A stretch of DNA of 64,000 nt from assembly GCA_963677495.2 (NCBI GenBank), contig CAXXOU010000004.1, positions 96,001 through 160,000 of the forward strand, read 5' to 3'. A program made the translations under genes and the position numbers. Shown piece after piece: positions 1-64,000 of this stretch (position 1 is the first letter of the stretch; the number at the start of each line of letters is the position of its first letter). This DNA is from Candidatus Cloacimonadales bacterium (GTDB taxonomy: Bacteria; Cloacimonadota; Cloacimonadia; Cloacimonadales; JAFGVF01). The notes under the pieces are model-generated. The model had not been told where the DNA came from, made no database searches, and saw only the letters and a list, made by a program, of their open reading frames with translations.

Positions 1-1889
1 GTGCGTTTATTGCTTACTCCCATTATAATGGGTCTGATTATGATATCTATGCTGAAAGAGTTGCATCAGATGGTACTGAATATTGGAACTATGCGATATG
101 TACAGCTTCGCAACATCAGTTATATCCTGTTGTCCTTCCTGATGGCTCCGGAGGAGCTGTTATGGCTTGGGAGGATAATAGAAGTCCTGCACTTCTCACT
201 GATATATATGGTCAGAAAATCGATGAGAACGGAACAATCATGTGGACTCCTACAGGATTACCTATTGCCGTAGCGTCACAGGATCAAGATGATCCTGTAA
301 TTGCTTCTGATGAGTTGGGAGGTATGTACATCACTTGGAATGACTACAGAGATGGCAGACATTATGATGTCTTCCTACAGCGCGTGTACAGTGATGGCTC
401 GATGTGGTCATCAAAAGCAGATATTGGAGATGGTGGGGCAGACGATTTCTGGCCTGCTCTTGATAATAATGGCTCTGAAGGTGCTTTCATCTCCTGGTGG
501 GAAGATATGGGAAGCAGTGGTGATGATATAAACGTAACATATGTGTTGAGTGATGGTACAATTGTTTTCGAAACAGGAGTTGTAACTGATACTGCTGATA
601 GAACCAGTCCGGCTTTAACATGCGATGACAATGGCAATGCCTATATCAGCTTTGGTGACCAAAGAGACGGTTCTGCTGTTGTTTGGATGCAGAAAATGGA
701 TACTACCGGTACTAAATTATGGACTGATGACGGTGTCGCGACTAATACAGGAACTAATCCGGGAGCAAACTCATTTATGCATATTACTGATAACGAGTAT
801 GTAATTTGTTTCTGGGAGGTTGGTAATAATGAAGATATATATTGCCAAGCATTTACCGATCAAGGTAATGCACCAAACTCTGAAAGAAATGCTGTTTCAA
901 GCACAGGACTTTACTTCTACTTTGATGTCGGTATTGAGCTTGATTTCGACTCTGTCAGTGGATCCGGTAATGTTGATATCGCATTGGCACAAGAGCAGAT
1001 CACCGGAGTGGGGATAACAAATCCTGCTTCAGCTTGGTGGCGTATTGAGGAAGAGGCAGGTATTACCGGTTTTACCACTGATATTGTCTTCGATTACTCA
1101 CCTTATCAAGCAGAATTTGATGAGAACCTACTCAAAATCTTCGTTAATGAAGGTGCCGGTTGGCTAGAGTATCCTAATTTTACTATAGATACTGTAGGAA
1201 AGACAATTACTGCACTTGGAGCAACAGATTTTAGTGATTGGACTCTTGGTGAAGATATTGATGATCCCCTACCTGTTACACTTTCATCTTTTACTGCTAC
1301 ACTTAATGTAAACGATGATGTGGAACTTCAATGGGTAGTTGAATCTGAAACCGGTATTGTCGGTTATAACATCTACAGGAATGAAGAAGAGGAGCTAGAG
1401 TACTCTGATTGCATGAATAATCTTATTCTACCTGCAACTAACAACTCGCAAGTTCATGAATACTCCTATGTTGATATTGAAGCTGAAGAGGGCTACACCT
1501 ATAACTATTGGTTACAGAGTGTTGAGATAGATGGTACAACAACATTCTATGGACCGGTAATGATAACAATCGCATCAGAGGATGAGGGAGAGGAGGTTGA
1601 AACTCCAACTCTCAAGAACGATTTAATCTCAATCTACCCCAATCCATTCAATCCAACAACTACTGTTTTATTCTCTTTGAAAGAGATAGGAGATGTGAAA
1701 ATTGATATGTATAACTTGAAAGGGCAACTTGTCAAAACACAATTATTAGCAAATCAAGATGGCGGCAATCATGCTTATAGACTCGATGCAATAAGTGATA
1801 ATGGTTCAAAACTATCAAGTGGAGTTTATCAACTCAAAGTTACTATGGATGGTGAAACCTTTTCGAGTAAAGTAGTTCTGCTTAAATAA
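1..1889 (+). CDS. Secreted protein with repeated beta-rich N-terminal units and a C-terminal FlgD-Ig/T9SS type A-like sorting domain (5'-truncated)
   Basis: The frame of the 162..1889 ORF is open back to position 3 (AFIAYSHYNGSDYDIYAERV...). It has repeated 'W-D-R...DIY-Q' units, a 'PLPVTLSSFTA' linker and a C-terminus 'IYPNPFNPTTTV...SKVVLLK'. Confidence 0.85.
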   Translation, partial: AFIAYSHYNGSDYDIYAERVASDGTEYWNYAICTASQHQLYPVVLPDGSGGAVMAWEDNRSPALLTDIYGQKIDENGTIMWTPTGLPIAVASQDQDDPVIASDELGGMYITWNDYRDGRHYDVFLQRVYSDGSMWSSKADIGDGGADDFWPALDNNGSEGAFISWWEDMGSSGDDINVTYVLSDGTIVFETGVVTDTADRTSPALTCDDNGNAYISFGDQRDGSAVVWMQKMDTTGTKLWTDDGVATNTGTNPGANSFMHITDNEYVICFWEVGNNEDIYCQAFTDQGNAPNSERNAVSSTGLYFYFDVGIELDFDSVSGSGNVDIALAQEQITGVGITNPASAWWRIEEEAGITGFTTDIVFDYSPYQAEFDENLLKIFVNEGAGWLEYPNFTIDTVGKTITALGATDFSDWTLGEDIDDPLPVTLSSFTATLNVNDDVELQWVVESETGIVGYNIYRNEEEELEYSDCMNNLILPATNNSQVHEYSYVDIEAEEGYTYNYWLQSVEIDGTTTFYGPVMITIASEDEGEEVETPTLKNDLISIYPNPFNPTTTVLFSLKEIGDVKIDMYNLKGQLVKTQLLANQDGGNHAYRLDAISDNGSKLSSGVYQLKVTMDGETFSSKVVLLK

Positions 1890-1941
1890 GAGTTATTATC
1901 AGGCAATATAAAAAGTTAACATTTCTCTAGCGAGGAATTGG

Positions 1942-1975
1942 TGGCTGTTGGCAATGTCAGCAGCCATTTCTTTTT
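1942..1975 (+). terminator. Intrinsic terminator
   Basis: Stem TGGCTGTTGGC/GTCAGCAGCCA (with G-U pairs) followed by TTTCTTTTT, after the CDS stop. Confidence 0.7.
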
Positions 1976-2017
1976 GTCAGTTATTCTGATTACTTTCAGT
2001 TGGACAAATCTTTTCAT

Positions 2018-2210
2018 CAAAACGTAGTCATCTCACTGTTCTCCCACTGTGCACGCACTGTGAACCCAGTGAAACAGTGGGTTGGCAGTGCCTTCACAGT
2101 GCGTGCACAGTGCAGACACAGTGGGTGGGTGGAAACTGGAATAAAAGAGAGTGAAAAGGGCAAAAAATGTCGCTAAGTTCTTGGTAAAGGCACTGTGTAT
2201 GTCTCTTTAG
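2018..2210. repeat. ~190-bp dispersed palindromic element, copy 1 (11-bp-phased CACTG/CAGTG hairpin)
   Basis: Perfect 20-bp inverted repeat CACTGTGCACGCACTGTGAA (2045-2064) / TTCACAGTGCGTGCACAGTG (2093-2112). Homologous to 38081-38275. Confidence 0.9.
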
Positions 2211-2730
2211 GACTTGCTCCGCAACGAAGTGTGGGGCGAGAACGAAATTCAGAGATATGCGACTTCGAAGTGCATTTCAGGAAGTCCGTTGCCTTATCTG
2301 GCGGACAAACTCCCTGAAATGCTGTAAGTCATTGCAAAAGCCACTGTGTATGTCTCTCTGAGCGAAGTTAATGAAGTGAAACGAAATGAACGAAGTCGAA
2401 CCGACGACCAACGGGAGGAGCTCGTAAGCCGATAGGCGCACAACTTCCGGGTCGCTCAGGTGGCTTTAGAGAATTTATGATAGAGTATTGACTTATCTTT
2501 TAGTGTTTTCCTTCGGAAAATAGCTTTTCATTAGTTGGGAGACTAAAGCTATCGGTGAGTTCCCTCTACTCGTTCATACTTCACTCGATCGGGATGAGAG
2601 GCTTTGCGGTCACCCTTACGACCAACGGGAGTTCAGGGATTTGCGTACTTCGAAGTGCATTTTAGGAAGTCCGTTGCTTTATCGGGCCGACAAACTCCCT
2701 GAAATGCGGTAAATTATTGTAGTATAACAG
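2211..2730. repeat. Mosaic cluster of REP-like palindromes
   Basis: Direct repeat 'tgcg(t)acttcgaagtgcattt(c/t)aggaagtccgttg...acaaactccctgaaatgc' at ~2258 and ~2642. CGACCAACGGGAG motifs at ~2405 and ~2619. CTGAGCGA...TCGCTCAG stem. Confidence 0.75.
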
Positions 2731-2804
2731 TAATCTACTGTTAACATATATGTTAGATGATATGATTGGTAGCTTGTAACTTAGAAGTAAATACAAATAA
2801 CTCT

Positions 2805-2833
2805 TTGACAGAAAATGAGCTATGATATAATAT
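2805..2833 (+). promoter_or_regulatory. Putative sigma70 promoter of the tilS operon
   Basis: TTGACA at 2805-2810, followed by TATAAT (15-bp spacer) or TAATAT (17-bp spacer). Confidence 0.6.
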
Positions 2834-2864
2834 AACATGACAAAGAAAATAGGAAGGTTTAAAC

Positions 2865-4295
2865 ATGACTTACAGTGAGAGTTTTTTAGCCAAATTCGAA
2901 GAATACGCTTTAAAAGAAAAGCTCTTTTCAGATAATGACAAACTACTTGTAGGGGTCTCCGGTGGGGCAGATTCGATAGCGTTATTGTATGCACTTTACC
3001 AACTTAGTATTAAGTATCAGCTCTTTCTGTTAGTGGCACATGTTAATTATAGATTAAGGGGAAAAGAATCTCAGGCGGATGAGAAATTTGTGAAGAACTT
3101 CTGTTTTGATCGCAATATATCCCTTGTAATAAAAGACCAGAAACTTGATCCGGAGCAACCCGGATTAGAAGATAAAGCACGTCAGATAAGGTTAGATTTC
3201 TTCAAGAAACTTTCCCCTAAATATGGTATAAAGGCGATTGCTCTTGGGCATCATAAAGAGGACCAGGCAGAAACTGTGCTCATGAAAGCACTCAGAGGAG
3301 CAGGCTACACCGGTTTAAAAGGTATACAGCCAAAGAGTGAGGATATCATACATCCACTTCTACCATTTTCTAAAGATGAGATAAAGCAATACCTTACAGA
3401 ACAGGGAATCGAATGGCGTGAAGATAAATCCAATGCTGAGAATGAATTTACCAGAAACAAGCTTAGAAATCAGATGATCCCTTGGATTAAAGAAAACCTT
3501 AATCCTAACATTATCGATCAATTGAACCTTCTTGGTAGCATTTTTGCCGACACAGATGAGTTTATGTATGAGTCAGCTAAGCATAAGTTTAGGCACCTTA
3601 GAGAACTCTCAAAAGATGGTAAAACTATCTTCTCTATTCCTGATCTCAGACGTGAAAACAGTAGTTTGCTCTTTTATGTTTTTAGACTTGCTTATGCATA
3701 TTACAGCTTTACAGAGAAAGATTTCTATTTTAATAACTATAAAGAGATAGTGAACATCATGGACTCAGAAGCCAGTAAGTATATTACGCTTCCGCACGAA
3801 GTTTATGTTGTGAAAGAGTATGATAAGCTTATATTTACAGATGAAGATCCTATCTTCCAACCGGATGAAACAGAGAAGACTATTGATAGTATCAGAAGCA
3901 GATTCAGTTTCGGTGACTATATCTTTAGTATGAAGAAGCTAAAAATGCTCCCTAAAGGCCAACCTTTCCTAGATAAGAATGTTGCATATTTAGATTATGA
4001 AAGTGTTACTTTTCCGTTAGTTGTACGTTACAGAACTGATGGTGACAGCTTTGTTCCTTATGGTATGGTTGGAGAGAAGAAACTGAAAGATTTTTTCATT
4101 GACGAAAAGGTGCCTAAATTTGACAGAGATAGGATACCATTAATAACAGATGGTGAAAATATTATTTGGGTTGGTGGACACCGAATTAGTAATAATTATC
4201 GGTTGAGTAACGAGTCCAAAGGAATTTTAATGATTAAGATGGAAAGGAAGAGCAGACTCAAACATCGCTCAGCCTCTCGATATGGGAATGAATAA
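2865..4295 (+). CDS. tilS: tRNA(Ile)-lysidine synthetase
   Basis: PP-loop SGGADS, HHKEDQAET, RNKLR and C-terminal KKLKDFFIDEKVP motifs. Conserved tilS-hpt-ftsH order. Confidence 0.97.
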   Translation: MTYSESFLAKFEEYALKEKLFSDNDKLLVGVSGGADSIALLYALYQLSIKYQLFLLVAHVNYRLRGKESQADEKFVKNFCFDRNISLVIKDQKLDPEQPGLEDKARQIRLDFFKKLSPKYGIKAIALGHHKEDQAETVLMKALRGAGYTGLKGIQPKSEDIIHPLLPFSKDEIKQYLTEQGIEWREDKSNAENEFTRNKLRNQMIPWIKENLNPNIIDQLNLLGSIFADTDEFMYESAKHKFRHLRELSKDGKTIFSIPDLRRENSSLLFYVFRLAYAYYSFTEKDFYFNNYKEIVNIMDSEASKYITLPHEVYVVKEYDKLIFTDEDPIFQPDETEKTIDSIRSRFSFGDYIFSMKKLKMLPKGQPFLDKNVAYLDYESVTFPLVVRYRTDGDSFVPYGMVGEKKLKDFFIDEKVPKFDRDRIPLITDGENIIWVGGHRISNNYRLSNESKGILMIKMERKSRLKHRSASRYGNE

Positions 4296-4831
4296 TGATT
4301 AATGATATAGAAAAGATATTGATGTCTGAAGCGGACATTGCTAACAAGATTAAAGAGCTTGGTGATAAGATAACTTCTGACTTTGCAGGTAAAGAACCAG
4401 TTTTTGTTTGTGTTCTAAAAGGTGCTTCTCTCTTTATGAGTGACCTTATTAGAGCTGTGAACCTTCCTTGTTCTATAGACTTTATGGCTATCTCAAGTTA
4501 TGGAGATAGTACTGTCTCATCCGGTGTGGTTAGAATTAAGAAAGATATCGACACTGATTTAACAGGTAAAGATGTTATAATTGTAGAAGATATAGTTGAT
4601 TCCGGTCTTTCACTTGAGTACATTCGCTCATATCTTGCAAAACACAACCCGAATTCCGTGAATGTTTGTGTTCTGCTTGATAAACCAAAAGCACATAAAA
4701 CTGAAGTGCATATTGACTATGTCGGTTTTGAAGTTGGTAACGAGTTTGTTGTTGGGTATGGACTGGACTTTGCTAATAAATATAGAAATCTTCCCTATAT
4801 CGGTATCTTAAAAGAGGAAGTTTATAGATGA
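4295..4831 (+). CDS. hpt: Hypoxanthine phosphoribosyltransferase
   Basis: VLKGA, PRPP-binding [11 protein letters not shown] and FVVGYGLD motifs. TAATG overlap with tilS. Confidence 0.97.
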
Positions 4832-6884
4832 ACAACGAACAAGACCCAAAGCAGAATAAAAAGATGCCTAATCCCTTTAACCAGAAGCGTTCAAAGAACC
4901 TGACTTTCTGGATAGTGCTTATCCTCCTGATAGTAGTTCTCTATCAGATGTTCGGAATGAGTAGAGGTAAGGTAGTCGAAATTGACTACACTAATTTTGT
5001 GACAAAAGTGAACTCTCAGCAGATAGAGGAAGTTATGTTCATGGAGCAGGATCTCATGATCAAAGATGTTGCAGGAACTAAGTACCATACATATCTTCCA
5101 CCAGAGACAACCGGACTAACAGAGATGTTGGTGGAAAATGGTGTAATGGTTAAATCAACAAAACCATCTATTTGGCGTGGACTTATTTGGAATCTTTTAC
5201 CAATCATTCTTCTGATAGGATTCTGGTTATTCATGATGAGAGGTATGAATAACAATAACAGTAGAGCTTTTAGTTTTGGAAAAAGCAAAGCACGCCTTTA
5301 TAAGGGTGATAAGACCAGAATAACATTCAAAGATGTTGCCGGAGTTGAGGAAGCTAAAGAGGAGCTTGAGGAGATTGTGGATTTCCTTAAAGACCCTAAG
5401 AAGTTTCAGAAACTCGGAGGTCGTATCCCACGTGGTGTACTTCTTGCAGGCAGACCGGGTACAGGTAAAACCCTTTTAGCAAAAGCGGTAGCAGGAGAGG
5501 CTAAAGTTCCTTTCTTCACAATTAGTGGTTCTGACTTTGTTGAGATGTTCGTAGGTGTGGGTGCAGCTCGTGTAAGAGACCTTTTTGAACAAGCAAAACG
5601 CAATGCACCATGTATTGCTTTTATTGATGAAATTGACGCAGTTGGTCGTCATCGTGGATCAGGACTCGGTGGTGGACATGATGAGAGAGAGCAGACACTT
5701 AACCAGCTTCTTGTTCAGATGGACGGTTTTGAAGAGAATGATGCTGTTATCATTATTGCTGCAACTAATAGACCTGATATTCTAGACCCTGCTCTTCTGA
5801 GACCGGGTCGATTTGACAGACAGGTTATGGTTGACCTACCTGATATTAACGGTCGCTATGAGATTCTCAAAGTGCATTCGAGAAAAGTTCCATTAACTGA
5901 CGATGTTAATCTGAAAGTTATTGCTCGTGGTACACCTGGATTCAGTGGTGCTGACCTTGCAAACCTTGTTAATGAAGCAGCCCTTATTGCTGCTAGAAAA
6001 AGTAAAGCAGGTATCGAAGCTGATGACTTTGAAGATGCAAAAGATAAGGTAACACTTGGAAAAGCTAAGAAGAGTCGTGTAATCAGTGAAGATGAACGCA
6101 GAGTTACTGCTTACCATGAGGTTGGTCATGTACTTTGCTCTATCTTCCAGGAGAAGAACTGAAACCTGTTCATAAAGTAACTATCATTCCACGTGGTTTC
6201 ACAGGTGGTGCAACTCACTATATGGGTGATGACAAATCAAACTATTCACGAGAATATCTCTTCCAGATGATTGTTAGCCTTCTTGGTGGCAGAGCTGCTG
6301 AAGAGGTGAAGTTCAAAGAGGTAACCACCGGTGCCGGTAATGATATTGATAGAGCTACTGATTTAGCTAAAAAGATGGTTACAAATTGGGGTATGAGTGA
6401 GAAAGTTGGACCAATCCGTATTGGTAAACAGCAAGAGGAAGTATTCCTTGGTAAAGAGATTGGTCATCGTGATTTCTATAGTGATGACACAGCACGGGTG
6501 ATTGATTCTGAGATTAGAGCCTTAATCGATAATGCACATAGTACAGCTTTAAGAATAATGAGCGAAAACTCAGAGCTTATGGATACTTTATCTGAGAAGC
6601 TTCTTGTGACTGAGACCTTGAATACTGACGAGATTTTTGATATTATCTTTGAGAGCTGTAAACCTGAAATGCGTGAGCTTGTGGAGAAGAAGTTCCAGAA
6701 AGCTAGTGAAATGCGATTTGATGACAGGCTAGAGCAGGAGAAGAAAGAGAATACTATAGAATCTGAGCAACCTGACCTTTTTAGTGATGATGAGATTGAT
6801 GAACTTACTGAGACTCTCGTAAATGAAGAGGTCTCTAATGATGAAACTAAGGTTGAGGATGAGAAAGATAAAACTGAGGATTAG
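4828..6884 (+). CDS. ftsH: ATP-dependent zinc metalloprotease FtsH, split by one frameshift near 6150-6165 (ORFs 4828..6162 and 6135..6884)
   Basis: Two TM helices, Walker [25 protein letters not shown] and HEVGH in the first [23 protein letters not shown] and GAGND continue in the second frame. Confidence 0.95.
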
Positions 6885-6906
6885 AATCCTCTTCCAATAG
6901 ATATTC

Positions 6907-6943
6907 AAGCCCTGACCGGCTTAGTTCGGTCACGGCTTTTTTT
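6907..6943 (+). terminator. Intrinsic terminator after ftsH
   Basis: AAGCC-C-TGACCGG / TCGGTCA-C-GGCTT stem followed by a T run. Confidence 0.7.
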
Positions 6944-6968
6944 GTAATTAATACCTAAGGAGAAATAG

Positions 6969-8431
<1,463 letters not shown>

Positions 8432-8432
<1 letters not shown>

Positions 8433-9349
8433 TGTCCATTAGTGATCATAAAGTCTTAGACCCGCAGAAAACTGCGGGTCTGAACAATTATCTCTTCTTT
8501 CTGAAGATTGAGAAAGGGCTTAGCCCTAATAGTATAGAAAGCTATAAACGTGACCTTCTTGATTTTCTCTTGTATGATGACTTTGCAAAGAAGCTTGATA
8601 AATACACATCTGATGATGTTTTAAACTATCTCGTTAGCCTTCAAGAGATAGGTCTGATGAATACATCCATTGCAAGAAAGAGAAGTGCTCTTAAGTCATT
8701 CTTCCTTTTCCTCAAAGATGAGGGAGAGGAGATAGATGTAGACTTCGATACTATCCCATCTATTAAATACGGTCAAAAACTTCCGGAGATACTTAGTGTT
8801 GACCAGATGTTGCAACTACTTAGAGCTGTAGAACCAACAGATCATACACCTCTTAGAAACAGAGCAATGCTGGAATTACTCTATGCTACAGGAATGCGTG
8901 TCTCAGAGATGTTATCGCTTAGTGTTCATAACATAGACTGGCAGGAAAGGGTTGTGCTGATTCATGGCAAAGGTCGTAAGCAACGTATTGTACCAATGGC
9001 AGATATAGCTTTTAATTATGTTGAGAAGTATAGATTGGAATCACGACCATATTTCAAGAAACACAACGATACAGACATCCTCTTCTTAAACAGATTCAGT
9101 AACCAAATGAGTCGCATGGGTTTTTGGAAGATCGTGCAGGAATCAGCTAAAAAGGCAGGCTTGCGAGTCCATATCTCTCCCCATACTTTTAGGCATAGTT
9201 TCGCAACTCATCTTTTGGAAGCCGGTGCCAACCTTAGAATAGTTCAAGAGCTACTCGGACATTCCAGTCTTAATACAACACAAATCTATACAAACATTGA
9301 TACTTCCCACTTAATTGAGGTACATAAGCAATATCATCCTCGCGGGTAA
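8432..9349 (+). CDS. xerD: Site-specific tyrosine recombinase XerD-like
   Basis: LLYATGMRVSE, HGKGRKQR, SPHTFRHSFATHLL, LLGH, TTQIY and C-terminal YHPR. TAATG-coupled to guaB. Confidence 0.9.
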
Positions 9350-9446
9350 GTCTACTATAATATCTATAGCTACTTTACCAAAAACAATTGACAATATAAG
9401 CTATATCAAAAACATATTCTTAAGAAATAAACACTAGGAAAGAGAT

Positions 9447-9782
9447 ATGTTTAATTTGAATGGAAAGAAATATCCATGCTGCACCAGCCTTACAATGGCT
9501 GTTATAGGTGGCAAATGGAAGTCTGTAATCTTGTACCACCTTATGGAAGGTCCTCTCAGATATAGTGAGCTAAGAAATAAAATAGAAGGTATAACAGAGA
9601 GAACCTTGAGTATACAGCTTAAAAAACTTGAAGAGGATGGGATTGTCTCTCGTAAAGTTTACGTAGATTTCGCACCAATCAAGGTTGAATATGCCCTCAC
9701 AGAATGTGGAGAGACTCTAAAGCCACTGCTTAATTCGATTGCTGAGTGGGGTGAACAATACGCTAACTGTAAGTTGCACTAG
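9447..9782 (+). CDS. HxlR-family winged-helix transcriptional regulator
   Basis: IGGKWKSVIL...LRYSEL...ITERTLSIQLKKLE...KVEYALT signature. Confidence 0.92.
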   Translation: MFNLNGKKYPCCTSLTMAVIGGKWKSVILYHLMEGPLRYSELRNKIEGITERTLSIQLKKLEEDGIVSRKVYVDFAPIKVEYALTECGETLKPLLNSIAEWGEQYANCKLH

Positions 9783-9822
9783 AGCAGCTACAATATGTAG
9801 AAGTAATACTTCTAGCATACAC

Positions 9823-9903
9823 TGGGTACGCAGACATCTTGTCCGCATTAAATGGGTACCCCGGCATCTTGCCGGGAAAAAGGCAGCGGACAAGTTGTCG
9901 ACG
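9823..9903. repeat. REP-like palindrome cluster (GGGTAC + hairpin)
   Basis: GGGTACGCAGACATCTTGTCCGC, GGGTACCCCGGCATCTTGCCGGG and an inverted unit GCGGACAAGTTGTC. Confidence 0.7.
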
Positions 9904-10037
9904 AAACAAGTATAATCTTTTTTGGGAAGATGATACCTTTCACTATTGATTAACCTCAAAGAATTAAGGGAGTTTGCCGGAACTTCATGATAATGAAGTG
10001 AAAGCCGACTTCCGTGATTCTTTGAAGTGGCGGGATA

Positions 10038-10111
10038 AACGCCCCGGAGAGACGTTTTACGTAATTCAGCGGTCTCGGCTGAGAAACCAACGCCCCAAAG
10101 AGACGTTTTAC
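10038..10111. repeat. 74-bp REPIN-like element, inverted copy of 16332-16405
   Basis: Its reverse complement matches 16332-16405 at 67/74 positions (hand alignment). It is built of two AACGCCCC..GAGACGTTTTAC units around a TCAGC..GCTGA hairpin. Confidence 0.85.
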
Positions 10112-10115
10112 GTTC

Positions 10116-13100
10116 TTACCCTTTCTTCAGCCCATGTCTCTTGATAATTCTATCGATACGGGGACGACTTGTCTTGAGTCTACTTGCTGTTTTAGATTTA
10201 TTCCAGTTTGTTTCTTTCAATGTCTGCTCAATAATCTTCACTTCAAACTGGGATATTGCATCATCCAAGCTGTCAATACCAGAAAGTTCTAGCGTCTCTT
10301 GGTTTAGCTTAAGCAACTCACTGTTAGTCTCTTCACCAATCAGGTTTGAAACAGTTATTGGGAAGTCAATTGCACCATTAACAACGCCCTTTTCAATCAT
10401 ATTTCTTAGTTCTCTTACGTTGTTTAACTTATAGTCCTGTTTTGTAAGGAATTCCATTGCTCCTTGTGAGAAACCATTGTTTTCTCTTCCATACTTCTTA
10501 GCAAATGATTTCAGGAAAGATTCAGCCAGTAGAGGAATATCCTCTTTATGTTCTCTAAGAGCAGGAACTGTAAGATTGAAAACATTGAGCCTGAAATATA
10601 GGTCATTACGGAACTTATTGGTAGTGACTTCTTGTTGTAAATCCCTATTGGTAGCAGATATAATTCTAACATCAGTCTTTACTGTTTTCTCACTGCCAAG
10701 TGGTGTGATCTCATTGTTCTCTATTGCTCGGAGTAACTTTGCTTGTAGCTGCAGTGGAAGTTCTCCAATCTCATCAAGAAAGAGTGAACCACCTTTTGCC
10801 AATTCAAACATACCTTTGCGATTTGACATTGCACCTGTGAACGCACCTTTTGTATAACCAAACAGCTCGCTTTCAGCCAGATGTTCAGGTATTGCTGCAC
10901 AGTTTATCGAAATGAAAGGTCCTTTAACCCTTTGACTAAGGTTATGTATTGCTCTAGCTGTTACTTCCTTTCCGGTACCGGATTCACCTGTTATAAGAAC
11001 CGGAGCTTCTGCGAGGGCAGTTGTTGAAAGCTTCTTATAGAGTGTCCTCATTACTTCTGAGTTACCAACAAATCCTGTTTTTTCTTGAATAAGTAGTTCA
11101 GAGGTATCAGTTTGCTTCGAAAGGAAACTACGGAGTATGGGAAGTAGTATAGAACCTATTCTTTCAGCTTTACTCTCATCCGCATCGGTGAAAACACCTT
11201 TAGAGATGTTTCTTCTATCCAGATAAAGAGCCCCAACAATCGATGTGGAAAGCAGTAAAGGAACAGTTATCACTGAAAGGAATGACTTACCGAGTATACT
11301 CTCATTTGTCTTAAACTTGTCTGTATTCACTGCATTTCGAATAAGAATAGGTCTCATTTTCTCAGCAGCTTCTTTAATGATTCCGGTTGAGAAATCTAGG
11401 TCTTCACGGTCGAGATTCTTGCTAACTATGCTATTCTCAATCAACTTCTCATCTCTATTGAAGGTCACAATTCTGCAATTATCAGCATCAGTGCTCATGG
11501 TCAAGTATCGTAATAACTCATCATTAGCTGTTTCAGGAGACATAAGTTTCACCATGGAGTGTATTAGAAGCTCCGTATCTACTTGCTTAGATTCATAGCT
11601 ATCTTCAAGCTCTCGAATTCCGTTCTCCCAAAGTAAACTAGGTGTGTCATTGTTAAACTGTTTTAGCAGCGAAATCGCTCTTTGACGATGTAACTCGCTT
11701 CCTGTTAACTGGAAGATACAGCGACAATATTCTAGCTTAAAGGAATCATGCTCTGTTGTTTCCAGCTCTTTCATTAAGTTGAAAATAGCAGTATTCCTAA
11801 CTTCAAAGTCCTCTTTCATATTAAAGGCAGTTCTCGCGTAAGTTAGAGTTGCTTCATAAGTTACATCAGTCAGGTCTGATTTCTCTGCTTCATCAAGAAG
11901 ATACTTTGATAGCTGAATAGCTTCATCATATCTGCCTTGTCGTTCATATATTGATGCTCTAAGTGTCATATAGAAAAGCTTCTTCCCGGGCATTTGATTT
12001 GCTTCAGCTTCATCAATCGCTTTGTTTAGGAAGGATTCTGCCATGCTGAACTGGTGTAATTTAAAATAGACTGTAGCCTGGTTAAAATAGCATGCAATCA
12101 ATTGAACAATATTGTTTTGCTTGCTATCAATATCATATTGGAGTTTATAGTATTGCAGAGCTTTTTCATAGCTTCCCTTTTGGTTGTATGAATTTGCTAA
12201 ACTTGAGTAACCGATTGAAAGTCCGCGTAAATTGTTAGCTTCTTTCTCCATCTCTATCTTCTTCTCAAGGTATTCGATGGATCTATCGTAGTCTCCCATC
12301 AAGTTGTAGGTTACTCCAAGCGATGAGTAGCAGATAGCAATTATTCTATTAGACTCAAGCTCTTCTCCTATTTCTAAAGCTTTCAGGTAGTGTTCTTCTG
12401 CTGATTTAAGGTGACCAGTAGATCTTTCACAAAGTCCAATGTTTGAGTGTGTACTGGCTAACCCTTGTTTGTCACCAATTTCATCATAAAGTTTAATCTG
12501 ATTCAAAAGAATCTCTTTACCATCCTCATATTCTCCAGCTTCCAAGTATGAGTTTGCGAGCATTCCGGTAGCCCGAATCTTATCTTTAACCAGTTTTTGC
12601 TGATCTGCAAATGCAATCATTCTAATGCTAATCTCACGTGATTTCTTAATCTCATGTACCCTTAGATAAAACCATGCTAGGTCGTCATTTGCTGCTAGAA
12701 TATATTCCGGTATATTGAGCTCTTCTGCAAGTTTAACTGCTTTTGTAAATGGTTCCAATGCTAGCTTCATGACAGTCGTTCTCAGATACAGGTTTCCCAG
12801 TCGGGAGTACTCTTTGAGTAAAAGCTCATCAGGATTATCTTCTCGAATGGCAATTATAGTATTTAATACAGTGAAAGGATCATCAGTAGTTGGGAACAAC
12901 TCTTCTAAATTCGTTAAGGCTTCCTCTGTATTCCCAGTTTTATGCATCGCAAGGTAGTCTTCCAGAATACTTTCAATCTCGTCCTCATCTTTGTTATCAG
13001 TTTCGAGTTCATTATCTTCCAGAGCAGTAATCATATCATCCACTTGTAAAAAACGTTGAGTAGGATCAAGTGATATGGCTTTTTGAACTACATCTTTTAC

Positions 13101-13769
13101 CTCATCTGACAGCTTGCTGAGATTCTGATTAAGCTGTTCTGTTATACCATTTATATGATAGTTAACTATCTCTTCGAAACTTGCATCGCTATATTGTAAT
13201 TTTCCTGTGAGCATTTCAAGAAGAATAAGGCCTAGTGAGTAGATATCACTCTTCCTGTCAGGTTTAGCACTCCTATTACACTGTTCTGGAGAACTGTAAA
13301 TTACTGAACCGCTAAACTGTTGGCTTGCACTATTCTCGCTGGCAAGAGCTTCCGAAAGATCAAAATCAATGAGCTTGATTCCGCTATCAGTAATCATAAT
13401 GTTTTCAGGCTTCAAGTCTAGATGTAACAAGTTGTTTTTATGAAGAATTGCAACTGCACCGGCTATCGTTTTAAAAGTTTTAATCACCTGGTCAATTTCA
13501 AGAGTGGATCTAGATAGGGGAGAGCCATCAATAAATTCCATTAAGATATGCAATTCATCTCCAACTATTTCATACTCGTATATTCTGCAAATAGCGTCAT
13601 GCCTAAGCTTCAAGAATGGTTTCAGTGATTTAGTAATCTTTGTAAAAGAAGGTTTTAAGTCAGGTTTAATAACCTTAAGAACTCTTATTTCTTTTTTCTC
13701 ATCTACAACTTTATATACTTTTGAGACAGCAGTCTCATGTATCAATGTTTGATTGTTCCATTTTTTCAT
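10116..13769 (-). CDS. Ser/Thr protein kinase - TPR - GAF - sigma54-dependent enhancer-binding protein (Fis HTH) fusion
   Basis: N-terminal VLK, HLDLKPEN, DFD, YSSPEQ and DIYSLG. Central TPR-like repeats, then a GAF-like segment. GESGTGKE, ELFGYTKGAFTGA, LFLDEIG, DLYFRLNV and a C-terminal HTH. Confidence 0.92.
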   Translation of the reverse strand: MKKWNNQTLIHETAVSKVYKVVDEKKEIRVLKVIKPDLKPSFTKITKSLKPFLKLRHDAICRIYEYEIVGDELHILMEFIDGSPLSRSTLEIDQVIKTFKTIAGAVAILHKNNLLHLDLKPENIMITDSGIKLIDFDLSEALASENSASQQFSGSVIYSSPEQCNRSAKPDRKSDIYSLGLILLEMLTGKLQYSDASFEEIVNYHINGITEQLNQNLSKLSDEVKDVVQKAISLDPTQRFLQVDDMITALEDNELETDNKDEDEIESILEDYLAMHKTGNTEEALTNLEELFPTTDDPFTVLNTIIAIREDNPDELLLKEYSRLGNLYLRTTVMKLALEPFTKAVKLAEELNIPEYILAANDDLAWFYLRVHEIKKSREISIRMIAFADQQKLVKDKIRATGMLANSYLEAGEYEDGKEILLNQIKLYDEIGDKQGLASTHSNIGLCERSTGHLKSAEEHYLKALEIGEELESNRIIAICYSSLGVTYNLMGDYDRSIEYLEKKIEMEKEANNLRGLSIGYSSLANSYNQKGSYEKALQYYKLQYDIDSKQNNIVQLIACYFNQATVYFKLHQFSMAESFLNKAIDEAEANQMPGKKLFYMTLRASIYERQGRYDEAIQLSKYLLDEAEKSDLTDVTYEATLTYARTAFNMKEDFEVRNTAIFNLMKELETTEHDSFKLEYCRCIFQLTGSELHRQRAISLLKQFNNDTPSLLWENGIRELEDSYESKQVDTELLIHSMVKLMSPETANDELLRYLTMSTDADNCRIVTFNRDEKLIENSIVSKNLDREDLDFSTGIIKEAAEKMRPILIRNAVNTDKFKTNESILGKSFLSVITVPLLLSTSIVGALYLDRRNISKGVFTDADESKAERIGSILLPILRSFLSKQTDTSELLIQEKTGFVGNSEVMRTLYKKLSTTALAEAPVLITGESGTGKEVTARAIHNLSQRVKGPFISINCAAIPEHLAESELFGYTKGAFTGAMSNRKGMFELAKGGSLFLDEIGELPLQLQAKLLRAIENNEITPLGSEKTVKTDVRIISATNRDLQQEVTTNKFRNDLYFRLNVFNLTVPALREHKEDIPLLAESFLKSFAKKYGRENNGFSQGAMEFLTKQDYKLNNVRELRNMIEKGVVNGAIDFPITVSNLIGEETNSELLKLNQETLELSGIDSLDDAISQFEVKIIEQTLKETNWNKSKTASRLKTSRPRIDRIIKRHGLKKG

Positions 13770-13914
13770 AATAACCTCTTCTTCAGATTATTAACTATTT
13801 ATTAGTGTCAATCTTTCTTTTGCAGTTGTTTGAGAGTAAGAAACAAATATCTTGCCAACTATTTAGCAGAAGTTAGTATATGCACGGAGACTTGGAGAGG
13901 TAAAAAAAAGGAGT

Positions 13915-14619
13915 ATGAAAATGAATCCATTATCAAAACGCCTTGGTGCGGAGTTTGTTGGAACTTTTTGGCTTGTATTCGGTGGTTGCGGAAGTGCAGT
14001 ATTAGCTGCTGCTTTTCCAAATCTTGGAATTGGCTTTGTAGGAGTTTCTTTAGCATTCGGTTTAACAGTTTTAACTATGGCTTATGCAATAGGTCATATC
14101 TCAGGTTGTCATCTTAATCCTGCTGTATCCTTTGGATTATGGGCAGGTGGTCGTTTCCCTGCAAAAGAGCTTGCACCTTATATAATCACACAAGTAGTTG
14201 GTGCAATTGCAGCAGGTGGAGTTCTATATCTTATTGCATCAGGAACAGCTGATTTTAAACTAGGTGGTTTTGCTTCAAATGGCTTTGGAGAGCTATCTCC
14301 GGGTGGATATAGCATGGTTGCCGCACTCGTAGCTGAAGTAGTGCTTACTGCTTTCTTCCTGATAATTATCATGGGTGCAACCTCAAAGCGTGCCCCTGCA
14401 GGCTTTGCCCCTATCGCAATCGGTTTAGGCTTAACCCTTATCCATCTTATCAGTATACCTGTAACAAACACATCAGTTAATCCTGCTAGAAGTACAGGTG
14501 TAGCTCTATTTGCCGGTGGACAATGGATTGGTCAATTGTGGTTATTCTGGGTTGCTCCAATTGTTGGTGGTATTCTCGGTGGTATTATCTACAAACTATT
14601 AGGTGATAAAGACGATTAA
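13915..14619 (+). CDS. aqpZ: Aquaporin Z
   Basis: [17 protein letters not shown] and two NPA motifs (HLNPAVS, SVNPARS). The start may be 13921. Confidence 0.96.
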
Positions 14620-14643
14620 TAAGATGCTATAAGTTGATTTTTC

Positions 14644-14665
14644 AAGGGCTCGCAAGAGCCCTTTT
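14644..14665 (+). terminator. Intrinsic terminator after aqpZ
   Basis: AAGGGCTC-GCAA-GAGCCCTTTT. Confidence 0.85.
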
Positions 14666-14708
14666 ATAATTACTAATTAGTAATTTCTCATCCCTTGATC
14701 AACAAGCT

Positions 14709-14808
14709 ATGGAGTGCACCAACTGCGTAGGTGCGTCTTGTCACACAACTATAATTTGCTATGTTCCGCTATTCCCTCAACTCCCATTCGGTCGCTATGG
14801 TGCCAGCT
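14709..14808. repeat. REP-like units shared with the 59.5-60.6 kb cluster
   Basis: TATGGAGTGCACCAACTGCGTAGGTGCGTCTTGTCAC has one mismatch to 59506-59541. AACTCCCATTCGGTCGCT is a reverse-strand member of the CGACCAACGGGAG family. Confidence 0.75.
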
Positions 14809-14812
14809 TAGT

Positions 14813-16321
14813 CTATTTCATCAAGATCATCTTCTTAGTCTTTGTATAAGTCCCTGCCTGTAGCTTATAGAAATATATCCCTGAAGCTACATTAATTCCA
14901 TTGTCATCATCACCATACCAGATAACGCTATGTTCACCGGATGGAATCTCTTCGTTAACTAGTGTTCTAATTCTTTGCCCTTTGATGTTGAATACTGCTA
15001 GCTTGATGCTTCCTCTTCTGGGGATACTATAGTTTATCGTTGTAGTTGGATTGAAAGGGTTAGGGTAGTTGGATATGCTATAGGATGTATAGCTTTGTAT
15101 ATCATGTGTTTCAATATTATGTGTCAAACCATATTCATACGCACCAATATCTGGTGATGAACCATAAAAGTCTTCATCATTAAAATTAACTAAAACATCG
15201 TTTTGATAGCTATATGTTGCTGTCCCTCTATCTATACAAGGAGATTGAAGTTGCAATGTAAAGTCATTCTCATCAATATCTTGAAACAAAGGGTCTAGAT
15301 CAATATTTTCTGTAGATATAATAGTTGAACTGTTCAGGTTCTCTATTGCTTCTGTTCCATACTGAAAGTTAGAATAAGCTATTACAACCAAGCAAGGATT
15401 GCTACTAGTATCAATATATACTGGAGAAGTACCACTATCTCTACAAATTGTATTTATCATAAATAGTGTTGCATCATTCTCTAGTGCGATCACACTTTCC
15501 AAATCCGAAGTATTACTATATATTGTTGAGTTCTTAACTATAAGTTTATTGCTATCTAAAGGTAGATAGTTATGAATAACAGAACCATGATCTATACTAC
15601 TGTTATTAGTGAAAAGTGAACGATCCACAGTAACACTAGAACCCATAATCCCAATACATCCTGCTGATCCATCAGAATGATTGTCCTCAAATATACAATC
15701 CTGTATATCAGTTTGATTGCTAATGATTGTTCGCACTGAAGCAGCATAATTTGCTTGATTCTCAAAGAATTTACATGATACAATTGATTGCATTGAACCA
15801 CTAACAATATTTATTGCCCCTCCCATATCTGAGGAGTTAGAATGAAATTCACAATCTTCTATTACGCTGTTTGAGTTGAAGCAAAAGATCGCACCTCCAC
15901 TAACTGTACTTGAATTATTCTCAAAACAGCAACTTCTAATTGTTGGAGATGCTCCGTAAATATAGCATCCCCCTCCTTCATCAACATCCCCACCATTAGC
16001 AATGGTAAAACCTTCAAGGACAGCTAACGGTGTTTCTTGGCTATTAAAAGTAATTATAGATTGGCTTAAGCCAACACCACTAAGAATTGTATTTTGAATA
16101 TCTAAAGAGTTTTGTGTATAAACAAAATTGGATACAAGTGATATAGATTTACCTTCATAATTTATTACTTCATTGTACGTCCCCGGATGTACAAGAACAG
16201 AGTCACCTTCAACTGCTACGTCTATACCCTCTTGGATTGTAGTATAGTCTGCCGGGATATTAATAACGGATGCAATAAGGGTAATAGGTAGTAAATATAG
16301 TAAAAATAATATCTGTTTCAT
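14813..16321 (-). CDS. Secreted right-handed beta-helix protein with FlgD-Ig/T9SS-type C-terminal domain
   Basis: Signal peptide, 'DYTTIQEGID', repeated F.N.S...GGAI units, SPCIDRG/PDIGAYEY and NYPNPFNP...TKKMILMK. Confidence 0.88.
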   Translation of the reverse strand: MKQILFLLYLLPITLIASVINIPADYTTIQEGIDVAVEGDSVLVHPGTYNEVINYEGKSISLVSNFVYTQNSLDIQNTILSGVGLSQSIITFNSQETPLAVLEGFTIANGGDVDEGGGCYIYGASPTIRSCCFENNSSTVSGGAIFCFNSNSVIEDCEFHSNSSDMGGAINIVSGSMQSIVSCKFFENQANYAASVRTIISNQTDIQDCIFEDNHSDGSAGCIGIMGSSVTVDRSLFTNNSSIDHGSVIHNYLPLDSNKLIVKNSTIYSNTSDLESVIALENDATLFMINTICRDSGTSPVYIDTSSNPCLVVIAYSNFQYGTEAIENLNSSTIISTENIDLDPLFQDIDENDFTLQLQSPCIDRGTATYSYQNDVLVNFNDEDFYGSSPDIGAYEYGLTHNIETHDIQSYTSYSISNYPNPFNPTTTINYSIPRRGSIKLAVFNIKGQRIRTLVNEEIPSGEHSVIWYGDDDNGINVASGIYFYKLQAGTYTKTKKMILMK

Positions 16322-16331
16322 AATGTCTCCT

Positions 16332-16447
16332 GTAAAGCGTCTCTCCGGGTCGTTGGTTTCTCAGCCGAGACAGCTGAGTTACGTAAAACGTCACTCCGGG
16401 GCGTTCATTCCCCTCTAAAGAGGGGTGGCGCGTAGCGACGGGGTGTT
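16332..16447. repeat. 74-bp REPIN-like element plus a CCCCTCT..AGAGGGG palindrome
   Basis: 16332-16405 is the inverted copy of 10038-10111. It is followed by TTCCCCTCTAAAGAGGGGTGGCGCGTAGCGACGGGG. A related CCCCTCTACAAGAGGGGAA lies near 60505. Confidence 0.8.
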
Positions 16448-16483
16448 TGGATATAGGGGCAGTATTACTACCCCTATTGCTCT

Positions 16484-18721
16484 TTATTTCATCAATATCA
16501 TCTTCTTAGTCTTTGTATAAGTCCCAGCCTGTAGCTTATAGAAATATATTCCTGAAGCTACTTTAACTCCATTATCATCATCACCACCCCAGATAACACT
16601 ATGTTCACCGGATGGCATCTCTCGATTTACTAATGTCTTAACTCTTTGCCCTTTCACATTGAATACTGCTAACTTGATGTTTCCTCTTCCGGGGATACTG
16701 TAGTTAATAGTTGTAGTTGGATTGAAAGGGTTAGGGTAGTTGTAGAATTTGTACTCAGAGCTATGTAAGTAATCATTGTCGATGTCAACAGGATTCCATT
16801 CATGGCAACCAATATCTATTTGACCTCCATATATTCGTGGAAAACCTGTTAGGTCAAACTCTGGAAGTTCAACATCTTCCGGCATAACTAGAGTTCCATT
16901 ATCAATTGCAGGGGATAGTGAAGACAGAAAGTAATATCCTTCACTAACATCCCATAAAGGGTTATCATTCATATTGTTTTCTTGCCAATCGACAAAACTC
17001 TGACCAATATGTGCGATATTCCCCTCTCCTCCCTGAATTATTGAGTTTCTTACGAACAATGATTCCTGATAAGTTTGATTATTCATCACTATTTGATATG
17101 GTGTATTCCCATATAATATTGAGTTAACAATGTTCAATTTAGAGACTGTAGCAACAGATATGGCAGCTCCCCAGAATGAATCAGCACTATTATTTGCTAT
17201 TGTTGAATTTATTAAATTACATCTTGCAGGTGTAGGGTAGTTTCCGGAAGATATTGTTAACCCGACACCACTAGTATTCCATTCAGAATATGTTTCTATA
17301 TTATTAACTACCTCAGTATTGATAATATTCATCAAACTACCGTTATATGTGTTTAAAACAATACTGGAATAACTGAAAACATCTGGTGAGGAGTATTCAA
17401 CATTATCATATATTCTAGTGTTTGATATTGAAGAATCGTCACAATAATGAAATTTTAATGCTCCCCATGAACTGCAATCATGAATTCTTAAATTGTTTAC
17501 ATCACCACTACTATATATCATGTAAACAGGTTCTCGAGAACCCATATAGTTAGATAAATCAACATTGTCGATCTCGAAATCTATCGCATGGTGGAGGTGG
17601 ATTCCTTGAGTGTCATAACCATTTATTAGTGATAAGTTTCTAATCCCAACATTTCGATCACGATAGGTCGATCGAAAGAAACCTGTAATAGATTCAGCAT
17701 CAAGTATCGTACCGGTATCTGATTCACCAATAATACTTACATTATCCTTTAATTGGATCGGAAAAATCTGTTGATTTAAGCTTTCAGAATAGACTCCATC
17801 TTCAACATGGACTGTTCGGTGTGTTAAACTATCTGAATCTACATTTAACATTGCATATGCTATCGTTTTTAGGGGAGAACTTGGTGATTCACCACTATTA
17901 TTGTCATTACCTGTTGTTGAAACATATAAGTCAGACGCAACTTCGTCAACCACATGATTCTGTATCATGAACTCGAACCTGCTTTCTAAAGGGAACATAG
18001 GTTCAGAGTATCCGTCTGTTGGAAAAGCATGGTAAATTGTTGGATTTGCTACAGTGAAAGTATCAACATACACTACCTGAGTGGGGCAATTAGGAGTACT
18101 AAACAAGTCGTTCCCTGTTCCAGCATAATTAAGATATACACAATTAATATTTGATGCTCCAAAGCTGACATTTGAATCACATAAATAGAAACCACCACCA
18201 AAAGTACTAGCAATATTCTTTTTTACGGTAGTATTTCCAAGACTCAAAAATGAGCTATCAAGTAAAATCCCACCACCATAATCTGCTCTATTATTCTTTA
18301 TTACACAATTAAAAACTCTAATACTTGAATCCTCAGCTCTAATTCCTCCACCTACAAAACATAAGAAATCAAAAGTACCTGAACCATTTCTAATTGTAAA
18401 CCCTTCGATTTGAATCCAGTTAGTATCGATTATGTTGATTACGCTTCCGGTTCTGTTCCCATCAAGTACTGTATTCGCAATATCCATAGGATCATGAGAC
18501 TCATGAAAATCACTGATAATTGTTATATCTTTCTCTGTAACAGTAAGATTCTCATAATACACTCCAGGATGCACTAAGATAGTATCGTAATTATTCGCAG
18601 AATCAATTGCATCTTGGATTGTAGTATAATCACCTGTCCCATCTTCAAAAATTTCGATTACTACACAAAACATCTTGTTAACAAATAGAATCATAATTAG
18701 AACAAAGCTGATTTTCATCAT
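16484..18721 (-). CDS. Secreted beta-helix protein (DUF1565-like segment) with FlgD-Ig/T9SS-type C-terminal domain
   Basis: Signal peptide, GDYTTIQDAID, GGGI repeats, LYVSTTGNDNNSG..SPLKTI, IDIGCHEW and NYPNPFNP...TKKMILMK. Confidence 0.88.
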   Translation of the reverse strand: MMKISFVLIMILFVNKMFCVVIEIFEDGTGDYTTIQDAIDSANNYDTILVHPGVYYENLTVTEKDITIISDFHESHDPMDIANTVLDGNRTGSVINIIDTNWIQIEGFTIRNGSGTFDFLCFVGGGIRAEDSSIRVFNCVIKNNRADYGGGILLDSSFLSLGNTTVKKNIASTFGGGFYLCDSNVSFGASNINCVYLNYAGTGNDLFSTPNCPTQVVYVDTFTVANPTIYHAFPTDGYSEPMFPLESRFEFMIQNHVVDEVASDLYVSTTGNDNNSGESPSSPLKTIAYAMLNVDSDSLTHRTVHVEDGVYSESLNQQIFPIQLKDNVSIIGESDTGTILDAESITGFFRSTYRDRNVGIRNLSLINGYDTQGIHLHHAIDFEIDNVDLSNYMGSREPVYMIYSSGDVNNLRIHDCSSWGALKFHYCDDSSISNTRIYDNVEYSSPDVFSYSSIVLNTYNGSLMNIINTEVVNNIETYSEWNTSGVGLTISSGNYPTPARCNLINSTIANNSADSFWGAAISVATVSKLNIVNSILYGNTPYQIVMNNQTYQESLFVRNSIIQGGEGNIAHIGQSFVDWQENNMNDNPLWDVSEGYYFLSSLSPAIDNGTLVMPEDVELPEFDLTGFPRIYGGQIDIGCHEWNPVDIDNDYLHSSEYKFYNYPNPFNPTTTINYSIPGRGNIKLAVFNVKGQRVKTLVNREMPSGEHSVIWGGDDDNGVKVASGIYFYKLQAGTYTKTKKMILMK

Positions 18722-18819
18722 AACTCCTTATAGATACCTGATGTGTTATTTGTAATATCTATATTTTGTTTGTCAAATGGTTTATATGGTTAGGTAACTC
18801 CAAACATAATTATACTCAT

Positions 18820-19030
18820 GATATAACATTCATACTAACATTCATACTACTACCAATCAACTTCTCCTCCTTACTTCATTGCCTTAAAAACCTAAAATCT
18901 CGCTAGTTCCTCCCTTTAGCCTCCCTAGACCCTCCCTATGAACCCCTAAAGTTATCCACATCGTGTGTATAACTTCTCCAAGTGTAAAACCACAGTTTTG
19001 TAGTAGAGCAATGATAGAGCAATTAATCGG
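18820..19030. repeat. 11/12-bp-phased tandem micro-repeat tract centred on an inverted DnaA-box-like pair
   Basis: AACATTCATACT x2 (18825, 18837). CCTCCCT at 18909, 18920, 18931. TTATCCACA-TCG-TGTGTATAA at 18952-18972. TAGAGCAAT at 19004 and 19015. Confidence 0.75.
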
Positions 19031-19179
19031 CATTTGTGCTCTCTAGAAGTTCAAGCATAGTCCATAAGATCTTTGAAAGGGATGATTTGTCACACTCTCT
19101 AGAGGATGGAAAGATGATATAAATTATAGTAGTTTAATTATTGTTGAACATAAAAGTTATAACTATTATGCGGTAGAAT

Positions 19180-19209
19180 AAAAAAGCCTATCGTTAACTG
19201 ATAGGCTTA
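19180..19209 (-). terminator. Intrinsic terminator
   Basis: AAGCCTATC/GATAGGCTT stem with an A run on the + strand (U tract on the - strand), after the 19231 stop. Confidence 0.8.
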
Positions 19210-19230
19210 TACTAAACTTTAAGTTGTTAG

Positions 19231-20688
19231 TTATCTTACAGCATCATAGATTGTCACAGCCGGATAGTAGATTCCTACTTTCGAAAGTAGCTGTTGAGAA
19301 AGGTTCTTGCCCGGGTTTATTGGAATGTCCAATAGTTCAGGTTTGTTGTACATAACAACTTCTCTCATCAATCTAGGGTTGAACGGAGTTCTGTGTCTTA
19401 GTGAAACAGAGTTACATGTGATAAAAAGGTCTCTACTATTATATGGAACCATAGTATCAACAACATGCTCGAATGTTCTTATGCTTTTAGCTTTAACAGT
19501 TGGATAATAGAGGTCACTATAGAGTTTATCGATATAATAGATACCTGTCTTCTTGCAGAGTTCAAGGTTTGTTTCCAGCCAGTTCTCTAACTCACGTTGA
19601 AGGTAGGAAGAGTTTGGGTATCCCATTAAATCAGATATTGCATTAATAGTGTTTACTCTTAAACCGCGACGATGACGTCCTCTGAGTTCTTCACCGGTGA
19701 TACCATTAATATCAATACCTCCTTTAATACCTGATCTCTTCATTGCTTCAAGTATTCTAATATCGTTCTTCACCGGAGAATCAATAACTCCCTTGATAGA
19801 TGTATAGAAATCTTTGTCCAGGAGCTCTGCATTACAGTTTACACTTTTATGAGAAAGCTCCATCACTTTGCATAGGGATGCACTAATTTCACTCTCATCA
19901 CTTGAATCAGGATATCTGAGTGTATAGCATTGCATATCGCTATTGCTTTCAACCGAACTCAGAAGTATTCTGCTATCCCAGCCGGAAGTTAAACCAAATG
20001 AAACATTGTTTCTTAATTGAGCAGCTCTAATATATCCCTTTAACATCTCTGAAATACGAGGAACAGCATCTGATAATCCAAGCTTTGTAAGAGGTTGATT
20101 AGGGAAGAACCTCATCTCGATTCGTTTGTGGACATCAAGGTAATGATTGGTAGACAATCTGTAGAGATGTTGCCAGCCCGTATTCATTCCCGGACAGCAA
20201 CCTTCAATTCTACCGGTTATAGATTGTCTTGCTTCCTTATAATATGGATTGTTGCATGGTTTTAAACCAAGATAATCTGCTGCAACCTGTGGATCAGACA
20301 CAACATTGAAGACACCATCAGTATAATTATAGAATACTGATTTCAATGCATGCATATCGTTGAATATGCGAATATCACTTCCTGATCTCCAGACTACAAT
20401 GTATACACCTGCAAGGGGATAGGTGTTAACGATGAAGTCATCAAATGAAGAAGCTGTGAAGCAATTCTCTAAAATCTCTTCATTTGAAAACGCAGGATTT
20501 CGGTAGTCGAACCAATCTCCCAATAATAAAATCTTAGTGTCACCCTTACCATATCGGGTAACGTGCAAATCACGTCCGGTAAGCACTCTTAATGCACCGA
20601 ATTGCTCCTCGCAAAAGCCATTCGGACAGGTCATATTACCGGAAGTGAGTAAGAAGTGTTTCTCGAAAACTGTGTTGGAATTTCTCAT
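19231..20688 (-). CDS. Hypothetical protein, asparagine-synthase-related (adenine nucleotide alpha-hydrolase-like)
   Basis: LTSGWDSR PP-loop-like motif and G..GEELR. The ATG at 20688 follows a GGAGG RBS. Similar proteins often accompany surface-polysaccharide genes (inference). Confidence 0.65.
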   Translation of the reverse strand: MRNSNTVFEKHFLLTSGNMTCPNGFCEEQFGALRVLTGRDLHVTRYGKGDTKILLLGDWFDYRNPAFSNEEILENCFTASSFDDFIVNTYPLAGVYIVVWRSGSDIRIFNDMHALKSVFYNYTDGVFNVVSDPQVAADYLGLKPCNNPYYKEARQSITGRIEGCCPGMNTGWQHLYRLSTNHYLDVHKRIEMRFFPNQPLTKLGLSDAVPRISEMLKGYIRAAQLRNNVSFGLTSGWDSRILLSSVESNSDMQCYTLRYPDSSDESEISASLCKVMELSHKSVNCNAELLDKDFYTSIKGVIDSPVKNDIRILEAMKRSGIKGGIDINGITGEELRGRHRRGLRVNTINAISDLMGYPNSSYLQRELENWLETNLELCKKTGIYYIDKLYSDLYYPTVKAKSIRTFEHVVDTMVPYNSRDLFITCNSVSLRHRTPFNPRLMREVVMYNKPELLDIPINPGKNLSQQLLSKVGIYYPAVTIYDAVR

Positions 20689-20969
20689 AATTCCTCCCAA
20701 TTCTTTCCTTTATTCTACAACTAACTACATCACTATCTCCACTTCCATAGATAATATAGTGCAAATTGCGTTCCTAACTAAGTTAAACTTATCGAATCAA
20801 AAAGATTGAATCAGTGAAACAGTGTAAACATGTGGAATGAAGAATTATGAAGTTATTGTAAACTATCGGTTTAGGCGAAATTATAGATTGACAAAATTAA
20901 CAAACAGGAAAACTTACATTGTTGATTTAAGTTACAAATTACTAATGAATTATAAAGACAGGAGGAAAC

Positions 20970-23702
20970 ATGTCTGAAACAAAAAGAGTATATACCTTTG
21001 GAAATGGAAAAGCTGAAGGAAACAGCTCGTTAAAGAACCTTTTGGGTGGTAAAGGTGCTAACCTTGCTGAAATGAATTTAATCGGTGTTCCTGTACCTCC
21101 GGGATTCACAATCACAACTGACGTTTGTACTGAGTACTATGAAGTTGGTGAAGACAAAATGAAAGATATCCTTACAGCAGAAGTTGAAGCAGCTGTAAAA
21201 TCACTTGAAGAAATCCTTGGAACAGAGTTTGGTTCTAAAGAGAATCCTTTACTTGTATCAGTTCGTTCAGGTGCTAGAGTTTCTATGCCTGGTATGATGG
21301 ATACAGTTCTTAACCTTGGTTTGAATGATGATGCTGTTGAAGGTATCGCTAAGAAATCAGGTAACCCACGTTTTGCTTGGGATTCATACCGTCGTTTTGT
21401 TCAGATGTATGGTGACGTTGTGCTTGATATGAAACCATCATCAAAAGAAGAGATCGATCCTTTCGAACAGATTATAGAAGATATCAAAGAAGAGAAAGGT
21501 GTTGAGAATGACCTTGATCTTACAACTGAAGACCTTAAAGTTCTTGTAGCTCGTTTCAAAGAAGCAGTTAAGAAAAATACCGGTAAAGAATTCCCTGAAA
21601 GTCCTTGGGACCAGCTTTGGGGAGCAGTCTTTGCAGTATTCGGTAGCTGGAACAATGAAAGAGCTATCTATTATAGAAAAATGAATGGTTTCCTTGATTC
21701 ATGGGGAACAGCTGTAAACGTTCAAGCAATGGTTTACGGTAACATGGGTGAAAACTCAGCTACCGGTGTTGCCTTCACACGTGACGCTGCTACCGGTGAG
21801 AACATCTTTAATGGTGAATATCTTATCAATGCACAGGGTGAAGACGTTGTTGCAGGTATCAGAACTCCACAGGAAATTACTCTTGAAGGTTCACACCGTT
21901 GGGCAAAACTTGCAGGTGTTACTGAAGAGGACAGAAAAGCTAACTATCCTTCACTTGAAGAAGCTATGCCTGTTGTTTATAAAGAGCTCTTTGATGTTCA
22001 AGAAAGACTTGAAAACCATTACAAAGATATGCAGGATCTTGAGTTCACTATCCAGGATGGTAAACTTTGGTTACTCCAAACTCGTACAGGCAAAAGAACC
22101 GGTGCTGCTATGGTTAGAATGGCTGTTGAAATGCTCGAAGAAAAGTTTATCGACGAGAAAACAGCTCTTATGCGCGTTGAACCGGGTAAATTAGATGAAC
22201 TTCTTCATCCTGTATTCGAAAAAGAAGCTTTAGCTAGTGCTAAAGAAATTGCTAAGGGTCTTCCTGCATCTCCAGGTGCAGCATCAGGTAAAATCTGTTT
22301 CTTCTCAGAAGAAGCTGAAGCTATCGTTAATGCTAACAAAGATGAAAAACTTATCCTTGTTAGAATCGAAACTTCTCCTGAAGACCTTGCAGGTATGAAC
22401 ACTGCACAGGGTATCCTTACAGCTCGTGGTGGTATGACTTCTCATGCTGCTGTTGTTGCTCGTGGAATGGGTAAATGCTGTGTATCAGGTGTTGGTGCTC
22501 TTCAAATTGATTATAAAGCCAGAACTATGACAGTTGATGGTGTTGTATATAAAGAGGGTGATTTCATCTCTCTTAACGGTTCAACCGGTAAAGTTTATGA
22601 AGGTAATATCGCTACAATCGATGCTGAGCTTTCAGGAAACTTCGGTAAGTTAATGGACCTTACAAAGAAATTCACAAGAATGTATGTTAGAACAAACGCT
22701 GACAGCCCACACGATGCTGAAGTTGCACGTAACTTCGGTGCTGAAGGTATTGGTCTTTGCCGTACAGAGCATATGTTCTTCGAAGGTGAAAGAATCAAAG
22801 CTATGCGTGAAATGATTCTTGCTGAAGATGTTGAAGGCAGAAAAGTAGCTCTTGAAAAGATTCTTCCTTACCAAAGAGAAGACTTCGAAGGTATCTTCAA
22901 AGCAATGAGCGGATTTGGTGTGACAGTGCGTCTTCTTGATCCACCATTACACGAGTTCGTACCACATGAGGAAGCAAGTCAGAAGATTATGGCTGAAGAG
23001 ATGGGAATAACAGTTGAAGAAGTTCAGAAGAAAGTTGAAGACCTTCATGAGTTCAACCCAATGCTCGGACACCGTGGTTGCCGTCTTGGTAACACATATC
23101 CTGAAATCACAGAGATGCAGGCTAGAGCTATTATTGAAGCTGCACTTAACGTGAAAGCTGAAGGTTTTGATCCAAAACCTGAAATCATGGTTCCACTCGT
23201 AGGTGTATACCAAGAGCTTAAATTACAGTCTGAAATCATTAAGGCAACTGCAGAGAAAGTATTTGAAGAGAAAGGCGACAGAATCGATTACATGGTTGGT
23301 ACTATGATTGAGATTCCTCGTGCTGCTCTTACAGCTGACCAGGTTGCTGAGTACGCTGAGTTCTTCTCATTCGGTACTAATGACCTTACTCAGATGACAT
23401 TCGGTTACTCTCGTGACGATTATGGTAAATTCAAAGATGTATATCTTGATGCAAAACTTCTTGATGTTGATCCATTTGAAAGCTTAGACCAGACAGGTGT
23501 TGGTCAGCTTGTTGAAATGGGTGTTCAGAAAGGTAGAACTACAAGACCTGAACTTAAGGTTGGTATTTGTGGTGAGCATGGTGGAGAACCTAAATCAGTT
23601 GAATTCTGTCACAGAACAGGACTTAACTATGTAAGTTGCTCTCCTTTCCGTGTACCAATCGCACGTCTTGCTGCTGCTCAAGCTGCTGCTAGAGAGTTAT
23701 AA
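20970..23702 (+). CDS. ppdK: Pyruvate, phosphate dikinase
   Basis: LLGGKGANLAEM, SMPGMMDTVLNLG, phospho-His motif GGMTSHAAVVARG, FSFGTNDLTQ and GICGEHGG. Confidence 0.99.
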   Translation: MSETKRVYTFGNGKAEGNSSLKNLLGGKGANLAEMNLIGVPVPPGFTITTDVCTEYYEVGEDKMKDILTAEVEAAVKSLEEILGTEFGSKENPLLVSVRSGARVSMPGMMDTVLNLGLNDDAVEGIAKKSGNPRFAWDSYRRFVQMYGDVVLDMKPSSKEEIDPFEQIIEDIKEEKGVENDLDLTTEDLKVLVARFKEAVKKNTGKEFPESPWDQLWGAVFAVFGSWNNERAIYYRKMNGFLDSWGTAVNVQAMVYGNMGENSATGVAFTRDAATGENIFNGEYLINAQGEDVVAGIRTPQEITLEGSHRWAKLAGVTEEDRKANYPSLEEAMPVVYKELFDVQERLENHYKDMQDLEFTIQDGKLWLLQTRTGKRTGAAMVRMAVEMLEEKFIDEKTALMRVEPGKLDELLHPVFEKEALASAKEIAKGLPASPGAASGKICFFSEEAEAIVNANKDEKLILVRIETSPEDLAGMNTAQGILTARGGMTSHAAVVARGMGKCCVSGVGALQIDYKARTMTVDGVVYKEGDFISLNGSTGKVYEGNIATIDAELSGNFGKLMDLTKKFTRMYVRTNADSPHDAEVARNFGAEGIGLCRTEHMFFEGERIKAMREMILAEDVEGRKVALEKILPYQREDFEGIFKAMSGFGVTVRLLDPPLHEFVPHEEASQKIMAEEMGITVEEVQKKVEDLHEFNPMLGHRGCRLGNTYPEITEMQARAIIEAALNVKAEGFDPKPEIMVPLVGVYQELKLQSEIIKATAEKVFEEKGDRIDYMVGTMIEIPRAALTADQVAEYAEFFSFGTNDLTQMTFGYSRDDYGKFKDVYLDAKLLDVDPFESLDQTGVGQLVEMGVQKGRTTRPELKVGICGEHGGEPKSVEFCHRTGLNYVSCSPFRVPIARLAAAQAAAREL

Positions 23703-23726
23703 GATATTATATAGCTAAGAAATAGA

Positions 23727-23756
23727 TAAACGGCTCCGGTAAACGGAGCCGTTTTA
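23727..23756 (+). terminator. Intrinsic terminator after ppdK
   Basis: AAACGGCTCCG-GTAAA-CGGAGCCGTTTT. Confidence 0.9.
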
Positions 23757-24004
23757 TTATATGCCAAAGGTATACTTGGAGTGTAGTATAATATAAAATA
23801 AGTTGACAGAAAATAACTGTAAGTAAATTATAGGCTGACCCTTTTGAGGTAACCGCAATAAAGAGATAAGATTACGGCAAGAAACCTAGCATAGCTTACC
23901 GGTTAGGTTTGTGATTTAGTTCTGTATCAAGGTAAGAGGTCTAAAATATGATGCAATTTTACCTTGTTACTTGATAACAACAAATCAGTTAAAGGAGATG
24001 AAAG

Positions 24005-25294
24005 ATGAAACGTATCTTATTTGCATTTGTTTTGTGTATACCTTTGTTGATGTCTGCAATTCTACCAAGTAACCAAATGAACCAAACAAATTCACCATTT
24101 AACGTGTCACGTGAGTGGAACATAACGTCAGTATTAAGAGAATATGATAGTGAGGGTAATTGGAATCCTTCTGAAAGAAGTATATATTACTATAATCCCT
24201 TACATACATCGGCAATTGACTCAATTGTAGTTGAAAGCTGGAATGTTTCAACTGCAAGTTGGGAGGAAGTTGCAAAGACCATTCTAACATATGATGAAAC
24301 CTACGAATATATCATAGAAGGTATCAACTATTTTAACATGATGGGGATGGTATTCCCTTATGCACGTCATGAAGCTGACTATGATGACTCAGCAAGATTA
24401 ACTAATTATCGAGTTTATCTATATGGATTTGTGAATAGGAACGAGATGTTAGTTAATCAGACAATGTTCCAATATAATACAGGTTCAGAGTTTGAAATGT
24501 TTTCATATAAGACAGGTTTAGATAGACCAATGGATGAATGGGAACATTCAACATTTACATATGATGCACAGGGAAGAATCATTAATGAAACAATTGAAAC
24601 ATCAGTTGATTCTTTAAACTGGGATCTCAATAAGAGATACACTAATCAATATCACCCTAATGATAATACTACAGGTCAATCTTTTATAGAAGCCTTAGCA
24701 CATTTGATGCCACGTTCTATGATACTCAATGATGTTAGTTTTGTTGGTATGACAAGTTCGATAACTGAAGAACATTGGAGTGGAATTGATTGGGTCCCAG
24801 ATACAATAGAGGATTATGCATGGGATGATGATGAAAACTTATCAGAAATAATTCTACAATATTGGTTAACAGATGCATGGATCCCGGATTCCAGAACAGA
24901 TTATTTCTATGATACTAATGGTAATAATTCACAACAAATTGACTCATACTGGGATGATGGTAGCTGGTATCATTCCAGGAGATTAACGTTTAATTGGAAT
25001 AATACAACAGAAAATTGCAATGATGTTCAAGAGATGCAGACAGTAAAGCTACATGTATTTCCAAATCCTTTTACATCATCAACTGTCTTCAAAACCGATG
25101 AAAAATCAATCACAGATATTAGTGTATTTAACTTAAGGGGACAACTAGTCAGGAAGTTGAATAGTAACAATAAGCATGAAGTGTATTGGGACGGTAAGAA
25201 CAGTAAAGGTAAAGAAGTTGCAACAGGATTGTATTTTATTAGGGCAAAACACAATAAACAATCATCATCTGTGAAGGTGTTGAAAGTTAAATAG
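24005..25294 (+). CDS. Secreted protein with W...YtYD repeats and a FlgD-Ig/T9SS-type C-terminal domain
   Basis: Signal peptide, repeated 'W.P..R..Y.YD..G' units and C-terminal VFPNPF...WDGKN..G.EVATGLYF...KVLKVK. Confidence 0.85.
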   Translation: MKRILFAFVLCIPLLMSAILPSNQMNQTNSPFNVSREWNITSVLREYDSEGNWNPSERSIYYYNPLHTSAIDSIVVESWNVSTASWEEVAKTILTYDETYEYIIEGINYFNMMGMVFPYARHEADYDDSARLTNYRVYLYGFVNRNEMLVNQTMFQYNTGSEFEMFSYKTGLDRPMDEWEHSTFTYDAQGRIINETIETSVDSLNWDLNKRYTNQYHPNDNTTGQSFIEALAHLMPRSMILNDVSFVGMTSSITEEHWSGIDWVPDTIEDYAWDDDENLSEIILQYWLTDAWIPDSRTDYFYDTNGNNSQQIDSYWDDGSWYHSRRLTFNWNNTTENCNDVQEMQTVKLHVFPNPFTSSTVFKTDEKSITDISVFNLRGQLVRKLNSNNKHEVYWDGKNSKGKEVATGLYFIRAKHNKQSSSVKVLKVK

Positions 25295-25319
25295 ATAACT
25301 AAGATTATTATCTGACGAT

Positions 25320-25350
25320 ATGGAGATAAGTTGGAACTTATCTCCATTTT
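25320..25350 (+). terminator. Intrinsic terminator
   Basis: ATGGAGATAAGTT-GG-AACTTATCTCCAT followed by TTTT. Confidence 0.75.
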
Positions 25351-25440
25351 TAAATTGAAACAGATGATATATATCAATAATTGTTTGACATCTTTTATTC
25401 AATTTTGATAAAATACAACCAAATATCTTGCGGAGGGGAA

Positions 25441-26022
25441 ATGCAAGTAACCGTTATTGATGGATGTGGAATATATGATGAATTTGCTAGTGTTCTTAGG
25501 GATTGTTTTATTCAGAATTTGAACAATGAGTCGCTAGAGTGTAAAATCATTTCGTTGGATAAACTTGATATTACTCCATGCATAGGTTGCTTGGATTGCT
25601 GGTTTAAAAATCCTGGAAAATGCAGGTTTGAGGACGATATGGAAACAGTGATGAAAGAACAAGTTAACTGTGATTTTATCATATATTTAGGAGATGTAAT
25701 TTTTGGAAGTTTTACATCAACATTAAAAGTTGGTATTGATCGATCAGTAAGTATGTTTCAACCTTTCTTCATCAAAGAAAGAGATGAGACACACCACGTG
25801 CTAAGATACCCCCCAAAAAAAGGGATCTATTTTATTGGGATTTTACCCAAAGAATCAATAGAGGAAGTTAGTGATACTTTTATTAGATATGTAAAGAAGA
25901 TGCAGAAAGAGATGCCGGTTGCCAACACGGCGACATTATTGCTCCATCGTGAGAGTGATGCAACTAAAGAGTGTGCGAGAATGCGCACAATTATGAAAGA
26001 GGAGCTATTGTGCAAGCTTTGA
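25441..26022 (+). CDS. Flavodoxin-family (iron-sulfur flavoprotein-like) protein
   Basis: PCIGCLDCW..NPGKC...DD motif. The ATG at 25441 follows a GGAGGGG RBS. Confidence 0.8.
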   Translation: MQVTVIDGCGIYDEFASVLRDCFIQNLNNESLECKIISLDKLDITPCIGCLDCWFKNPGKCRFEDDMETVMKEQVNCDFIIYLGDVIFGSFTSTLKVGIDRSVSMFQPFFIKERDETHHVLRYPPKKGIYFIGILPKESIEEVSDTFIRYVKKMQKEMPVANTATLLLHRESDATKECARMRTIMKEELLCKL

Positions 26023-26663
26023 TATTGATGGGAAGTCCGAAAGCTAAAAAATCTAACTCATATGCAATTGCCAGCTATCTTATCGAAAAACTTGAGAATG
26101 AGGGGGTTCGATGTCATACTATTCATATACTTGCAAATTTTGCTAAACTTTCAGAGATTATAAACTATCTCGAGAAAGTTGATATACTGATCTTATCATC
26201 TCCCTTATATTCTTGTGCTTTACCAAGCCATGTTACATATCTTTTTGAAAGAGTTTATTCTAAAAAAACATTGCTTCCTAAAAAAGATATTTCTACTTTT
26301 CTGCTCGTTAACTCAGGATTCCCTGAAAGCAACCAAAATGAAGTCGCAGTAGATGTATTTAAAAATTGGAGTTTAATGTGTGGCTTTGATTATAAAGGAG
26401 CTGCACAGATTGGAATGGGCCCTGCTTTAGGTGGGAAAGCACTTAGTAAAAAGAGTTTCACTCGAAAACTAAGGAGTAACTTGTCTGTTGTTGCAAAAAA
26501 CTTAGCAAACAATAGACGAATCTCTCCCTTAACAATAGAGAATTTAAAAAGACCATTTTTCTCACGAAAGAGCTATAGGAATGTTGCTACAATTAGGTAT
26601 AGATTTCTGTTCAATAAGGCTAGGGTTAAACCTGATTTACAACCATACTTATACAAGAACTAA
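26010..26663 (+). CDS. Flavodoxin-like NAD(P)H-dependent oxidoreductase
   Basis: GSPKAKKSNS, SSPLY and NSGFPE motifs. The GTG start at 26010 follows GAGGAG and overlaps the upstream gene. Confidence 0.78.
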   Translation: MQALILMGSPKAKKSNSYAIASYLIEKLENEGVRCHTIHILANFAKLSEIINYLEKVDILILSSPLYSCALPSHVTYLFERVYSKKTLLPKKDISTFLLVNSGFPESNQNEVAVDVFKNWSLMCGFDYKGAAQIGMGPALGGKALSKKSFTRKLRSNLSVVAKNLANNRRISPLTIENLKRPFFSRKSYRNVATIRYRFLFNKARVKPDLQPYLYKN

Positions 26664-27538
26664 TCTCTTTGCTTTAGATAATAGTTTAAACTCACTTTCA
26701 TTGTTGTTAAAGTAATCTCCTTCATGTCTGGCTTAGTTTCTAATTTCTTTATGAGTTGGATAGCCCTAGAGACCTCACCATTGTTTTCTAATGCTATTAA
26801 ATAGAATCTGAAAGCATCTATGTCAGTGTTAATTTTTAGGATATAATCTTCAAGTAATGTTATCCCTTTCTCATAAAAACCTGCGTTTATAGCTGCACGA
26901 GCATAAATGTAGATGTATCTAAGTCGCCAAGCTGTATCATGAAGTTTTCTTTCTACCTGATTAAAAGCCTTGCAAGCTAGATAGTTTTCACCAATCATGT
27001 ATTGAATTATTCCACCTAAAGCAATAATCCTAGCGTCGTTATCGAATTCCAATCTACCAATTTTAACATATTCAAGAGCCTTTTTAAATTGACCTGACTG
27101 TGCTAGAATTTCAATATATTGTATGAACGTTTCAGGGTAGGGTGAATCACCAATGTATTCATCAAGAAGATTTATAGCATCATTGAAACGATTTAATCTG
27201 TGAAGAACGAACACTTTTTTGTGTACAAGATGGATAGGTAAGTCTTCTAGCATATCAAAATATTTGAGTGAAGAGATAAAATCGTCAATCATCAAATATG
27301 CATCAGCAGTTTTACCAATTAGTTCTTGGTTGGAACCACCACTATTGATTGCTAGTTTATATAAATCAATACTTTTATTAGGAACATTCTTTTGTAAGTA
27401 AATATCTCCCATTAGCTCATATAATGCAGGCTCTTCCGGGTTGTTAGCAATTCCATCTCTAATGAAGTTTACAGCTTTTAACCAATTTGTACTTGCTAAC
27501 TCTCTTGCATTCATTAATAGTTTTTCAATGTTATCCAT
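26660..27538 (-). CDS. Tetratricopeptide-repeat protein
   Basis: Helical repeats with a TPR-like pattern (LYELMGDIY...SIDLYKLAI). Abuts dusB. Confidence 0.7.
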   Translation of the reverse strand: MDNIEKLLMNARELASTNWLKAVNFIRDGIANNPEEPALYELMGDIYLQKNVPNKSIDLYKLAINSGGSNQELIGKTADAYLMIDDFISSLKYFDMLEDLPIHLVHKKVFVLHRLNRFNDAINLLDEYIGDSPYPETFIQYIEILAQSGQFKKALEYVKIGRLEFDNDARIIALGGIIQYMIGENYLACKAFNQVERKLHDTAWRLRYIYIYARAAINAGFYEKGITLLEDYILKINTDIDAFRFYLIALENNGEVSRAIQLIKKLETKPDMKEITLTTMKVSLNYYLKQRD

Positions 27539-28507
27539 CTATATCCTAAACAGCTTTTTTAATTCTTTCATGATTGTATCAACATTAGTAGTCTGATTGA
27601 TTAAGTTTCTAGTCTTAGAACCTCCGGGAATTCCTTTAGTATAAGTACTAACATGTGCTCTAAACTCTTTAACTGCTTGTTCTTGTTTATTCTCATTGTC
27701 CTCAAGAACATATTTTAAATGCTTTTCCACGATTTTGTATTTATAATAGAAATCCAAAGGAACTGAATATTCACCATCTAGGTAAGCTCTGATCTCTTTG
27801 AATATCCAAGGTTTGCCTAAACTACCCCTTCCAATCATAATTGAGTCACATTCTGTTGAATCAAACATCTCTATTGCAGTTAGAACATCATTTATGTCTC
27901 CATTTCCGATAACAGGTATAGAAACAGCTTTCTTTAACTCTTTAATATGTTCCCAGTTTGCAGTGCCTGAAAAGAGCTGAGATCTGGTTCTTGGGTGTAA
28001 ACACATTAAATCTGCACCGGCATCTTCCATTCTTTTACCGTAATCAAGATAGTTTAGAGAATCGAAATCCCAACCAGAACGGAACTTGGTAGAGAGAACT
28101 ATTCCGGTACCTGAGAGTACTTTTTTTACCTCTTTTACTATCTCCATCGCCAACTCTGGTGTCTGCATTAATGCTGAGCCAGCTCCCCGTTTTACAACTT
28201 TCTTTACCGGACATCCCATGTTTATATCAATACCGTCCGGTTTAAGCTGAGCAATGATATCTGCACCTTTTGCCATTATCTCGGGTTTATTACCAAATAT
28301 TTGAACAAAGTAAGGTCTCTGTTCTTCAGTAGATTTAGCATACTTAATAGTATTACTTTGACCATATACAAGACCATCTGCACTAACCATCTCACTTACA
28401 AGTACATCGACTCCACATTCTTTGCATATGCGTCTGAAAGCATTATCTGTGTAACCGGCAAGTGGTGCGAGCCAGATTTTCTTCTTTATTACTTCGTCTA
28501 ACTTCAT
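27539..28507 (-). CDS. dusB: tRNA-dihydrouridine synthase B
   Basis: LAPLAG.TD, IDINMGCP, HPRT, GNGDI and MIGRG motifs. Confidence 0.93.
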   Translation of the reverse strand: MKLDEVIKKKIWLAPLAGYTDNAFRRICKECGVDVLVSEMVSADGLVYGQSNTIKYAKSTEEQRPYFVQIFGNKPEIMAKGADIIAQLKPDGIDINMGCPVKKVVKRGAGSALMQTPELAMEIVKEVKKVLSGTGIVLSTKFRSGWDFDSLNYLDYGKRMEDAGADLMCLHPRTRSQLFSGTANWEHIKELKKAVSIPVIGNGDINDVLTAIEMFDSTECDSIMIGRGSLGKPWIFKEIRAYLDGEYSVPLDFYYKYKIVEKHLKYVLEDNENKQEQAVKEFRAHVSTYTKGIPGGSKTRNLINQTTNVDTIMKELKKLFRI

Positions 28508-29250
28508 TAAATCAATCCTTTCAACTTATACATGAATAACGAAGCGGCGATCGCAGCATTTAGTGACTCAATGTTATCCGTTTGAGGTAATCTGACTTTG
28601 TGGTCAAGGTGCTTGATTATCTCATCTCTAATTCCATGGGCTTCAGATCCTATCACTAAGACTATATTGGTTTTGGGTATCTCCATATCTCTAATATCGA
28701 TTGAATCTTCTAAAACTGCACCAATCTTGGTCCCTGAAAGAGACAATAGTTTATCCGGAGATCCAATTTCTACAGGAACGCTAAACACAGTACCAAGGGA
28801 TGAACGGATAACTTTTGGAGATAGGAGTTCGCAACTATCTTCTGATAATAGTATTCCTGAAACACCTACTGCTACAGCGGTTCTAATGATTGTACCAAGA
28901 TTACCCGGATCAGATATCCCATCAAGATATAGTATAAAATCATGCTTAGTAACAGCTTTTGATTTTGTAGGGAAGAGACATGCTATATCTTGTGGATGCT
29001 CTGTATCACATATCGATTTCATTTGTTGAGGAGTTACATCATAGTAGTCAACTCTTACATCTTCAAGAAACGGAAAGTCTTTGTGAGAATTCCCTTGTTT
29101 AATATATACCTCAATAGGTCTAAGTCCATTGTTTATGACTTGTTCAACTGTTCGATACCCCTCTACAACTACCTGCTTCTTAAGTTTCCTAAACTTCTTT
29201 TGCTGGAGTTTCTTTAAATCTTTACAAGCATTCTTACTTAATGGCTTCAT
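28507..29250 (-). CDS. TrmH/SpoU-family RNA 2'-O-methyltransferase
   Basis: DPGNLGTIIRTA, IGSEAHG and ESLNAA SPOUT motifs. Confidence 0.93.
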   Translation of the reverse strand: MKPLSKNACKDLKKLQQKKFRKLKKQVVVEGYRTVEQVINNGLRPIEVYIKQGNSHKDFPFLEDVRVDYYDVTPQQMKSICDTEHPQDIACLFPTKSKAVTKHDFILYLDGISDPGNLGTIIRTAVAVGVSGILLSEDSCELLSPKVIRSSLGTVFSVPVEIGSPDKLLSLSGTKIGAVLEDSIDIRDMEIPKTNIVLVIGSEAHGIRDEIIKHLDHKVRLPQTDNIESLNAAIAASLFMYKLKGLI

Positions 29251-30922
29251 AGAAAACCTTTCTTAACTCCTCTTTGTCAATAGTATCAATTTGATGGTTG
29301 AAGTCACCATTACTGTCTATCATATATTGTTTAGCATATTCAATAAAGATATCTGAATCCAGTAAGAACTCAGCAATATGTTTATCGATCTCTTTAGCTC
29401 CTACAGCAAGACCCAAAATTTTAAACGTCTCAGTTAAAGGTTTACCTTTTTTATATGGTCTATCAGAAGCTGTTAATGCTTCGAACATATCTGCAACAGC
29501 CAAAATACGTGATTGGATAGGTAGCTGCTCAGCACTAAGATGTTTAGGATAACCTTTACCATTTAACTTTTCGTGGTGAGAAGCAGCATATAATGGAACA
29601 TTCTTGTATTTTCTTGGGAAGCTTAATTCAGAAAGTATATCCCATGATACTTGAGCATGGTTGTTCATGATCTCTCTTTCTTCAGGTGTAAATGTTCCTT
29701 TTCTAATACTAAGGTTCTTTAGCTCAAAGTCGTTTATAATATAGTATTCTTCTCCATCTGAATAATATCTGAATTGATGAATCTCTTTGAGTTTGTCAAT
29801 CGCTTCATCAGAAAGGAATTCACCACCGACATTAGCAACTTCGATGAACTCAAGATAGTCATGAACTTGATTGATTAATAACTGAGATTTCTCTCGGTTT
29901 TCATTATCCACTCCGGGTTTATGTGATTCTTTCAGCATAGCTTGCTGGATTAACTGACATCTGAGCCTGATGATTTCTACACCATCCATCATCTTTTCTA
30001 GTTTTGTAGCTTTATCCATAATGAATTCAGGAGTTGATATCTTACCAACATCGTGCATCCATCCGGCTATAGAGATTTCGGCGATTTCATTAGCATTAAA
30101 GTTCAAATCTTTGAAATGCCCGAAGTCAGCATCATTTATCGAGTTACTAATCATCTCAGTCAGTGTTGCTACTTTAGCTATATGTCCACCGGTATACTTA
30201 GATTTCTTATCGATTGCCACCGCAATTGCTTTGATAACCTGCCTGATTAGTTTTTCCAAGTCTTCGATAAGATGTTTATTGGAAAGAGATATTGCGGCTT
30301 GAGATGCAAGTGAGTTTAGCATAACTATATGTTCAGGAGAAAAACTTATTATGTTGTTTTCTTTATCCATAGCATTGATTAGCTGAATTACACCTAGGAT
30401 TTCTCCCTCATGATTTTTAAGTGGGATTGCCACCATAGATTTACTTCTATAGCTATTTGTTTTGTCAATCTCCCTTGTTTTCTCTGCATCAAACATGTTT
30501 TGTTTATATACATCATCAAAGTTCTGAATCTTCTTTGTATGGAACACATATGAGACCATATTCTTTAGAATCTTATTCCCCTGCTCATCAAAAAGCTGTA
30601 CTACCGGCCAGTTTAATTCTCCATGAGTACCACCAATATGCAGATTCATGGATCTATTATAAACAAGTTTATACTCTAATGAGCGATTATCTGAGCTAAC
30701 AGTATAAATTGTGGCTCCATCAGAATTCGTATATTCCAGTGCTTCTTGTAGGATCAAATCAAGAATCTTGTTAATATCATTTTCACTTGATAATGCTTCA
30801 CCAATCTGAGTTAACTGCTTGATATGCTCAAGCTGTCTCTGAGCATGGAAGTTGATTGTATCAACAACAGTATTTAGCATTTCATTGATTTCAGGATCAG
30901 AACTAAATGTATAATTTCGCAT
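29234..30922 (-). CDS. GAF + HD-GYP cyclic-di-nucleotide phosphodiesterase
   Basis: GAF (SMVAIPLKNHEGEILGVIQLIN), YTGGH, WMHDVGK, HHEKLNGKGYP and DRPYK. The start was chosen at the ATG after GGAG; the ORF extends to 30973. Confidence 0.9.
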   Translation of the reverse strand: MRNYTFSSDPEINEMLNTVVDTINFHAQRQLEHIKQLTQIGEALSSENDINKILDLILQEALEYTNSDGATIYTVSSDNRSLEYKLVYNRSMNLHIGGTHGELNWPVVQLFDEQGNKILKNMVSYVFHTKKIQNFDDVYKQNMFDAEKTREIDKTNSYRSKSMVAIPLKNHEGEILGVIQLINAMDKENNIISFSPEHIVMLNSLASQAAISLSNKHLIEDLEKLIRQVIKAIAVAIDKKSKYTGGHIAKVATLTEMISNSINDADFGHFKDLNFNANEIAEISIAGWMHDVGKISTPEFIMDKATKLEKMMDGVEIIRLRCQLIQQAMLKESHKPGVDNENREKSQLLINQVHDYLEFIEVANVGGEFLSDEAIDKLKEIHQFRYYSDGEEYYIINDFELKNLSIRKGTFTPEEREIMNNHAQVSWDILSELSFPRKYKNVPLYAASHHEKLNGKGYPKHLSAEQLPIQSRILAVADMFEALTASDRPYKKGKPLTETFKILGLAVGAKEIDKHIAEFLLDSDIFIEYAKQYMIDSNGDFNHQIDTIDKEELRKVFYEAIK

Positions 30923-31106
30923 ATATTGCTCCATCTTGTAATTATCATTAATAATTATTAAAGATGATTGCATTAGTCAATAAAAAACCTACTTATCATG
31001 ATTTTTGTGGGAACATGTTCTAAAATTGATGTAGATATACTATGTTTTTGGTGAAATCGAAAAGGTTAAACTGAAATGAAAATGAGTTATACTACTTGCA
31101 GAGGTT

Positions 31107-31137
31107 AAAAAAAGGGGCTTTGTCAAAAGCCCCTTTA
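31107..31137 (-). terminator. Intrinsic terminator
   Basis: AAAGGGGCTTT/AAAGCCCCTTT stem with an A run on the + strand. Confidence 0.85.
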
Positions 31138-31143
31138 ATATGT

Positions 31144-34100
31144 TTATTTCATCAATATCATCTTCTTTGTTGAGGAGTATGAACCAGACTTCATTCTTAC
31201 AAAGTATACTCCAGATGCTACCTGCTTATTACTATGATCTCTGCCATTCCAAACAACAGAGTGTTTGCCTACAGGTAGATGCTCATTTACAAGCGTTTGA
31301 GTCTTTTCTCCTCTAATATTATAGATAGAGATTTTTGTTCTCACTGCATTATCACTGACAGTAAACATAATTGTTGTTTCGGGATTAAATGGATTAGGAT
31401 AATTGTTGCAAAGTGTGGTGATGATTGAATTATTTGAAACATCTCCATTTTCAACAGTTGCACCTGTGTTTGCAATTGTAATATCATCAATCATCAAAAA
31501 TCCATTTGTTTGATTAGATGTACAATGAATTGCTATTCTTATATCTTCAGAAAGGTTATTGTTAAGACTATATTGGAATAGTGTCCAGTTCTCAGGTACA
31601 AATACCGGTGAATAACCACTGATTATACTGAAATCATCCGGATTAAGACTACCATCTGATATTGCGACTTGAAACTGCTCAGGTGCAATGTCAATTGAAT
31701 ATGAACGGGAAACGAATTCCAAAGATGCTTGGTCGTTGCTAAGCTGGATTATTGGTGAAATTAACCAGTCATCATTTTGGTATCCTTCAACACCTATACA
31801 TGCGACGTATTTCTCACCTGAATATGGATCTGCGTCTTGTAATGGTGGTACCGTTGAATCCGGATTGAAGATACAATAACCATATATATCCTCATCCCTT
31901 GGTATACTAACTCCATTAAGAAAGTTTGAAACTGAACTGTTACTTTGTGACAAAACTGTCCACCCACCAAAATCTGTGACGAAGTCTTCATAGTCTTCAA
32001 AATCATCATCAACTACACAATAAACAGAATCACTATTAGATTGACTCATACTGAATCTAGTATTGGCAATAAAACTGTTTCGACTTAAGTAGGGAGGGTT
32101 TGCCGGGTTAATTGGATCATTATCTCTATATGCTTTCAAACTTCGGTATTCGGGATATACAGAAGTACTATAGAAACCTTCACTGGTCCAACTCAGACCG
32201 GGAGATTTTTCTACAACCCCAATGATTAAATTCTCAGAACCATCGAAGTAAAATGGTTCATCTAGTTCAAAATCAAGCCAGCAATCCTCTGTCGGTCCAT
32301 CAAATTGATTATCATAAACTAAAGTTAAACTATCAAGAGGTACAGGTGTATTAGAAGTGTAAAACTCGCTTCTATTGGTTAATCCCATGTATATTGACCA
32401 ATTATTACTGTTCACTAATCCCTCAGTTCCATTGTAGTGGTAGGAAACATCATGAATATATCCGTAATAATCAAATTCAGAAGCAGGATAAATATTCTGT
32501 GTGTATGAGTAATCGGCACATGGTCTAATCGGATTCTTTGATGTATAGGACTGATTATCTCCTATGACAACAGTACCATAATCTCTCGTTCTAAATGAGC
32601 GAATCTGGCAATTTGGAGCATCTCCTTCAGCGTTGTATGAAACAACTTTCCAATAGTATAATGTGTCATAAGCTAGGTTGTTTTGCAACTGATACTCTCT
32701 TTCATGACCTACATCAAAGCCATTCAACACAGAGGTTGGTGGGTTGTCTGTACCAACATACAATTTATACCCATCCTGGAAATCCAGGTCATTATCCCAA
32801 TAGAAGGTTGGAGTTAAATTAGCTTCAATTGTATTATCTAAAGGATACTCTAAGATTGGAGGATTTGGAAGGTTCCCGTAAGTGTGGAATCTCCAAATCT
32901 GGCATGGATCAGCATATCCATTAGCGTTATAGGGAATAATTTGCCAGTAATGCTGAGTTCCCGTTAACAAACCATATAAGTCATAGTTTAAAACATTTCC
33001 GATATCCAACATATAATGAAAATCTGTAGGTGGATTGTCCGTACCTACGCTTAGGTAGTAACCTGTTGCTGCAGGAGCATAGTTCCAGGATAACTCGGCA
33101 GGATTGTGGATGTTTATTGCACCGGACCAAGGATCTTGAACATGTGTCATTATTGGTGGCATATCTGCATCATAAACTGCAACATGATCAAGCCCAACTA
33201 TTGCTGAATAGTGATCTGCTCTTACTCCTTCAAAATCAAATGCTATTGTTTGACCTATGAAATCAGACAAAGGAATTTGTAAATAAATCCATCCCTGGCT
33301 ATCTTCCTCAAGGTTCACAAGTGTGTTTACAATGTTTCCATTTTGTAAAACATTTATTGTAATATAGGAAGTTTCATCACATTCATCAATCCAATAAGCG
33401 AAAGATAGCTCTGGAGCGGTTAATCCTGCTAGATTAAAATATGGTGAGTATAGATGTTTAGGTGAATCATCTGCATCGTGATGTATACTGATAAAATCAT
33501 TTGGATCGCCATATGAATCAGGATCCCACCCGGAGTGGGCTTCATGTAAACACCAACCATCTACTTCCGGACTTGCAGTCCAACCACCTGGCATTTGACT
33601 ATAAGTAAAAGCTTCCTGATATGGATATTCTCCTCCGGCATAATCAATTGCATTACCTATCAACGGTATAGTATATGTCTGATTTAAGTTATCAGTAACT
33701 ACAATGTTCGCTGATATTTGGCCTACTAAAGGTGGATGGAAAGTAATATTGAATTCTGCACCATCAAAGCTCTGCAATACCATTGGATAAGTATTGTTAT
33801 CATCAAGCGCAAAGTTCACAGTGTCATCTAATGTAACCGATTCAATAGTTATATCACTGCTACTAACATTATAAACTCCAGCCAATACCGGTTCGGTAGC
33901 TGTTTGGATATAGGTGTCATGGAAATCAACTAGACTATGTGATTGATATACGAGTGGTGTAGTTGACACAACTTCAGTTATCATTCTAATATTTGGTATG
34001 TTATTGGACAGCTCGGTTGCTACAGGAGGGTTTTGAAGGTTAGTCTCATCCCAATCGTAATAGCAAAGACTTCTCGCTTCACTTGTCGCTGTACAGAAAA

Positions 34101-35244
34101 AATCCTGATATGAAGAGTCATAATCAGGTTGATTCTCTGCAACAGCTACAACAAGATTTTCTGTGTTATCGATGAAGAAAGGAGTACTAAGAGGAAACTC
34201 AATCCAACCGTCAGCATGAATTGGTGGCACTCCACCACGATATACTTCTGTTAACTCCGAATAAGGTATCCATGAATCTGTATCTTGAAACTCACTGTTG
34301 GTTGTCTGCCCTAATAGAATAACCCATTCTCTACTCATCTCAAGATCACCACCCTGGTTAAAGTGATAAGCAATATTGGTAATATAATTATGCGATAGAT
34401 TAATCTCATTTTGATGATAAATAGTTTGAGTATAACTATAATCTCTATAAGGTTCAATTGGTAATCGGCAATCTTCTAAATCACCATCACCAATAGTTAT
34501 TATATTCGATTCAAAAGCCGTTTGAAAGTTAAACTCAGAAACACTTGTATTTGTTGTTATAGTGTTATGCGAGACAACTTTCCAATAATAGTAAGTTCCT
34601 GATATTAAATTTGTTAAATTTATTGCTGCACTATCCCCGGCTATTGCTCCATCTACAACTTGGGTAGTTGGTGGATTAACAATATCGAAATATAAATCAT
34701 ATGTCTCAGTATTCTCACCAAAATCCCAACTTAAAGTAAAATCTGTTGGAATGTTGTAAGAACCAATTGCAGGGTAGGCATTATAAACAGGCATTGGAGC
34801 ATCTAAATCAACTATAGAACCTGAATAATCAGAAGTAATATCAATAACGTATTCTCCAGAGCCCCCGCAACCCTCAACAACGATATAGTATATATGGTTT
34901 GCATCCAAGGTCAGATCCATTAACGCAGAGCAGAACGATCCACCGTAATCATCATTTGAAAGTAACATAGTTATGGCATCCGAATCATAAAGTCTTAGAT
35001 ATGTGTCATAGCTTGAATTCATAAGACTGATATCGACATTTGTTAATGGAACTAATGAATTTAAAACATAGATTGCATCAGGGGTTGCGTTCCCGGTAGT
35101 ATTGGTTAACAACGATGTGTCACCGGAATCTGTATAGGGAAGATATTGAATAAGAGCAGCGGAAGTAAAGTCATCACCTCCGACTCCCAATAGGTTCCCT
35201 ATAAAGATTGTGACTAAAATCAATAGACAGTAGTTTCTCCTCAT
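31144..35244 (-). CDS. Large secreted multidomain protein (FN3-like repeats, cleaved-adhesin/choice-of-anchor-J-like domain, FlgD-Ig/T9SS-type CTD)
   Basis: Signal peptide, three 'Y.LY.GTDNPP...YYWKV' units, two 'P....YSYTQ.IY' domains, 'NDDWLISP' and NYPNPFNPET...KKMILMK. Confidence 0.88.
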   Translation of the reverse strand: MRRNYCLLILVTIFIGNLLGVGGDDFTSAALIQYLPYTDSGDTSLLTNTTGNATPDAIYVLNSLVPLTNVDISLMNSSYDTYLRLYDSDAITMLLSNDDYGGSFCSALMDLTLDANHIYYIVVEGCGGSGEYVIDITSDYSGSIVDLDAPMPVYNAYPAIGSYNIPTDFTLSWDFGENTETYDLYFDIVNPPTTQVVDGAIAGDSAAINLTNLISGTYYYWKVVSHNTITTNTSVSEFNFQTAFESNIITIGDGDLEDCRLPIEPYRDYSYTQTIYHQNEINLSHNYITNIAYHFNQGGDLEMSREWVILLGQTTNSEFQDTDSWIPYSELTEVYRGGVPPIHADGWIEFPLSTPFFIDNTENLVVAVAENQPDYDSSYQDFFCTATSEARSLCYYDWDETNLQNPPVATELSNNIPNIRMITEVVSTTPLVYQSHSLVDFHDTYIQTATEPVLAGVYNVSSSDITIESVTLDDTVNFALDDNNTYPMVLQSFDGAEFNITFHPPLVGQISANIVVTDNLNQTYTIPLIGNAIDYAGGEYPYQEAFTYSQMPGGWTASPEVDGWCLHEAHSGWDPDSYGDPNDFISIHHDADDSPKHLYSPYFNLAGLTAPELSFAYWIDECDETSYITINVLQNGNIVNTLVNLEEDSQGWIYLQIPLSDFIGQTIAFDFEGVRADHYSAIVGLDHVAVYDADMPPIMTHVQDPWSGAINIHNPAELSWNYAPAATGYYLSVGTDNPPTDFHYMLDIGNVLNYDLYGLLTGTQHYWQIIPYNANGYADPCQIWRFHTYGNLPNPPILEYPLDNTIEANLTPTFYWDNDLDFQDGYKLYVGTDNPPTSVLNGFDVGHEREYQLQNNLAYDTLYYWKVVSYNAEGDAPNCQIRSFRTRDYGTVVIGDNQSYTSKNPIRPCADYSYTQNIYPASEFDYYGYIHDVSYHYNGTEGLVNSNNWSIYMGLTNRSEFYTSNTPVPLDSLTLVYDNQFDGPTEDCWLDFELDEPFYFDGSENLIIGVVEKSPGLSWTSEGFYSTSVYPEYRSLKAYRDNDPINPANPPYLSRNSFIANTRFSMSQSNSDSVYCVVDDDFEDYEDFVTDFGGWTVLSQSNSSVSNFLNGVSIPRDEDIYGYCIFNPDSTVPPLQDADPYSGEKYVACIGVEGYQNDDWLISPIIQLSNDQASLEFVSRSYSIDIAPEQFQVAISDGSLNPDDFSIISGYSPVFVPENWTLFQYSLNNNLSEDIRIAIHCTSNQTNGFLMIDDITIANTGATVENGDVSNNSIITTLCNNYPNPFNPETTIMFTVSDNAVRTKISIYNIRGEKTQTLVNEHLPVGKHSVVWNGRDHSNKQVASGVYFVRMKSGSYSSTKKMILMK

Positions 35245-35475
35245 AGTACATCTCCTTTCTAGAATGGTTAGACAAGTTTATCGCAACTTATATATAACTA
35301 CATGATAAACCTAATGATAACTTATACAAAAATGAAGAGAAGAAGTTCCATTGTCAATGTAATAATTGTTTGCTAAAAGATTTATGAATAGAATAATGAT
35401 GTGAGTGCCACTATTTACTAGCACTCACATCATATATTATTTTTTCTTAATCTAAATATCTAATTCACTTATTTG

Positions 35476-37860
35476 TTAGACAGTAATCGCTATATCAAGT
35501 ACTTCCTTAAAGTAATCTACAAAATGTACTGTAACACCCTCTTTGATGTAATCCTGAAGCTCCTCAAAGTCATTTTGGTTGTCTTTTGGGAAGATCAGCT
35601 CATTAATTCCAACTCGCTTAGCTGCTATAGTTTTTTCTCGAACTCCACCAATTGGTAATACTTTACCTGTCAGCGTTAGTTCTCCTGTCATTGCTAAGCC
35701 TTTTCTTATAGGCTTCTTATGGATCAAGGAGTAGAGAGCCAATGCCATTGTTATTCCTGCTGACGGTCCATCTTTTGGTGTTGCTCCGGCGGGAACATGG
35801 ATATGAATATAGTTCTCATTATAGTAGTCACAAACCTCTTTATCGTTGCAGATGATAGACCGTATATAAGAATAGGCAATTTCTGAAGATTCTTTCATTA
35901 CGTTTCCAAGTTGTCCTGTTTGCTTGAAACCACCACCTTTTCTCATAAATGATGAAGCTTCAATGTATAGGGTTGAGCCACCATAAGGTGTCCATGCCAA
36001 ACCGAGTACAACACCCGGTATCTGTCTCTTGTAAAGATGTTCCGGACTGAATAAAGGTTTGCCTAAGAACTCTTGCACATTCTTCACACTAACTGAGAAT
36101 GAATCACCTTTTCCTTCTGCCATTCTGAGGGTTACTTGTCTCATAATCTTCTTAATCTGTTGCTCAAGATATCTTACACCTGCATCACGAGAGTAATCTT
36201 CAATGATCTTCTCAAGACCTTTATCAGTAATTTTGACTTCAGAAGCTTTCAATCCATGCTCTTTACGATGTCTTGGTATCAGGTATTGCTTTGCAATCTC
36301 CTTTTTCTCGCGCATCACGTAACCTGGGACAGAGACAATCTCCATCCTATCTCTAAGTGGTCCCGGGATAGTATCTAATTGATTTGCAGTAGTAACAAAA
36401 AGAACCTTTGAAAGGTCATATCTAACATCAAGATAGTGATCTAAGAAATCCTTGTTTTGCTCAGGGTCTAAAACTTCTAACAAGGCTGATGCGGGGTCTC
36501 CTTGAAAGCTCTTGCCCAGTTTATCAATCTCATCAAGCATAATAACAGGATTAGAAGTTCCAGTACGCTTAAGACTCTCGATTATCTTACCCGGGAGTGC
36601 TCCAATATAGGTTCTGCGATGGCCTTTAATCTCTGCTTCGTCTCGCATCCCACCCAAGCTAAATCTATAGAACTTTCTATTAAGGGCATGTGCTATTGAC
36701 TTTCCAACTGAGGTTTTACCTACACCCGGAGGACCAACAAAGCAAAGTATTGTACCACTGAGATTTCCACTCTTAATGATTGTTGAAATATACTCTAAAA
36801 TAATCTTCTTCACATCCTGAAGTCCAAAATGATCTTGATCCAGTATCTTGCGAGCTTTTGCTAAATCAAGATTGTCTTTAGAGTATATACCCCAAGGTAG
36901 CTCTGTTAGCTGATTTAGGTAGTTTTGAGTAACAGTATATTCCGGGCCACCGGGTTGCATTATCTTAAGTTTATTTATCTCTCTTTCAATTACTTCACGT
37001 ACTTCATCAGTAAGTTTCAGTTTCTTGACTCGTTTTTCAAGCTTCTCTATCTCAGCAGTTGTATCGTCAACTTCCATACCAAGTTCTTTCTTAATCACTT
37101 TAAGCTGTTCACGTAAAAAGAACTCACGTTGTTGCTTAGACATCTTTTCTTCAATTTGTTTTTCAATTTCCTGCTGTATTTTTCCTACTTCTATCTCTTT
37201 GCGAATAAGGATGAGAAGCTTCTTAGCACGTTCCATAATATCTATCGACTCAAGTAAATCCTGCATCTCATAAGTTTCACTTTGGATTATGTTAGAGACC
37301 ATGTCAATAAACATGGAAGGTTTATCATACGACACTTGTGTAAAAAGCATTTTTATCTGTTGTTGAACTACCGGATTGATGTTCAATAACTCCTTAATAC
37401 TATTCATTATCTCTAAAAGATATGCTTTAATCTCCGGAGTAACCTTCGGTTCTTTCTGATTAAGATATACTACTTCCCACTTGAGGAAAGGATCCATTTC
37501 TATTTGCTTAACTCTTTTAAATCTTTTCAAACCTTGAGCAATAATCTGAATAGAGTCATTTTCTAAATGTATTACTTTATAGATTTTTATTACAGTTCCA
37601 ATGCTATAGAGATCTTCCTCGTCAAGTTCTCCTTCAGCTGTCTGTTTCAAAAATACTGCACCAAGTAGTTTCTCCTCACTTTCCCATGTTTGCTCAATCA
37701 ACTCTGTGTAGAATGAACCGGAAAATGTAATTGGGATCATTAAACCCGGGAAAATCGGTCTTTGAATCAAAGGAATAATATTAAGCTCAGGAGGAAATAT
37801 CTCCATCGCGAGGATAAGACCTTCTTCAATCTCTTTTTGTCTTCTTTCTTTTTCGTCCAT
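35476..37860 (-). CDS. lon: ATP-dependent Lon protease
   Basis: GPPGVGKTS, GHRRTYIG, LDEIDK, catalytic PKDGPSAG and PIGGVREK motifs. Confidence 0.98.
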   Translation of the reverse strand: MDEKERRQKEIEEGLILAMEIFPPELNIIPLIQRPIFPGLMIPITFSGSFYTELIEQTWESEEKLLGAVFLKQTAEGELDEEDLYSIGTVIKIYKVIHLENDSIQIIAQGLKRFKRVKQIEMDPFLKWEVVYLNQKEPKVTPEIKAYLLEIMNSIKELLNINPVVQQQIKMLFTQVSYDKPSMFIDMVSNIIQSETYEMQDLLESIDIMERAKKLLILIRKEIEVGKIQQEIEKQIEEKMSKQQREFFLREQLKVIKKELGMEVDDTTAEIEKLEKRVKKLKLTDEVREVIEREINKLKIMQPGGPEYTVTQNYLNQLTELPWGIYSKDNLDLAKARKILDQDHFGLQDVKKIILEYISTIIKSGNLSGTILCFVGPPGVGKTSVGKSIAHALNRKFYRFSLGGMRDEAEIKGHRRTYIGALPGKIIESLKRTGTSNPVIMLDEIDKLGKSFQGDPASALLEVLDPEQNKDFLDHYLDVRYDLSKVLFVTTANQLDTIPGPLRDRMEIVSVPGYVMREKKEIAKQYLIPRHRKEHGLKASEVKITDKGLEKIIEDYSRDAGVRYLEQQIKKIMRQVTLRMAEGKGDSFSVSVKNVQEFLGKPLFSPEHLYKRQIPGVVLGLAWTPYGGSTLYIEASSFMRKGGGFKQTGQLGNVMKESSEIAYSYIRSIICNDKEVCDYYNENYIHIHVPAGATPKDGPSAGITMALALYSLIHKKPIRKGLAMTGELTLTGKVLPIGGVREKTIAAKRVGINELIFPKDNQNDFEELQDYIKEGVTVHFVDYFKEVLDIAITV

Positions 37861-38080
37861 AATTTGCTCCCTCATTTCTACTAAAACAAAGTATGTTTCC
37901 TGTATAAAATATGTTTCTATTTCTATTGTGCAAACAAAATATATATAATTCTGGATTTAACCGACTGTGTCGGTTTGTCTTATTATGTTTAGTTAAATTA
38001 GCATGTAAAAAACTAGTTCATTCCAGCAACTTTCTTTTCTAGTGAGATAGGTATCTATGCAGTTGATGCCACCCATTAGA

Positions 38081-38410
38081 CAAAACGCAGTCATCCCACT
38101 GTTTTCCCACTGTGCACGCACTGTGAACCCACTGAAACAGTGGGTTGGCAGTGCCTTCACAGTGCGTGCACAGTGCAAACGCAGTGCGTTGGAAGATAGA
38201 GCAGTAAAAGTGAGAAAAAAGGACAATAAATATAGCTAAATTGTTGCAAAACACGCTGTGTATGTGATTCTTAAGCTGTCACCATTACGACCATCGGGAG
38301 TTCGGGGAAATGCGACTTCGAAGTATAATTCCATTTCCCCAAGCTCCTTCCAGTCACACAGGTGACTGGAATTAGAAGTAAGTTATTGTAAATATCACTG
38401 CGTATCTTCT
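38081..38410. repeat. ~190-bp palindromic element, copy 2, followed by a REP-like module
   Basis: Homologous to 2018-2210. CACTG at 38097, 38108, 38119, 38130 and CAGTG at 38138, 38149, 38160, 38171, 38182. It continues with 'tcacc.ttacgacca.cgggagttc.ggga..tgcgacttcgaagt', as at ~2610-2660. Confidence 0.9.
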
Positions 38411-38479
38411 TTCAAAAGTAACTAACTTTTGCTTTACAGCATTCATCAATTTGTTTGGTTTAGCAGAGAGGAATTATTT

Positions 38480-38941
38480 ATGGATAAGAAGATAAGAAAT
38501 TCAATAAAAGCGATAATAATCAGAGATAATAGATTACTCACAATCAAATGTGAAGATGAAATGGGAACGTTTTACCTTTTACCTGGTGGGGGACAGGAGA
38601 AATATGAACTGATGCCTGATGCACTTAAGCGTGAATGTATTGAAGAGGTTGGAGTTGATGTTGAACCGGGGAGACTAATGTTTATTCGAGAATACTTATC
38701 GGATAACCATGAGTTTGCTGAATATGACAATCACGTTCATCAGATTGAATTTATGTTTGAAACAACAATAATCGGTGATGCAGAACCAACAATGGGAGAA
38801 CATGGAGATCCTTATCAGGTAGGCATCGAATGGCTGGAACTTGATAATTTGATGGATTATAGACTCTATCCTCAAACGCTTAGAGATAAGCTGATGAACA
38901 GCAAATATGATGGTCCTATCTATTTAGGAGATATTAACTGA
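38480..38941 (+). CDS. NUDIX hydrolase
   Basis: Nudix box LPGGGQEKYE...ALKRECIEEVG. The ATG follows GAGG. Confidence 0.92.
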   Translation: MDKKIRNSIKAIIIRDNRLLTIKCEDEMGTFYLLPGGGQEKYELMPDALKRECIEEVGVDVEPGRLMFIREYLSDNHEFAEYDNHVHQIEFMFETTIIGDAEPTMGEHGDPYQVGIEWLELDNLMDYRLYPQTLRDKLMNSKYDGPIYLGDIN

Positions 38942-39789
38942 TGAGCAAAATCGTAATAATATTTGTGATGTTCTTAATCTCATTATCTCTTGTTGCAACT
39001 GAAATAGTAGAGCTGGAAGGTGACTTCATTGAAAGTGGTTTAATACTCGGAACCTTAAAACAGGAAGTGGAATCTGTAAGGTTTAACGGAAGAGAATTAA
39101 AGGTGGATAGAGATAAGTTTGCCTTTGGATTTGGGTTATCAAAAAGTAGGAATGGGACTCTTGTCATCAAACTGGATGATCAAAACAGGTTGCAGATAAA
39201 TCTTCCTGTAGTAGCCTATGATTCAGGACAAATAGACTCAATAACTGTAACGCCTGAGATGATTAATCCTCCCAGAACAGAGGAAGTTAAAAAGCGTTTA
39301 GAACGTGAATATCATGCAAAAGTAAGCACACGGAAAGCATTAGCAGAAACAGCAACACAATACTTTAATGAGTTCCAGAGACCTGTATATACTGGACGTA
39401 TTTCCACAAAGTTTGGTGCTAAACGAGTTTATAATGGTACTAAAGAAAGTATCCATTCCGGTACTGACATTGCGAAAGGACAAGGGGCTAACGTAAGAGC
39501 TATGGCTAATGGCGTTGTGAAAATGGTAGATGATTTCTATTTTAGTGGTAATTTTATCTTCATTGATCATGGTTTGGGATTGAGCTCTGAATACTTTCAT
39601 TTAAGTAAAACCAAGGTCAAAGAGGGGCAGAAGATAGAGCGTAATCAGGTTATTGGTGAAGTTGGCTCAACCGGTAGATCAACAGGACCTCATCTTCACT
39701 GGCAGACATATTGGTTCACTAATAAACTCAACCCAATGTTCTTGATTGATGATGAAACTGAGAAGAGAATGTATGGTTGGGTAGAGTAA
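38941..39789 (+). CDS. Exported M23-family metallopeptidase
   Basis: Signal peptide, HSGTD and VGSTGRSTGPHLH motifs. Confidence 0.93.
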   Translation: MSKIVIIFVMFLISLSLVATEIVELEGDFIESGLILGTLKQEVESVRFNGRELKVDRDKFAFGFGLSKSRNGTLVIKLDDQNRLQINLPVVAYDSGQIDSITVTPEMINPPRTEEVKKRLEREYHAKVSTRKALAETATQYFNEFQRPVYTGRISTKFGAKRVYNGTKESIHSGTDIAKGQGANVRAMANGVVKMVDDFYFSGNFIFIDHGLGLSSEYFHLSKTKVKEGQKIERNQVIGEVGSTGRSTGPHLHWQTYWFTNKLNPMFLIDDETEKRMYGWVE

Positions 39790-39796
39790 TGTGAAT

Positions 39797-40178
39797 CGAT
39801 TAGCCTTGATCGGATTGAAAGTATTGCATGAGTCCTCTCTTGCACATAGCTTGATAAAGCTATTAATACTCCATTTTGTTAAGTTGTAAATACAGTTTAA
39901 ATATTTCCACGCTAATTCCAGTCAGTGGCAATTGCCGACTTTGTCGGCACAGCAACTCAGGAGAGTCGCAGTACAAACCGATTAGCCTTGATCGGATTGA
40001 AAGTATTGCATGAGTCCTCTCTTGCACATAGCTTGATAAAGCTATTAATACTCCATTTTGTTAAGTTGTAAATACAGTTTAAATATTTCCACGCTAATTC
40101 CAGTCAGTGGCAATTGCCGACTTTGTCGGCACAGCATCTCAGGAGAGTCGCAGTACAAACCGATTAGCCTTGATCGGA
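39797..40178. repeat. Tandem repeat, 182-bp unit x2 plus 18 bp
   Basis: Units begin CGATTAGCCTTGATCGGA at 39797, 39979 and 40161. I found one substitution between the copies (gcaactc/gcatctc). Confidence 0.95.
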
Positions 40179-40182
40179 ATAT

Positions 40183-40210
40183 AAAAAAAGCCTACTCGAA
40201 AGTAGGCTTT
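40183..40210 (-). terminator. Intrinsic terminator after rpmA
   Basis: AAAGCCTACT-CGAA-AGTAGGCTTT with an A7 run on the + strand. Confidence 0.88.
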
Positions 40211-40231
40211 AAAATCTATTGAGTCGAAAGT

Positions 40232-40483
40232 TTAAGCGTAAACGCTGATATACTTTCTACCTTTAGCTTTAGTCTCAAACTTAACATTACCTTCGATAAG
40301 ACTGAAGATAGTGTGATCTTTACCCATGCCAACGTTGTTGCCAGGATGGAATTTAGTTCCACGCTGACGTACGATGATGTTACCGGCTTTAACTAACTCG
40401 CCACCATACTTCTTAACACCCAAATATTGAGGGTTACTGTCGCGACCGTTTTTACTACTTCCAACACCTTTCTTATGTGCCAT
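40232..40483 (-). CDS. rpmA: 50S ribosomal protein L27
   Basis: [16 protein letters not shown] and IIVRQRGTK. Confidence 0.99.
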
Positions 40484-40498
40484 GTACTAAATCCTCTT

Positions 40499-40828
40499 TT
40501 ATGCTTTTATGCTTTCGATTCTAAGAAGAGTGAATTTCTGTTTGTGACCTCTTTTTTTACGGTAGCCACCTCTTCTTTTCTTCTTGAAAACGATTATTTT
40601 CTTTTCCCTGTACTTAAGATCTTCAGGGTCTGATATAACTTCGGCGATGATTTTCACATCGGAGACAACGGGGGTACCAATCTTGATATCATCATCTGTT
40701 CTAAGCATAAGAACATCGTTGATTTCAATCTTCTCGCCCTGTTTCTTCTCAGCGAGATAGGGTACTTTCACCACAGCGTTGTTTTCTACTTTGAGCTGTG
40801 TACCTCTAAATTCAACAATAGCGTACAT
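40499..40828 (-). CDS. rplU: 50S ribosomal protein L21
   Basis: MYAIVE, KIGTP and KIIVFKKKRR..YRKKRGHKQ. Adjacent to rpmA. Confidence 0.97.
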   Translation of the reverse strand: MYAIVEFRGTQLKVENNAVVKVPYLAEKKQGEKIEINDVLMLRTDDDIKIGTPVVSDVKIIAEVISDPEDLKYREKKIIVFKKKRRGGYRKKRGHKQKFTLLRIESIKA

Positions 40829-40894
40829 CTATTTCTCCTTAATTATTAAACCATGTAATGATTTTTGACAATAAATTTGGGACAGGCTCTCATG

Positions 40895-42400
40895 TCAAGC
40901 ATTATATTCTTCAGTGATTTCCGCTCCATCTGATGGTCTGAATACCTTGAATTGGTCTGGTCTTAACATATCATCAGTCTCGAAATCTACTCTTAGGCTA
41001 TAGCTTCTGAGTGCACTTGGATTATCTAGTAAATACTTTCTCACATTGGAATGTACTTTTATTTTAATTCTTTCATTTGCCATAAAGTATTCAGCACGAC
41101 TTACCCAGCGATTAATTCTCATCATAACTGCGTCACGTGACACTATCCTACCCGTACCAAAACATTGTGGACATTGCTCAGAATAGCTGTTTAGCAATGA
41201 GTTTCTAACCCGTTTACGGGTAATCTGAACCAGACCAAGCGGACCAAAAGGATAGACCTTTGTTTTAGCTCTGTCTTTTTTGAGTTCACGTTTTAAGGTG
41301 CTCATCACTTCTTCTCTGCTCTTATCTTCGCGCATATCGATGAAATCTACTACAACGATACCACTCAAATCACGCAATCTAAGCTGTCTGGCTATCTCAC
41401 GAGCTGATTCTATGTTAGTCTTCTTTACTGTCTGTTCGTAATTAGACTTACCTGTGAAACTACCGGTGTTGATATCAATAACAACCATAGCCTCAGTTTG
41501 CTCAATGACGATGTTCCCACCACTCGGCAGGTAGCTTTTTGACTGGAAAATAGACTCTATCTTCTTCTCAATACCATAAGCATCGAAGATGGGGGAGTCC
41601 TCTTTATAATGCTCTATTCTCTCGGCCAGGTCGGGTGAAACATCGCTAAGCTGACTCTTTATGTTTTTTACAAAGTTCTTATCATCAATAACAAGGTGAT
41701 CGACCTTAGCACTGAATAAATCTCTGATGAGGACATTTGCTAAATCATTCTCTTCGAATACACAAAGAGGTGGCTTTGCATGCTTAATTTGCTTTTCAAT
41801 TAAACGCCATGTTTTACTCATAGCTTTATATTCAGCTTCAAACTCCTCTTTAGAGCAGTCTGTACCCTCTGTACGAACAATAAGACCTACATTCTTATCC
41901 TTAACACCTTTAAGTATGTTCCTGATTCGATTGCGCTCATTCTGATTTGTAATCTTCCTGGATATTGCTATCTTTCGCTGGTTTGGAAAGAAGACAAGGA
42001 ACTTACCGGGTAATGATATACGTCCGGTCAATCTAGCGCCCTTTTTATTGATTGGACCCTTCTGAACTTGCACAATAATCTCTTGTCCCGGTTTAAGTAC
42101 CTCACCAATCTTAGAGGAGTCATGGTCTCTTTTTAATTTGTCCGGAATACCTTTATCAAAATATTCCAGGAAATCACCAACAATATCAGAATAATGCAGG
42201 AAAGCTGTTCTATCAAGGCCTATATCAATGAATGCAGCACCCATTCCCGGTAATACATCTTTTACAGTGCCTTTGTAGATGTTATTTACAACATTCTCTT
42301 TATCCTTCTTTTCAACAATCATCTCAACGAGTTTGTTGTTTTCAAGGACTGCCAGACGCTTCTCAAGAGGGTGTACGTTTACTATAATCTCATTTCTCAT
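40895..42400 (-). CDS. rng: Ribonuclease E/G family protein
   Basis: S1 domain (NIYKG.V..VLPGMGAAFIDIG), IDINTG and LRDLSGIVVVDFIDM, with a CPQC..TG zinc link. Confidence 0.92.
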   Translation of the reverse strand: MRNEIIVNVHPLEKRLAVLENNKLVEMIVEKKDKENVVNNIYKGTVKDVLPGMGAAFIDIGLDRTAFLHYSDIVGDFLEYFDKGIPDKLKRDHDSSKIGEVLKPGQEIIVQVQKGPINKKGARLTGRISLPGKFLVFFPNQRKIAISRKITNQNERNRIRNILKGVKDKNVGLIVRTEGTDCSKEEFEAEYKAMSKTWRLIEKQIKHAKPPLCVFEENDLANVLIRDLFSAKVDHLVIDDKNFVKNIKSQLSDVSPDLAERIEHYKEDSPIFDAYGIEKKIESIFQSKSYLPSGGNIVIEQTEAMVVIDINTGSFTGKSNYEQTVKKTNIESAREIARQLRLRDLSGIVVVDFIDMREDKSREEVMSTLKRELKKDRAKTKVYPFGPLGLVQITRKRVRNSLLNSYSEQCPQCFGTGRIVSRDAVMMRINRWVSRAEYFMANERIKIKVHSNVRKYLLDNPSALRSYSLRVDFETDDMLRPDQFKVFRPSDGAEITEEYNA

Positions 42401-42410
42401 TATTACCCTC

Positions 42411-44126
42411 TTATTCAAAATCTATCTCATAAGGCATCATCATGTAAATCTGATGCTCTTGTAACATTTGTTCTATCTGTTTAGCTTTCTTCAAAAGCTT
42501 TGCTCTTAATCCATTCTCATTCATTAATGACATAGGGAAGAAGCTATCTTTGTTATCTATAAAATATTCAAATATTGATTTCTTCTTTGGATATGTCTGG
42601 ATAGTATAGTTTCCGATTCCACCAAGTTCAGCAGCTTTATTTACTGCGTTTCCAAGACTTCCAACCTCGTCAATAAGCCCATTCTTAAGAGCTAAATCAG
42701 CTCCCCAAATCCTTCCTTGTGCATACTTCTCAACATCCTGCATGGACATCTTACGCCCATTGGCTACTACTGTTTTGAACTCATCATACACAGCATTTAC
42801 TTCATAATCTAATGACTCAAGCATTTTAGGACTGCGTTTAGACCAAATATTGTTTACTCCATGGAACTTAGTAAAGCTGATAGTCTCTGTTTTAATGCCC
42901 AAATCCTTACCTAATTCACTTACATCAGGGAACATCATAATGACACCAATTGAACCGGTAATAGTGAATGGATCCGCATATATATAGTCACATGGGGCAC
43001 TAATATAGTAGCCACCTGATGCAGCAACACTACCCATTGAAACGATAACGGGTTTCTTCTCTTTCAACATCTTAATTCGCTGTGCAATAATATCTGATTC
43101 AAGTGATGAACCACCCGGACTATTTACTCTTAGTACAATAGCTTTAATGCTGTCATCCTTAGATAGTTTATCCAATACTTTGTTTAACTTTTTAGAAGAG
43201 ATGTTTGGAGTAGTACCTGAAGATACAGCTGAAATTGCTCCTTCAGCATATACTATTGCAACTTTATCTCCCGGATATGGGAATTGTGGTCTACCATATT
43301 CAGAGATTTTAATAAGTTTGTTCTCATCAACACCGTATTTATCAAAAAGATCACCTTCATACCCAAGTTCATCAACTAAGCCACTCTCTTTAGCATAATT
43401 TCCTTTAATGAAGAAACTTTCTCGTTTCTCATAAATATCCGCAGCCTGTTCAGGAGTAATCTCCCTGGACTGGCTTAAGAAGAGTTTAAGTTTCTCATAT
43501 CTCTCTTTGAATACAGCAGTATAGCTCTCTTTCATTGCAGGGGACATAGTAGTACGTGAGAAAGAATCTCCGGCACTTTTGTACTTGCCTGCATGGATAA
43601 CATTAACTTTAACTCCAACTTTTGCTAAAAGGTCTTTATAAAAGATAGCAGTTGCTCCTACTTCGTTCATCACAATTCCGGCAGAGCTTGATGGATTTAA
43701 CCAAATCTCATCAGCTGCACTACATAGGAAGTAATCTGCTCCTACTGCTGTGTTTATATATGCTACAACAGGCTTACCACTTGCTTTAAATTCTCTTATT
43801 AAGTGATGAAACTCATTAACCTGTGCCATTCCCATGAAGGAACTCTTTGGCTTAATAATAATACCTTTGATCTTCTCGTCACTACTCGCCTGAGCAAGCT
43901 TATTCATCACGTCGGATATGCCTACAGAACTAAGGCCAAACATATCGTCTTCATAGAGACTATGTTCGTTTACCATGCCCTTTAAGTCTAAAACTAACCA
44001 ACTGTTCTCTGTTACTTTCTTCTGATTTTTTGTTATTCCCTTCAGCATACGGGAAGTTCCGTAAAAGAATAAAATAATCACTATTAAGACAGATAAACAG
44101 CCTATTCCAATCCATTTCTTTTGCAT
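42411..44126 (-). CDS. sppA: Signal peptide peptidase SppA (67K type)
   Basis: AGKYKSAG, LRVNSPGGS, AASGGYY, ITGSIGV and AQGRIW motifs. Confidence 0.95.
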   Translation of the reverse strand: MQKKWIGIGCLSVLIVIILFFYGTSRMLKGITKNQKKVTENSWLVLDLKGMVNEHSLYEDDMFGLSSVGISDVMNKLAQASSDEKIKGIIIKPKSSFMGMAQVNEFHHLIREFKASGKPVVAYINTAVGADYFLCSAADEIWLNPSSSAGIVMNEVGATAIFYKDLLAKVGVKVNVIHAGKYKSAGDSFSRTTMSPAMKESYTAVFKERYEKLKLFLSQSREITPEQAADIYEKRESFFIKGNYAKESGLVDELGYEGDLFDKYGVDENKLIKISEYGRPQFPYPGDKVAIVYAEGAISAVSSGTTPNISSKKLNKVLDKLSKDDSIKAIVLRVNSPGGSSLESDIIAQRIKMLKEKKPVIVSMGSVAASGGYYISAPCDYIYADPFTITGSIGVIMMFPDVSELGKDLGIKTETISFTKFHGVNNIWSKRSPKMLESLDYEVNAVYDEFKTVVANGRKMSMQDVEKYAQGRIWGADLALKNGLIDEVGSLGNAVNKAAELGGIGNYTIQTYPKKKSIFEYFIDNKDSFFPMSLMNENGLRAKLLKKAKQIEQMLQEHQIYMMMPYEIDFE

Positions 44127-44569
44127 GGATTCCTCCAAAAATTATTTATACTCAGTTTACTAAACAGTGATAACTCCAATTAGTGGAATGAACATATTAT
44201 TGTATGTTAAAGAGTTATAAGCTAATGAGCAAACTGTATACATCGAAATATGTGTAAAATATTACAATTAACAATAAAACAGCTATGAGTAATTTTGTCT
44301 ATGAAAAAGATATATGAAGCTAAATGACTAAGAGTTTTGTTTGGTATGCATCAAGTTAATTGATTTCCCGTCCTTTACCAAAAGACACCCTAAGAAGTTT
44401 CAAGTTTCCCTGAATAATTGAGATAGAGCATTGAGACTGAAATGACTTCTTCATGTTATCCTCCCAAGATGAATCATAATCGTTACCTAATTACTATATT
44501 GCCATAGAACTAATACAGAGTGTAACAAGAAAACTTCTCTGGTAACAGAGGAATAATTATCGCTCTACT

Positions 44570-44690
44570 CTCTGGAATTACTCTGGACTAACGAGTATAT
44601 GAAAAGTAAATATATCCCATATTAAACTTATAACTATCCTATATGCTCATATAGGTTTCATATAAGAGTCATATAGGATACTTATAAGGA
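44570..44690. repeat. Helically phased micro-repeat folded into an inverted repeat
   Basis: CTCTGGA at 44570 and 44581. TCATATA at 44647, 44658, 44669. 19-bp IR CTTATAACTATCCTATATG (44627-44645) / CATATAGGATACTTATAAG (44670-44688), with 1 mismatch. Confidence 0.75.
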
Positions 44691-44808
44691 TTGTATGTGT
44701 ATTGCTCATGGGCATTTCAGGAAAATAAGCCGACTAAAACCAGATAGATTGAAAAACAGTTTGGTTAATCCGTGGAAAAGTATGTGATATGTAGGCTGGA
44801 AAGTAAAG

Positions 44809-44831
44809 AAGCCCGACTGGGTGTCGGGCTT
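44809..44831 (-). terminator. Putative terminator after the hydrogenase
   Basis: AAGCCCGAC-TGGGT-GTCGGGCTT stem, with an interrupted U tract on the - strand. Confidence 0.65.
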
Positions 44832-44850
44832 ATATTTAGCTTTATAGTAG

Positions 44851-46602
44851 TTAGTCTTTTGTAAGTTTAACCGGTCTTGGGATGTACTTAGTATGCAAGA
44901 GGTGATGAGATTTCTCAGAAAGAGGTGCACCTAAGAACTCTTTATAGAGTTTCTGAATAGACGGATTGTTGTGAGACTCACGAATAGCACACTCTGAATC
45001 CTCTTTGTAGAGACCTTTAGCTCTTTGGATACGGACTTCATTGGATGAACCATAAGGCTGTCCACCACCACCAACACATCCGTTTTGACATGCCATTACT
45101 TCTATGAAATGGTATGGAGTCGGTTTACCTTCTTTACGTGCTTGGCGAACTTCATCAAGTAATTTCGTAACATTACCAAGTCCTGAAGCAACAGCAACAT
45201 TCACAGTATGACCTGCAATTTCAAGAGAACCATGTCTTATACCACGGAAACCTCTAACCAGTTCAATCTCAGGTTGAGGTAACTCTTCATCGGTGATAAG
45301 TTTATATGCTGTTCGAAGGGCTGCTTCCATCACACCTCCTGTTGAACCAAATATTGTTCCTGCACCTGAATATTCACCCATTGGATTGTCAGCTTCTCCA
45401 TCAGGAATATTAGGGAAATCAATACCACGCATCTTAATAAGTCTTGCAAGTTCACGTGTTGTGATAGTTACATCTACATCCTTATGTCCAGAGGCGTACA
45501 TATCCTCCATTCGTTCAATCTCATACTTCTTTGCAGTACATGGCATAACTGAAACAAGGAAGATATCTTTCGGATCAATATTCATCTTTTCTGCCCAATA
45601 GGTTTTAACCATTGTTCCTACCATTTGGTGCGGAGATTTAGCTGTAGAGAAGTTATCAATCATATCGATGTAGAATTTCTCCAGGAAATCCACCCAAGCG
45701 GGGCAACATGAAGTGATGAGAGGGAAGTTTTCAGGACTCTCTTTAAAGACTTTTACAAACTCAGAAGCTTCTTCCATGATTGTTAGATCAGCACCGAAAT
45801 TTGTATCGAAAACATACTTCACACCCAAACGACGGAGAGCTGTATACATCTTACCTACAACATTAGTGCCCGGTTCATAACCAAACTCTTCACCAAGCGC
45901 CACACGCACTGCAGGAGCTTCTTGAGCGACTACTATCTTCTTCGGATCATCTAATGCAAGCATAAGTCTATCCATATCTTCTGTTTCATAAATAGCTGCA
46001 ACCGGACAATATGCAGAACACTGTCCACATTTAACACACTCTGAGTCTTCTAAGGAACGTCCCATCGTTGGCCCAACAAATGTATCAAAACCTCGATTCG
46101 ACTCAGCTAACGCATGCACTGCCTGAATCTCATTGCATACATAAGTACAACGCCCACATTGGATACAGTATCCCGGGTCCAAAGTAATTGCAGTAGATGA
46201 TGTATCCCTATCAGTTACAGGACGGGGTTTATGATTAGTTTGTGAAACATGGATATGTAGTCGTTGAGCTAAATCTTGAAGTTCACAACTTCCGTTTTTA
46301 TGACACTCAACACAGTTATTTGGATGAGAATAAAGAATCAGCTCTACAGCAGCTTTCCTTATAACATCAAAGTCACGACCCTCAGTCTTTATTTCCATTC
46401 CGTCGTAAACAGGGGTTGTACAAGCTCTAACGATTCTGCCGTCTGCTTCTACAACACAAACCCCACAGTTACCGGATGGTGGTAAATCAGGGTGATAACA
46501 AAGGGAAGGGATCCAATAGCCTGCCTTCTTAGCAGCATGAAGTATCTTAGTACCATTCTCTACTTCTACTTCAATACCGTTTATTTTAACTTTTACCAAC
46601 AT
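44851..46602 (-). CDS. hydA: Group A [FeFe]-hydrogenase catalytic subunit (2Fe-2S, His-ligated 4Fe-4S, 2x4Fe-4S, H-cluster)
   Basis: H-cluster motifs TSCCPAW, MPCTAKKYE and EVMACQNGCVGGGGQP. N-terminal IPSLC..CGVCVVE, HPNNCVEC, CIQCGRC and CVKCGQC...CP. Confidence 0.96.
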   Translation of the reverse strand: MLVKVKINGIEVEVENGTKILHAAKKAGYWIPSLCYHPDLPPSGNCGVCVVEADGRIVRACTTPVYDGMEIKTEGRDFDVIRKAAVELILYSHPNNCVECHKNGSCELQDLAQRLHIHVSQTNHKPRPVTDRDTSSTAITLDPGYCIQCGRCTYVCNEIQAVHALAESNRGFDTFVGPTMGRSLEDSECVKCGQCSAYCPVAAIYETEDMDRLMLALDDPKKIVVAQEAPAVRVALGEEFGYEPGTNVVGKMYTALRRLGVKYVFDTNFGADLTIMEEASEFVKVFKESPENFPLITSCCPAWVDFLEKFYIDMIDNFSTAKSPHQMVGTMVKTYWAEKMNIDPKDIFLVSVMPCTAKKYEIERMEDMYASGHKDVDVTITTRELARLIKMRGIDFPNIPDGEADNPMGEYSGAGTIFGSTGGVMEAALRTAYKLITDEELPQPEIELVRGFRGIRHGSLEIAGHTVNVAVASGLGNVTKLLDEVRQARKEGKPTPYHFIEVMACQNGCVGGGGQPYGSSNEVRIQRAKGLYKEDSECAIRESHNNPSIQKLYKEFLGAPLSEKSHHLLHTKYIPRPVKLTKD

Positions 46603-46717
46603 GATATTCTGCTCCTTGTTTAGAAAATAGATATAGTTATCTCATCACTAATATTTGATAGCTTAGTTTAAATCTAACTCAGAATTGCTCTGATGCAACT
46701 ATTAACCTTTGTAAACA

Positions 46718-47020
46718 TTAGTACACCTTGTTCTTTACATCGAGGTAAATCAAAGTAATAGCACTTATTATAGCAAGAATGGAAGCAATATTTGCAATCA
46801 ATGATTGTGGAAAATAAGTACTTAATCCGGTGAAGATAACAGTCGTAAATATCAAAGGCTTTCGGTATCTCTTTCTTGTTTTCGTTAAAAAATCGAAAAA
46901 GCCCAGGATAGCCAAAGCAATAAAAATAGCTCTTGAATAGAATCCCCATTCAGGAGGATAAGCAGTAAGCGAATTAAGGATATTCACAGCTATAAATGCT
47001 AGATAATAGAAAATCTTCAT
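46718..47020 (-). CDS. Small hypothetical membrane protein (about 4 TM)
   Basis: Hydrophobic 100-aa ORF with a GAGGAG RBS and upstream TTGACA/TACAAT. Confidence 0.65.
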   Translation of the reverse strand: MKIFYYLAFIAVNILNSLTAYPPEWGFYSRAIFIALAILGFFDFLTKTRKRYRKPLIFTTVIFTGLSTYFPQSLIANIASILAIISAITLIYLDVKNKVY

Positions 47021-47279
47021 TAAAACTCCTCACAACGGATTTACGAAATTGTACAATCTAGAATTACTTGTCAAATTAAATTATCCTTATGAACTAATAA
47101 TTAACTCAAAATTGTAATCTATTTGAAGAAACAGGTTAACTGAAAGAAATATTATTAGTTATCAGCAAGAGGAGTAGATTCAGAGGAAATAAGTTCGATG
47201 AAATTGTAAAATTCTATTGACAGACCTGCTGTAGTTAATTTTTTGTTTTTCAACATATCGCATAGAGTGAAGTTCACAT

Positions 47280-47365
47280 GGAGGATTAGTCCTAATTGGT
47301 AAGGCAGCGGTCTTGAAAACCGCCGGGCTATGCCCTTGGGGGTTCGAGTCCCTCATCCTCCGCCA
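47280..47365 (+). tRNA. tRNA-Ser (TGA)
   Basis: Acceptor GGAGGAT/ATCCTCC, anticodon arm GCGGT-CTTGAAA-ACCGC, long variable arm, GGTTCGAGT and encoded CCA. Confidence 0.95.
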
Positions 47366-47376
47366 TAAAACCTCGT

Positions 47377-47467
<91 letters not shown>

Positions 47468-47494
47468 GTAATAATGTGAACACATATTTTTTGT

Positions 47495-47569
47495 TGGGCC
47501 GTCGTCAAGCGGTAAGACACATGGTTTTGGTCCATGCATTCAGGGGTTCGAATCCTCTCGGCCCAACCA
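47495..47569 (+). tRNA. tRNA-Gln (TTG)
   Basis: Acceptor TGGGCCG/CGGCCCA, CATGG-TTTTGGT-CCATG, GGTTCGAAT and CCA. Confidence 0.95.
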
Positions 47570-47581
47570 ACAAAAAGATGA

Positions 47582-47655
47582 TGGGCTGTAGTATAATGGT
47601 AGTACAGCGGGTTCTGGTTCCGTATGTGGGGGTTCGACTCCTCCCAGCCCAACCA
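47582..47655 (+). tRNA. tRNA-Gln (CTG)
   Basis: Acceptor TGGGCTG/CAGCCCA, GCGGG-TTCTGGT-TCCGT, GGTTCGACT and CCA. Confidence 0.94.
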
Positions 47656-47665
47656 TAAACAATTT

Positions 47666-47694
47666 AAGGTTTCCTATAGTGGAAACCTTTTTTT
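47666..47694 (+). terminator. Terminator of the tRNA operon
   Basis: AAGGTTTCC-TATAGT-GGAAACCTT followed by a T run. Confidence 0.88.
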
Positions 47695-47771
47695 ATTGCC
47701 TAAATACTCTCTTATGATTGTTTTTGTCCTACATGATGATTTAACACTTGGCATTACTCCATGGAGGTAAT

Positions 47772-48743
47772 ATGTTTTATGATACTTTAAAAAGTTTACT
47801 TGATAATGAACGTAAACCTGTTTTACAGGATTATGGTTTTCAACCACCACTTATCCTCTATTATCACACAGTCTCTGATGAGTCGCTTCCACATATTAAA
47901 CACCTCTATAAGTATAAAGATATTGAGTTCTTTATGAAAGATTTAGATTATTTAGCGTCTCATTATACGATAATTTCTCCTCAAGATTTACTCGATAAGA
48001 AGCGAGTGCCTGGCGATAGTTGTTTAATTACCTTCGATGATGGCTTCACTGAGTGTAGGGACATTATTGCACCAATACTTCTGGAGAAGGGAATCGAAGC
48101 TGCATTTTTTCTCAACTCAGGTTTCATTGGTAACAAGGATATGTACTTCAGAAATCAGTTAAGCATAATAATTGATGCCTTAGAAAACAATCAATATAGT
48201 CAAACTCAGTTAGAATGCTGCAATGCATTGTTTCCAGACCACATGGTTGATGGACATGAGTTAAAAGAGGCAATCCTAACAGTTGGATATGATAAAAAAG
48301 AAATAATTACCAAAGCACTTGATATCCTAGAGTTAGATATCAACGACTACTTAAAGACGAAGAAACCATATATGGATATTGAAGATATTAAATGGCTGAA
48401 AGATAATGGGTTCCATATTGGTTCACACTCGATTGACCACACTCCATTGCATAAACTGCCTTTTGATGAACAGGTTAATCAAATGATTGAATCAACTGAC
48501 TATGTGCAGAACACGTTTGATCTTCCATATCGAATCTCTTCGTTACCTCACAATGATAGAGGTTTAGAAGGTGCTTTTTTTCATCAGATGAGGCAGAGTC
48601 TTGATCTCTTATTTGGTGGACATGGATTAACTCATAAGAATCACTTCAACTATTTCAAGAGAGTTAATCCCGAGCATAGTAGAAATATTCGTTTTTTCCT
48701 TGAAAAGCAATACGGTATTCAGTTGGTTAAGAAGTATCTGTGA
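47772..48743 (+). CDS. Polysaccharide deacetylase (CE4/NodB-like)
   Basis: YYHTV, ITFDDG and IGSHSIDH motifs. The ATG follows GGAGG. Confidence 0.88.
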   Translation: MFYDTLKSLLDNERKPVLQDYGFQPPLILYYHTVSDESLPHIKHLYKYKDIEFFMKDLDYLASHYTIISPQDLLDKKRVPGDSCLITFDDGFTECRDIIAPILLEKGIEAAFFLNSGFIGNKDMYFRNQLSIIIDALENNQYSQTQLECCNALFPDHMVDGHELKEAILTVGYDKKEIITKALDILELDINDYLKTKKPYMDIEDIKWLKDNGFHIGSHSIDHTPLHKLPFDEQVNQMIESTDYVQNTFDLPYRISSLPHNDRGLEGAFFHQMRQSLDLLFGGHGLTHKNHFNYFKRVNPEHSRNIRFFLEKQYGIQLVKKYL

Positions 48744-48773
48744 TTTCATGGATTCCTGATTCTATTACTACGT

Positions 48774-48897
48774 CTTCATGTCTGCTTCATAATTCTCGGG
48801 ATACACTCGGGAATCTCCCGGGACTCTCTCGGGAATCACTCGGGGCTTTACTCGAGAAATTCCCCAGAAATTCCCTCCTAATTCGCTTTTAATTCCC
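48774..48897. repeat. 11-bp-phased micro-repeat tract
   Basis: CTTCAT at 48774 and 48785. C(T/C)CGGG at 48795, 48806, 48817, 48828, 48839. AATTC at 48858, 48869, 48880, 48891. Confidence 0.85.
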
Positions 48898-49055
48898 GTG
48901 TATTAAGATAGTGAAGTAATAGGGATAAGATTGAACATTAAGAAGAGGATGTGAATAGTTAGTATTTTTTGTTTTTGCTACTAGCTTTTGCTATCAATTT
49001 GTTCTTTGCAATAAGGACAAAGCCTGTAATTGAATTAGTCACATTTAAGAAATGC

Positions 49056-49089
49056 AAAATGGTAGCCTTTTGGGATTGGCTACCATTTA
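49056..49089 (-). terminator. Terminator between convergent genes
   Basis: AAATGGTAGCC/GGCTACCATTT stem. Confidence 0.7.
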
Positions 49090-49102
49090 TGCAATAAATT
49101 AG

Positions 49103-49708
49103 CTACAGATTCCAACGTTTGACTAATGAGTCAACTTCTACTTTGGCATTTTGGATAGATTCTGTCAGTAAATCCGGGTTTGCTGTCGCAGCATGGATGA
49201 ACACTCTATCCTTTAAATCTATAAAGTCGAACAATATGTTGTAAAGAGTCTTAACATTATCCAGATATGCATAATCGGAGTCTTGAGGATAACTTCCACC
49301 ACTTGTGTAAAGCACAGCAACTTTCTTATCTTCGAGTAATCCTTTTGTTGGAGAACCATATGCGAAAGTCTCACCGTTTAATATGATAGCATCCATGAAC
49401 TGTTTCACAATCCCGGGAAGTGAGAAGTTGTGCATTGGGTGAACAAAAACTATTGCATCTGCAGTTTTAACTTTGTTAGTAAGTGCTTTGAAAGGGACCA
49501 TCAACAATTCAGACTTTGAATTCTTAACTCCCATGTTTGATTTACCATAAGCCTCAATTGTTTCTGGTTTGAAAATTGGGATTTTGTTGCTAATAAGATC
49601 AATCTCCTCTATTTCAACAGATTTGGAAACTTCTTTAAAATGATTATATAATTTCAATGTATTTGAATTATCACCAGAAGGTAGATACTTAACTACTAAA
49701 ATTTTCAT
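49103..49708 (-). CDS. FMN-dependent NADH:quinone oxidoreductase/azoreductase (AcpD/AzoR family)
   Basis: ADAIVFVHPMHNFSLPGIVKQFMD, GETFAY, GLL.DKK and TSGG.Y. Confidence 0.88.
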   Translation of the reverse strand: MKILVVKYLPSGDNSNTLKLYNHFKEVSKSVEIEEIDLISNKIPIFKPETIEAYGKSNMGVKNSKSELLMVPFKALTNKVKTADAIVFVHPMHNFSLPGIVKQFMDAIILNGETFAYGSPTKGLLEDKKVAVLYTSGGSYPQDSDYAYLDNVKTLYNILFDFIDLKDRVFIHAATANPDLLTESIQNAKVEVDSLVKRWNL

Positions 49709-49865
49709 TGGAAACTCCTTCCTTTTTTGTATGATATTATAACTATTTATCTTGAGTTACCCAAAACTTAAGCTTTAAAGTGTTAATTGTAAGATGTTCA
49801 TTATCATTTATTGATGATTTGACATAAGAGAGCAGAATTTAATAATAAGACATGGAGTCAAAACA

Positions 49866-50348
49866 ATGTTGTTAGAGTTGAAGAAGTTTTTCATTATAGT
49901 TGTTGCTATTTCAATAACTAATTGGCTTCATTGCAAAAACATTGTATATCGGCCTAAACCAACAGTTTATATAGGTCCTATAGAGAAAAGTAAGTTATAT
50001 GATATTAGCAATTATTATATAACATACAAGGAAGGATTATACGTAAAAAAATTAGCATTGACTGATCTCTTTCCTGAACATTCGATGTTTTGGGATTACT
50101 ATGAAGACAGTTATGATTTTGTGCAGAAGTATTATTATGATGACTTATATAAAACAACTTTACCGTTAAACATAACTATAAGAGTAAACCTTAGAGAGTA
50201 TGTAAAAGACAGTCATTTTATGACATTCAGTATGCCGATTGATATTGAAACGAACAAATACATCAAAAAGAGTATGATGTTTCTTAGAGATATCTTCAGT
50301 CCAAACTTTAGAAGTAGTAAAAGCAGACTTAGGGGTGAAAATGAATAA
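49866..50348 (+). CDS. Hypothetical exported protein
   Basis: GGAG RBS, hydrophobic N-terminus, overlaps the uvrB start. No family recognised. Confidence 0.6.
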
Positions 50349-52350
50349 ATTCAAACTAACATCTGAATATAAGCCGATGGGAGACCAACCGGTAGCAATA
50401 AACGAATTAGCTGTCGGTATTATGGAAGGTAGAAGACATCAAGTACTTCTTGGTGCAACCGGTTCCGGTAAGACTTTTACGATTGCAAATGTTATACAGA
50501 AAGTTAATAAGCCAACATTGGTATTATCTCATAACAAGACACTTGCTGCCCAGCTATATGGAGAATTGAAGCAACTATTCCCTGAAAATGCTGTTGAGTT
50601 CTTTATTAGCTATTATGACTATTACCAACCTGAAGCTTATATCCCCGGTAAAGATGTCTATATTGAGAAAGATGCTGATATCAATGATCAAATTGAGATG
50701 CTCAGATTAAGGACAACGATGTCATTGATGGAACGAAGTGACGTTATCGTTGTAGCCAGTGTCTCATGTATCTATGGATTGGGTGTACCGGAGGAGTATA
50801 GAGAGGCATTTGTTGAGATTAAGGTAGGAGATGAGATAGATAGGGATAAGCTACTGGAAAAGCTCGTAAACGCTCATTATGGACGTAATGACGTAGCTTT
50901 CCAGAGAGGTGCGTTTAGAGTTAAGGGCGATATTGTTGATATCTATCCCGCATATTTGGAACAAAGCGTTAGAGTAGAGTTCTTTGGGGATGAGATTGTC
51001 AGTATGAAGAAGATAAATCCGATTAACAATAAAGTGTTAGAGAATGTGGATTCATATCCAATCTATCCGGCTAACCATTACGTGATTGGTAGTGACAAGT
51101 CGAAGCAAGCTATACGTTCAATAGAATCAGAGCTTGAGCACAGAGTCAAATTTTTCCATGATAGAGATATGTTTGTTGAGGGACAAAGAATCCATCAACG
51201 AACAAAGTATGACCTTGAGATGCTTCGTGAGATTGGATATTGCTCCGGCATCGAAAACTATGCCAGACATATTAGTGGTACAGAACCGGGAGCAACTCCT
51301 TACTGCTTGCTTGATTACTTCCCAAAAGATTTTATGATGGTTATAGATGAGTCGCATGTAACTGTTTCTCAGGTTCGGGCGATGTATGCAGGTGATTATT
51401 CTAGAAAGAAGAACTTAGTTGATTACGGGTTCCGCTTACCTTCCGCATTTGATAACAGACCTCTTAAGTTTGATGAGTTTGAAGACCACCTTCATCAGGT
51501 AATCTTTATGTCGGCTACTCCGGGTGACTATGAACTAGATAAAACTAAAGGTGTAATCACAGAACAGGTGATAAGACCAACAGGCCTTGTTGACCCGGAA
51601 GTAGATATAAGACCAGTCGATACTCAGGTAGATGATGTGCTAGGTGAGATAAACGAGATGGTGAAGAAGGGACATAAATCCTTGATAACAACTTTAACGA
51701 AGCGTATGTCTGAAGATCTTACAACCTATTTACAAAATGCAGGAATAAAGGTAGCTTATCTTCATAGTGAGATAGATACATTTGGACGTGCCAAAGTGAT
51801 TAGAGACTTGCGACTTGGTAACATTGATGTAATCGTTGGAGTTAACCTTCTCAGAGAGGGTTTGGATATGCCTGAAGTTGCACTTGTGGCAATTCTAGAT
51901 GCGGATAAGACCGGATTCTTACGTTCAACAAGGTCTATAATCCAGACATCAGGTAGAGCTGCCAGAAACGTTGATGGTAAAGTAATCCTTTATGCTGATA
52001 CTATGACAGATGCCATAAAGAATGCTGTTAATGAGATGAATCGTCGGCGTGATAAGCAGATTGCCTATAATGAGAAAATGGGTATCAAACCTAAGACAGT
52101 TTATAAATCTGTAGAACAGATTATGCAATCTACTGAAGTTGCAGAGGGCTATAATAAGTACGACAAATCAGATAAGAAGAAGAAAGATAATAAAGCTGAT
52201 GAGCTTAATATGATTAACAACTCAGAGTCATTAATGGAAATGCTGAAAGGTGAAATGAAGAAAGCTGCCAGCAATCTTGACTTTGAATTAGCTGCGTCAC
52301 TTCGAGACAGAATCTGGGAATTAGAAAGCCTGGAGGAACAGAAAAAGTAA
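50341..52350 (+). CDS. uvrB: Excinuclease ABC subunit B
   Basis: [48 protein letters not shown] and a C-terminal UVR domain. Confidence 0.99.
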
Positions 52351-52368
52351 AAAACTATAGTATATAGT

Positions 52369-52401
52369 AAAACAGCTACTCCAAACGGAGTAGCTGTTTT
52401 T
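52369..52401. terminator. Bidirectional terminator between uvrB and the cyclase gene
   Basis: AAAACAGCTACTCC-AAAC-GGAGTAGCTGTTTTT. Confidence 0.9.
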
Positions 52402-52403
52402 GT

Positions 52404-54290
52404 TTATCTTCTAATAGCGATTAACTCGTAAATTTTAACCGGTATGTTCTTCCCTTTAACTTTAATCTCGTCTAAGTAATCAACAACAACTTGGTCTTTG
52501 ACCATCTCTAATGTGTGTTCACTAATAATTATCTTCTTCTTTGTATTATACTCTTTGTTAATTGCTTCGAGTCTGGCTCCAAGGTTTATATTATCTCCAA
52601 TAGCTGTATAATCGAAGATCTGTTCAGAACCTAGATTACCAACCACAGCTTTACCTGAGTTAACACCAATACCAATCTCAAAGATATCTCTACCTTGAGC
52701 TTTCCATTCACGATGCAATCGATCAAGAACATCTCGCATCTCAAGAGCAGTTTTACAAGCATTTAGAGCATGTTCTTCATCTTTGAGAGGAGTTCCGTAT
52801 AGAGCCATTATCTCATCACCAACAAACTTGTCGACAATACCTTTGTTTTTCTTTATCACTTCAACCATTGCTGTTAAATACTCACTGAGAATAGCAACTG
52901 TTGTTTCCGGTGTATGAGATTCGCTGTAAGTTGTGAAAGAACGAATATCAGAGAATAGTACTGATATTACTTGCTCAGAACCACCGTAAGTGAGCGACTT
53001 AGGGTTCTTAATCAGCTCATTAACAACTTCCGGAGCCATGTAACGCTGGAAGGCATTCTTAATGAACCTCTTCTCTTTAGCTGTAGAGATAAATGTAAAG
53101 ATAAGATTAAACACATAGCTAAGCAAGCAATAGAAGATGAATATTACAATCTGCCAAATCTCATTAGCATTGATAAATCTATGTATTCCCCAAATAATCA
53201 TACCGATAATAACTACAACAGTAATAATGATAGAGTACTGTGGTTTAATAAGTCTATTAACAATCTGCAATATAATAGCAATTATAATTAAAAGTGTAAC
53301 TATTGAGCCAAAGCTAACTTTGGATAGATACCGACCATCCTTTACCATTTGCAGGAAGTTGGCATGAATCTCTACTCCGGGTAGAGTCACCTTCTTATAA
53401 TTAAAAGGCGTATTAAAACTATCATGAAGCTCTGCAGTTGAGACACCTACAAAGACAGTTTTGTCCTTCAGCACTCCTTCTGATAAAAACTGGTTGAATT
53501 CATTAATCTGAAAGTCTTCTGTCTCAAACCCGGGCAATAGGAAGTTCTCATCATCAAGAATGGAAGAGAATGAGTAATATTTAAAAGTACCTTCAGCTCC
53601 ATAATAATTGATTGGAATACGTCTAGATTTATTATAAGGTATTTTGTAATTGTTTACATGCATGAAATCATCATTAACGCTTACATTATCTTGCCATTTC
53701 TCATTACTTTCCTCGCTAGCAAGTGCAACAATACCTAATGAATATACGCTTAAATCACCCTCTTTATCCAATAACGGGTAGTTTCTGATAAAACCATCAA
53801 CATCCGCACTCATGTTAACCATACCCCAAGGGGAGTTTGTGTGGAAGATTTGAGCAATAGGTGGGAGTAAACGAAAGACGCTTGTCGCTTTCTTTTCTCT
53901 GATAACTTTACCGGCCCAGACAATGTTGTCATACTTAGCGGCTACAGCACCAAGCATATTGTCAGCATTGAAGTTGCTACTTTCAGTAAACTCAATATCG
54001 AATATTATCTGCTTAACACCAGCCCGTTCAAGATTGTCAACCATTCTGGCATAATACCCTCGTGGGAATGGCCATTGAGTATCAAGCATGCTAAATGTCT
54101 CATCATCTACAGAGACGATTACAATATCATCAGTAGTTGGGTGCTCTTCCCGAAGTCTGAAAAGGTAGTCCCAAGTCCAAAGGTTTATCTTGTGAAATGG
54201 GGGAGTCAGACTAAAAATAAGAGTGACTGCCAGTAGTATAGCTACGGCAGTCACTTGTGTCCCTATGGACTTAATGCTTTGGAGTTTCAT
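52404..54290 (-). CDS. CHASE2-domain class III adenylate cyclase
   Basis: CHASE2 motifs IVIVSVDDET, QWPFPR, FDIEF, DVDGFIR and PGVEIHAN, then 3 TM helices. Cyclase motifs LFSDIRSFT, VDKFVGDE and YTAIGDNINLGARLE. Confidence 0.95.
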   Translation of the reverse strand: MKLQSIKSIGTQVTAVAILLAVTLIFSLTPPFHKINLWTWDYLFRLREEHPTTDDIVIVSVDDETFSMLDTQWPFPRGYYARMVDNLERAGVKQIIFDIEFTESSNFNADNMLGAVAAKYDNIVWAGKVIREKKATSVFRLLPPIAQIFHTNSPWGMVNMSADVDGFIRNYPLLDKEGDLSVYSLGIVALASEESNEKWQDNVSVNDDFMHVNNYKIPYNKSRRIPINYYGAEGTFKYYSFSSILDDENFLLPGFETEDFQINEFNQFLSEGVLKDKTVFVGVSTAELHDSFNTPFNYKKVTLPGVEIHANFLQMVKDGRYLSKVSFGSIVTLLIIIAIILQIVNRLIKPQYSIIITVVVIIGMIIWGIHRFINANEIWQIVIFIFYCLLSYVFNLIFTFISTAKEKRFIKNAFQRYMAPEVVNELIKNPKSLTYGGSEQVISVLFSDIRSFTTYSESHTPETTVAILSEYLTAMVEVIKKNKGIVDKFVGDEIMALYGTPLKDEEHALNACKTALEMRDVLDRLHREWKAQGRDIFEIGIGVNSGKAVVGNLGSEQIFDYTAIGDNINLGARLEAINKEYNTKKKIIISEHTLEMVKDQVVVDYLDEIKVKGKNIPVKIYELIAIRR

Positions 54291-56678
54291 TTAGAACCTT
54301 TGTGAGATATAGAAATTCCAGTTAAATTCATTATAGTTAATATCTTCGATAGTGTCATTAGTGTAGTTCTTCAATCTTAAGTTAGTAGCAATCTTAGTTT
54401 TAGCCCAAGGTTTGTACTTAGCACCAATATTGAAGTAGTTGAAAGATTGCTCTTCGTCACCTGATAGCATTACGAATTTGAGATCAGTATAAGGAACAAG
54501 TTTGTTATCAAAGAAACCATATTCACTCCTGATACCGATTGAATTGCTACCTGTGTCTGTTGTCTCATCAAGAACAATGCTTTCTGAGTTTGACCAACCG
54601 TAATATAACTTTGTAGTTAATGGGAAAGTAGCAAACTTGTTAAGCATGGTGAAGTTAACATTGTTGAGTGTTATCTCATAAACATCATCAAGCTCATCGG
54701 TGTTTTTGCTATTAGAATATGTTACGTTAAATCTGGTAGGAGCGAATGTTAACTGTTTCCAAAAATAATTAGCTCCGACACTCATGTTTACTGATTTCTG
54801 GTTGAACTGTTCCACTTCTGTTTCATCATCTTCACCTATATTAGATGAAGTATCAAAATTCAGATTAAGAGATGTTACATCATGATATTGGAACACAAGC
54901 TGTCCAAAGTATCTGTTGAATGTAGTTGTTGTAGCTTTCTGTTCAGAAAGATTATCCTGATTCTTATTGTATCCACCGTAAAGATGCACCATGTTCTTTA
55001 TGTTTATCTTATCACTGATAGATAACTTCGATATATCATTCTGTAAGCCACTTGTAGAGAGAGATTTGAAACCTGATCCTATCTCTTCATATTCAACACT
55101 GATGTCGTTATGAAGAAGATAAGGATTCACAAAGGCTTTCAATGCGACACTGGACATACCGGGTTTATAAGGTTGTAAGTTTTCATTAATAATAATCAAA
55201 TCTTCGTAGTTCTCAGGGTCAATTTCAAAATCGAAAGCAAGAATATCAACGGAGTTGAAGTCAAATCTATCCTCCATCTCTTCTGAAGAGAAAGCTCCAT
55301 CAGTGATGTTACTGTTATAAAAGCTTATTGCAACTTCAGCACCCATACTTGATCTCTGTGAAGGTAGTGATAGTATGAAGTCAGAACCAAGAACTAAGTT
55401 GTCTTCAGGGAAAGCTGTCTGGGTTGTATCCGAGTCAGCATAGAACAAATAGTGCTCATCATCAAGGGAGTTTACATCGTCTCTTGTTTGTGAAAAATGT
55501 AATCCCCAAAGGAAGGCAGTATATTTGCTTCTGTCTGTTCCAAGCTCAAGACGTAATGCATGCATATCTCTTGCAAATGTACTATGCAGATTCTCATCAT
55601 CTTTGATTGCTCTTCTATTTTCACCTGTTGAGTACATGATTTTAATGAAGTGATAGTCAAGCTCAGCATGTACACCATAGATGTTACTATTGTTCATGTT
55701 ATAGCTTGAGTAGTTAGGAGTGTAATCACCCATAATAACTCTTAAGAATGGAATCTCCATATCAAACTTGATTCTATTGAATCTTTGAGTTGTTTCATTC
55801 TGCTTTGAATCACGATAAAAGTTTCCACGGAAGTCATACCAGAAACCTTTCTGATGGGCATTACTTGACCTAGAGTAAAGATTAAGATTAAAGGAAGCAT
55901 CATTATCTTTATTCGATAAGTTAGAATTATCATCTTTAGTTACTGAGAATATATTTGAGCGGAAGGTGGCATCACCATTAAGCTGGAATGGGAGCTCGAA
56001 AACCTTCTTGTCAGAGAATACTTTTGTTAAGTGCTTTCCGGTTAGTAGAAGGGTTCCATCTTTTAATCGAACTTGCATTTCACAAGAGTGCATTCCGGGT
56101 TTTACAGATGGGACTATTAACACCATCATGTTATCTGTAATTGTAGATCTGGATGTATAATCCTTACCATCAAAGAGAATCTTCATAGATTCTAAATCAA
56201 TATCATCTTGAACTGAGAAATAGGAAACAGAGAATACGAAATCCTCTTCTGCATCATGCTCTGTCTCAGGGCTTAGAATTAGCAATTCGCTACTTGATTT
56301 ATCGCACAAAATACCTACCGGATAAGGGTGTTGCTCAGGATTGAATCTAGGTAGAGATACTTTCACTTTATCCTTAGTCTCTGCTTCGAAATAGAATTCG
56401 AGACCTGTATCACAGTAAGCACTTAAAGGAAGCTCTGCGTTAAAGTCAGTTGCAGTACCTCCATCTTGATTTGCTTGAATCATTGTGAAACTTTCCTTAC
56501 CTACAGCTCTGTAGTAGAAGAATGCGTATTCAATATCCTCAATATTCTGCATCACAGAAACGCTAACCATGACATTACCATTATCTAAGTCAGTTATATA
56601 AGGTTCATCATAAAGAATAACCTCTGCAAACATCTGTAAAGTCATCAAAGTTAATACTAATACTAATAATTTCTTCAT
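54291..56678 (-). CDS. Predicted outer-membrane beta-barrel protein with N-terminal Ig-like domains
   Basis: Signal peptide, alternating amphipathic strands over the C-terminal ~570 aa, and a terminal aromatic beta-signal (WNFYISQRF). Confidence 0.7.
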   Translation of the reverse strand: MKKLLVLVLTLMTLQMFAEVILYDEPYITDLDNGNVMVSVSVMQNIEDIEYAFFYYRAVGKESFTMIQANQDGGTATDFNAELPLSAYCDTGLEFYFEAETKDKVKVSLPRFNPEQHPYPVGILCDKSSSELLILSPETEHDAEEDFVFSVSYFSVQDDIDLESMKILFDGKDYTSRSTITDNMMVLIVPSVKPGMHSCEMQVRLKDGTLLLTGKHLTKVFSDKKVFELPFQLNGDATFRSNIFSVTKDDNSNLSNKDNDASFNLNLYSRSSNAHQKGFWYDFRGNFYRDSKQNETTQRFNRIKFDMEIPFLRVIMGDYTPNYSSYNMNNSNIYGVHAELDYHFIKIMYSTGENRRAIKDDENLHSTFARDMHALRLELGTDRSKYTAFLWGLHFSQTRDDVNSLDDEHYLFYADSDTTQTAFPEDNLVLGSDFILSLPSQRSSMGAEVAISFYNSNITDGAFSSEEMEDRFDFNSVDILAFDFEIDPENYEDLIIINENLQPYKPGMSSVALKAFVNPYLLHNDISVEYEEIGSGFKSLSTSGLQNDISKLSISDKINIKNMVHLYGGYNKNQDNLSEQKATTTTFNRYFGQLVFQYHDVTSLNLNFDTSSNIGEDDETEVEQFNQKSVNMSVGANYFWKQLTFAPTRFNVTYSNSKNTDELDDVYEITLNNVNFTMLNKFATFPLTTKLYYGWSNSESIVLDETTDTGSNSIGIRSEYGFFDNKLVPYTDLKFVMLSGDEEQSFNYFNIGAKYKPWAKTKIATNLRLKNYTNDTIEDINYNEFNWNFYISQRF

Positions 56679-56681
56679 GCT

Positions 56682-57362
56682 TTACTCCTTAGACTCAAGC
56701 TCAATGTACTTAATGTTACCATCTGCATCACGGAGAGGAATCTTAATCTTTTGCGTACCTGCAATGTCATCTTTGATGTATTCCATTATCTCATCATTAA
56801 GTTTTGGTGTTGGGCCAATATTGACTTCTCCATCTGAACGAGACTCTGCAGTTTTACCGGGTTCTAGATTGAAACTTTTTCCCGTGACTGTGTTTTCTAC
56901 TTCAAGTAAGCCTTCAAACATGTGAATCCAAGTTGTTCCTTCCGGGTCAACAATGGTTAAGAATGTTGTTCCCTTTACAGACGCAACTGTGTTACTTGTT
57001 TCGATTCTGTATTGGTCTTTCATATGACTGTTTATCTTTGAAAAGATTTGCCCTGCTTCCAGTTTAGCCTTTTTTGCCAAAACTTCACCATCTTTAGTAC
57101 CATTTATAGTAACGATACTCCATGGGAATACTTTCAGTAAAGAGCCATTGTCCGTATATTTAACAGCAGCAAAGGACTTTTGCCCTGTTGTGAGTTTATC
57201 ATTATTTATGAGCAATTCACCTTTTTTAGCTGCTTGCTCTTCCTCTTCATTTCTTTGCAGAGAAACTGTACCTTTTGCTTGGAACAATAATGCTATTGGG
57301 TTCTCGGCAAACAGGCAAGTAAGTGCTATTAATAGTACGACTGATAGTAATATCTTTTTCAT
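56682..57362 (-). CDS. Exported FecR-domain protein
   Basis: Signal peptide, 'KGTV...G..L...D.L.TG..SFAAV...D.GS', 'IETSNTVASVKGTTF' and 'FEG.LEV'. Confidence 0.85.
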   Translation of the reverse strand: MKKILLSVVLLIALTCLFAENPIALLFQAKGTVSLQRNEEEEQAAKKGELLINNDKLTTGQKSFAAVKYTDNGSLLKVFPWSIVTINGTKDGEVLAKKAKLEAGQIFSKINSHMKDQYRIETSNTVASVKGTTFLTIVDPEGTTWIHMFEGLLEVENTVTGKSFNLEPGKTAESRSDGEVNIGPTPKLNDEIMEYIKDDIAGTQKIKIPLRDADGNIKYIELESKE

Positions 57363-57371
57363 GTTCACCTC

Positions 57372-58493
57372 CTACTCCTTAATCTCAACATTAACCGGCT
57401 TTGCAATGAATTCTGTAAGCTTCTTTATCGCATCTTCACCGGAAAGCCAGTTTTCTTCAGTCACAACTTGCTGAGTTGGTACCATTCCTTCGTCAAGAAG
57501 AGCGTTAATCTCAGGATTGTTTATTGATCTTAAAAGCTCAATTATCTTATCAGACAACTGATTAGTTTCGGAGGATGTGTCCTCTTCAAACCTAAAGACA
57601 TTGTAATCACTCTCAAGAGTAACTGCATCACCTGATGTTGAACTTTCAGTTATCATACCTGTACTTACTTTCCAGGCATAGTAATAACCGTCATTAAATG
57701 GAAGAAATTGCACATGGACATTTGACATTAAACCTTCAATCTCTGTGAAGAGTCTTCCTGAATAATCAAGCTCATGACCGACTAAATCATCTCTCAATTC
57801 ATACTCACGTATAGTGATCTTGAAATCATTAATCCCAGCAAGGTTTGTCTGCCAGCCAAACACTACAGTGTTATTGTTTAATATAGGGATGAAACCACCT
57901 AGTTTAGCTCCCGGTTGGTTCAAGAAGATAGAGTTAGAGTTAGTTACAATAAAGGTCATTGTATTAGAGCCTAACTCTGTATCCCCGATTTCATCATTCT
58001 CACCGGTTAGATCATAAGCAGTTAATGTAAATGTATAAGTACCATCAGGTAGTAGTCCTGTGTTCAATACTACATCTTCAAGCTCAGGTGCAACATCAAA
58101 CAGTGCATCAAGAGAGATACCGGAACCGGTTTGAGTGAAGTATTGAGTGTCCACACTTGAAAGTATATCTCTGTTGGTCACACTAATATTTCTCATATCC
58201 CAGACGAAGTCTCTAGTTATCAAATCATAATCAAGTAATGGAACACTTACTCTGTCCCAAAAAAACTTAACATTTAATCCAAAAGGCAGTTGGGTTTCAC
58301 CTGTTGCCGGAGTTGTAGTTATTGCCCAATCAAACACAGGTGGCTGTGCTAACGGTCTTTCCGGGTCTATCTGAGCCATATTGAATTGGTTGAACTCATT
58401 GACTCTTGGGCTTCCGCTAATCTGTACACTTTGCCCATATAAAAAGGCAAATGACATTGTTAAAACTATTAAACATATTAAAACTTTTTTCAT
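57372..58493 (-). CDS. Hypothetical exported beta-rich protein
   Basis: Signal peptide, LPDGTYTFTL and YYYAWKV (FN3-like end). Overlaps the ddl stop by 1 nt. Confidence 0.75.
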   Translation of the reverse strand: MKKVLICLIVLTMSFAFLYGQSVQISGSPRVNEFNQFNMAQIDPERPLAQPPVFDWAITTTPATGETQLPFGLNVKFFWDRVSVPLLDYDLITRDFVWDMRNISVTNRDILSSVDTQYFTQTGSGISLDALFDVAPELEDVVLNTGLLPDGTYTFTLTAYDLTGENDEIGDTELGSNTMTFIVTNSNSIFLNQPGAKLGGFIPILNNNTVVFGWQTNLAGINDFKITIREYELRDDLVGHELDYSGRLFTEIEGLMSNVHVQFLPFNDGYYYAWKVSTGMITESSTSGDAVTLESDYNVFRFEEDTSSETNQLSDKIIELLRSINNPEINALLDEGMVPTQQVVTEENWLSGEDAIKKLTEFIAKPVNVEIKE

Positions 58494-59413
58494 TATTCCC
58501 CCTTCATTCCGAAGTCTATTATTGTTTTTAAAAGCTCTTTAAAGCATATCCCTGCAGCTTTAGCTGACATAGGGGTTAAACTCAGTTCTGTCATACCGGG
58601 AAGTGTATTAACCTCTAGCAGATAGAACTTGTCTCCATCATAACGGAAGTCGATTCTCGCGTAGCCTTTGCATTCACAACGCTTAAACAACTTAACTGCA
58701 TATGATTGGACTTTTGTAATCTCTTCAGCTTCCAGTTCTGCAGGAGCAATGTACTCTGTTTTACCGGAAGTGTATTTATTCTTATAATCATACCAACCCT
58801 GTTTTGGTTTAATCTCAACAACAGGTTTAGCTTCTCCTCCTATTATTGTTACAGTCAACTCCCTACCGGGAATAAACTGCTCTATTAAAACATTATCATC
58901 ATACTGAAAGGCATCTGTGATTGCATCATCTAAAGTATCTTTTGATTTTACTAAAGAAATACCAACAGATGAACCTGCATTGTTAGGTTTAACTATTAAT
59001 GGGAAACCAATCTTGTTAAGCCTATCTTCCTCGAATGCATCCCCTCTTTGTAAGTATATATCTTCCGCTATAGGAATATCACATTCCTTAGCAATGAGTT
59101 TAGTTATATATTTATCCATCGTTAATACACATGCTTTGGCAGGACTCCCGGTAAACTTAATTCCGGACATCTCAAGGATAGCCTGAATGCGTCCATCCTC
59201 ACCTGCTCCACCATGTAGCCCGTTAAAAACGATGTCAGGATTAATAACCTGAATTGCATCAATTAAATTGCTTATAAGCTGATAATCAGCCGGGTCTATG
59301 ACTGTAACATAATACCCGTCGGAGCTCAACTGCTCCGCGATATTCTTCGCTGATATCAGCGATATCTCTCGTTCAGGAGAATTACCTCCTGATAAAACCA
59401 CTATTCTGTGCAT
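58493..59413 (-). CDS. ddl: D-alanine--D-alanine ligase
   Basis: GGNSPEREISL, LHGGAGEDG, KPNNAGSSVG, YDYKNKY and LEVNTLPGMT..SL.P. Confidence 0.97.
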   Translation of the reverse strand: MHRIVVLSGGNSPEREISLISAKNIAEQLSSDGYYVTVIDPADYQLISNLIDAIQVINPDIVFNGLHGGAGEDGRIQAILEMSGIKFTGSPAKACVLTMDKYITKLIAKECDIPIAEDIYLQRGDAFEEDRLNKIGFPLIVKPNNAGSSVGISLVKSKDTLDDAITDAFQYDDNVLIEQFIPGRELTVTIIGGEAKPVVEIKPKQGWYDYKNKYTSGKTEYIAPAELEAEEITKVQSYAVKLFKRCECKGYARIDFRYDGDKFYLLEVNTLPGMTELSLTPMSAKAAGICFKELLKTIIDFGMKGE

Positions 59414-59429
59414 ATAATACCTCTACTAA

Positions 59430-59457
59430 ATGCTATGCAATATAGATGCAATGTCAA
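59430..59457 (-). promoter_or_regulatory. Putative sigma70 promoter of the ddl operon
   Basis: TTGACA-16 bp-TAGCAT on the - strand. Confidence 0.5.
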
Positions 59458-59505
59458 GCAAAATGTGATTTAGTTTGTTTTGAATAAGGTTGTCAGATTC
59501 AAAAT

Positions 59506-60626
59506 ATGGAGTGCACCAACTGAGTAGGTGCGTCTTGTCACGAAACTCTTAAAGGAGTTCTTCAGAACTCTTTCGAAGCATCAGTAACCTGTACCTTAGA
59601 AATGGTCCATAGACATTTCGAATGCACTACGAAGTAGTTGACTTAAGATTACAAGAGCACCATTTCGAAGGAGATAATTCTCTCATTAATCTGAAGCAGT
59701 CACCAGTACGACCAACGGGAGTTTGGGGAAATGCGTACTTCGACTCAAAACGATTTCTTGTCTCAACACCTGTACCTTTGGAATGGTTGAACTACCTTCG
59801 GACTTGCGTTGTAGCGATAGCGTGACGCGAGAACGAAACCTGCTTCGAATGACGGAATTAGCAAATCACACTATCGTTGCAATTCACTTCTTCCTACTTC
59901 ATCAAGAGCATCTTATTGCTTTTTTGTTCCTTATCAGTCTTCACAACTGAGAAATACACCCCTGTCGTCACAGCAACTCAGGAGAGTCGCAGTACAACGT
60001 AGTGCGAGTGTCCACACTTGCACATAGCTTGAAAAGCTATATTGTGGAAGCTTATCGTGTACTGAAATTAGTATTGACTGAAGAGATGTCAGCTGTAGAG
60101 AACATACTTGGACTGTAATATTCTAAATTACGGTCAGTGGAAGCTGACGACTCTGTCGTCACAGCAACTCAGGAGAGTCGCAGTACAATGTAGTGCGAGT
60201 GCCCTCAATTGCTCAAAACTCCTTCAGCTTGTTTTTAGCCTTGAAAAGGCGTCTGTTCAATAGCCACATGCTTTGGCATGTGGTAAATGTAATCTAAGAA
60301 GATGTAGCCCTAAAGGGGCGTAAGATTAACATCTTAGGTAATTCGACACCCCTTCAGGGCTAATCTTGGCCTTGAACTTTGACCCCAAGCGACAAGTCGC
60401 ATGGGGCTATGAAAATACCATCAGTAACCTATACCTTTGGAATGGTTGAAAACCTTGCAAATGGTGCAATTCGAAGGAAGAAACTCCCCACCGTTAAAAC
60501 GCTACCCCTCTACAAGAGGGGAATGTCCAAGAGCACCATTTCGAAGGTCTAAGGACCGTTCGAAAGGTAGAATATTGCCATATTTCGCTATGAGTCCAAC
60601 TCCCATTCCGTCGCTTTGACTCCAGC
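59506..60626. repeat. ~1.1-kb mosaic cluster of REP/REPIN-like palindromes
   Basis: Contains the GGAGTGCACC..GGTGCG unit (59506), CGACCAACGGGAG (59710), two CTGTCGTCACAGCAACTCAGGAGAGTCGCAGTACAA copies (59962, 60153), GCCCTAAAGGGGC/CCCCTTCAGGGC units, and repeated 'acct.tacctt.g.aatggt' and 'agagcaccatttcgaagg' blocks. Confidence 0.8.
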
Positions 60627-60866
60627 TAACAATTTCCCACTAACAATTTTCCAAAATTTGCCCTTCTGCATCCCTTCTGGTTCTGTGACTAAAAAAGGTG
60701 TTTCAAAGGTTAGCCACAGGTGACCCTCTCGTGACCCTCTCGTGGAAGGGCACGATTTATCCACATCATGTGGATAACTTGAATATTTATGGAAAACTTG
60801 TCGTAGGCACGGGAGTAGCAGGGGTGCAGTAGGCTCATTTCCGGCTCAATTGAGTCTCAATTGAGT
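60626..60866. repeat. 11-bp-phased micro-repeat tract centred on a perfect inverted DnaA-box pair
   Basis: CCCTTCTG at 60661 and 60672. GTGACCCTCTC at 60720 and 60731. TTATCCACA-TCA-TGTGGATAA at 60757-60777. CTCAATTGAGT at 60845 and 60856. Confidence 0.8.
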
Positions 60867-61035
60867 TTATGTTGATAATTGTTAAGATTGGTGAGTGACT
60901 ATTAATCAAAAAAGAGGAGAATATAGCCAATTATCCTAGTCTGACAAAATCAATATATATCTATTAGAAATTAATACCTTTGACAGTATCAACTCCTGTA
61001 AAAACATGGCATAAAATAATTAAATAAGGAAAAAG

Positions 61036-62639
61036 ATGACAAAATTTACAGACATGGCATTGCCCGAACAGCTAATCAAAGCTGTTACTGATTTAAATTT
61101 TATAACTCCGACAGAGATTCAACAAAAGGCAATACCATGGCTTTTAGAGAATTCGACAGACTTGATAGCATTATCACAGACAGGTACAGGTAAGACTGCT
61201 GCCTTTGGTTTACCATTATTAACAAAAGTGAATCCTAAAAGCAAAACCGTACAGGGCTTGATTTTATGCCCTACAAGAGAGCTTTGTCAGCAGATTACAA
61301 AGGATCTTGAAAACTATAGTAAGTATTCAAAGAGATAAAGATTTGTGCTGTTTATGGTGGTGCATCTATTGTACGCCAGAAAGAACAACTCAAAAAGGGT
61401 GTTCATATTGTAGTTGGAACTCCCGGTCGTGTATTTGATATGCTCAGACAAAGAGCTCTTAAACTCGGAGGACTTGAGCAGCTGATTCTTGATGAAGCTG
61501 ATGAGATGTTGAATATGGGTTTCAAAGAGGAACTTTTCAATATCATGGAGTTCACACCGGATGAGAAACAGTCAGTTCTTTTCTCAGCTACTATGCCTAG
61601 AGAAGTGGTTAGACTTGCGAATGAATTTATGCAGGAAGCTCATGAGATTAAGGCTAGTCCGCAACAAAAAGCTGCTTCGAATATTAAGCATTACTACTAT
61701 AAAGTGCATGCGAAAGATAAATATAAAGCTTTAAAGCGTATTGCTGATATCAATCCTAACATCTATGGAATCGTTTTCTGTAAAACCAGAAAAGAGACAC
61801 AGGAGATTGCGGATAAACTTCAACATGATGGATATAACGCTGATGCGATCCACGGTGATCTTTCTCAGATGCAACGTGAATATGTGATGGGCAAGTTCCA
61901 TAGTCGTCATATTCAATTGTTAGTTGCTACTGACGTGGCTGCCAGAGGTATCGATGTGGATGACCTTACTCATATCATTAACTACCATCCACCACAGGAT
62001 CCGGACATCTATATCCATAGATCAGGTAGAACCGGCAGAGCAGGAAAAAGTGGTGTATCTTTGACTATTATTCATAGTCGTGAGATGGGACAGCTCAAAC
62101 AGATGCAACGCAGACTCGGTAAAACGATTGAATGGATTCACGTTCCAACCGGTAAAGAAGTTTGTGAAAAGCAGTTGTTTGCACTTGTGGATAAAGTTCA
62201 GAATATTGAAGTGAATGAAGAGCAGATTGAACCGTTTATCGAAGCAGTATATAAGAAGCTTGGTTGGTTAGAAAGAGAAGAACTTATCAAGAGATTCATC
62301 TCTGTTGAGTTTAATCGCTTCTTAGCATATTACAAAGATGCTAAAGATATCGACTTTGATGTTACTCCTCGTTTTGAAAGAAACAGAGATGGAGTTGAAT
62401 TCCAGACATTCCAGCTCAATATCGGTACAGTTGATGGTCTTACAAAGAAGAATTTCTTAGGTTTTATAAACAGAATGAAGATAACCAACTCTATCGAAGT
62501 TGGACAGATAGATATTTATAATAAGAAGACGATAGTTGAACTTGATGCTAACTTTGAAGCAAAGATCTTGAAAGTACTCAATAAACGCCAGTTCAATAGA
62601 CGTCCAATTAGGGTGAAGGTACTCAAAGGGAGACGATGA
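61036..62639 (+). CDS. DEAD-box RNA helicase with DbpA-type C-terminal domain, with one frameshift near 61327-61335
   Basis: Q motif PTEIQ, QTGTGKT and PTREL in the first frame. CAVYGG, GTPGR, DEAD, SAT, ARGID and HRSGRTGR in the second frame. Confidence 0.93.
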
Positions 62640-64000
62640 ATAAACCCTACAAACCGGGTGGGATAGCTGAGATGCTCGCTATCGCATTGCCAATGATTAT
62701 ATCGATGGCGTGCGATGGTGTAATGGTTTTTACTGATAGATTGTTCTTAGCAAGTTTAAGCCCGGTACATATGAATGCTGCGATGGGTGGTGGTGTTATG
62801 ATTGCCACCTTTACGCTATTCTTTACAGGTCTAACAGGATATTCCACTGCTTTAGTTGCTCAGTATCTTGGAGCAGGTATTAAAGAAAAATCTGCTAATG
62901 TTACATTCCAAGCTGTAATCATAGCACTGCTTTCTTTTCCTATCTTTGTACTAGTAAGACCACTTGCAGGCGTCTTCTTCCAATTGATGAAGATACCTCC
63001 TGAGCAGATTGGACTTCAGAATCAGTATTTCAATATTCTGATTCTTGGTTCCGGCTTTAGTATCTTGCGAAACAGTTTTAGTTGTTTCTTTTCCGGTATT
63101 GGTAAGACCAAGTATGTGATGATTTCAGCGATTGGAGCAATGATAGTGAATGTGTTTGCCAACTATTGCCTAATCTTTGGTAAGTTTGGTTTCCCTGCAT
63201 TAGGTATCAAAGGTGCAGCAATCGGAACTATCATAGGTAGTATATTCGGTATGATTCTACTTATGTTTGCTTACTTCTCACGCAAGAATAGGGAAGAGTT
63301 TGGTATCATTCAAGCATTAAAGTTCGATTGGCAGATGATGAAGAAACTACTTTACTATGGAACTCCACAAGGGCTTGAGAGCTTCCTTAACCTTTTAGCC
63401 TTCTCAAGTATGATATACATATTTTATGCGCAAGGTAATGTTGTTGCAACAGCTACGACTATCATGTTCAACTGGGATTATGTATCTTTCATACCGTTAA
63501 TAGGTGTAGAGATCGGTGTTACAAGCTTAGTAGGCAGATACATGGGAGCAGGGCAACCTGATATTGCGCATAAAGCAACTATGTCCGGGATCAAGACAGG
63601 CTTCCTTTACTCGGCTATCTGTTTCCTACTCTTTAATCTGATTCCGGAACCATTAGTAAGAATGTTTAAGCCTAATGAGACAGTGGAGATCTTTGAACAA
63701 GCTGTCCCAATTGCAGTAATGATGTTGAGAATTGCAACATTATATATTTTAGCCGAATCAGTAATGATTAGCTTTGTTGGTGCTCTAAGAGGAGCCGGTG
63801 ATACCTATTGGGCTATGAGAGCTTCTGTGATATTGCACTGGCTATTTGTACCGATTATCTGGGTATCGTTTAATGTCTTTAACTTCTCAGCTATTACAGG
63901 TTGGATTGCATTGGTGTCATTTATACTAATATTCTGTCTTGTCTTTGCCTGGAGATATTATAAAGGTAAATGGCGAACAATGAAGGTAATAGAGACTCCG
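62636..64000 (+). CDS. MATE-family efflux transporter (3' end at or beyond the window edge)
   Basis: ATGA overlap with the helicase stop. The frame reads MNKPYKPGGIAEMLAIALPM...FTDRLF...NVFANYCLIFGKFGFPALGIKGAAIGT...LRGAGDT...YKGKWR. Missing from the ORF track because there is no stop in the window. Confidence 0.93.
   Translation, partial: MNKPYKPGGIAEMLAIALPMIISMACDGVMVFTDRLFLASLSPVHMNAAMGGGVMIATFTLFFTGLTGYSTALVAQYLGAGIKEKSANVTFQAVIIALLSFPIFVLVRPLAGVFFQLMKIPPEQIGLQNQYFNILILGSGFSILRNSFSCFFSGIGKTKYVMISAIGAMIVNVFANYCLIFGKFGFPALGIKGAAIGTIIGSIFGMILLMFAYFSRKNREEFGIIQALKFDWQMMKKLLYYGTPQGLESFLNLLAFSSMIYIFYAQGNVVATATTIMFNWDYVSFIPLIGVEIGVTSLVGRYMGAGQPDIAHKATMSGIKTGFLYSAICFLLFNLIPEPLVRMFKPNETVEIFEQAVPIAVMMLRIATLYILAESVMISFVGALRGAGDTYWAMRASVILHWLFVPIIWVSFNVFNFSAITGWIALVSFILIFCLVFAWRYYKGKWRTMKVIETP

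Follow-up and report, generated by a model that had tools for sequence, protein, structure and literature searches.

The tracts studied here are copies of small non-coding dispersed elements. They are about 100 to 190 bp long, fall into 11 or more sequence families, and differ between species. The window, the whole stretch of DNA that was analyzed, is 64,000 nt long. Each confirmed tract in it has 6 to 68 further copies across the genome. We rate the elements as MITE/REP-like dispersed repeats. They are very probably repeat families that a putative protein reads as double-stranded DNA. An earlier note on this DNA had taken the motifs to be locus specific. They are not, and every confirmed tract is a member of a dispersed genome-wide family.

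The coordinates are given in Table 1. The short cores at 11-bp spacing that the note described are exact at all six main sites, as seen by direct reading, TRF, and exact positions. A weak seventh case, proposed at 35274-35326, was not confirmed. Its spacing is 12 or 23, TRF reports a period of 12 with 23% indels, and it has no second genomic copy. The genes adjoining the window tracts are tilS, lon, a NUDIX gene, a hydrogenase gene, uvrB, ddl, and a helicase gene. A search of the window against Rfam at gathering thresholds returned four tRNAs only, and the tracts match no known RNA family.

Table 1. Tracts of the window and their parts (positions are those of the window)
Feature	Position	Strand	Detail
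CACTG element, 185 bp	2018..2202	+	AT-rich tail after arrays
CACTG cores	2034/2045/2056 (units 2034-2060)		then CAGTG x6 at 2067, 2075/2086/2097/2108/2119 (to 2123)
Mosaic of further multi-copy repeat modules	2203..2720	.	from CACTG element to tilS; segments 2006-2597 and 2606-2720, up to 68 other copies
CCTCCCT/TAGGGAGGG element	18867..18975	.	CCTCCCT units at 18909/18920/18931 (18909-18938); ~33-35 copies
DnaA-box-like inverted pair TTATCCACAT..TGTGTATAA	18952-18972		adjoins CCTCCCT units
TAGAGCAAT	19004/19015		two units; weak taken alone
Second CACTG element	38081..38265	+	lon/NUDIX gene interval; arrays 38097-38186; 61-67 copies
Cores of second copy	CACTG 38097/38108/38119/38130		CAGTG 38138/38149/38160/38171/38182
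TCATATA element, low-copy	44596..44700	.	units 44647/44658/44669 (to 44675) within imperfect palindrome; ~6 copies
CGGGA element	48787..48911	.	CGGG(A) x5 at 48797/48808/48819/48830/48841 (to 48845); 13-15 copies
CGGGA element, inverted arm	48858-48895		TTCCC/AATTC units; AATTC at 48858/48869/48880/48891
Non-11-bp multi-copy repeat modules	59685..60659	.	fill ddl-helicase gap; segment 59685-60846, up to 66 copies
GTGACCCTCTC element	60660..60846	.	GTGACCCTCTC x2 at 60720/60731 (60720-60741)
GTGACCCTCTC element, terminal inverted repeats	60661-60692		built of 11-bp CCCTTC units; right arm diverged
CCCTTCTG	60661/60672		
Palindrome TTATCCACATCATGTGGATAA in GTGACCCTCTC element	60757-60777		23 places in genome
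CTCAATTGAGT	60845/60856		two units; weak taken alone

The period of 11 is specific and genome-wide. Our strict detector looked across the genome for an exact 5-mer with at least three occurrences at a fixed spacing. It found 292 loci at period 11, versus 7 at 10, 34 at 12, and 5 at 13. TRF arrays in intergenic DNA numbered 418 at period 11, versus 63 and 18 in the comparison. Most of the merged strict loci are intergenic (245/284). Intergenic identity was 0.2934 at lag 11 (z = 39.5 against 15 mononucleotide shuffles), 0.2754 at lag 10, and 0.2739 at lag 12, and the autocorrelation maxima in intergenic DNA lie at lags 11, 22, and 33. The lag-11 check proposed earlier thus bore the note out, with an intergenic peak above shuffles and no such peak in coding DNA. 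About 7% of intergenic DNA falls within arrays (masked with 60-bp margins). The tracts are not an assembly artefact. In Logan contigs from four runs, the summed depth was about 380 to 1965 over 37974-38241 versus about 9 to 26 in the flanks, although these runs are one sample, possibly the source sample, and are not independent support.

Multi-copy families hold 272 of the 284 strict arrays, and 12 arrays are singletons. The 11 families contain 122, 47, 35, 21, 19, 10, 6, 5, 3, 2, and 2 arrays. The commonest layout is three to five direct units followed by three to five inverted units. This opposed-arm layout is common to the unrelated cores CACTG, CCACG, CCAAG, and CGGGA, so the earlier view stands that one period and one architecture recur in unrelated sequences: the plan is the same and the cores differ. 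The inverted arms are also as described, with perfect complementarity across 20 nt at 2045-2064/2093-2112 and 18 of 19 positions matching at 44627-44645/44670-44688. The CACTG element has 64 full-length copies with a mean identity of 85.8%. The CCAAG element is 128 bp long in 30 copies, which are bounded at exactly 128 bp by terminal inverted repeats of 11 nt, CAGCAGTAATT...AATTACTGCTG. In the GTGACCCTCTC family the ends form an inverted repeat about 32 bp long. Terminal inverted repeats are thus found in some families (CCAAG and GTGACCCTCTC) and are not demonstrated for each. ATTGCTC/GAGCAAT was considered as a terminal motif common to all families and was rejected, being present beside a minority of elements only.

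The earlier note had allowed for a mechanism that generates 11-nt duplications whatever the sequence. Tandem duplication of this kind, by one-helical-turn slippage or as insertion/excision footprints, would make the arrays scars. Several observations agree with it. The CCAAG element also occurs at 117 bp (one copy) and 139 bp (two copies), which are differences of whole 11-bp units. Unit number inside families ranges from 3 to 6, singleton arrays exist, and intergenic DNA keeps a lag-11 excess after the strict arrays are masked (0.2802, versus 0.2755 and 0.2747 at lags 10 and 12). Single-unit gain and loss therefore occurs, but it is not the main origin of the arrays. Nearly all of them are inherited within multi-copy families, and a second species retains these cores and the number of their units. 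Slippage does not explain opposed inverted arms, the lag-11 signal is absent from coding DNA, and three relatives (G004, G006, and G024) have 0 to 1 arrays per 400 kb. We consider sequence-blind duplication a very improbable main cause.

Comparison with related genomes points to turnover of the families. The CACTG element is present in 4 of 31 related genomes, all from one genus. Upstream of lon, the studied genome (G000) carries a CACTG element and its sister species (G001) carries a CGGGA element. In 400-kb samples from seven relatives, the architecture was found with other cores in three. The opposed-arm cores are TACGG in G013 and CCGTAAC in G014.

Within the CACTG family, cores and phasing are kept between species of the genus, and the spacers are free to drift. 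The array regions of 20 G001 copies align without indels over 100 nt, with near-invariant cores and variable spacers. Pairing across the arms is found in 93% of cells at core positions and 52 to 56% at spacer positions. The between-species alignment contained no compensatory double changes across the arms. Conserved cores and phasing, together with free spacers that do not covary, argue for a protein reading one face of double-stranded DNA rather than for a hairpin. The earlier note had set sites on one helix face beside cruciform or slipped structures. The first of these is the best backed. The second is not general, given the spacer pairing and the folding of the CGGGA element.

Taken as single-stranded DNA, the window's CACTG and TCATATA copies have far better folds than their shuffles (z = -8.1, -7.5, and -7.25, the last being the TCATATA element). 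The CGGGA element does no better than shuffles (z = -1.1; 25 of 200 shuffles were as good). Hairpin potential is family specific and not class-wide, and selection for a hairpin is lacking.

The good folds would fit REPIN-type hairpins moved as single-stranded DNA by RAYT-like Y1 (HUH) transposases, in which case the 11-bp period would simply follow from how the hairpins are built. Of the 14 Y1_Tnp matches in the genome, 13 exceed the Pfam cut-off, and nearly all of the 14 are flanked by multi-copy repeats. One CACTG element lies 126 bp upstream of a Y1-like gene. Against this explanation, the immediate flanks of the Y1 genes, inspected in 13 cases out of 14, carry short hairpin repeats of the classic kind that belong to other families and are not 11-bp arrays, apart from that one CACTG element. 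An 11-bp array is present in 10 of the 14 Y1_Tnp neighborhoods of 2.5 kb, which is about background density. Y1 number and array number do not go together: G006 combines 13 Y1 matches with 0 arrays per 400 kb, and G004 combines 4 Y1 matches with 1 array. G000 and G001 both have Y1-like genes near CACTG elements, but these share only 27 to 28% identity and are not orthologues. The lack of covariation at the spacer positions of the CACTG arms and the poor fold of the CGGGA element also count against it. A RAYT-type enzyme does not fit as the mobilizer: the Y1 flanks carry other short-hairpin repeats, and Y1 number does not follow array number. Overall, we regard hairpin mobility of this type as improbable.

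REP, BIME, and REPIN elements with RAYT (Y1 HUH) transposases occur in Proteobacteria, and REPs are hairpins recognized as single strands (PMC3116915, in part). Like them, the array elements are short, non-coding, intergenic, present in tens to hundreds of copies, and lineage restricted, and a single genome holds several families of them. They also form inverted doublets and join other repeats in mosaic clusters, and the genome likewise has many repeat-flanked Y1 genes. Unlike REPs, they have exact 11-bp cores and free, non-covarying spacers, and one family is unfolded. The Y1 genes of this genome are, unlike those of REP-RAYT systems, flanked by other repeats, and their number is not tied to the arrays.

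A reading of the elements as double-stranded protein sites leaves the question of what the sites do. We give nearly an even chance to the statement that the arrays are non-autonomous mobile elements with protein-filament arms. Each arm would act as a landing track, with molecules of a sequence-specific protein aligning on it side by side to form a short filament. The two opposed arms would then be brought together. The elements would be "two ends without a middle," mobilized in trans by a putative enzyme. We infer protein binding, filament formation, and a role of the binding in mobility. The landing-track model takes the documented phased subterminal repeats of IS1535 as its precedent. At the left end of that element, four 9-bp direct motifs in helical phase nucleate a transposase filament, and the second end is then captured (PMC6188088, in part). 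By analogy, the arrays may be the end-binding sites of a mobilizing enzyme, which we suggest tentatively and at somewhat short of even odds.

IS607-family ends such as this one, with direct short motifs in helical phase, are the best documented model for the arrays (PMC6188088, in part). IS607 encodes a serine transposase. The elements here differ in being gene-less, in having inverted terminal repeats in some cases, and in carrying three to five units on both arms. An IS607-type enzyme does not fit as the mobilizer: no serine recombinase (PF00239, Resolvase domain) matched in the array-bearing genomes G000, G001, G013, and G014. The single PF00239 match was in the array-free G006. No autonomous parent with matching ends was present among the multi-copy transposase-bearing elements that we found, which are of the IS21 and IS3 families. 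The IS21-family element has 17 copies with 23-bp terminal repeats, and the IS3-family element has 6 copies with ends TGTATTGTCC. The ends of both are unrelated to the arrays.

Bacterial MITEs include the Correia/NEMIS elements. Like MITEs, the array elements are 100 to 200 bp long and intergenic, have terminal inverted repeats in some families, and show lineage-specific expansion. They differ from MITEs in that no autonomous parent was found and that, in a limited literature search, phased arrays are not a described MITE feature. A search of joined CCAAG flanks showed no target-site duplication. That search also found no account of bacterial dispersed repeats made of 11-bp arrays. It described no named element class with this architecture, in keeping with the earlier note.

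The parC/ParR system of plasmid R1 is a centromere-type array. RepB of pMV158 binds three tandem 11-bp direct repeats on one helix face (PMC1851628, in part). The exact 11-bp direct repeats recall these iteron and centromere arrays, whose proteins contact one face and bind cooperatively as multimers. Those arrays are single plasmid sites beside the gene for their own binding protein. Here there are hundreds of chromosomal copies in at least 11 families beside unrelated housekeeping genes.

A four-unit CAGTG pattern, scanned against the collection, matched 61 viral stretches and more than 115 genomic ones. Most were from unrelated taxa and other tandem repeats, and they were uninformative.

Recent movement of the elements is not visible, as the CACTG copies are only about 86% alike. 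Among 15 array loci compared with G001, 9 lie in the intervals that separate synteny blocks, 2 keep colinearity, and 4 are unresolved. Unaligned intergenic DNA hosts arrays and block ends alike, so these counts support no conclusion. The flanks of the array loci from this comparison mostly map to separate places in G000. G001 yielded no colinear empty site for any array element. The sole clean empty site belongs to a 182-bp REP-type tandem (39797-40178), which is not an 11-bp array. In the target-site duplication search, the flanks of 30 CCAAG copies were joined, and none of the joined sequences had an uninterrupted counterpart elsewhere.

The arrays could instead be binding tracks of host nucleoid-associated or regulatory proteins, kept for DNA shape or promoter tuning, with dispersal secondary. 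Candidate proteins would be ribbon-helix-helix or winged-helix proteins that polymerize on tandem sites. Conservation of cores and phasing fits such tracks equally well. The array-side neighbor gene points away from the element in 49 of 64 CACTG copies, versus 31 of 63 on the other side (crude ORF calls), a bias that a host or regulatory role fits as well as or better than mobility. The start lies toward the array in 199 of 329 adjoining genes. There is also a 4-fold enrichment of perfect DnaA-box words close to arrays, as 19 of 154 fall in zones covering 2.8% of the genome. On the other hand, at least 11 cores would require equally many specificities. The families are genus restricted and differ between species at one locus, unlike conserved regulatory sites, and the adjoining genes are unrelated housekeeping genes. 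We consider a host role of this kind rather unlikely.

A small-protein family adds a point in favor of a host role. It has 22 members with no Pfam match, and 23 matches in the studied genome. It is present in 7 to 23 copies in four array-rich genomes versus 0 to 2 in three array-poor ones, and its copy number tracked array density in 7 of 8 sampled genomes. Against it, G027 breaks this link, with 15 weak matches and only 2 arrays, and the genes are only weakly enriched beside arrays (4/22 within 500 bp versus 7.5% of all genes). The AlphaFold model has a mean pLDDT of 78.7, and Foldseek returned no PDB match at E <= 0.001. VIA-align gave a best Z of 3.9, which is below a trustworthy level, and its weak rows include many small ribbon-helix-helix domains. 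One of 10 members had a weak hit in PHROGs, and the protein atlas held only unnamed Cloacimonadota clusters. As a partner of the arrays, this family is a lead, not a finding.

A bolder proposal is that these are Cloacimonadales "phased-array elements," an undescribed class in which opposed 11-bp tracks each recruit their own member of the expanded small-protein family and the filaments organize or rearrange the chromosome. We think this is a long shot. The arrays tend toward intergenic stretches that do not align between G000 and G001. If the proposal were true, the elements would be a diversifying protein-plus-site system rather than ordinary selfish DNA.

If a protein truly polymerizes on the tracks, the arrays would offer, from an uncultured phylum, many natural, sequence-diverse cases of DNA recognition on one face at one-turn spacing. 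Repeat spread would then lie outside both the RAYT/REP and the classic transposase/MITE schemes. The arrays break short-read assemblies, attract insertion sequences, and are frequently found in the unaligned intervals that separate G000/G001 synteny blocks. For these reasons they need attention when Cloacimonadota genomes are assembled or compared.

IS1397 is an insertion sequence that targets REPs. ISPpu9 of Pseudomonas putida also targets REPs (PMC8450116, in part). The IS3-family element is analogous, although this concerns neighbors of the arrays and not the arrays themselves. Each of its 6 copies has a CCAAG element on its left, at a distance of 0 to 30 bp.

The tracts in the window are real, and they belong to an apparently undescribed design of dispersed intergenic repeat, in which arrays of a short core at 11-bp spacing are opposed to one another. 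Six main tracts had been claimed in the earlier note from the sequence alone. Their exact core positions were confirmed, and TRF gives period-11 arrays at every site. The perfect 20-nt arms at 2045/2093 and the 18-of-19 arms at 44627/44670 were also correct. TAGAGCAAT and CTCAATTGAGT have two units each and no more. One weaker case (35274-35326) was rejected as an array because its spacing is 12 or 23 and it has no second copy in the genome.

All of the confirmed tracts turned out to be copies of dispersed repeats. The motifs, described at first as locus-specific, are instead family-specific, since the arrays sort into multi-copy families and each confirmed tract has other copies in the genome. 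Summed depth on contigs of four public runs was ~380-1965 at one array (37974-38241) versus ~9-26 on its flanks and is consistent with high copy number. Contig depth in these runs rules out an assembly artefact as the source of the arrays; the runs share one sample, possibly the source sample, and so give no independent support.

Repeat features of the window, with copy numbers from BLAST of the window against its own genome
Window positions	Feature	Copies
2006-2720	Segment with confirmed tract	up to 68 other
14702-14810	Further multi-copy intergenic repeat	19-27
18867-18975	Segment with confirmed tract	about 33 other
18952-18972	Perfect DnaA-box inverted pair	
38053-38404	Segment with confirmed tract	61-67 other
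39797-40178	REP-type cluster, 182-bp unit x2.1, 99% identity	family of ~58-60
44596-44700	Segment with confirmed tract	about 6 other
48787-48911	Segment with confirmed tract	13-15 other
59685-60846	Segment with confirmed tract	up to 66 other
60757-60777	Perfect DnaA-box inverted pair	

The repeat at 14702-14810 was absent from the earlier list. The REP-type cluster has a clean empty site in the sister species of the same genus (G001), where the flanking blocks are just 24 bp apart.

The period of 11 recurs across the genome under study (G000). TRF retrieved 554 arrays with a period of 11, and 171 and 195 with periods of 10 and 12, respectively. At period 22 it retrieved 78, compared with 24 for period 21 and 37 for period 23. 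The intergenic arrays, by crude ORF calls, numbered 418 at period 11, 63 at period 10, and 18 at period 12. A strict detector, which required an identical 5-mer at least three times at a single fixed spacing, found 292 loci at period 11, versus 7 at period 10, 34 at period 12, and 5 at period 13. Lag autocorrelation, which the earlier note had proposed, was positive: intergenic identity at lag 11 was 0.2934 (z = 39.5 against 15 mononucleotide shuffles). It was 0.2845 at lag 22, 0.2797 at lag 33, 0.2754 at lag 10, and 0.2739 at lag 12. Coding DNA contained a 3-base period only. Masking of the 284 strict arrays (merged period-11 loci) together with their 60-bp margins, 31.9 kb out of 431.6 kb, lowered identity at lag 11 to 0.2802. 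Period-7 arrays are also common, with 54 across G000 (e.g., AGCATAC x4 then AGCTTAT x4; C1:461180, C1:524026) and 36 per 400 kb in the related genome G013 (sample L081-L100). Period-9 arrays occur in G014 at 32 per 400 kb.

The strict arrays sorted into 11 multi-copy families and 12 singletons. Clustering by TRF unit gave a longer tail that runs to 108 unit clusters, including 62 single ones. The CACTG element (families are named by core word) spans 185 bp and is sharply bounded, and its 64 full-length copies have a mean identity of 85.8%. The family consensuses have a common design despite unrelated cores: 3-5 direct units and then 3-5 inverted units. Examples are ACCACGG x4 then CCGTGGT x4, CGGGA x5 then TCCCG x5, CTTGG x4 then CCAAG x5, and CACTG x3-4 then CAGTG x5-6. 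Some families contain terminal inverted repeats. Those of the CCAAG element (CAGCAGTAATT...AATTACTGCTG) enclose exactly 128 bp in 30 copies; element lengths are 117, 128, and 139 bp, so the differences are whole units. The GTGACCCTCTC family has inverted ends of ~32 nt, themselves built of 11-bp CCCTTC units. A perfect DnaA-box inverted pair, TTATCCACA..TGTGGATAA, is present in two array families and at 23 genomic places. G000 contains 154 perfect DnaA-box words, 19 of them no more than 150 bp from a strict array (zones covering 2.8% of the genome).

Among 31 related genomes, 4 had the CACTG element, and these 4 belong to one genus. The array architecture is not tied to one sequence family and is a patchy trait at the order level, because G013 and G014 combine other cores (CTAGA, TACGGTA, and GAAACAG in G013; CCGTAAC in G014) with the identical direct-then-inverted plan. 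Each sample contained 0-5 arrays at periods 10 and 12.

Period-11 arrays, counted in 400-kb samples of single, non-independent related genomes, with Y1_Tnp matches (searched in G000, G001, G013, G004, and G006) and small-protein matches
Genome	Period-11 arrays	Y1_Tnp	Small-protein matches
G000 (380 kb sampled)	38	14	23
G001	17	13	11
G013 (different family, same order)	17	15	9
G014 (a further family)	13		7
G004	1	4	1
G006	0	13	2
G024	1		0
G027	2		15 (weak)

Conservation was followed in the CACTG element between G000 and G001, whose genes are ~78-80% identical in DNA. Twenty G001 copies align across 100 nt with zero indels. They retain all cores and spacings (11, 22, or 8 and 19 at the turn), and the spacers vary. 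Core positions across the putative stem pair in 93% of cells, as they should where two arms repeat a single word in opposite orientations. For spacer positions the figure is 56% in G001 and 52% in G000, and no compensation was found for pair-breaking spacer changes in either genome. Copies of the CACTG and TCATATA elements from G000 fold strongly as single-stranded DNA (z = -8.1, -7.5, and -7.25). The CGGGA element gave no hairpin on such folding (z = -1.1). With spacers uncompensated and CGGGA lacking a hairpin, the families have phasing, not a fold, in common. From sequence comparison, this points to a putative protein that would bind duplex DNA and contact the cores along a single face. The arrays behave like protein-binding tracks on double-stranded DNA.

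Our best guess is that the arrays would be end-binding sites for a mobilizing enzyme acting in trans. The main rival is that a host architectural or regulatory protein binds them. The rival is favored by the biased orientation of the CACTG element, which by crude ORF calls is 49/64 on one side versus 31/63 on the other; the p value against an even split is about 2e-5 by our own arithmetic.

For a mobilizing enzyme, the IS607 family is the best mechanistic model in print. Its transposase filament is nucleated by four phased 9-bp motifs and captures the second end (PMC6188088). The array genomes differ from this family in that serine recombinase genes, looked for in G000, G001, G013, and G014, numbered zero. 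G000 contains 14 matches to Y1_Tnp, the domain of RAYT/IS200-like transposases, and multi-copy repeats flank nearly all of them. Y1/RAYT enzymes do not fit as the array partner: the immediate flanks of 13 of these genes contain short hairpins of the classic kind that belong to other families. A CACTG element is near just one. Y1 gene number also does not track arrays, because G006 has Y1 matches and no arrays.

A family of small proteins is a lead only. It has 22 members in G000 (143-195 aa; e.g., L009:895-1356, minus strand) with no Pfam match, and its predicted fold gave no reliable structural match. The four genomes rich in arrays gave 23, 11, 9, and 7 matches, versus 1, 2, and 0 for three that are poor in them. 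Array status was predicted from this count in four further genomes and was correct in three (G014 rich; G006 and G024 poor); G027 failed. The genes are only ~2.4-fold enriched beside arrays (4/22, versus 7.5% of genes overall, lie within 500 bp of one). The link stays a lead because general mobile-DNA load could give an equal correlation.

IS21-family (17 copies) and IS3-family (6 copies) elements were rejected as parents, their ends being unrelated to the arrays. The IS3-family element (1357 bp) is 0-30 bp to the right of a CCAAG element in 6/6 copies at six loci (e.g., C4:220988-222344). Because all copies adjoin one, this suggests that it targets CCAAG elements, a habit comparable to that of insertion sequences with REPs as their targets. 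The IS21-family element (istA and istB; e.g., L007:1175-3534) carries multiple terminal repeats of 23 bp. Of its 17 copies, six are no more than 150 bp from an 11-bp array, versus 13.7% of random intergenic points, and one (C4:1304911-1307270) lies inside a CACTG element.

Array loci differ between the two species. Upstream of lon is a CACTG element in G000 and a CGGGA element in G001, and the repeat mosaic before tilS in G000 is absent from G001. A filled-versus-empty site pair or target duplication was sought for array elements, including against G001, with no clean case. The two genomes are heavily rearranged, with 41 colinearity breaks in 400 kb (G001 samples L041-L060), and 9/15 array loci are in unaligned intervals between blocks.

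The window (G000:C4:96001-160000) is a piece of chromosome from G000, a genome of 3.41 Mb with a GC content of 37%. Among the genes of the window are tilS, ftsH, lon, uvrB, ddl, and those for IMP dehydrogenase, L21/L27, RNase G, and an Fe-hydrogenase. Many of the encoded proteins have type IX secretion sorting domains. ftsH is in two overlapping ORFs, an AAA part (4828-6162) and a peptidase M41 part (6135-6884), as a result of a frameshift or of a sequencing error. The gene for a DEAD-box helicase is also broken into two ORFs, ~100 bp apart (61036-61338 and 61440-62639).
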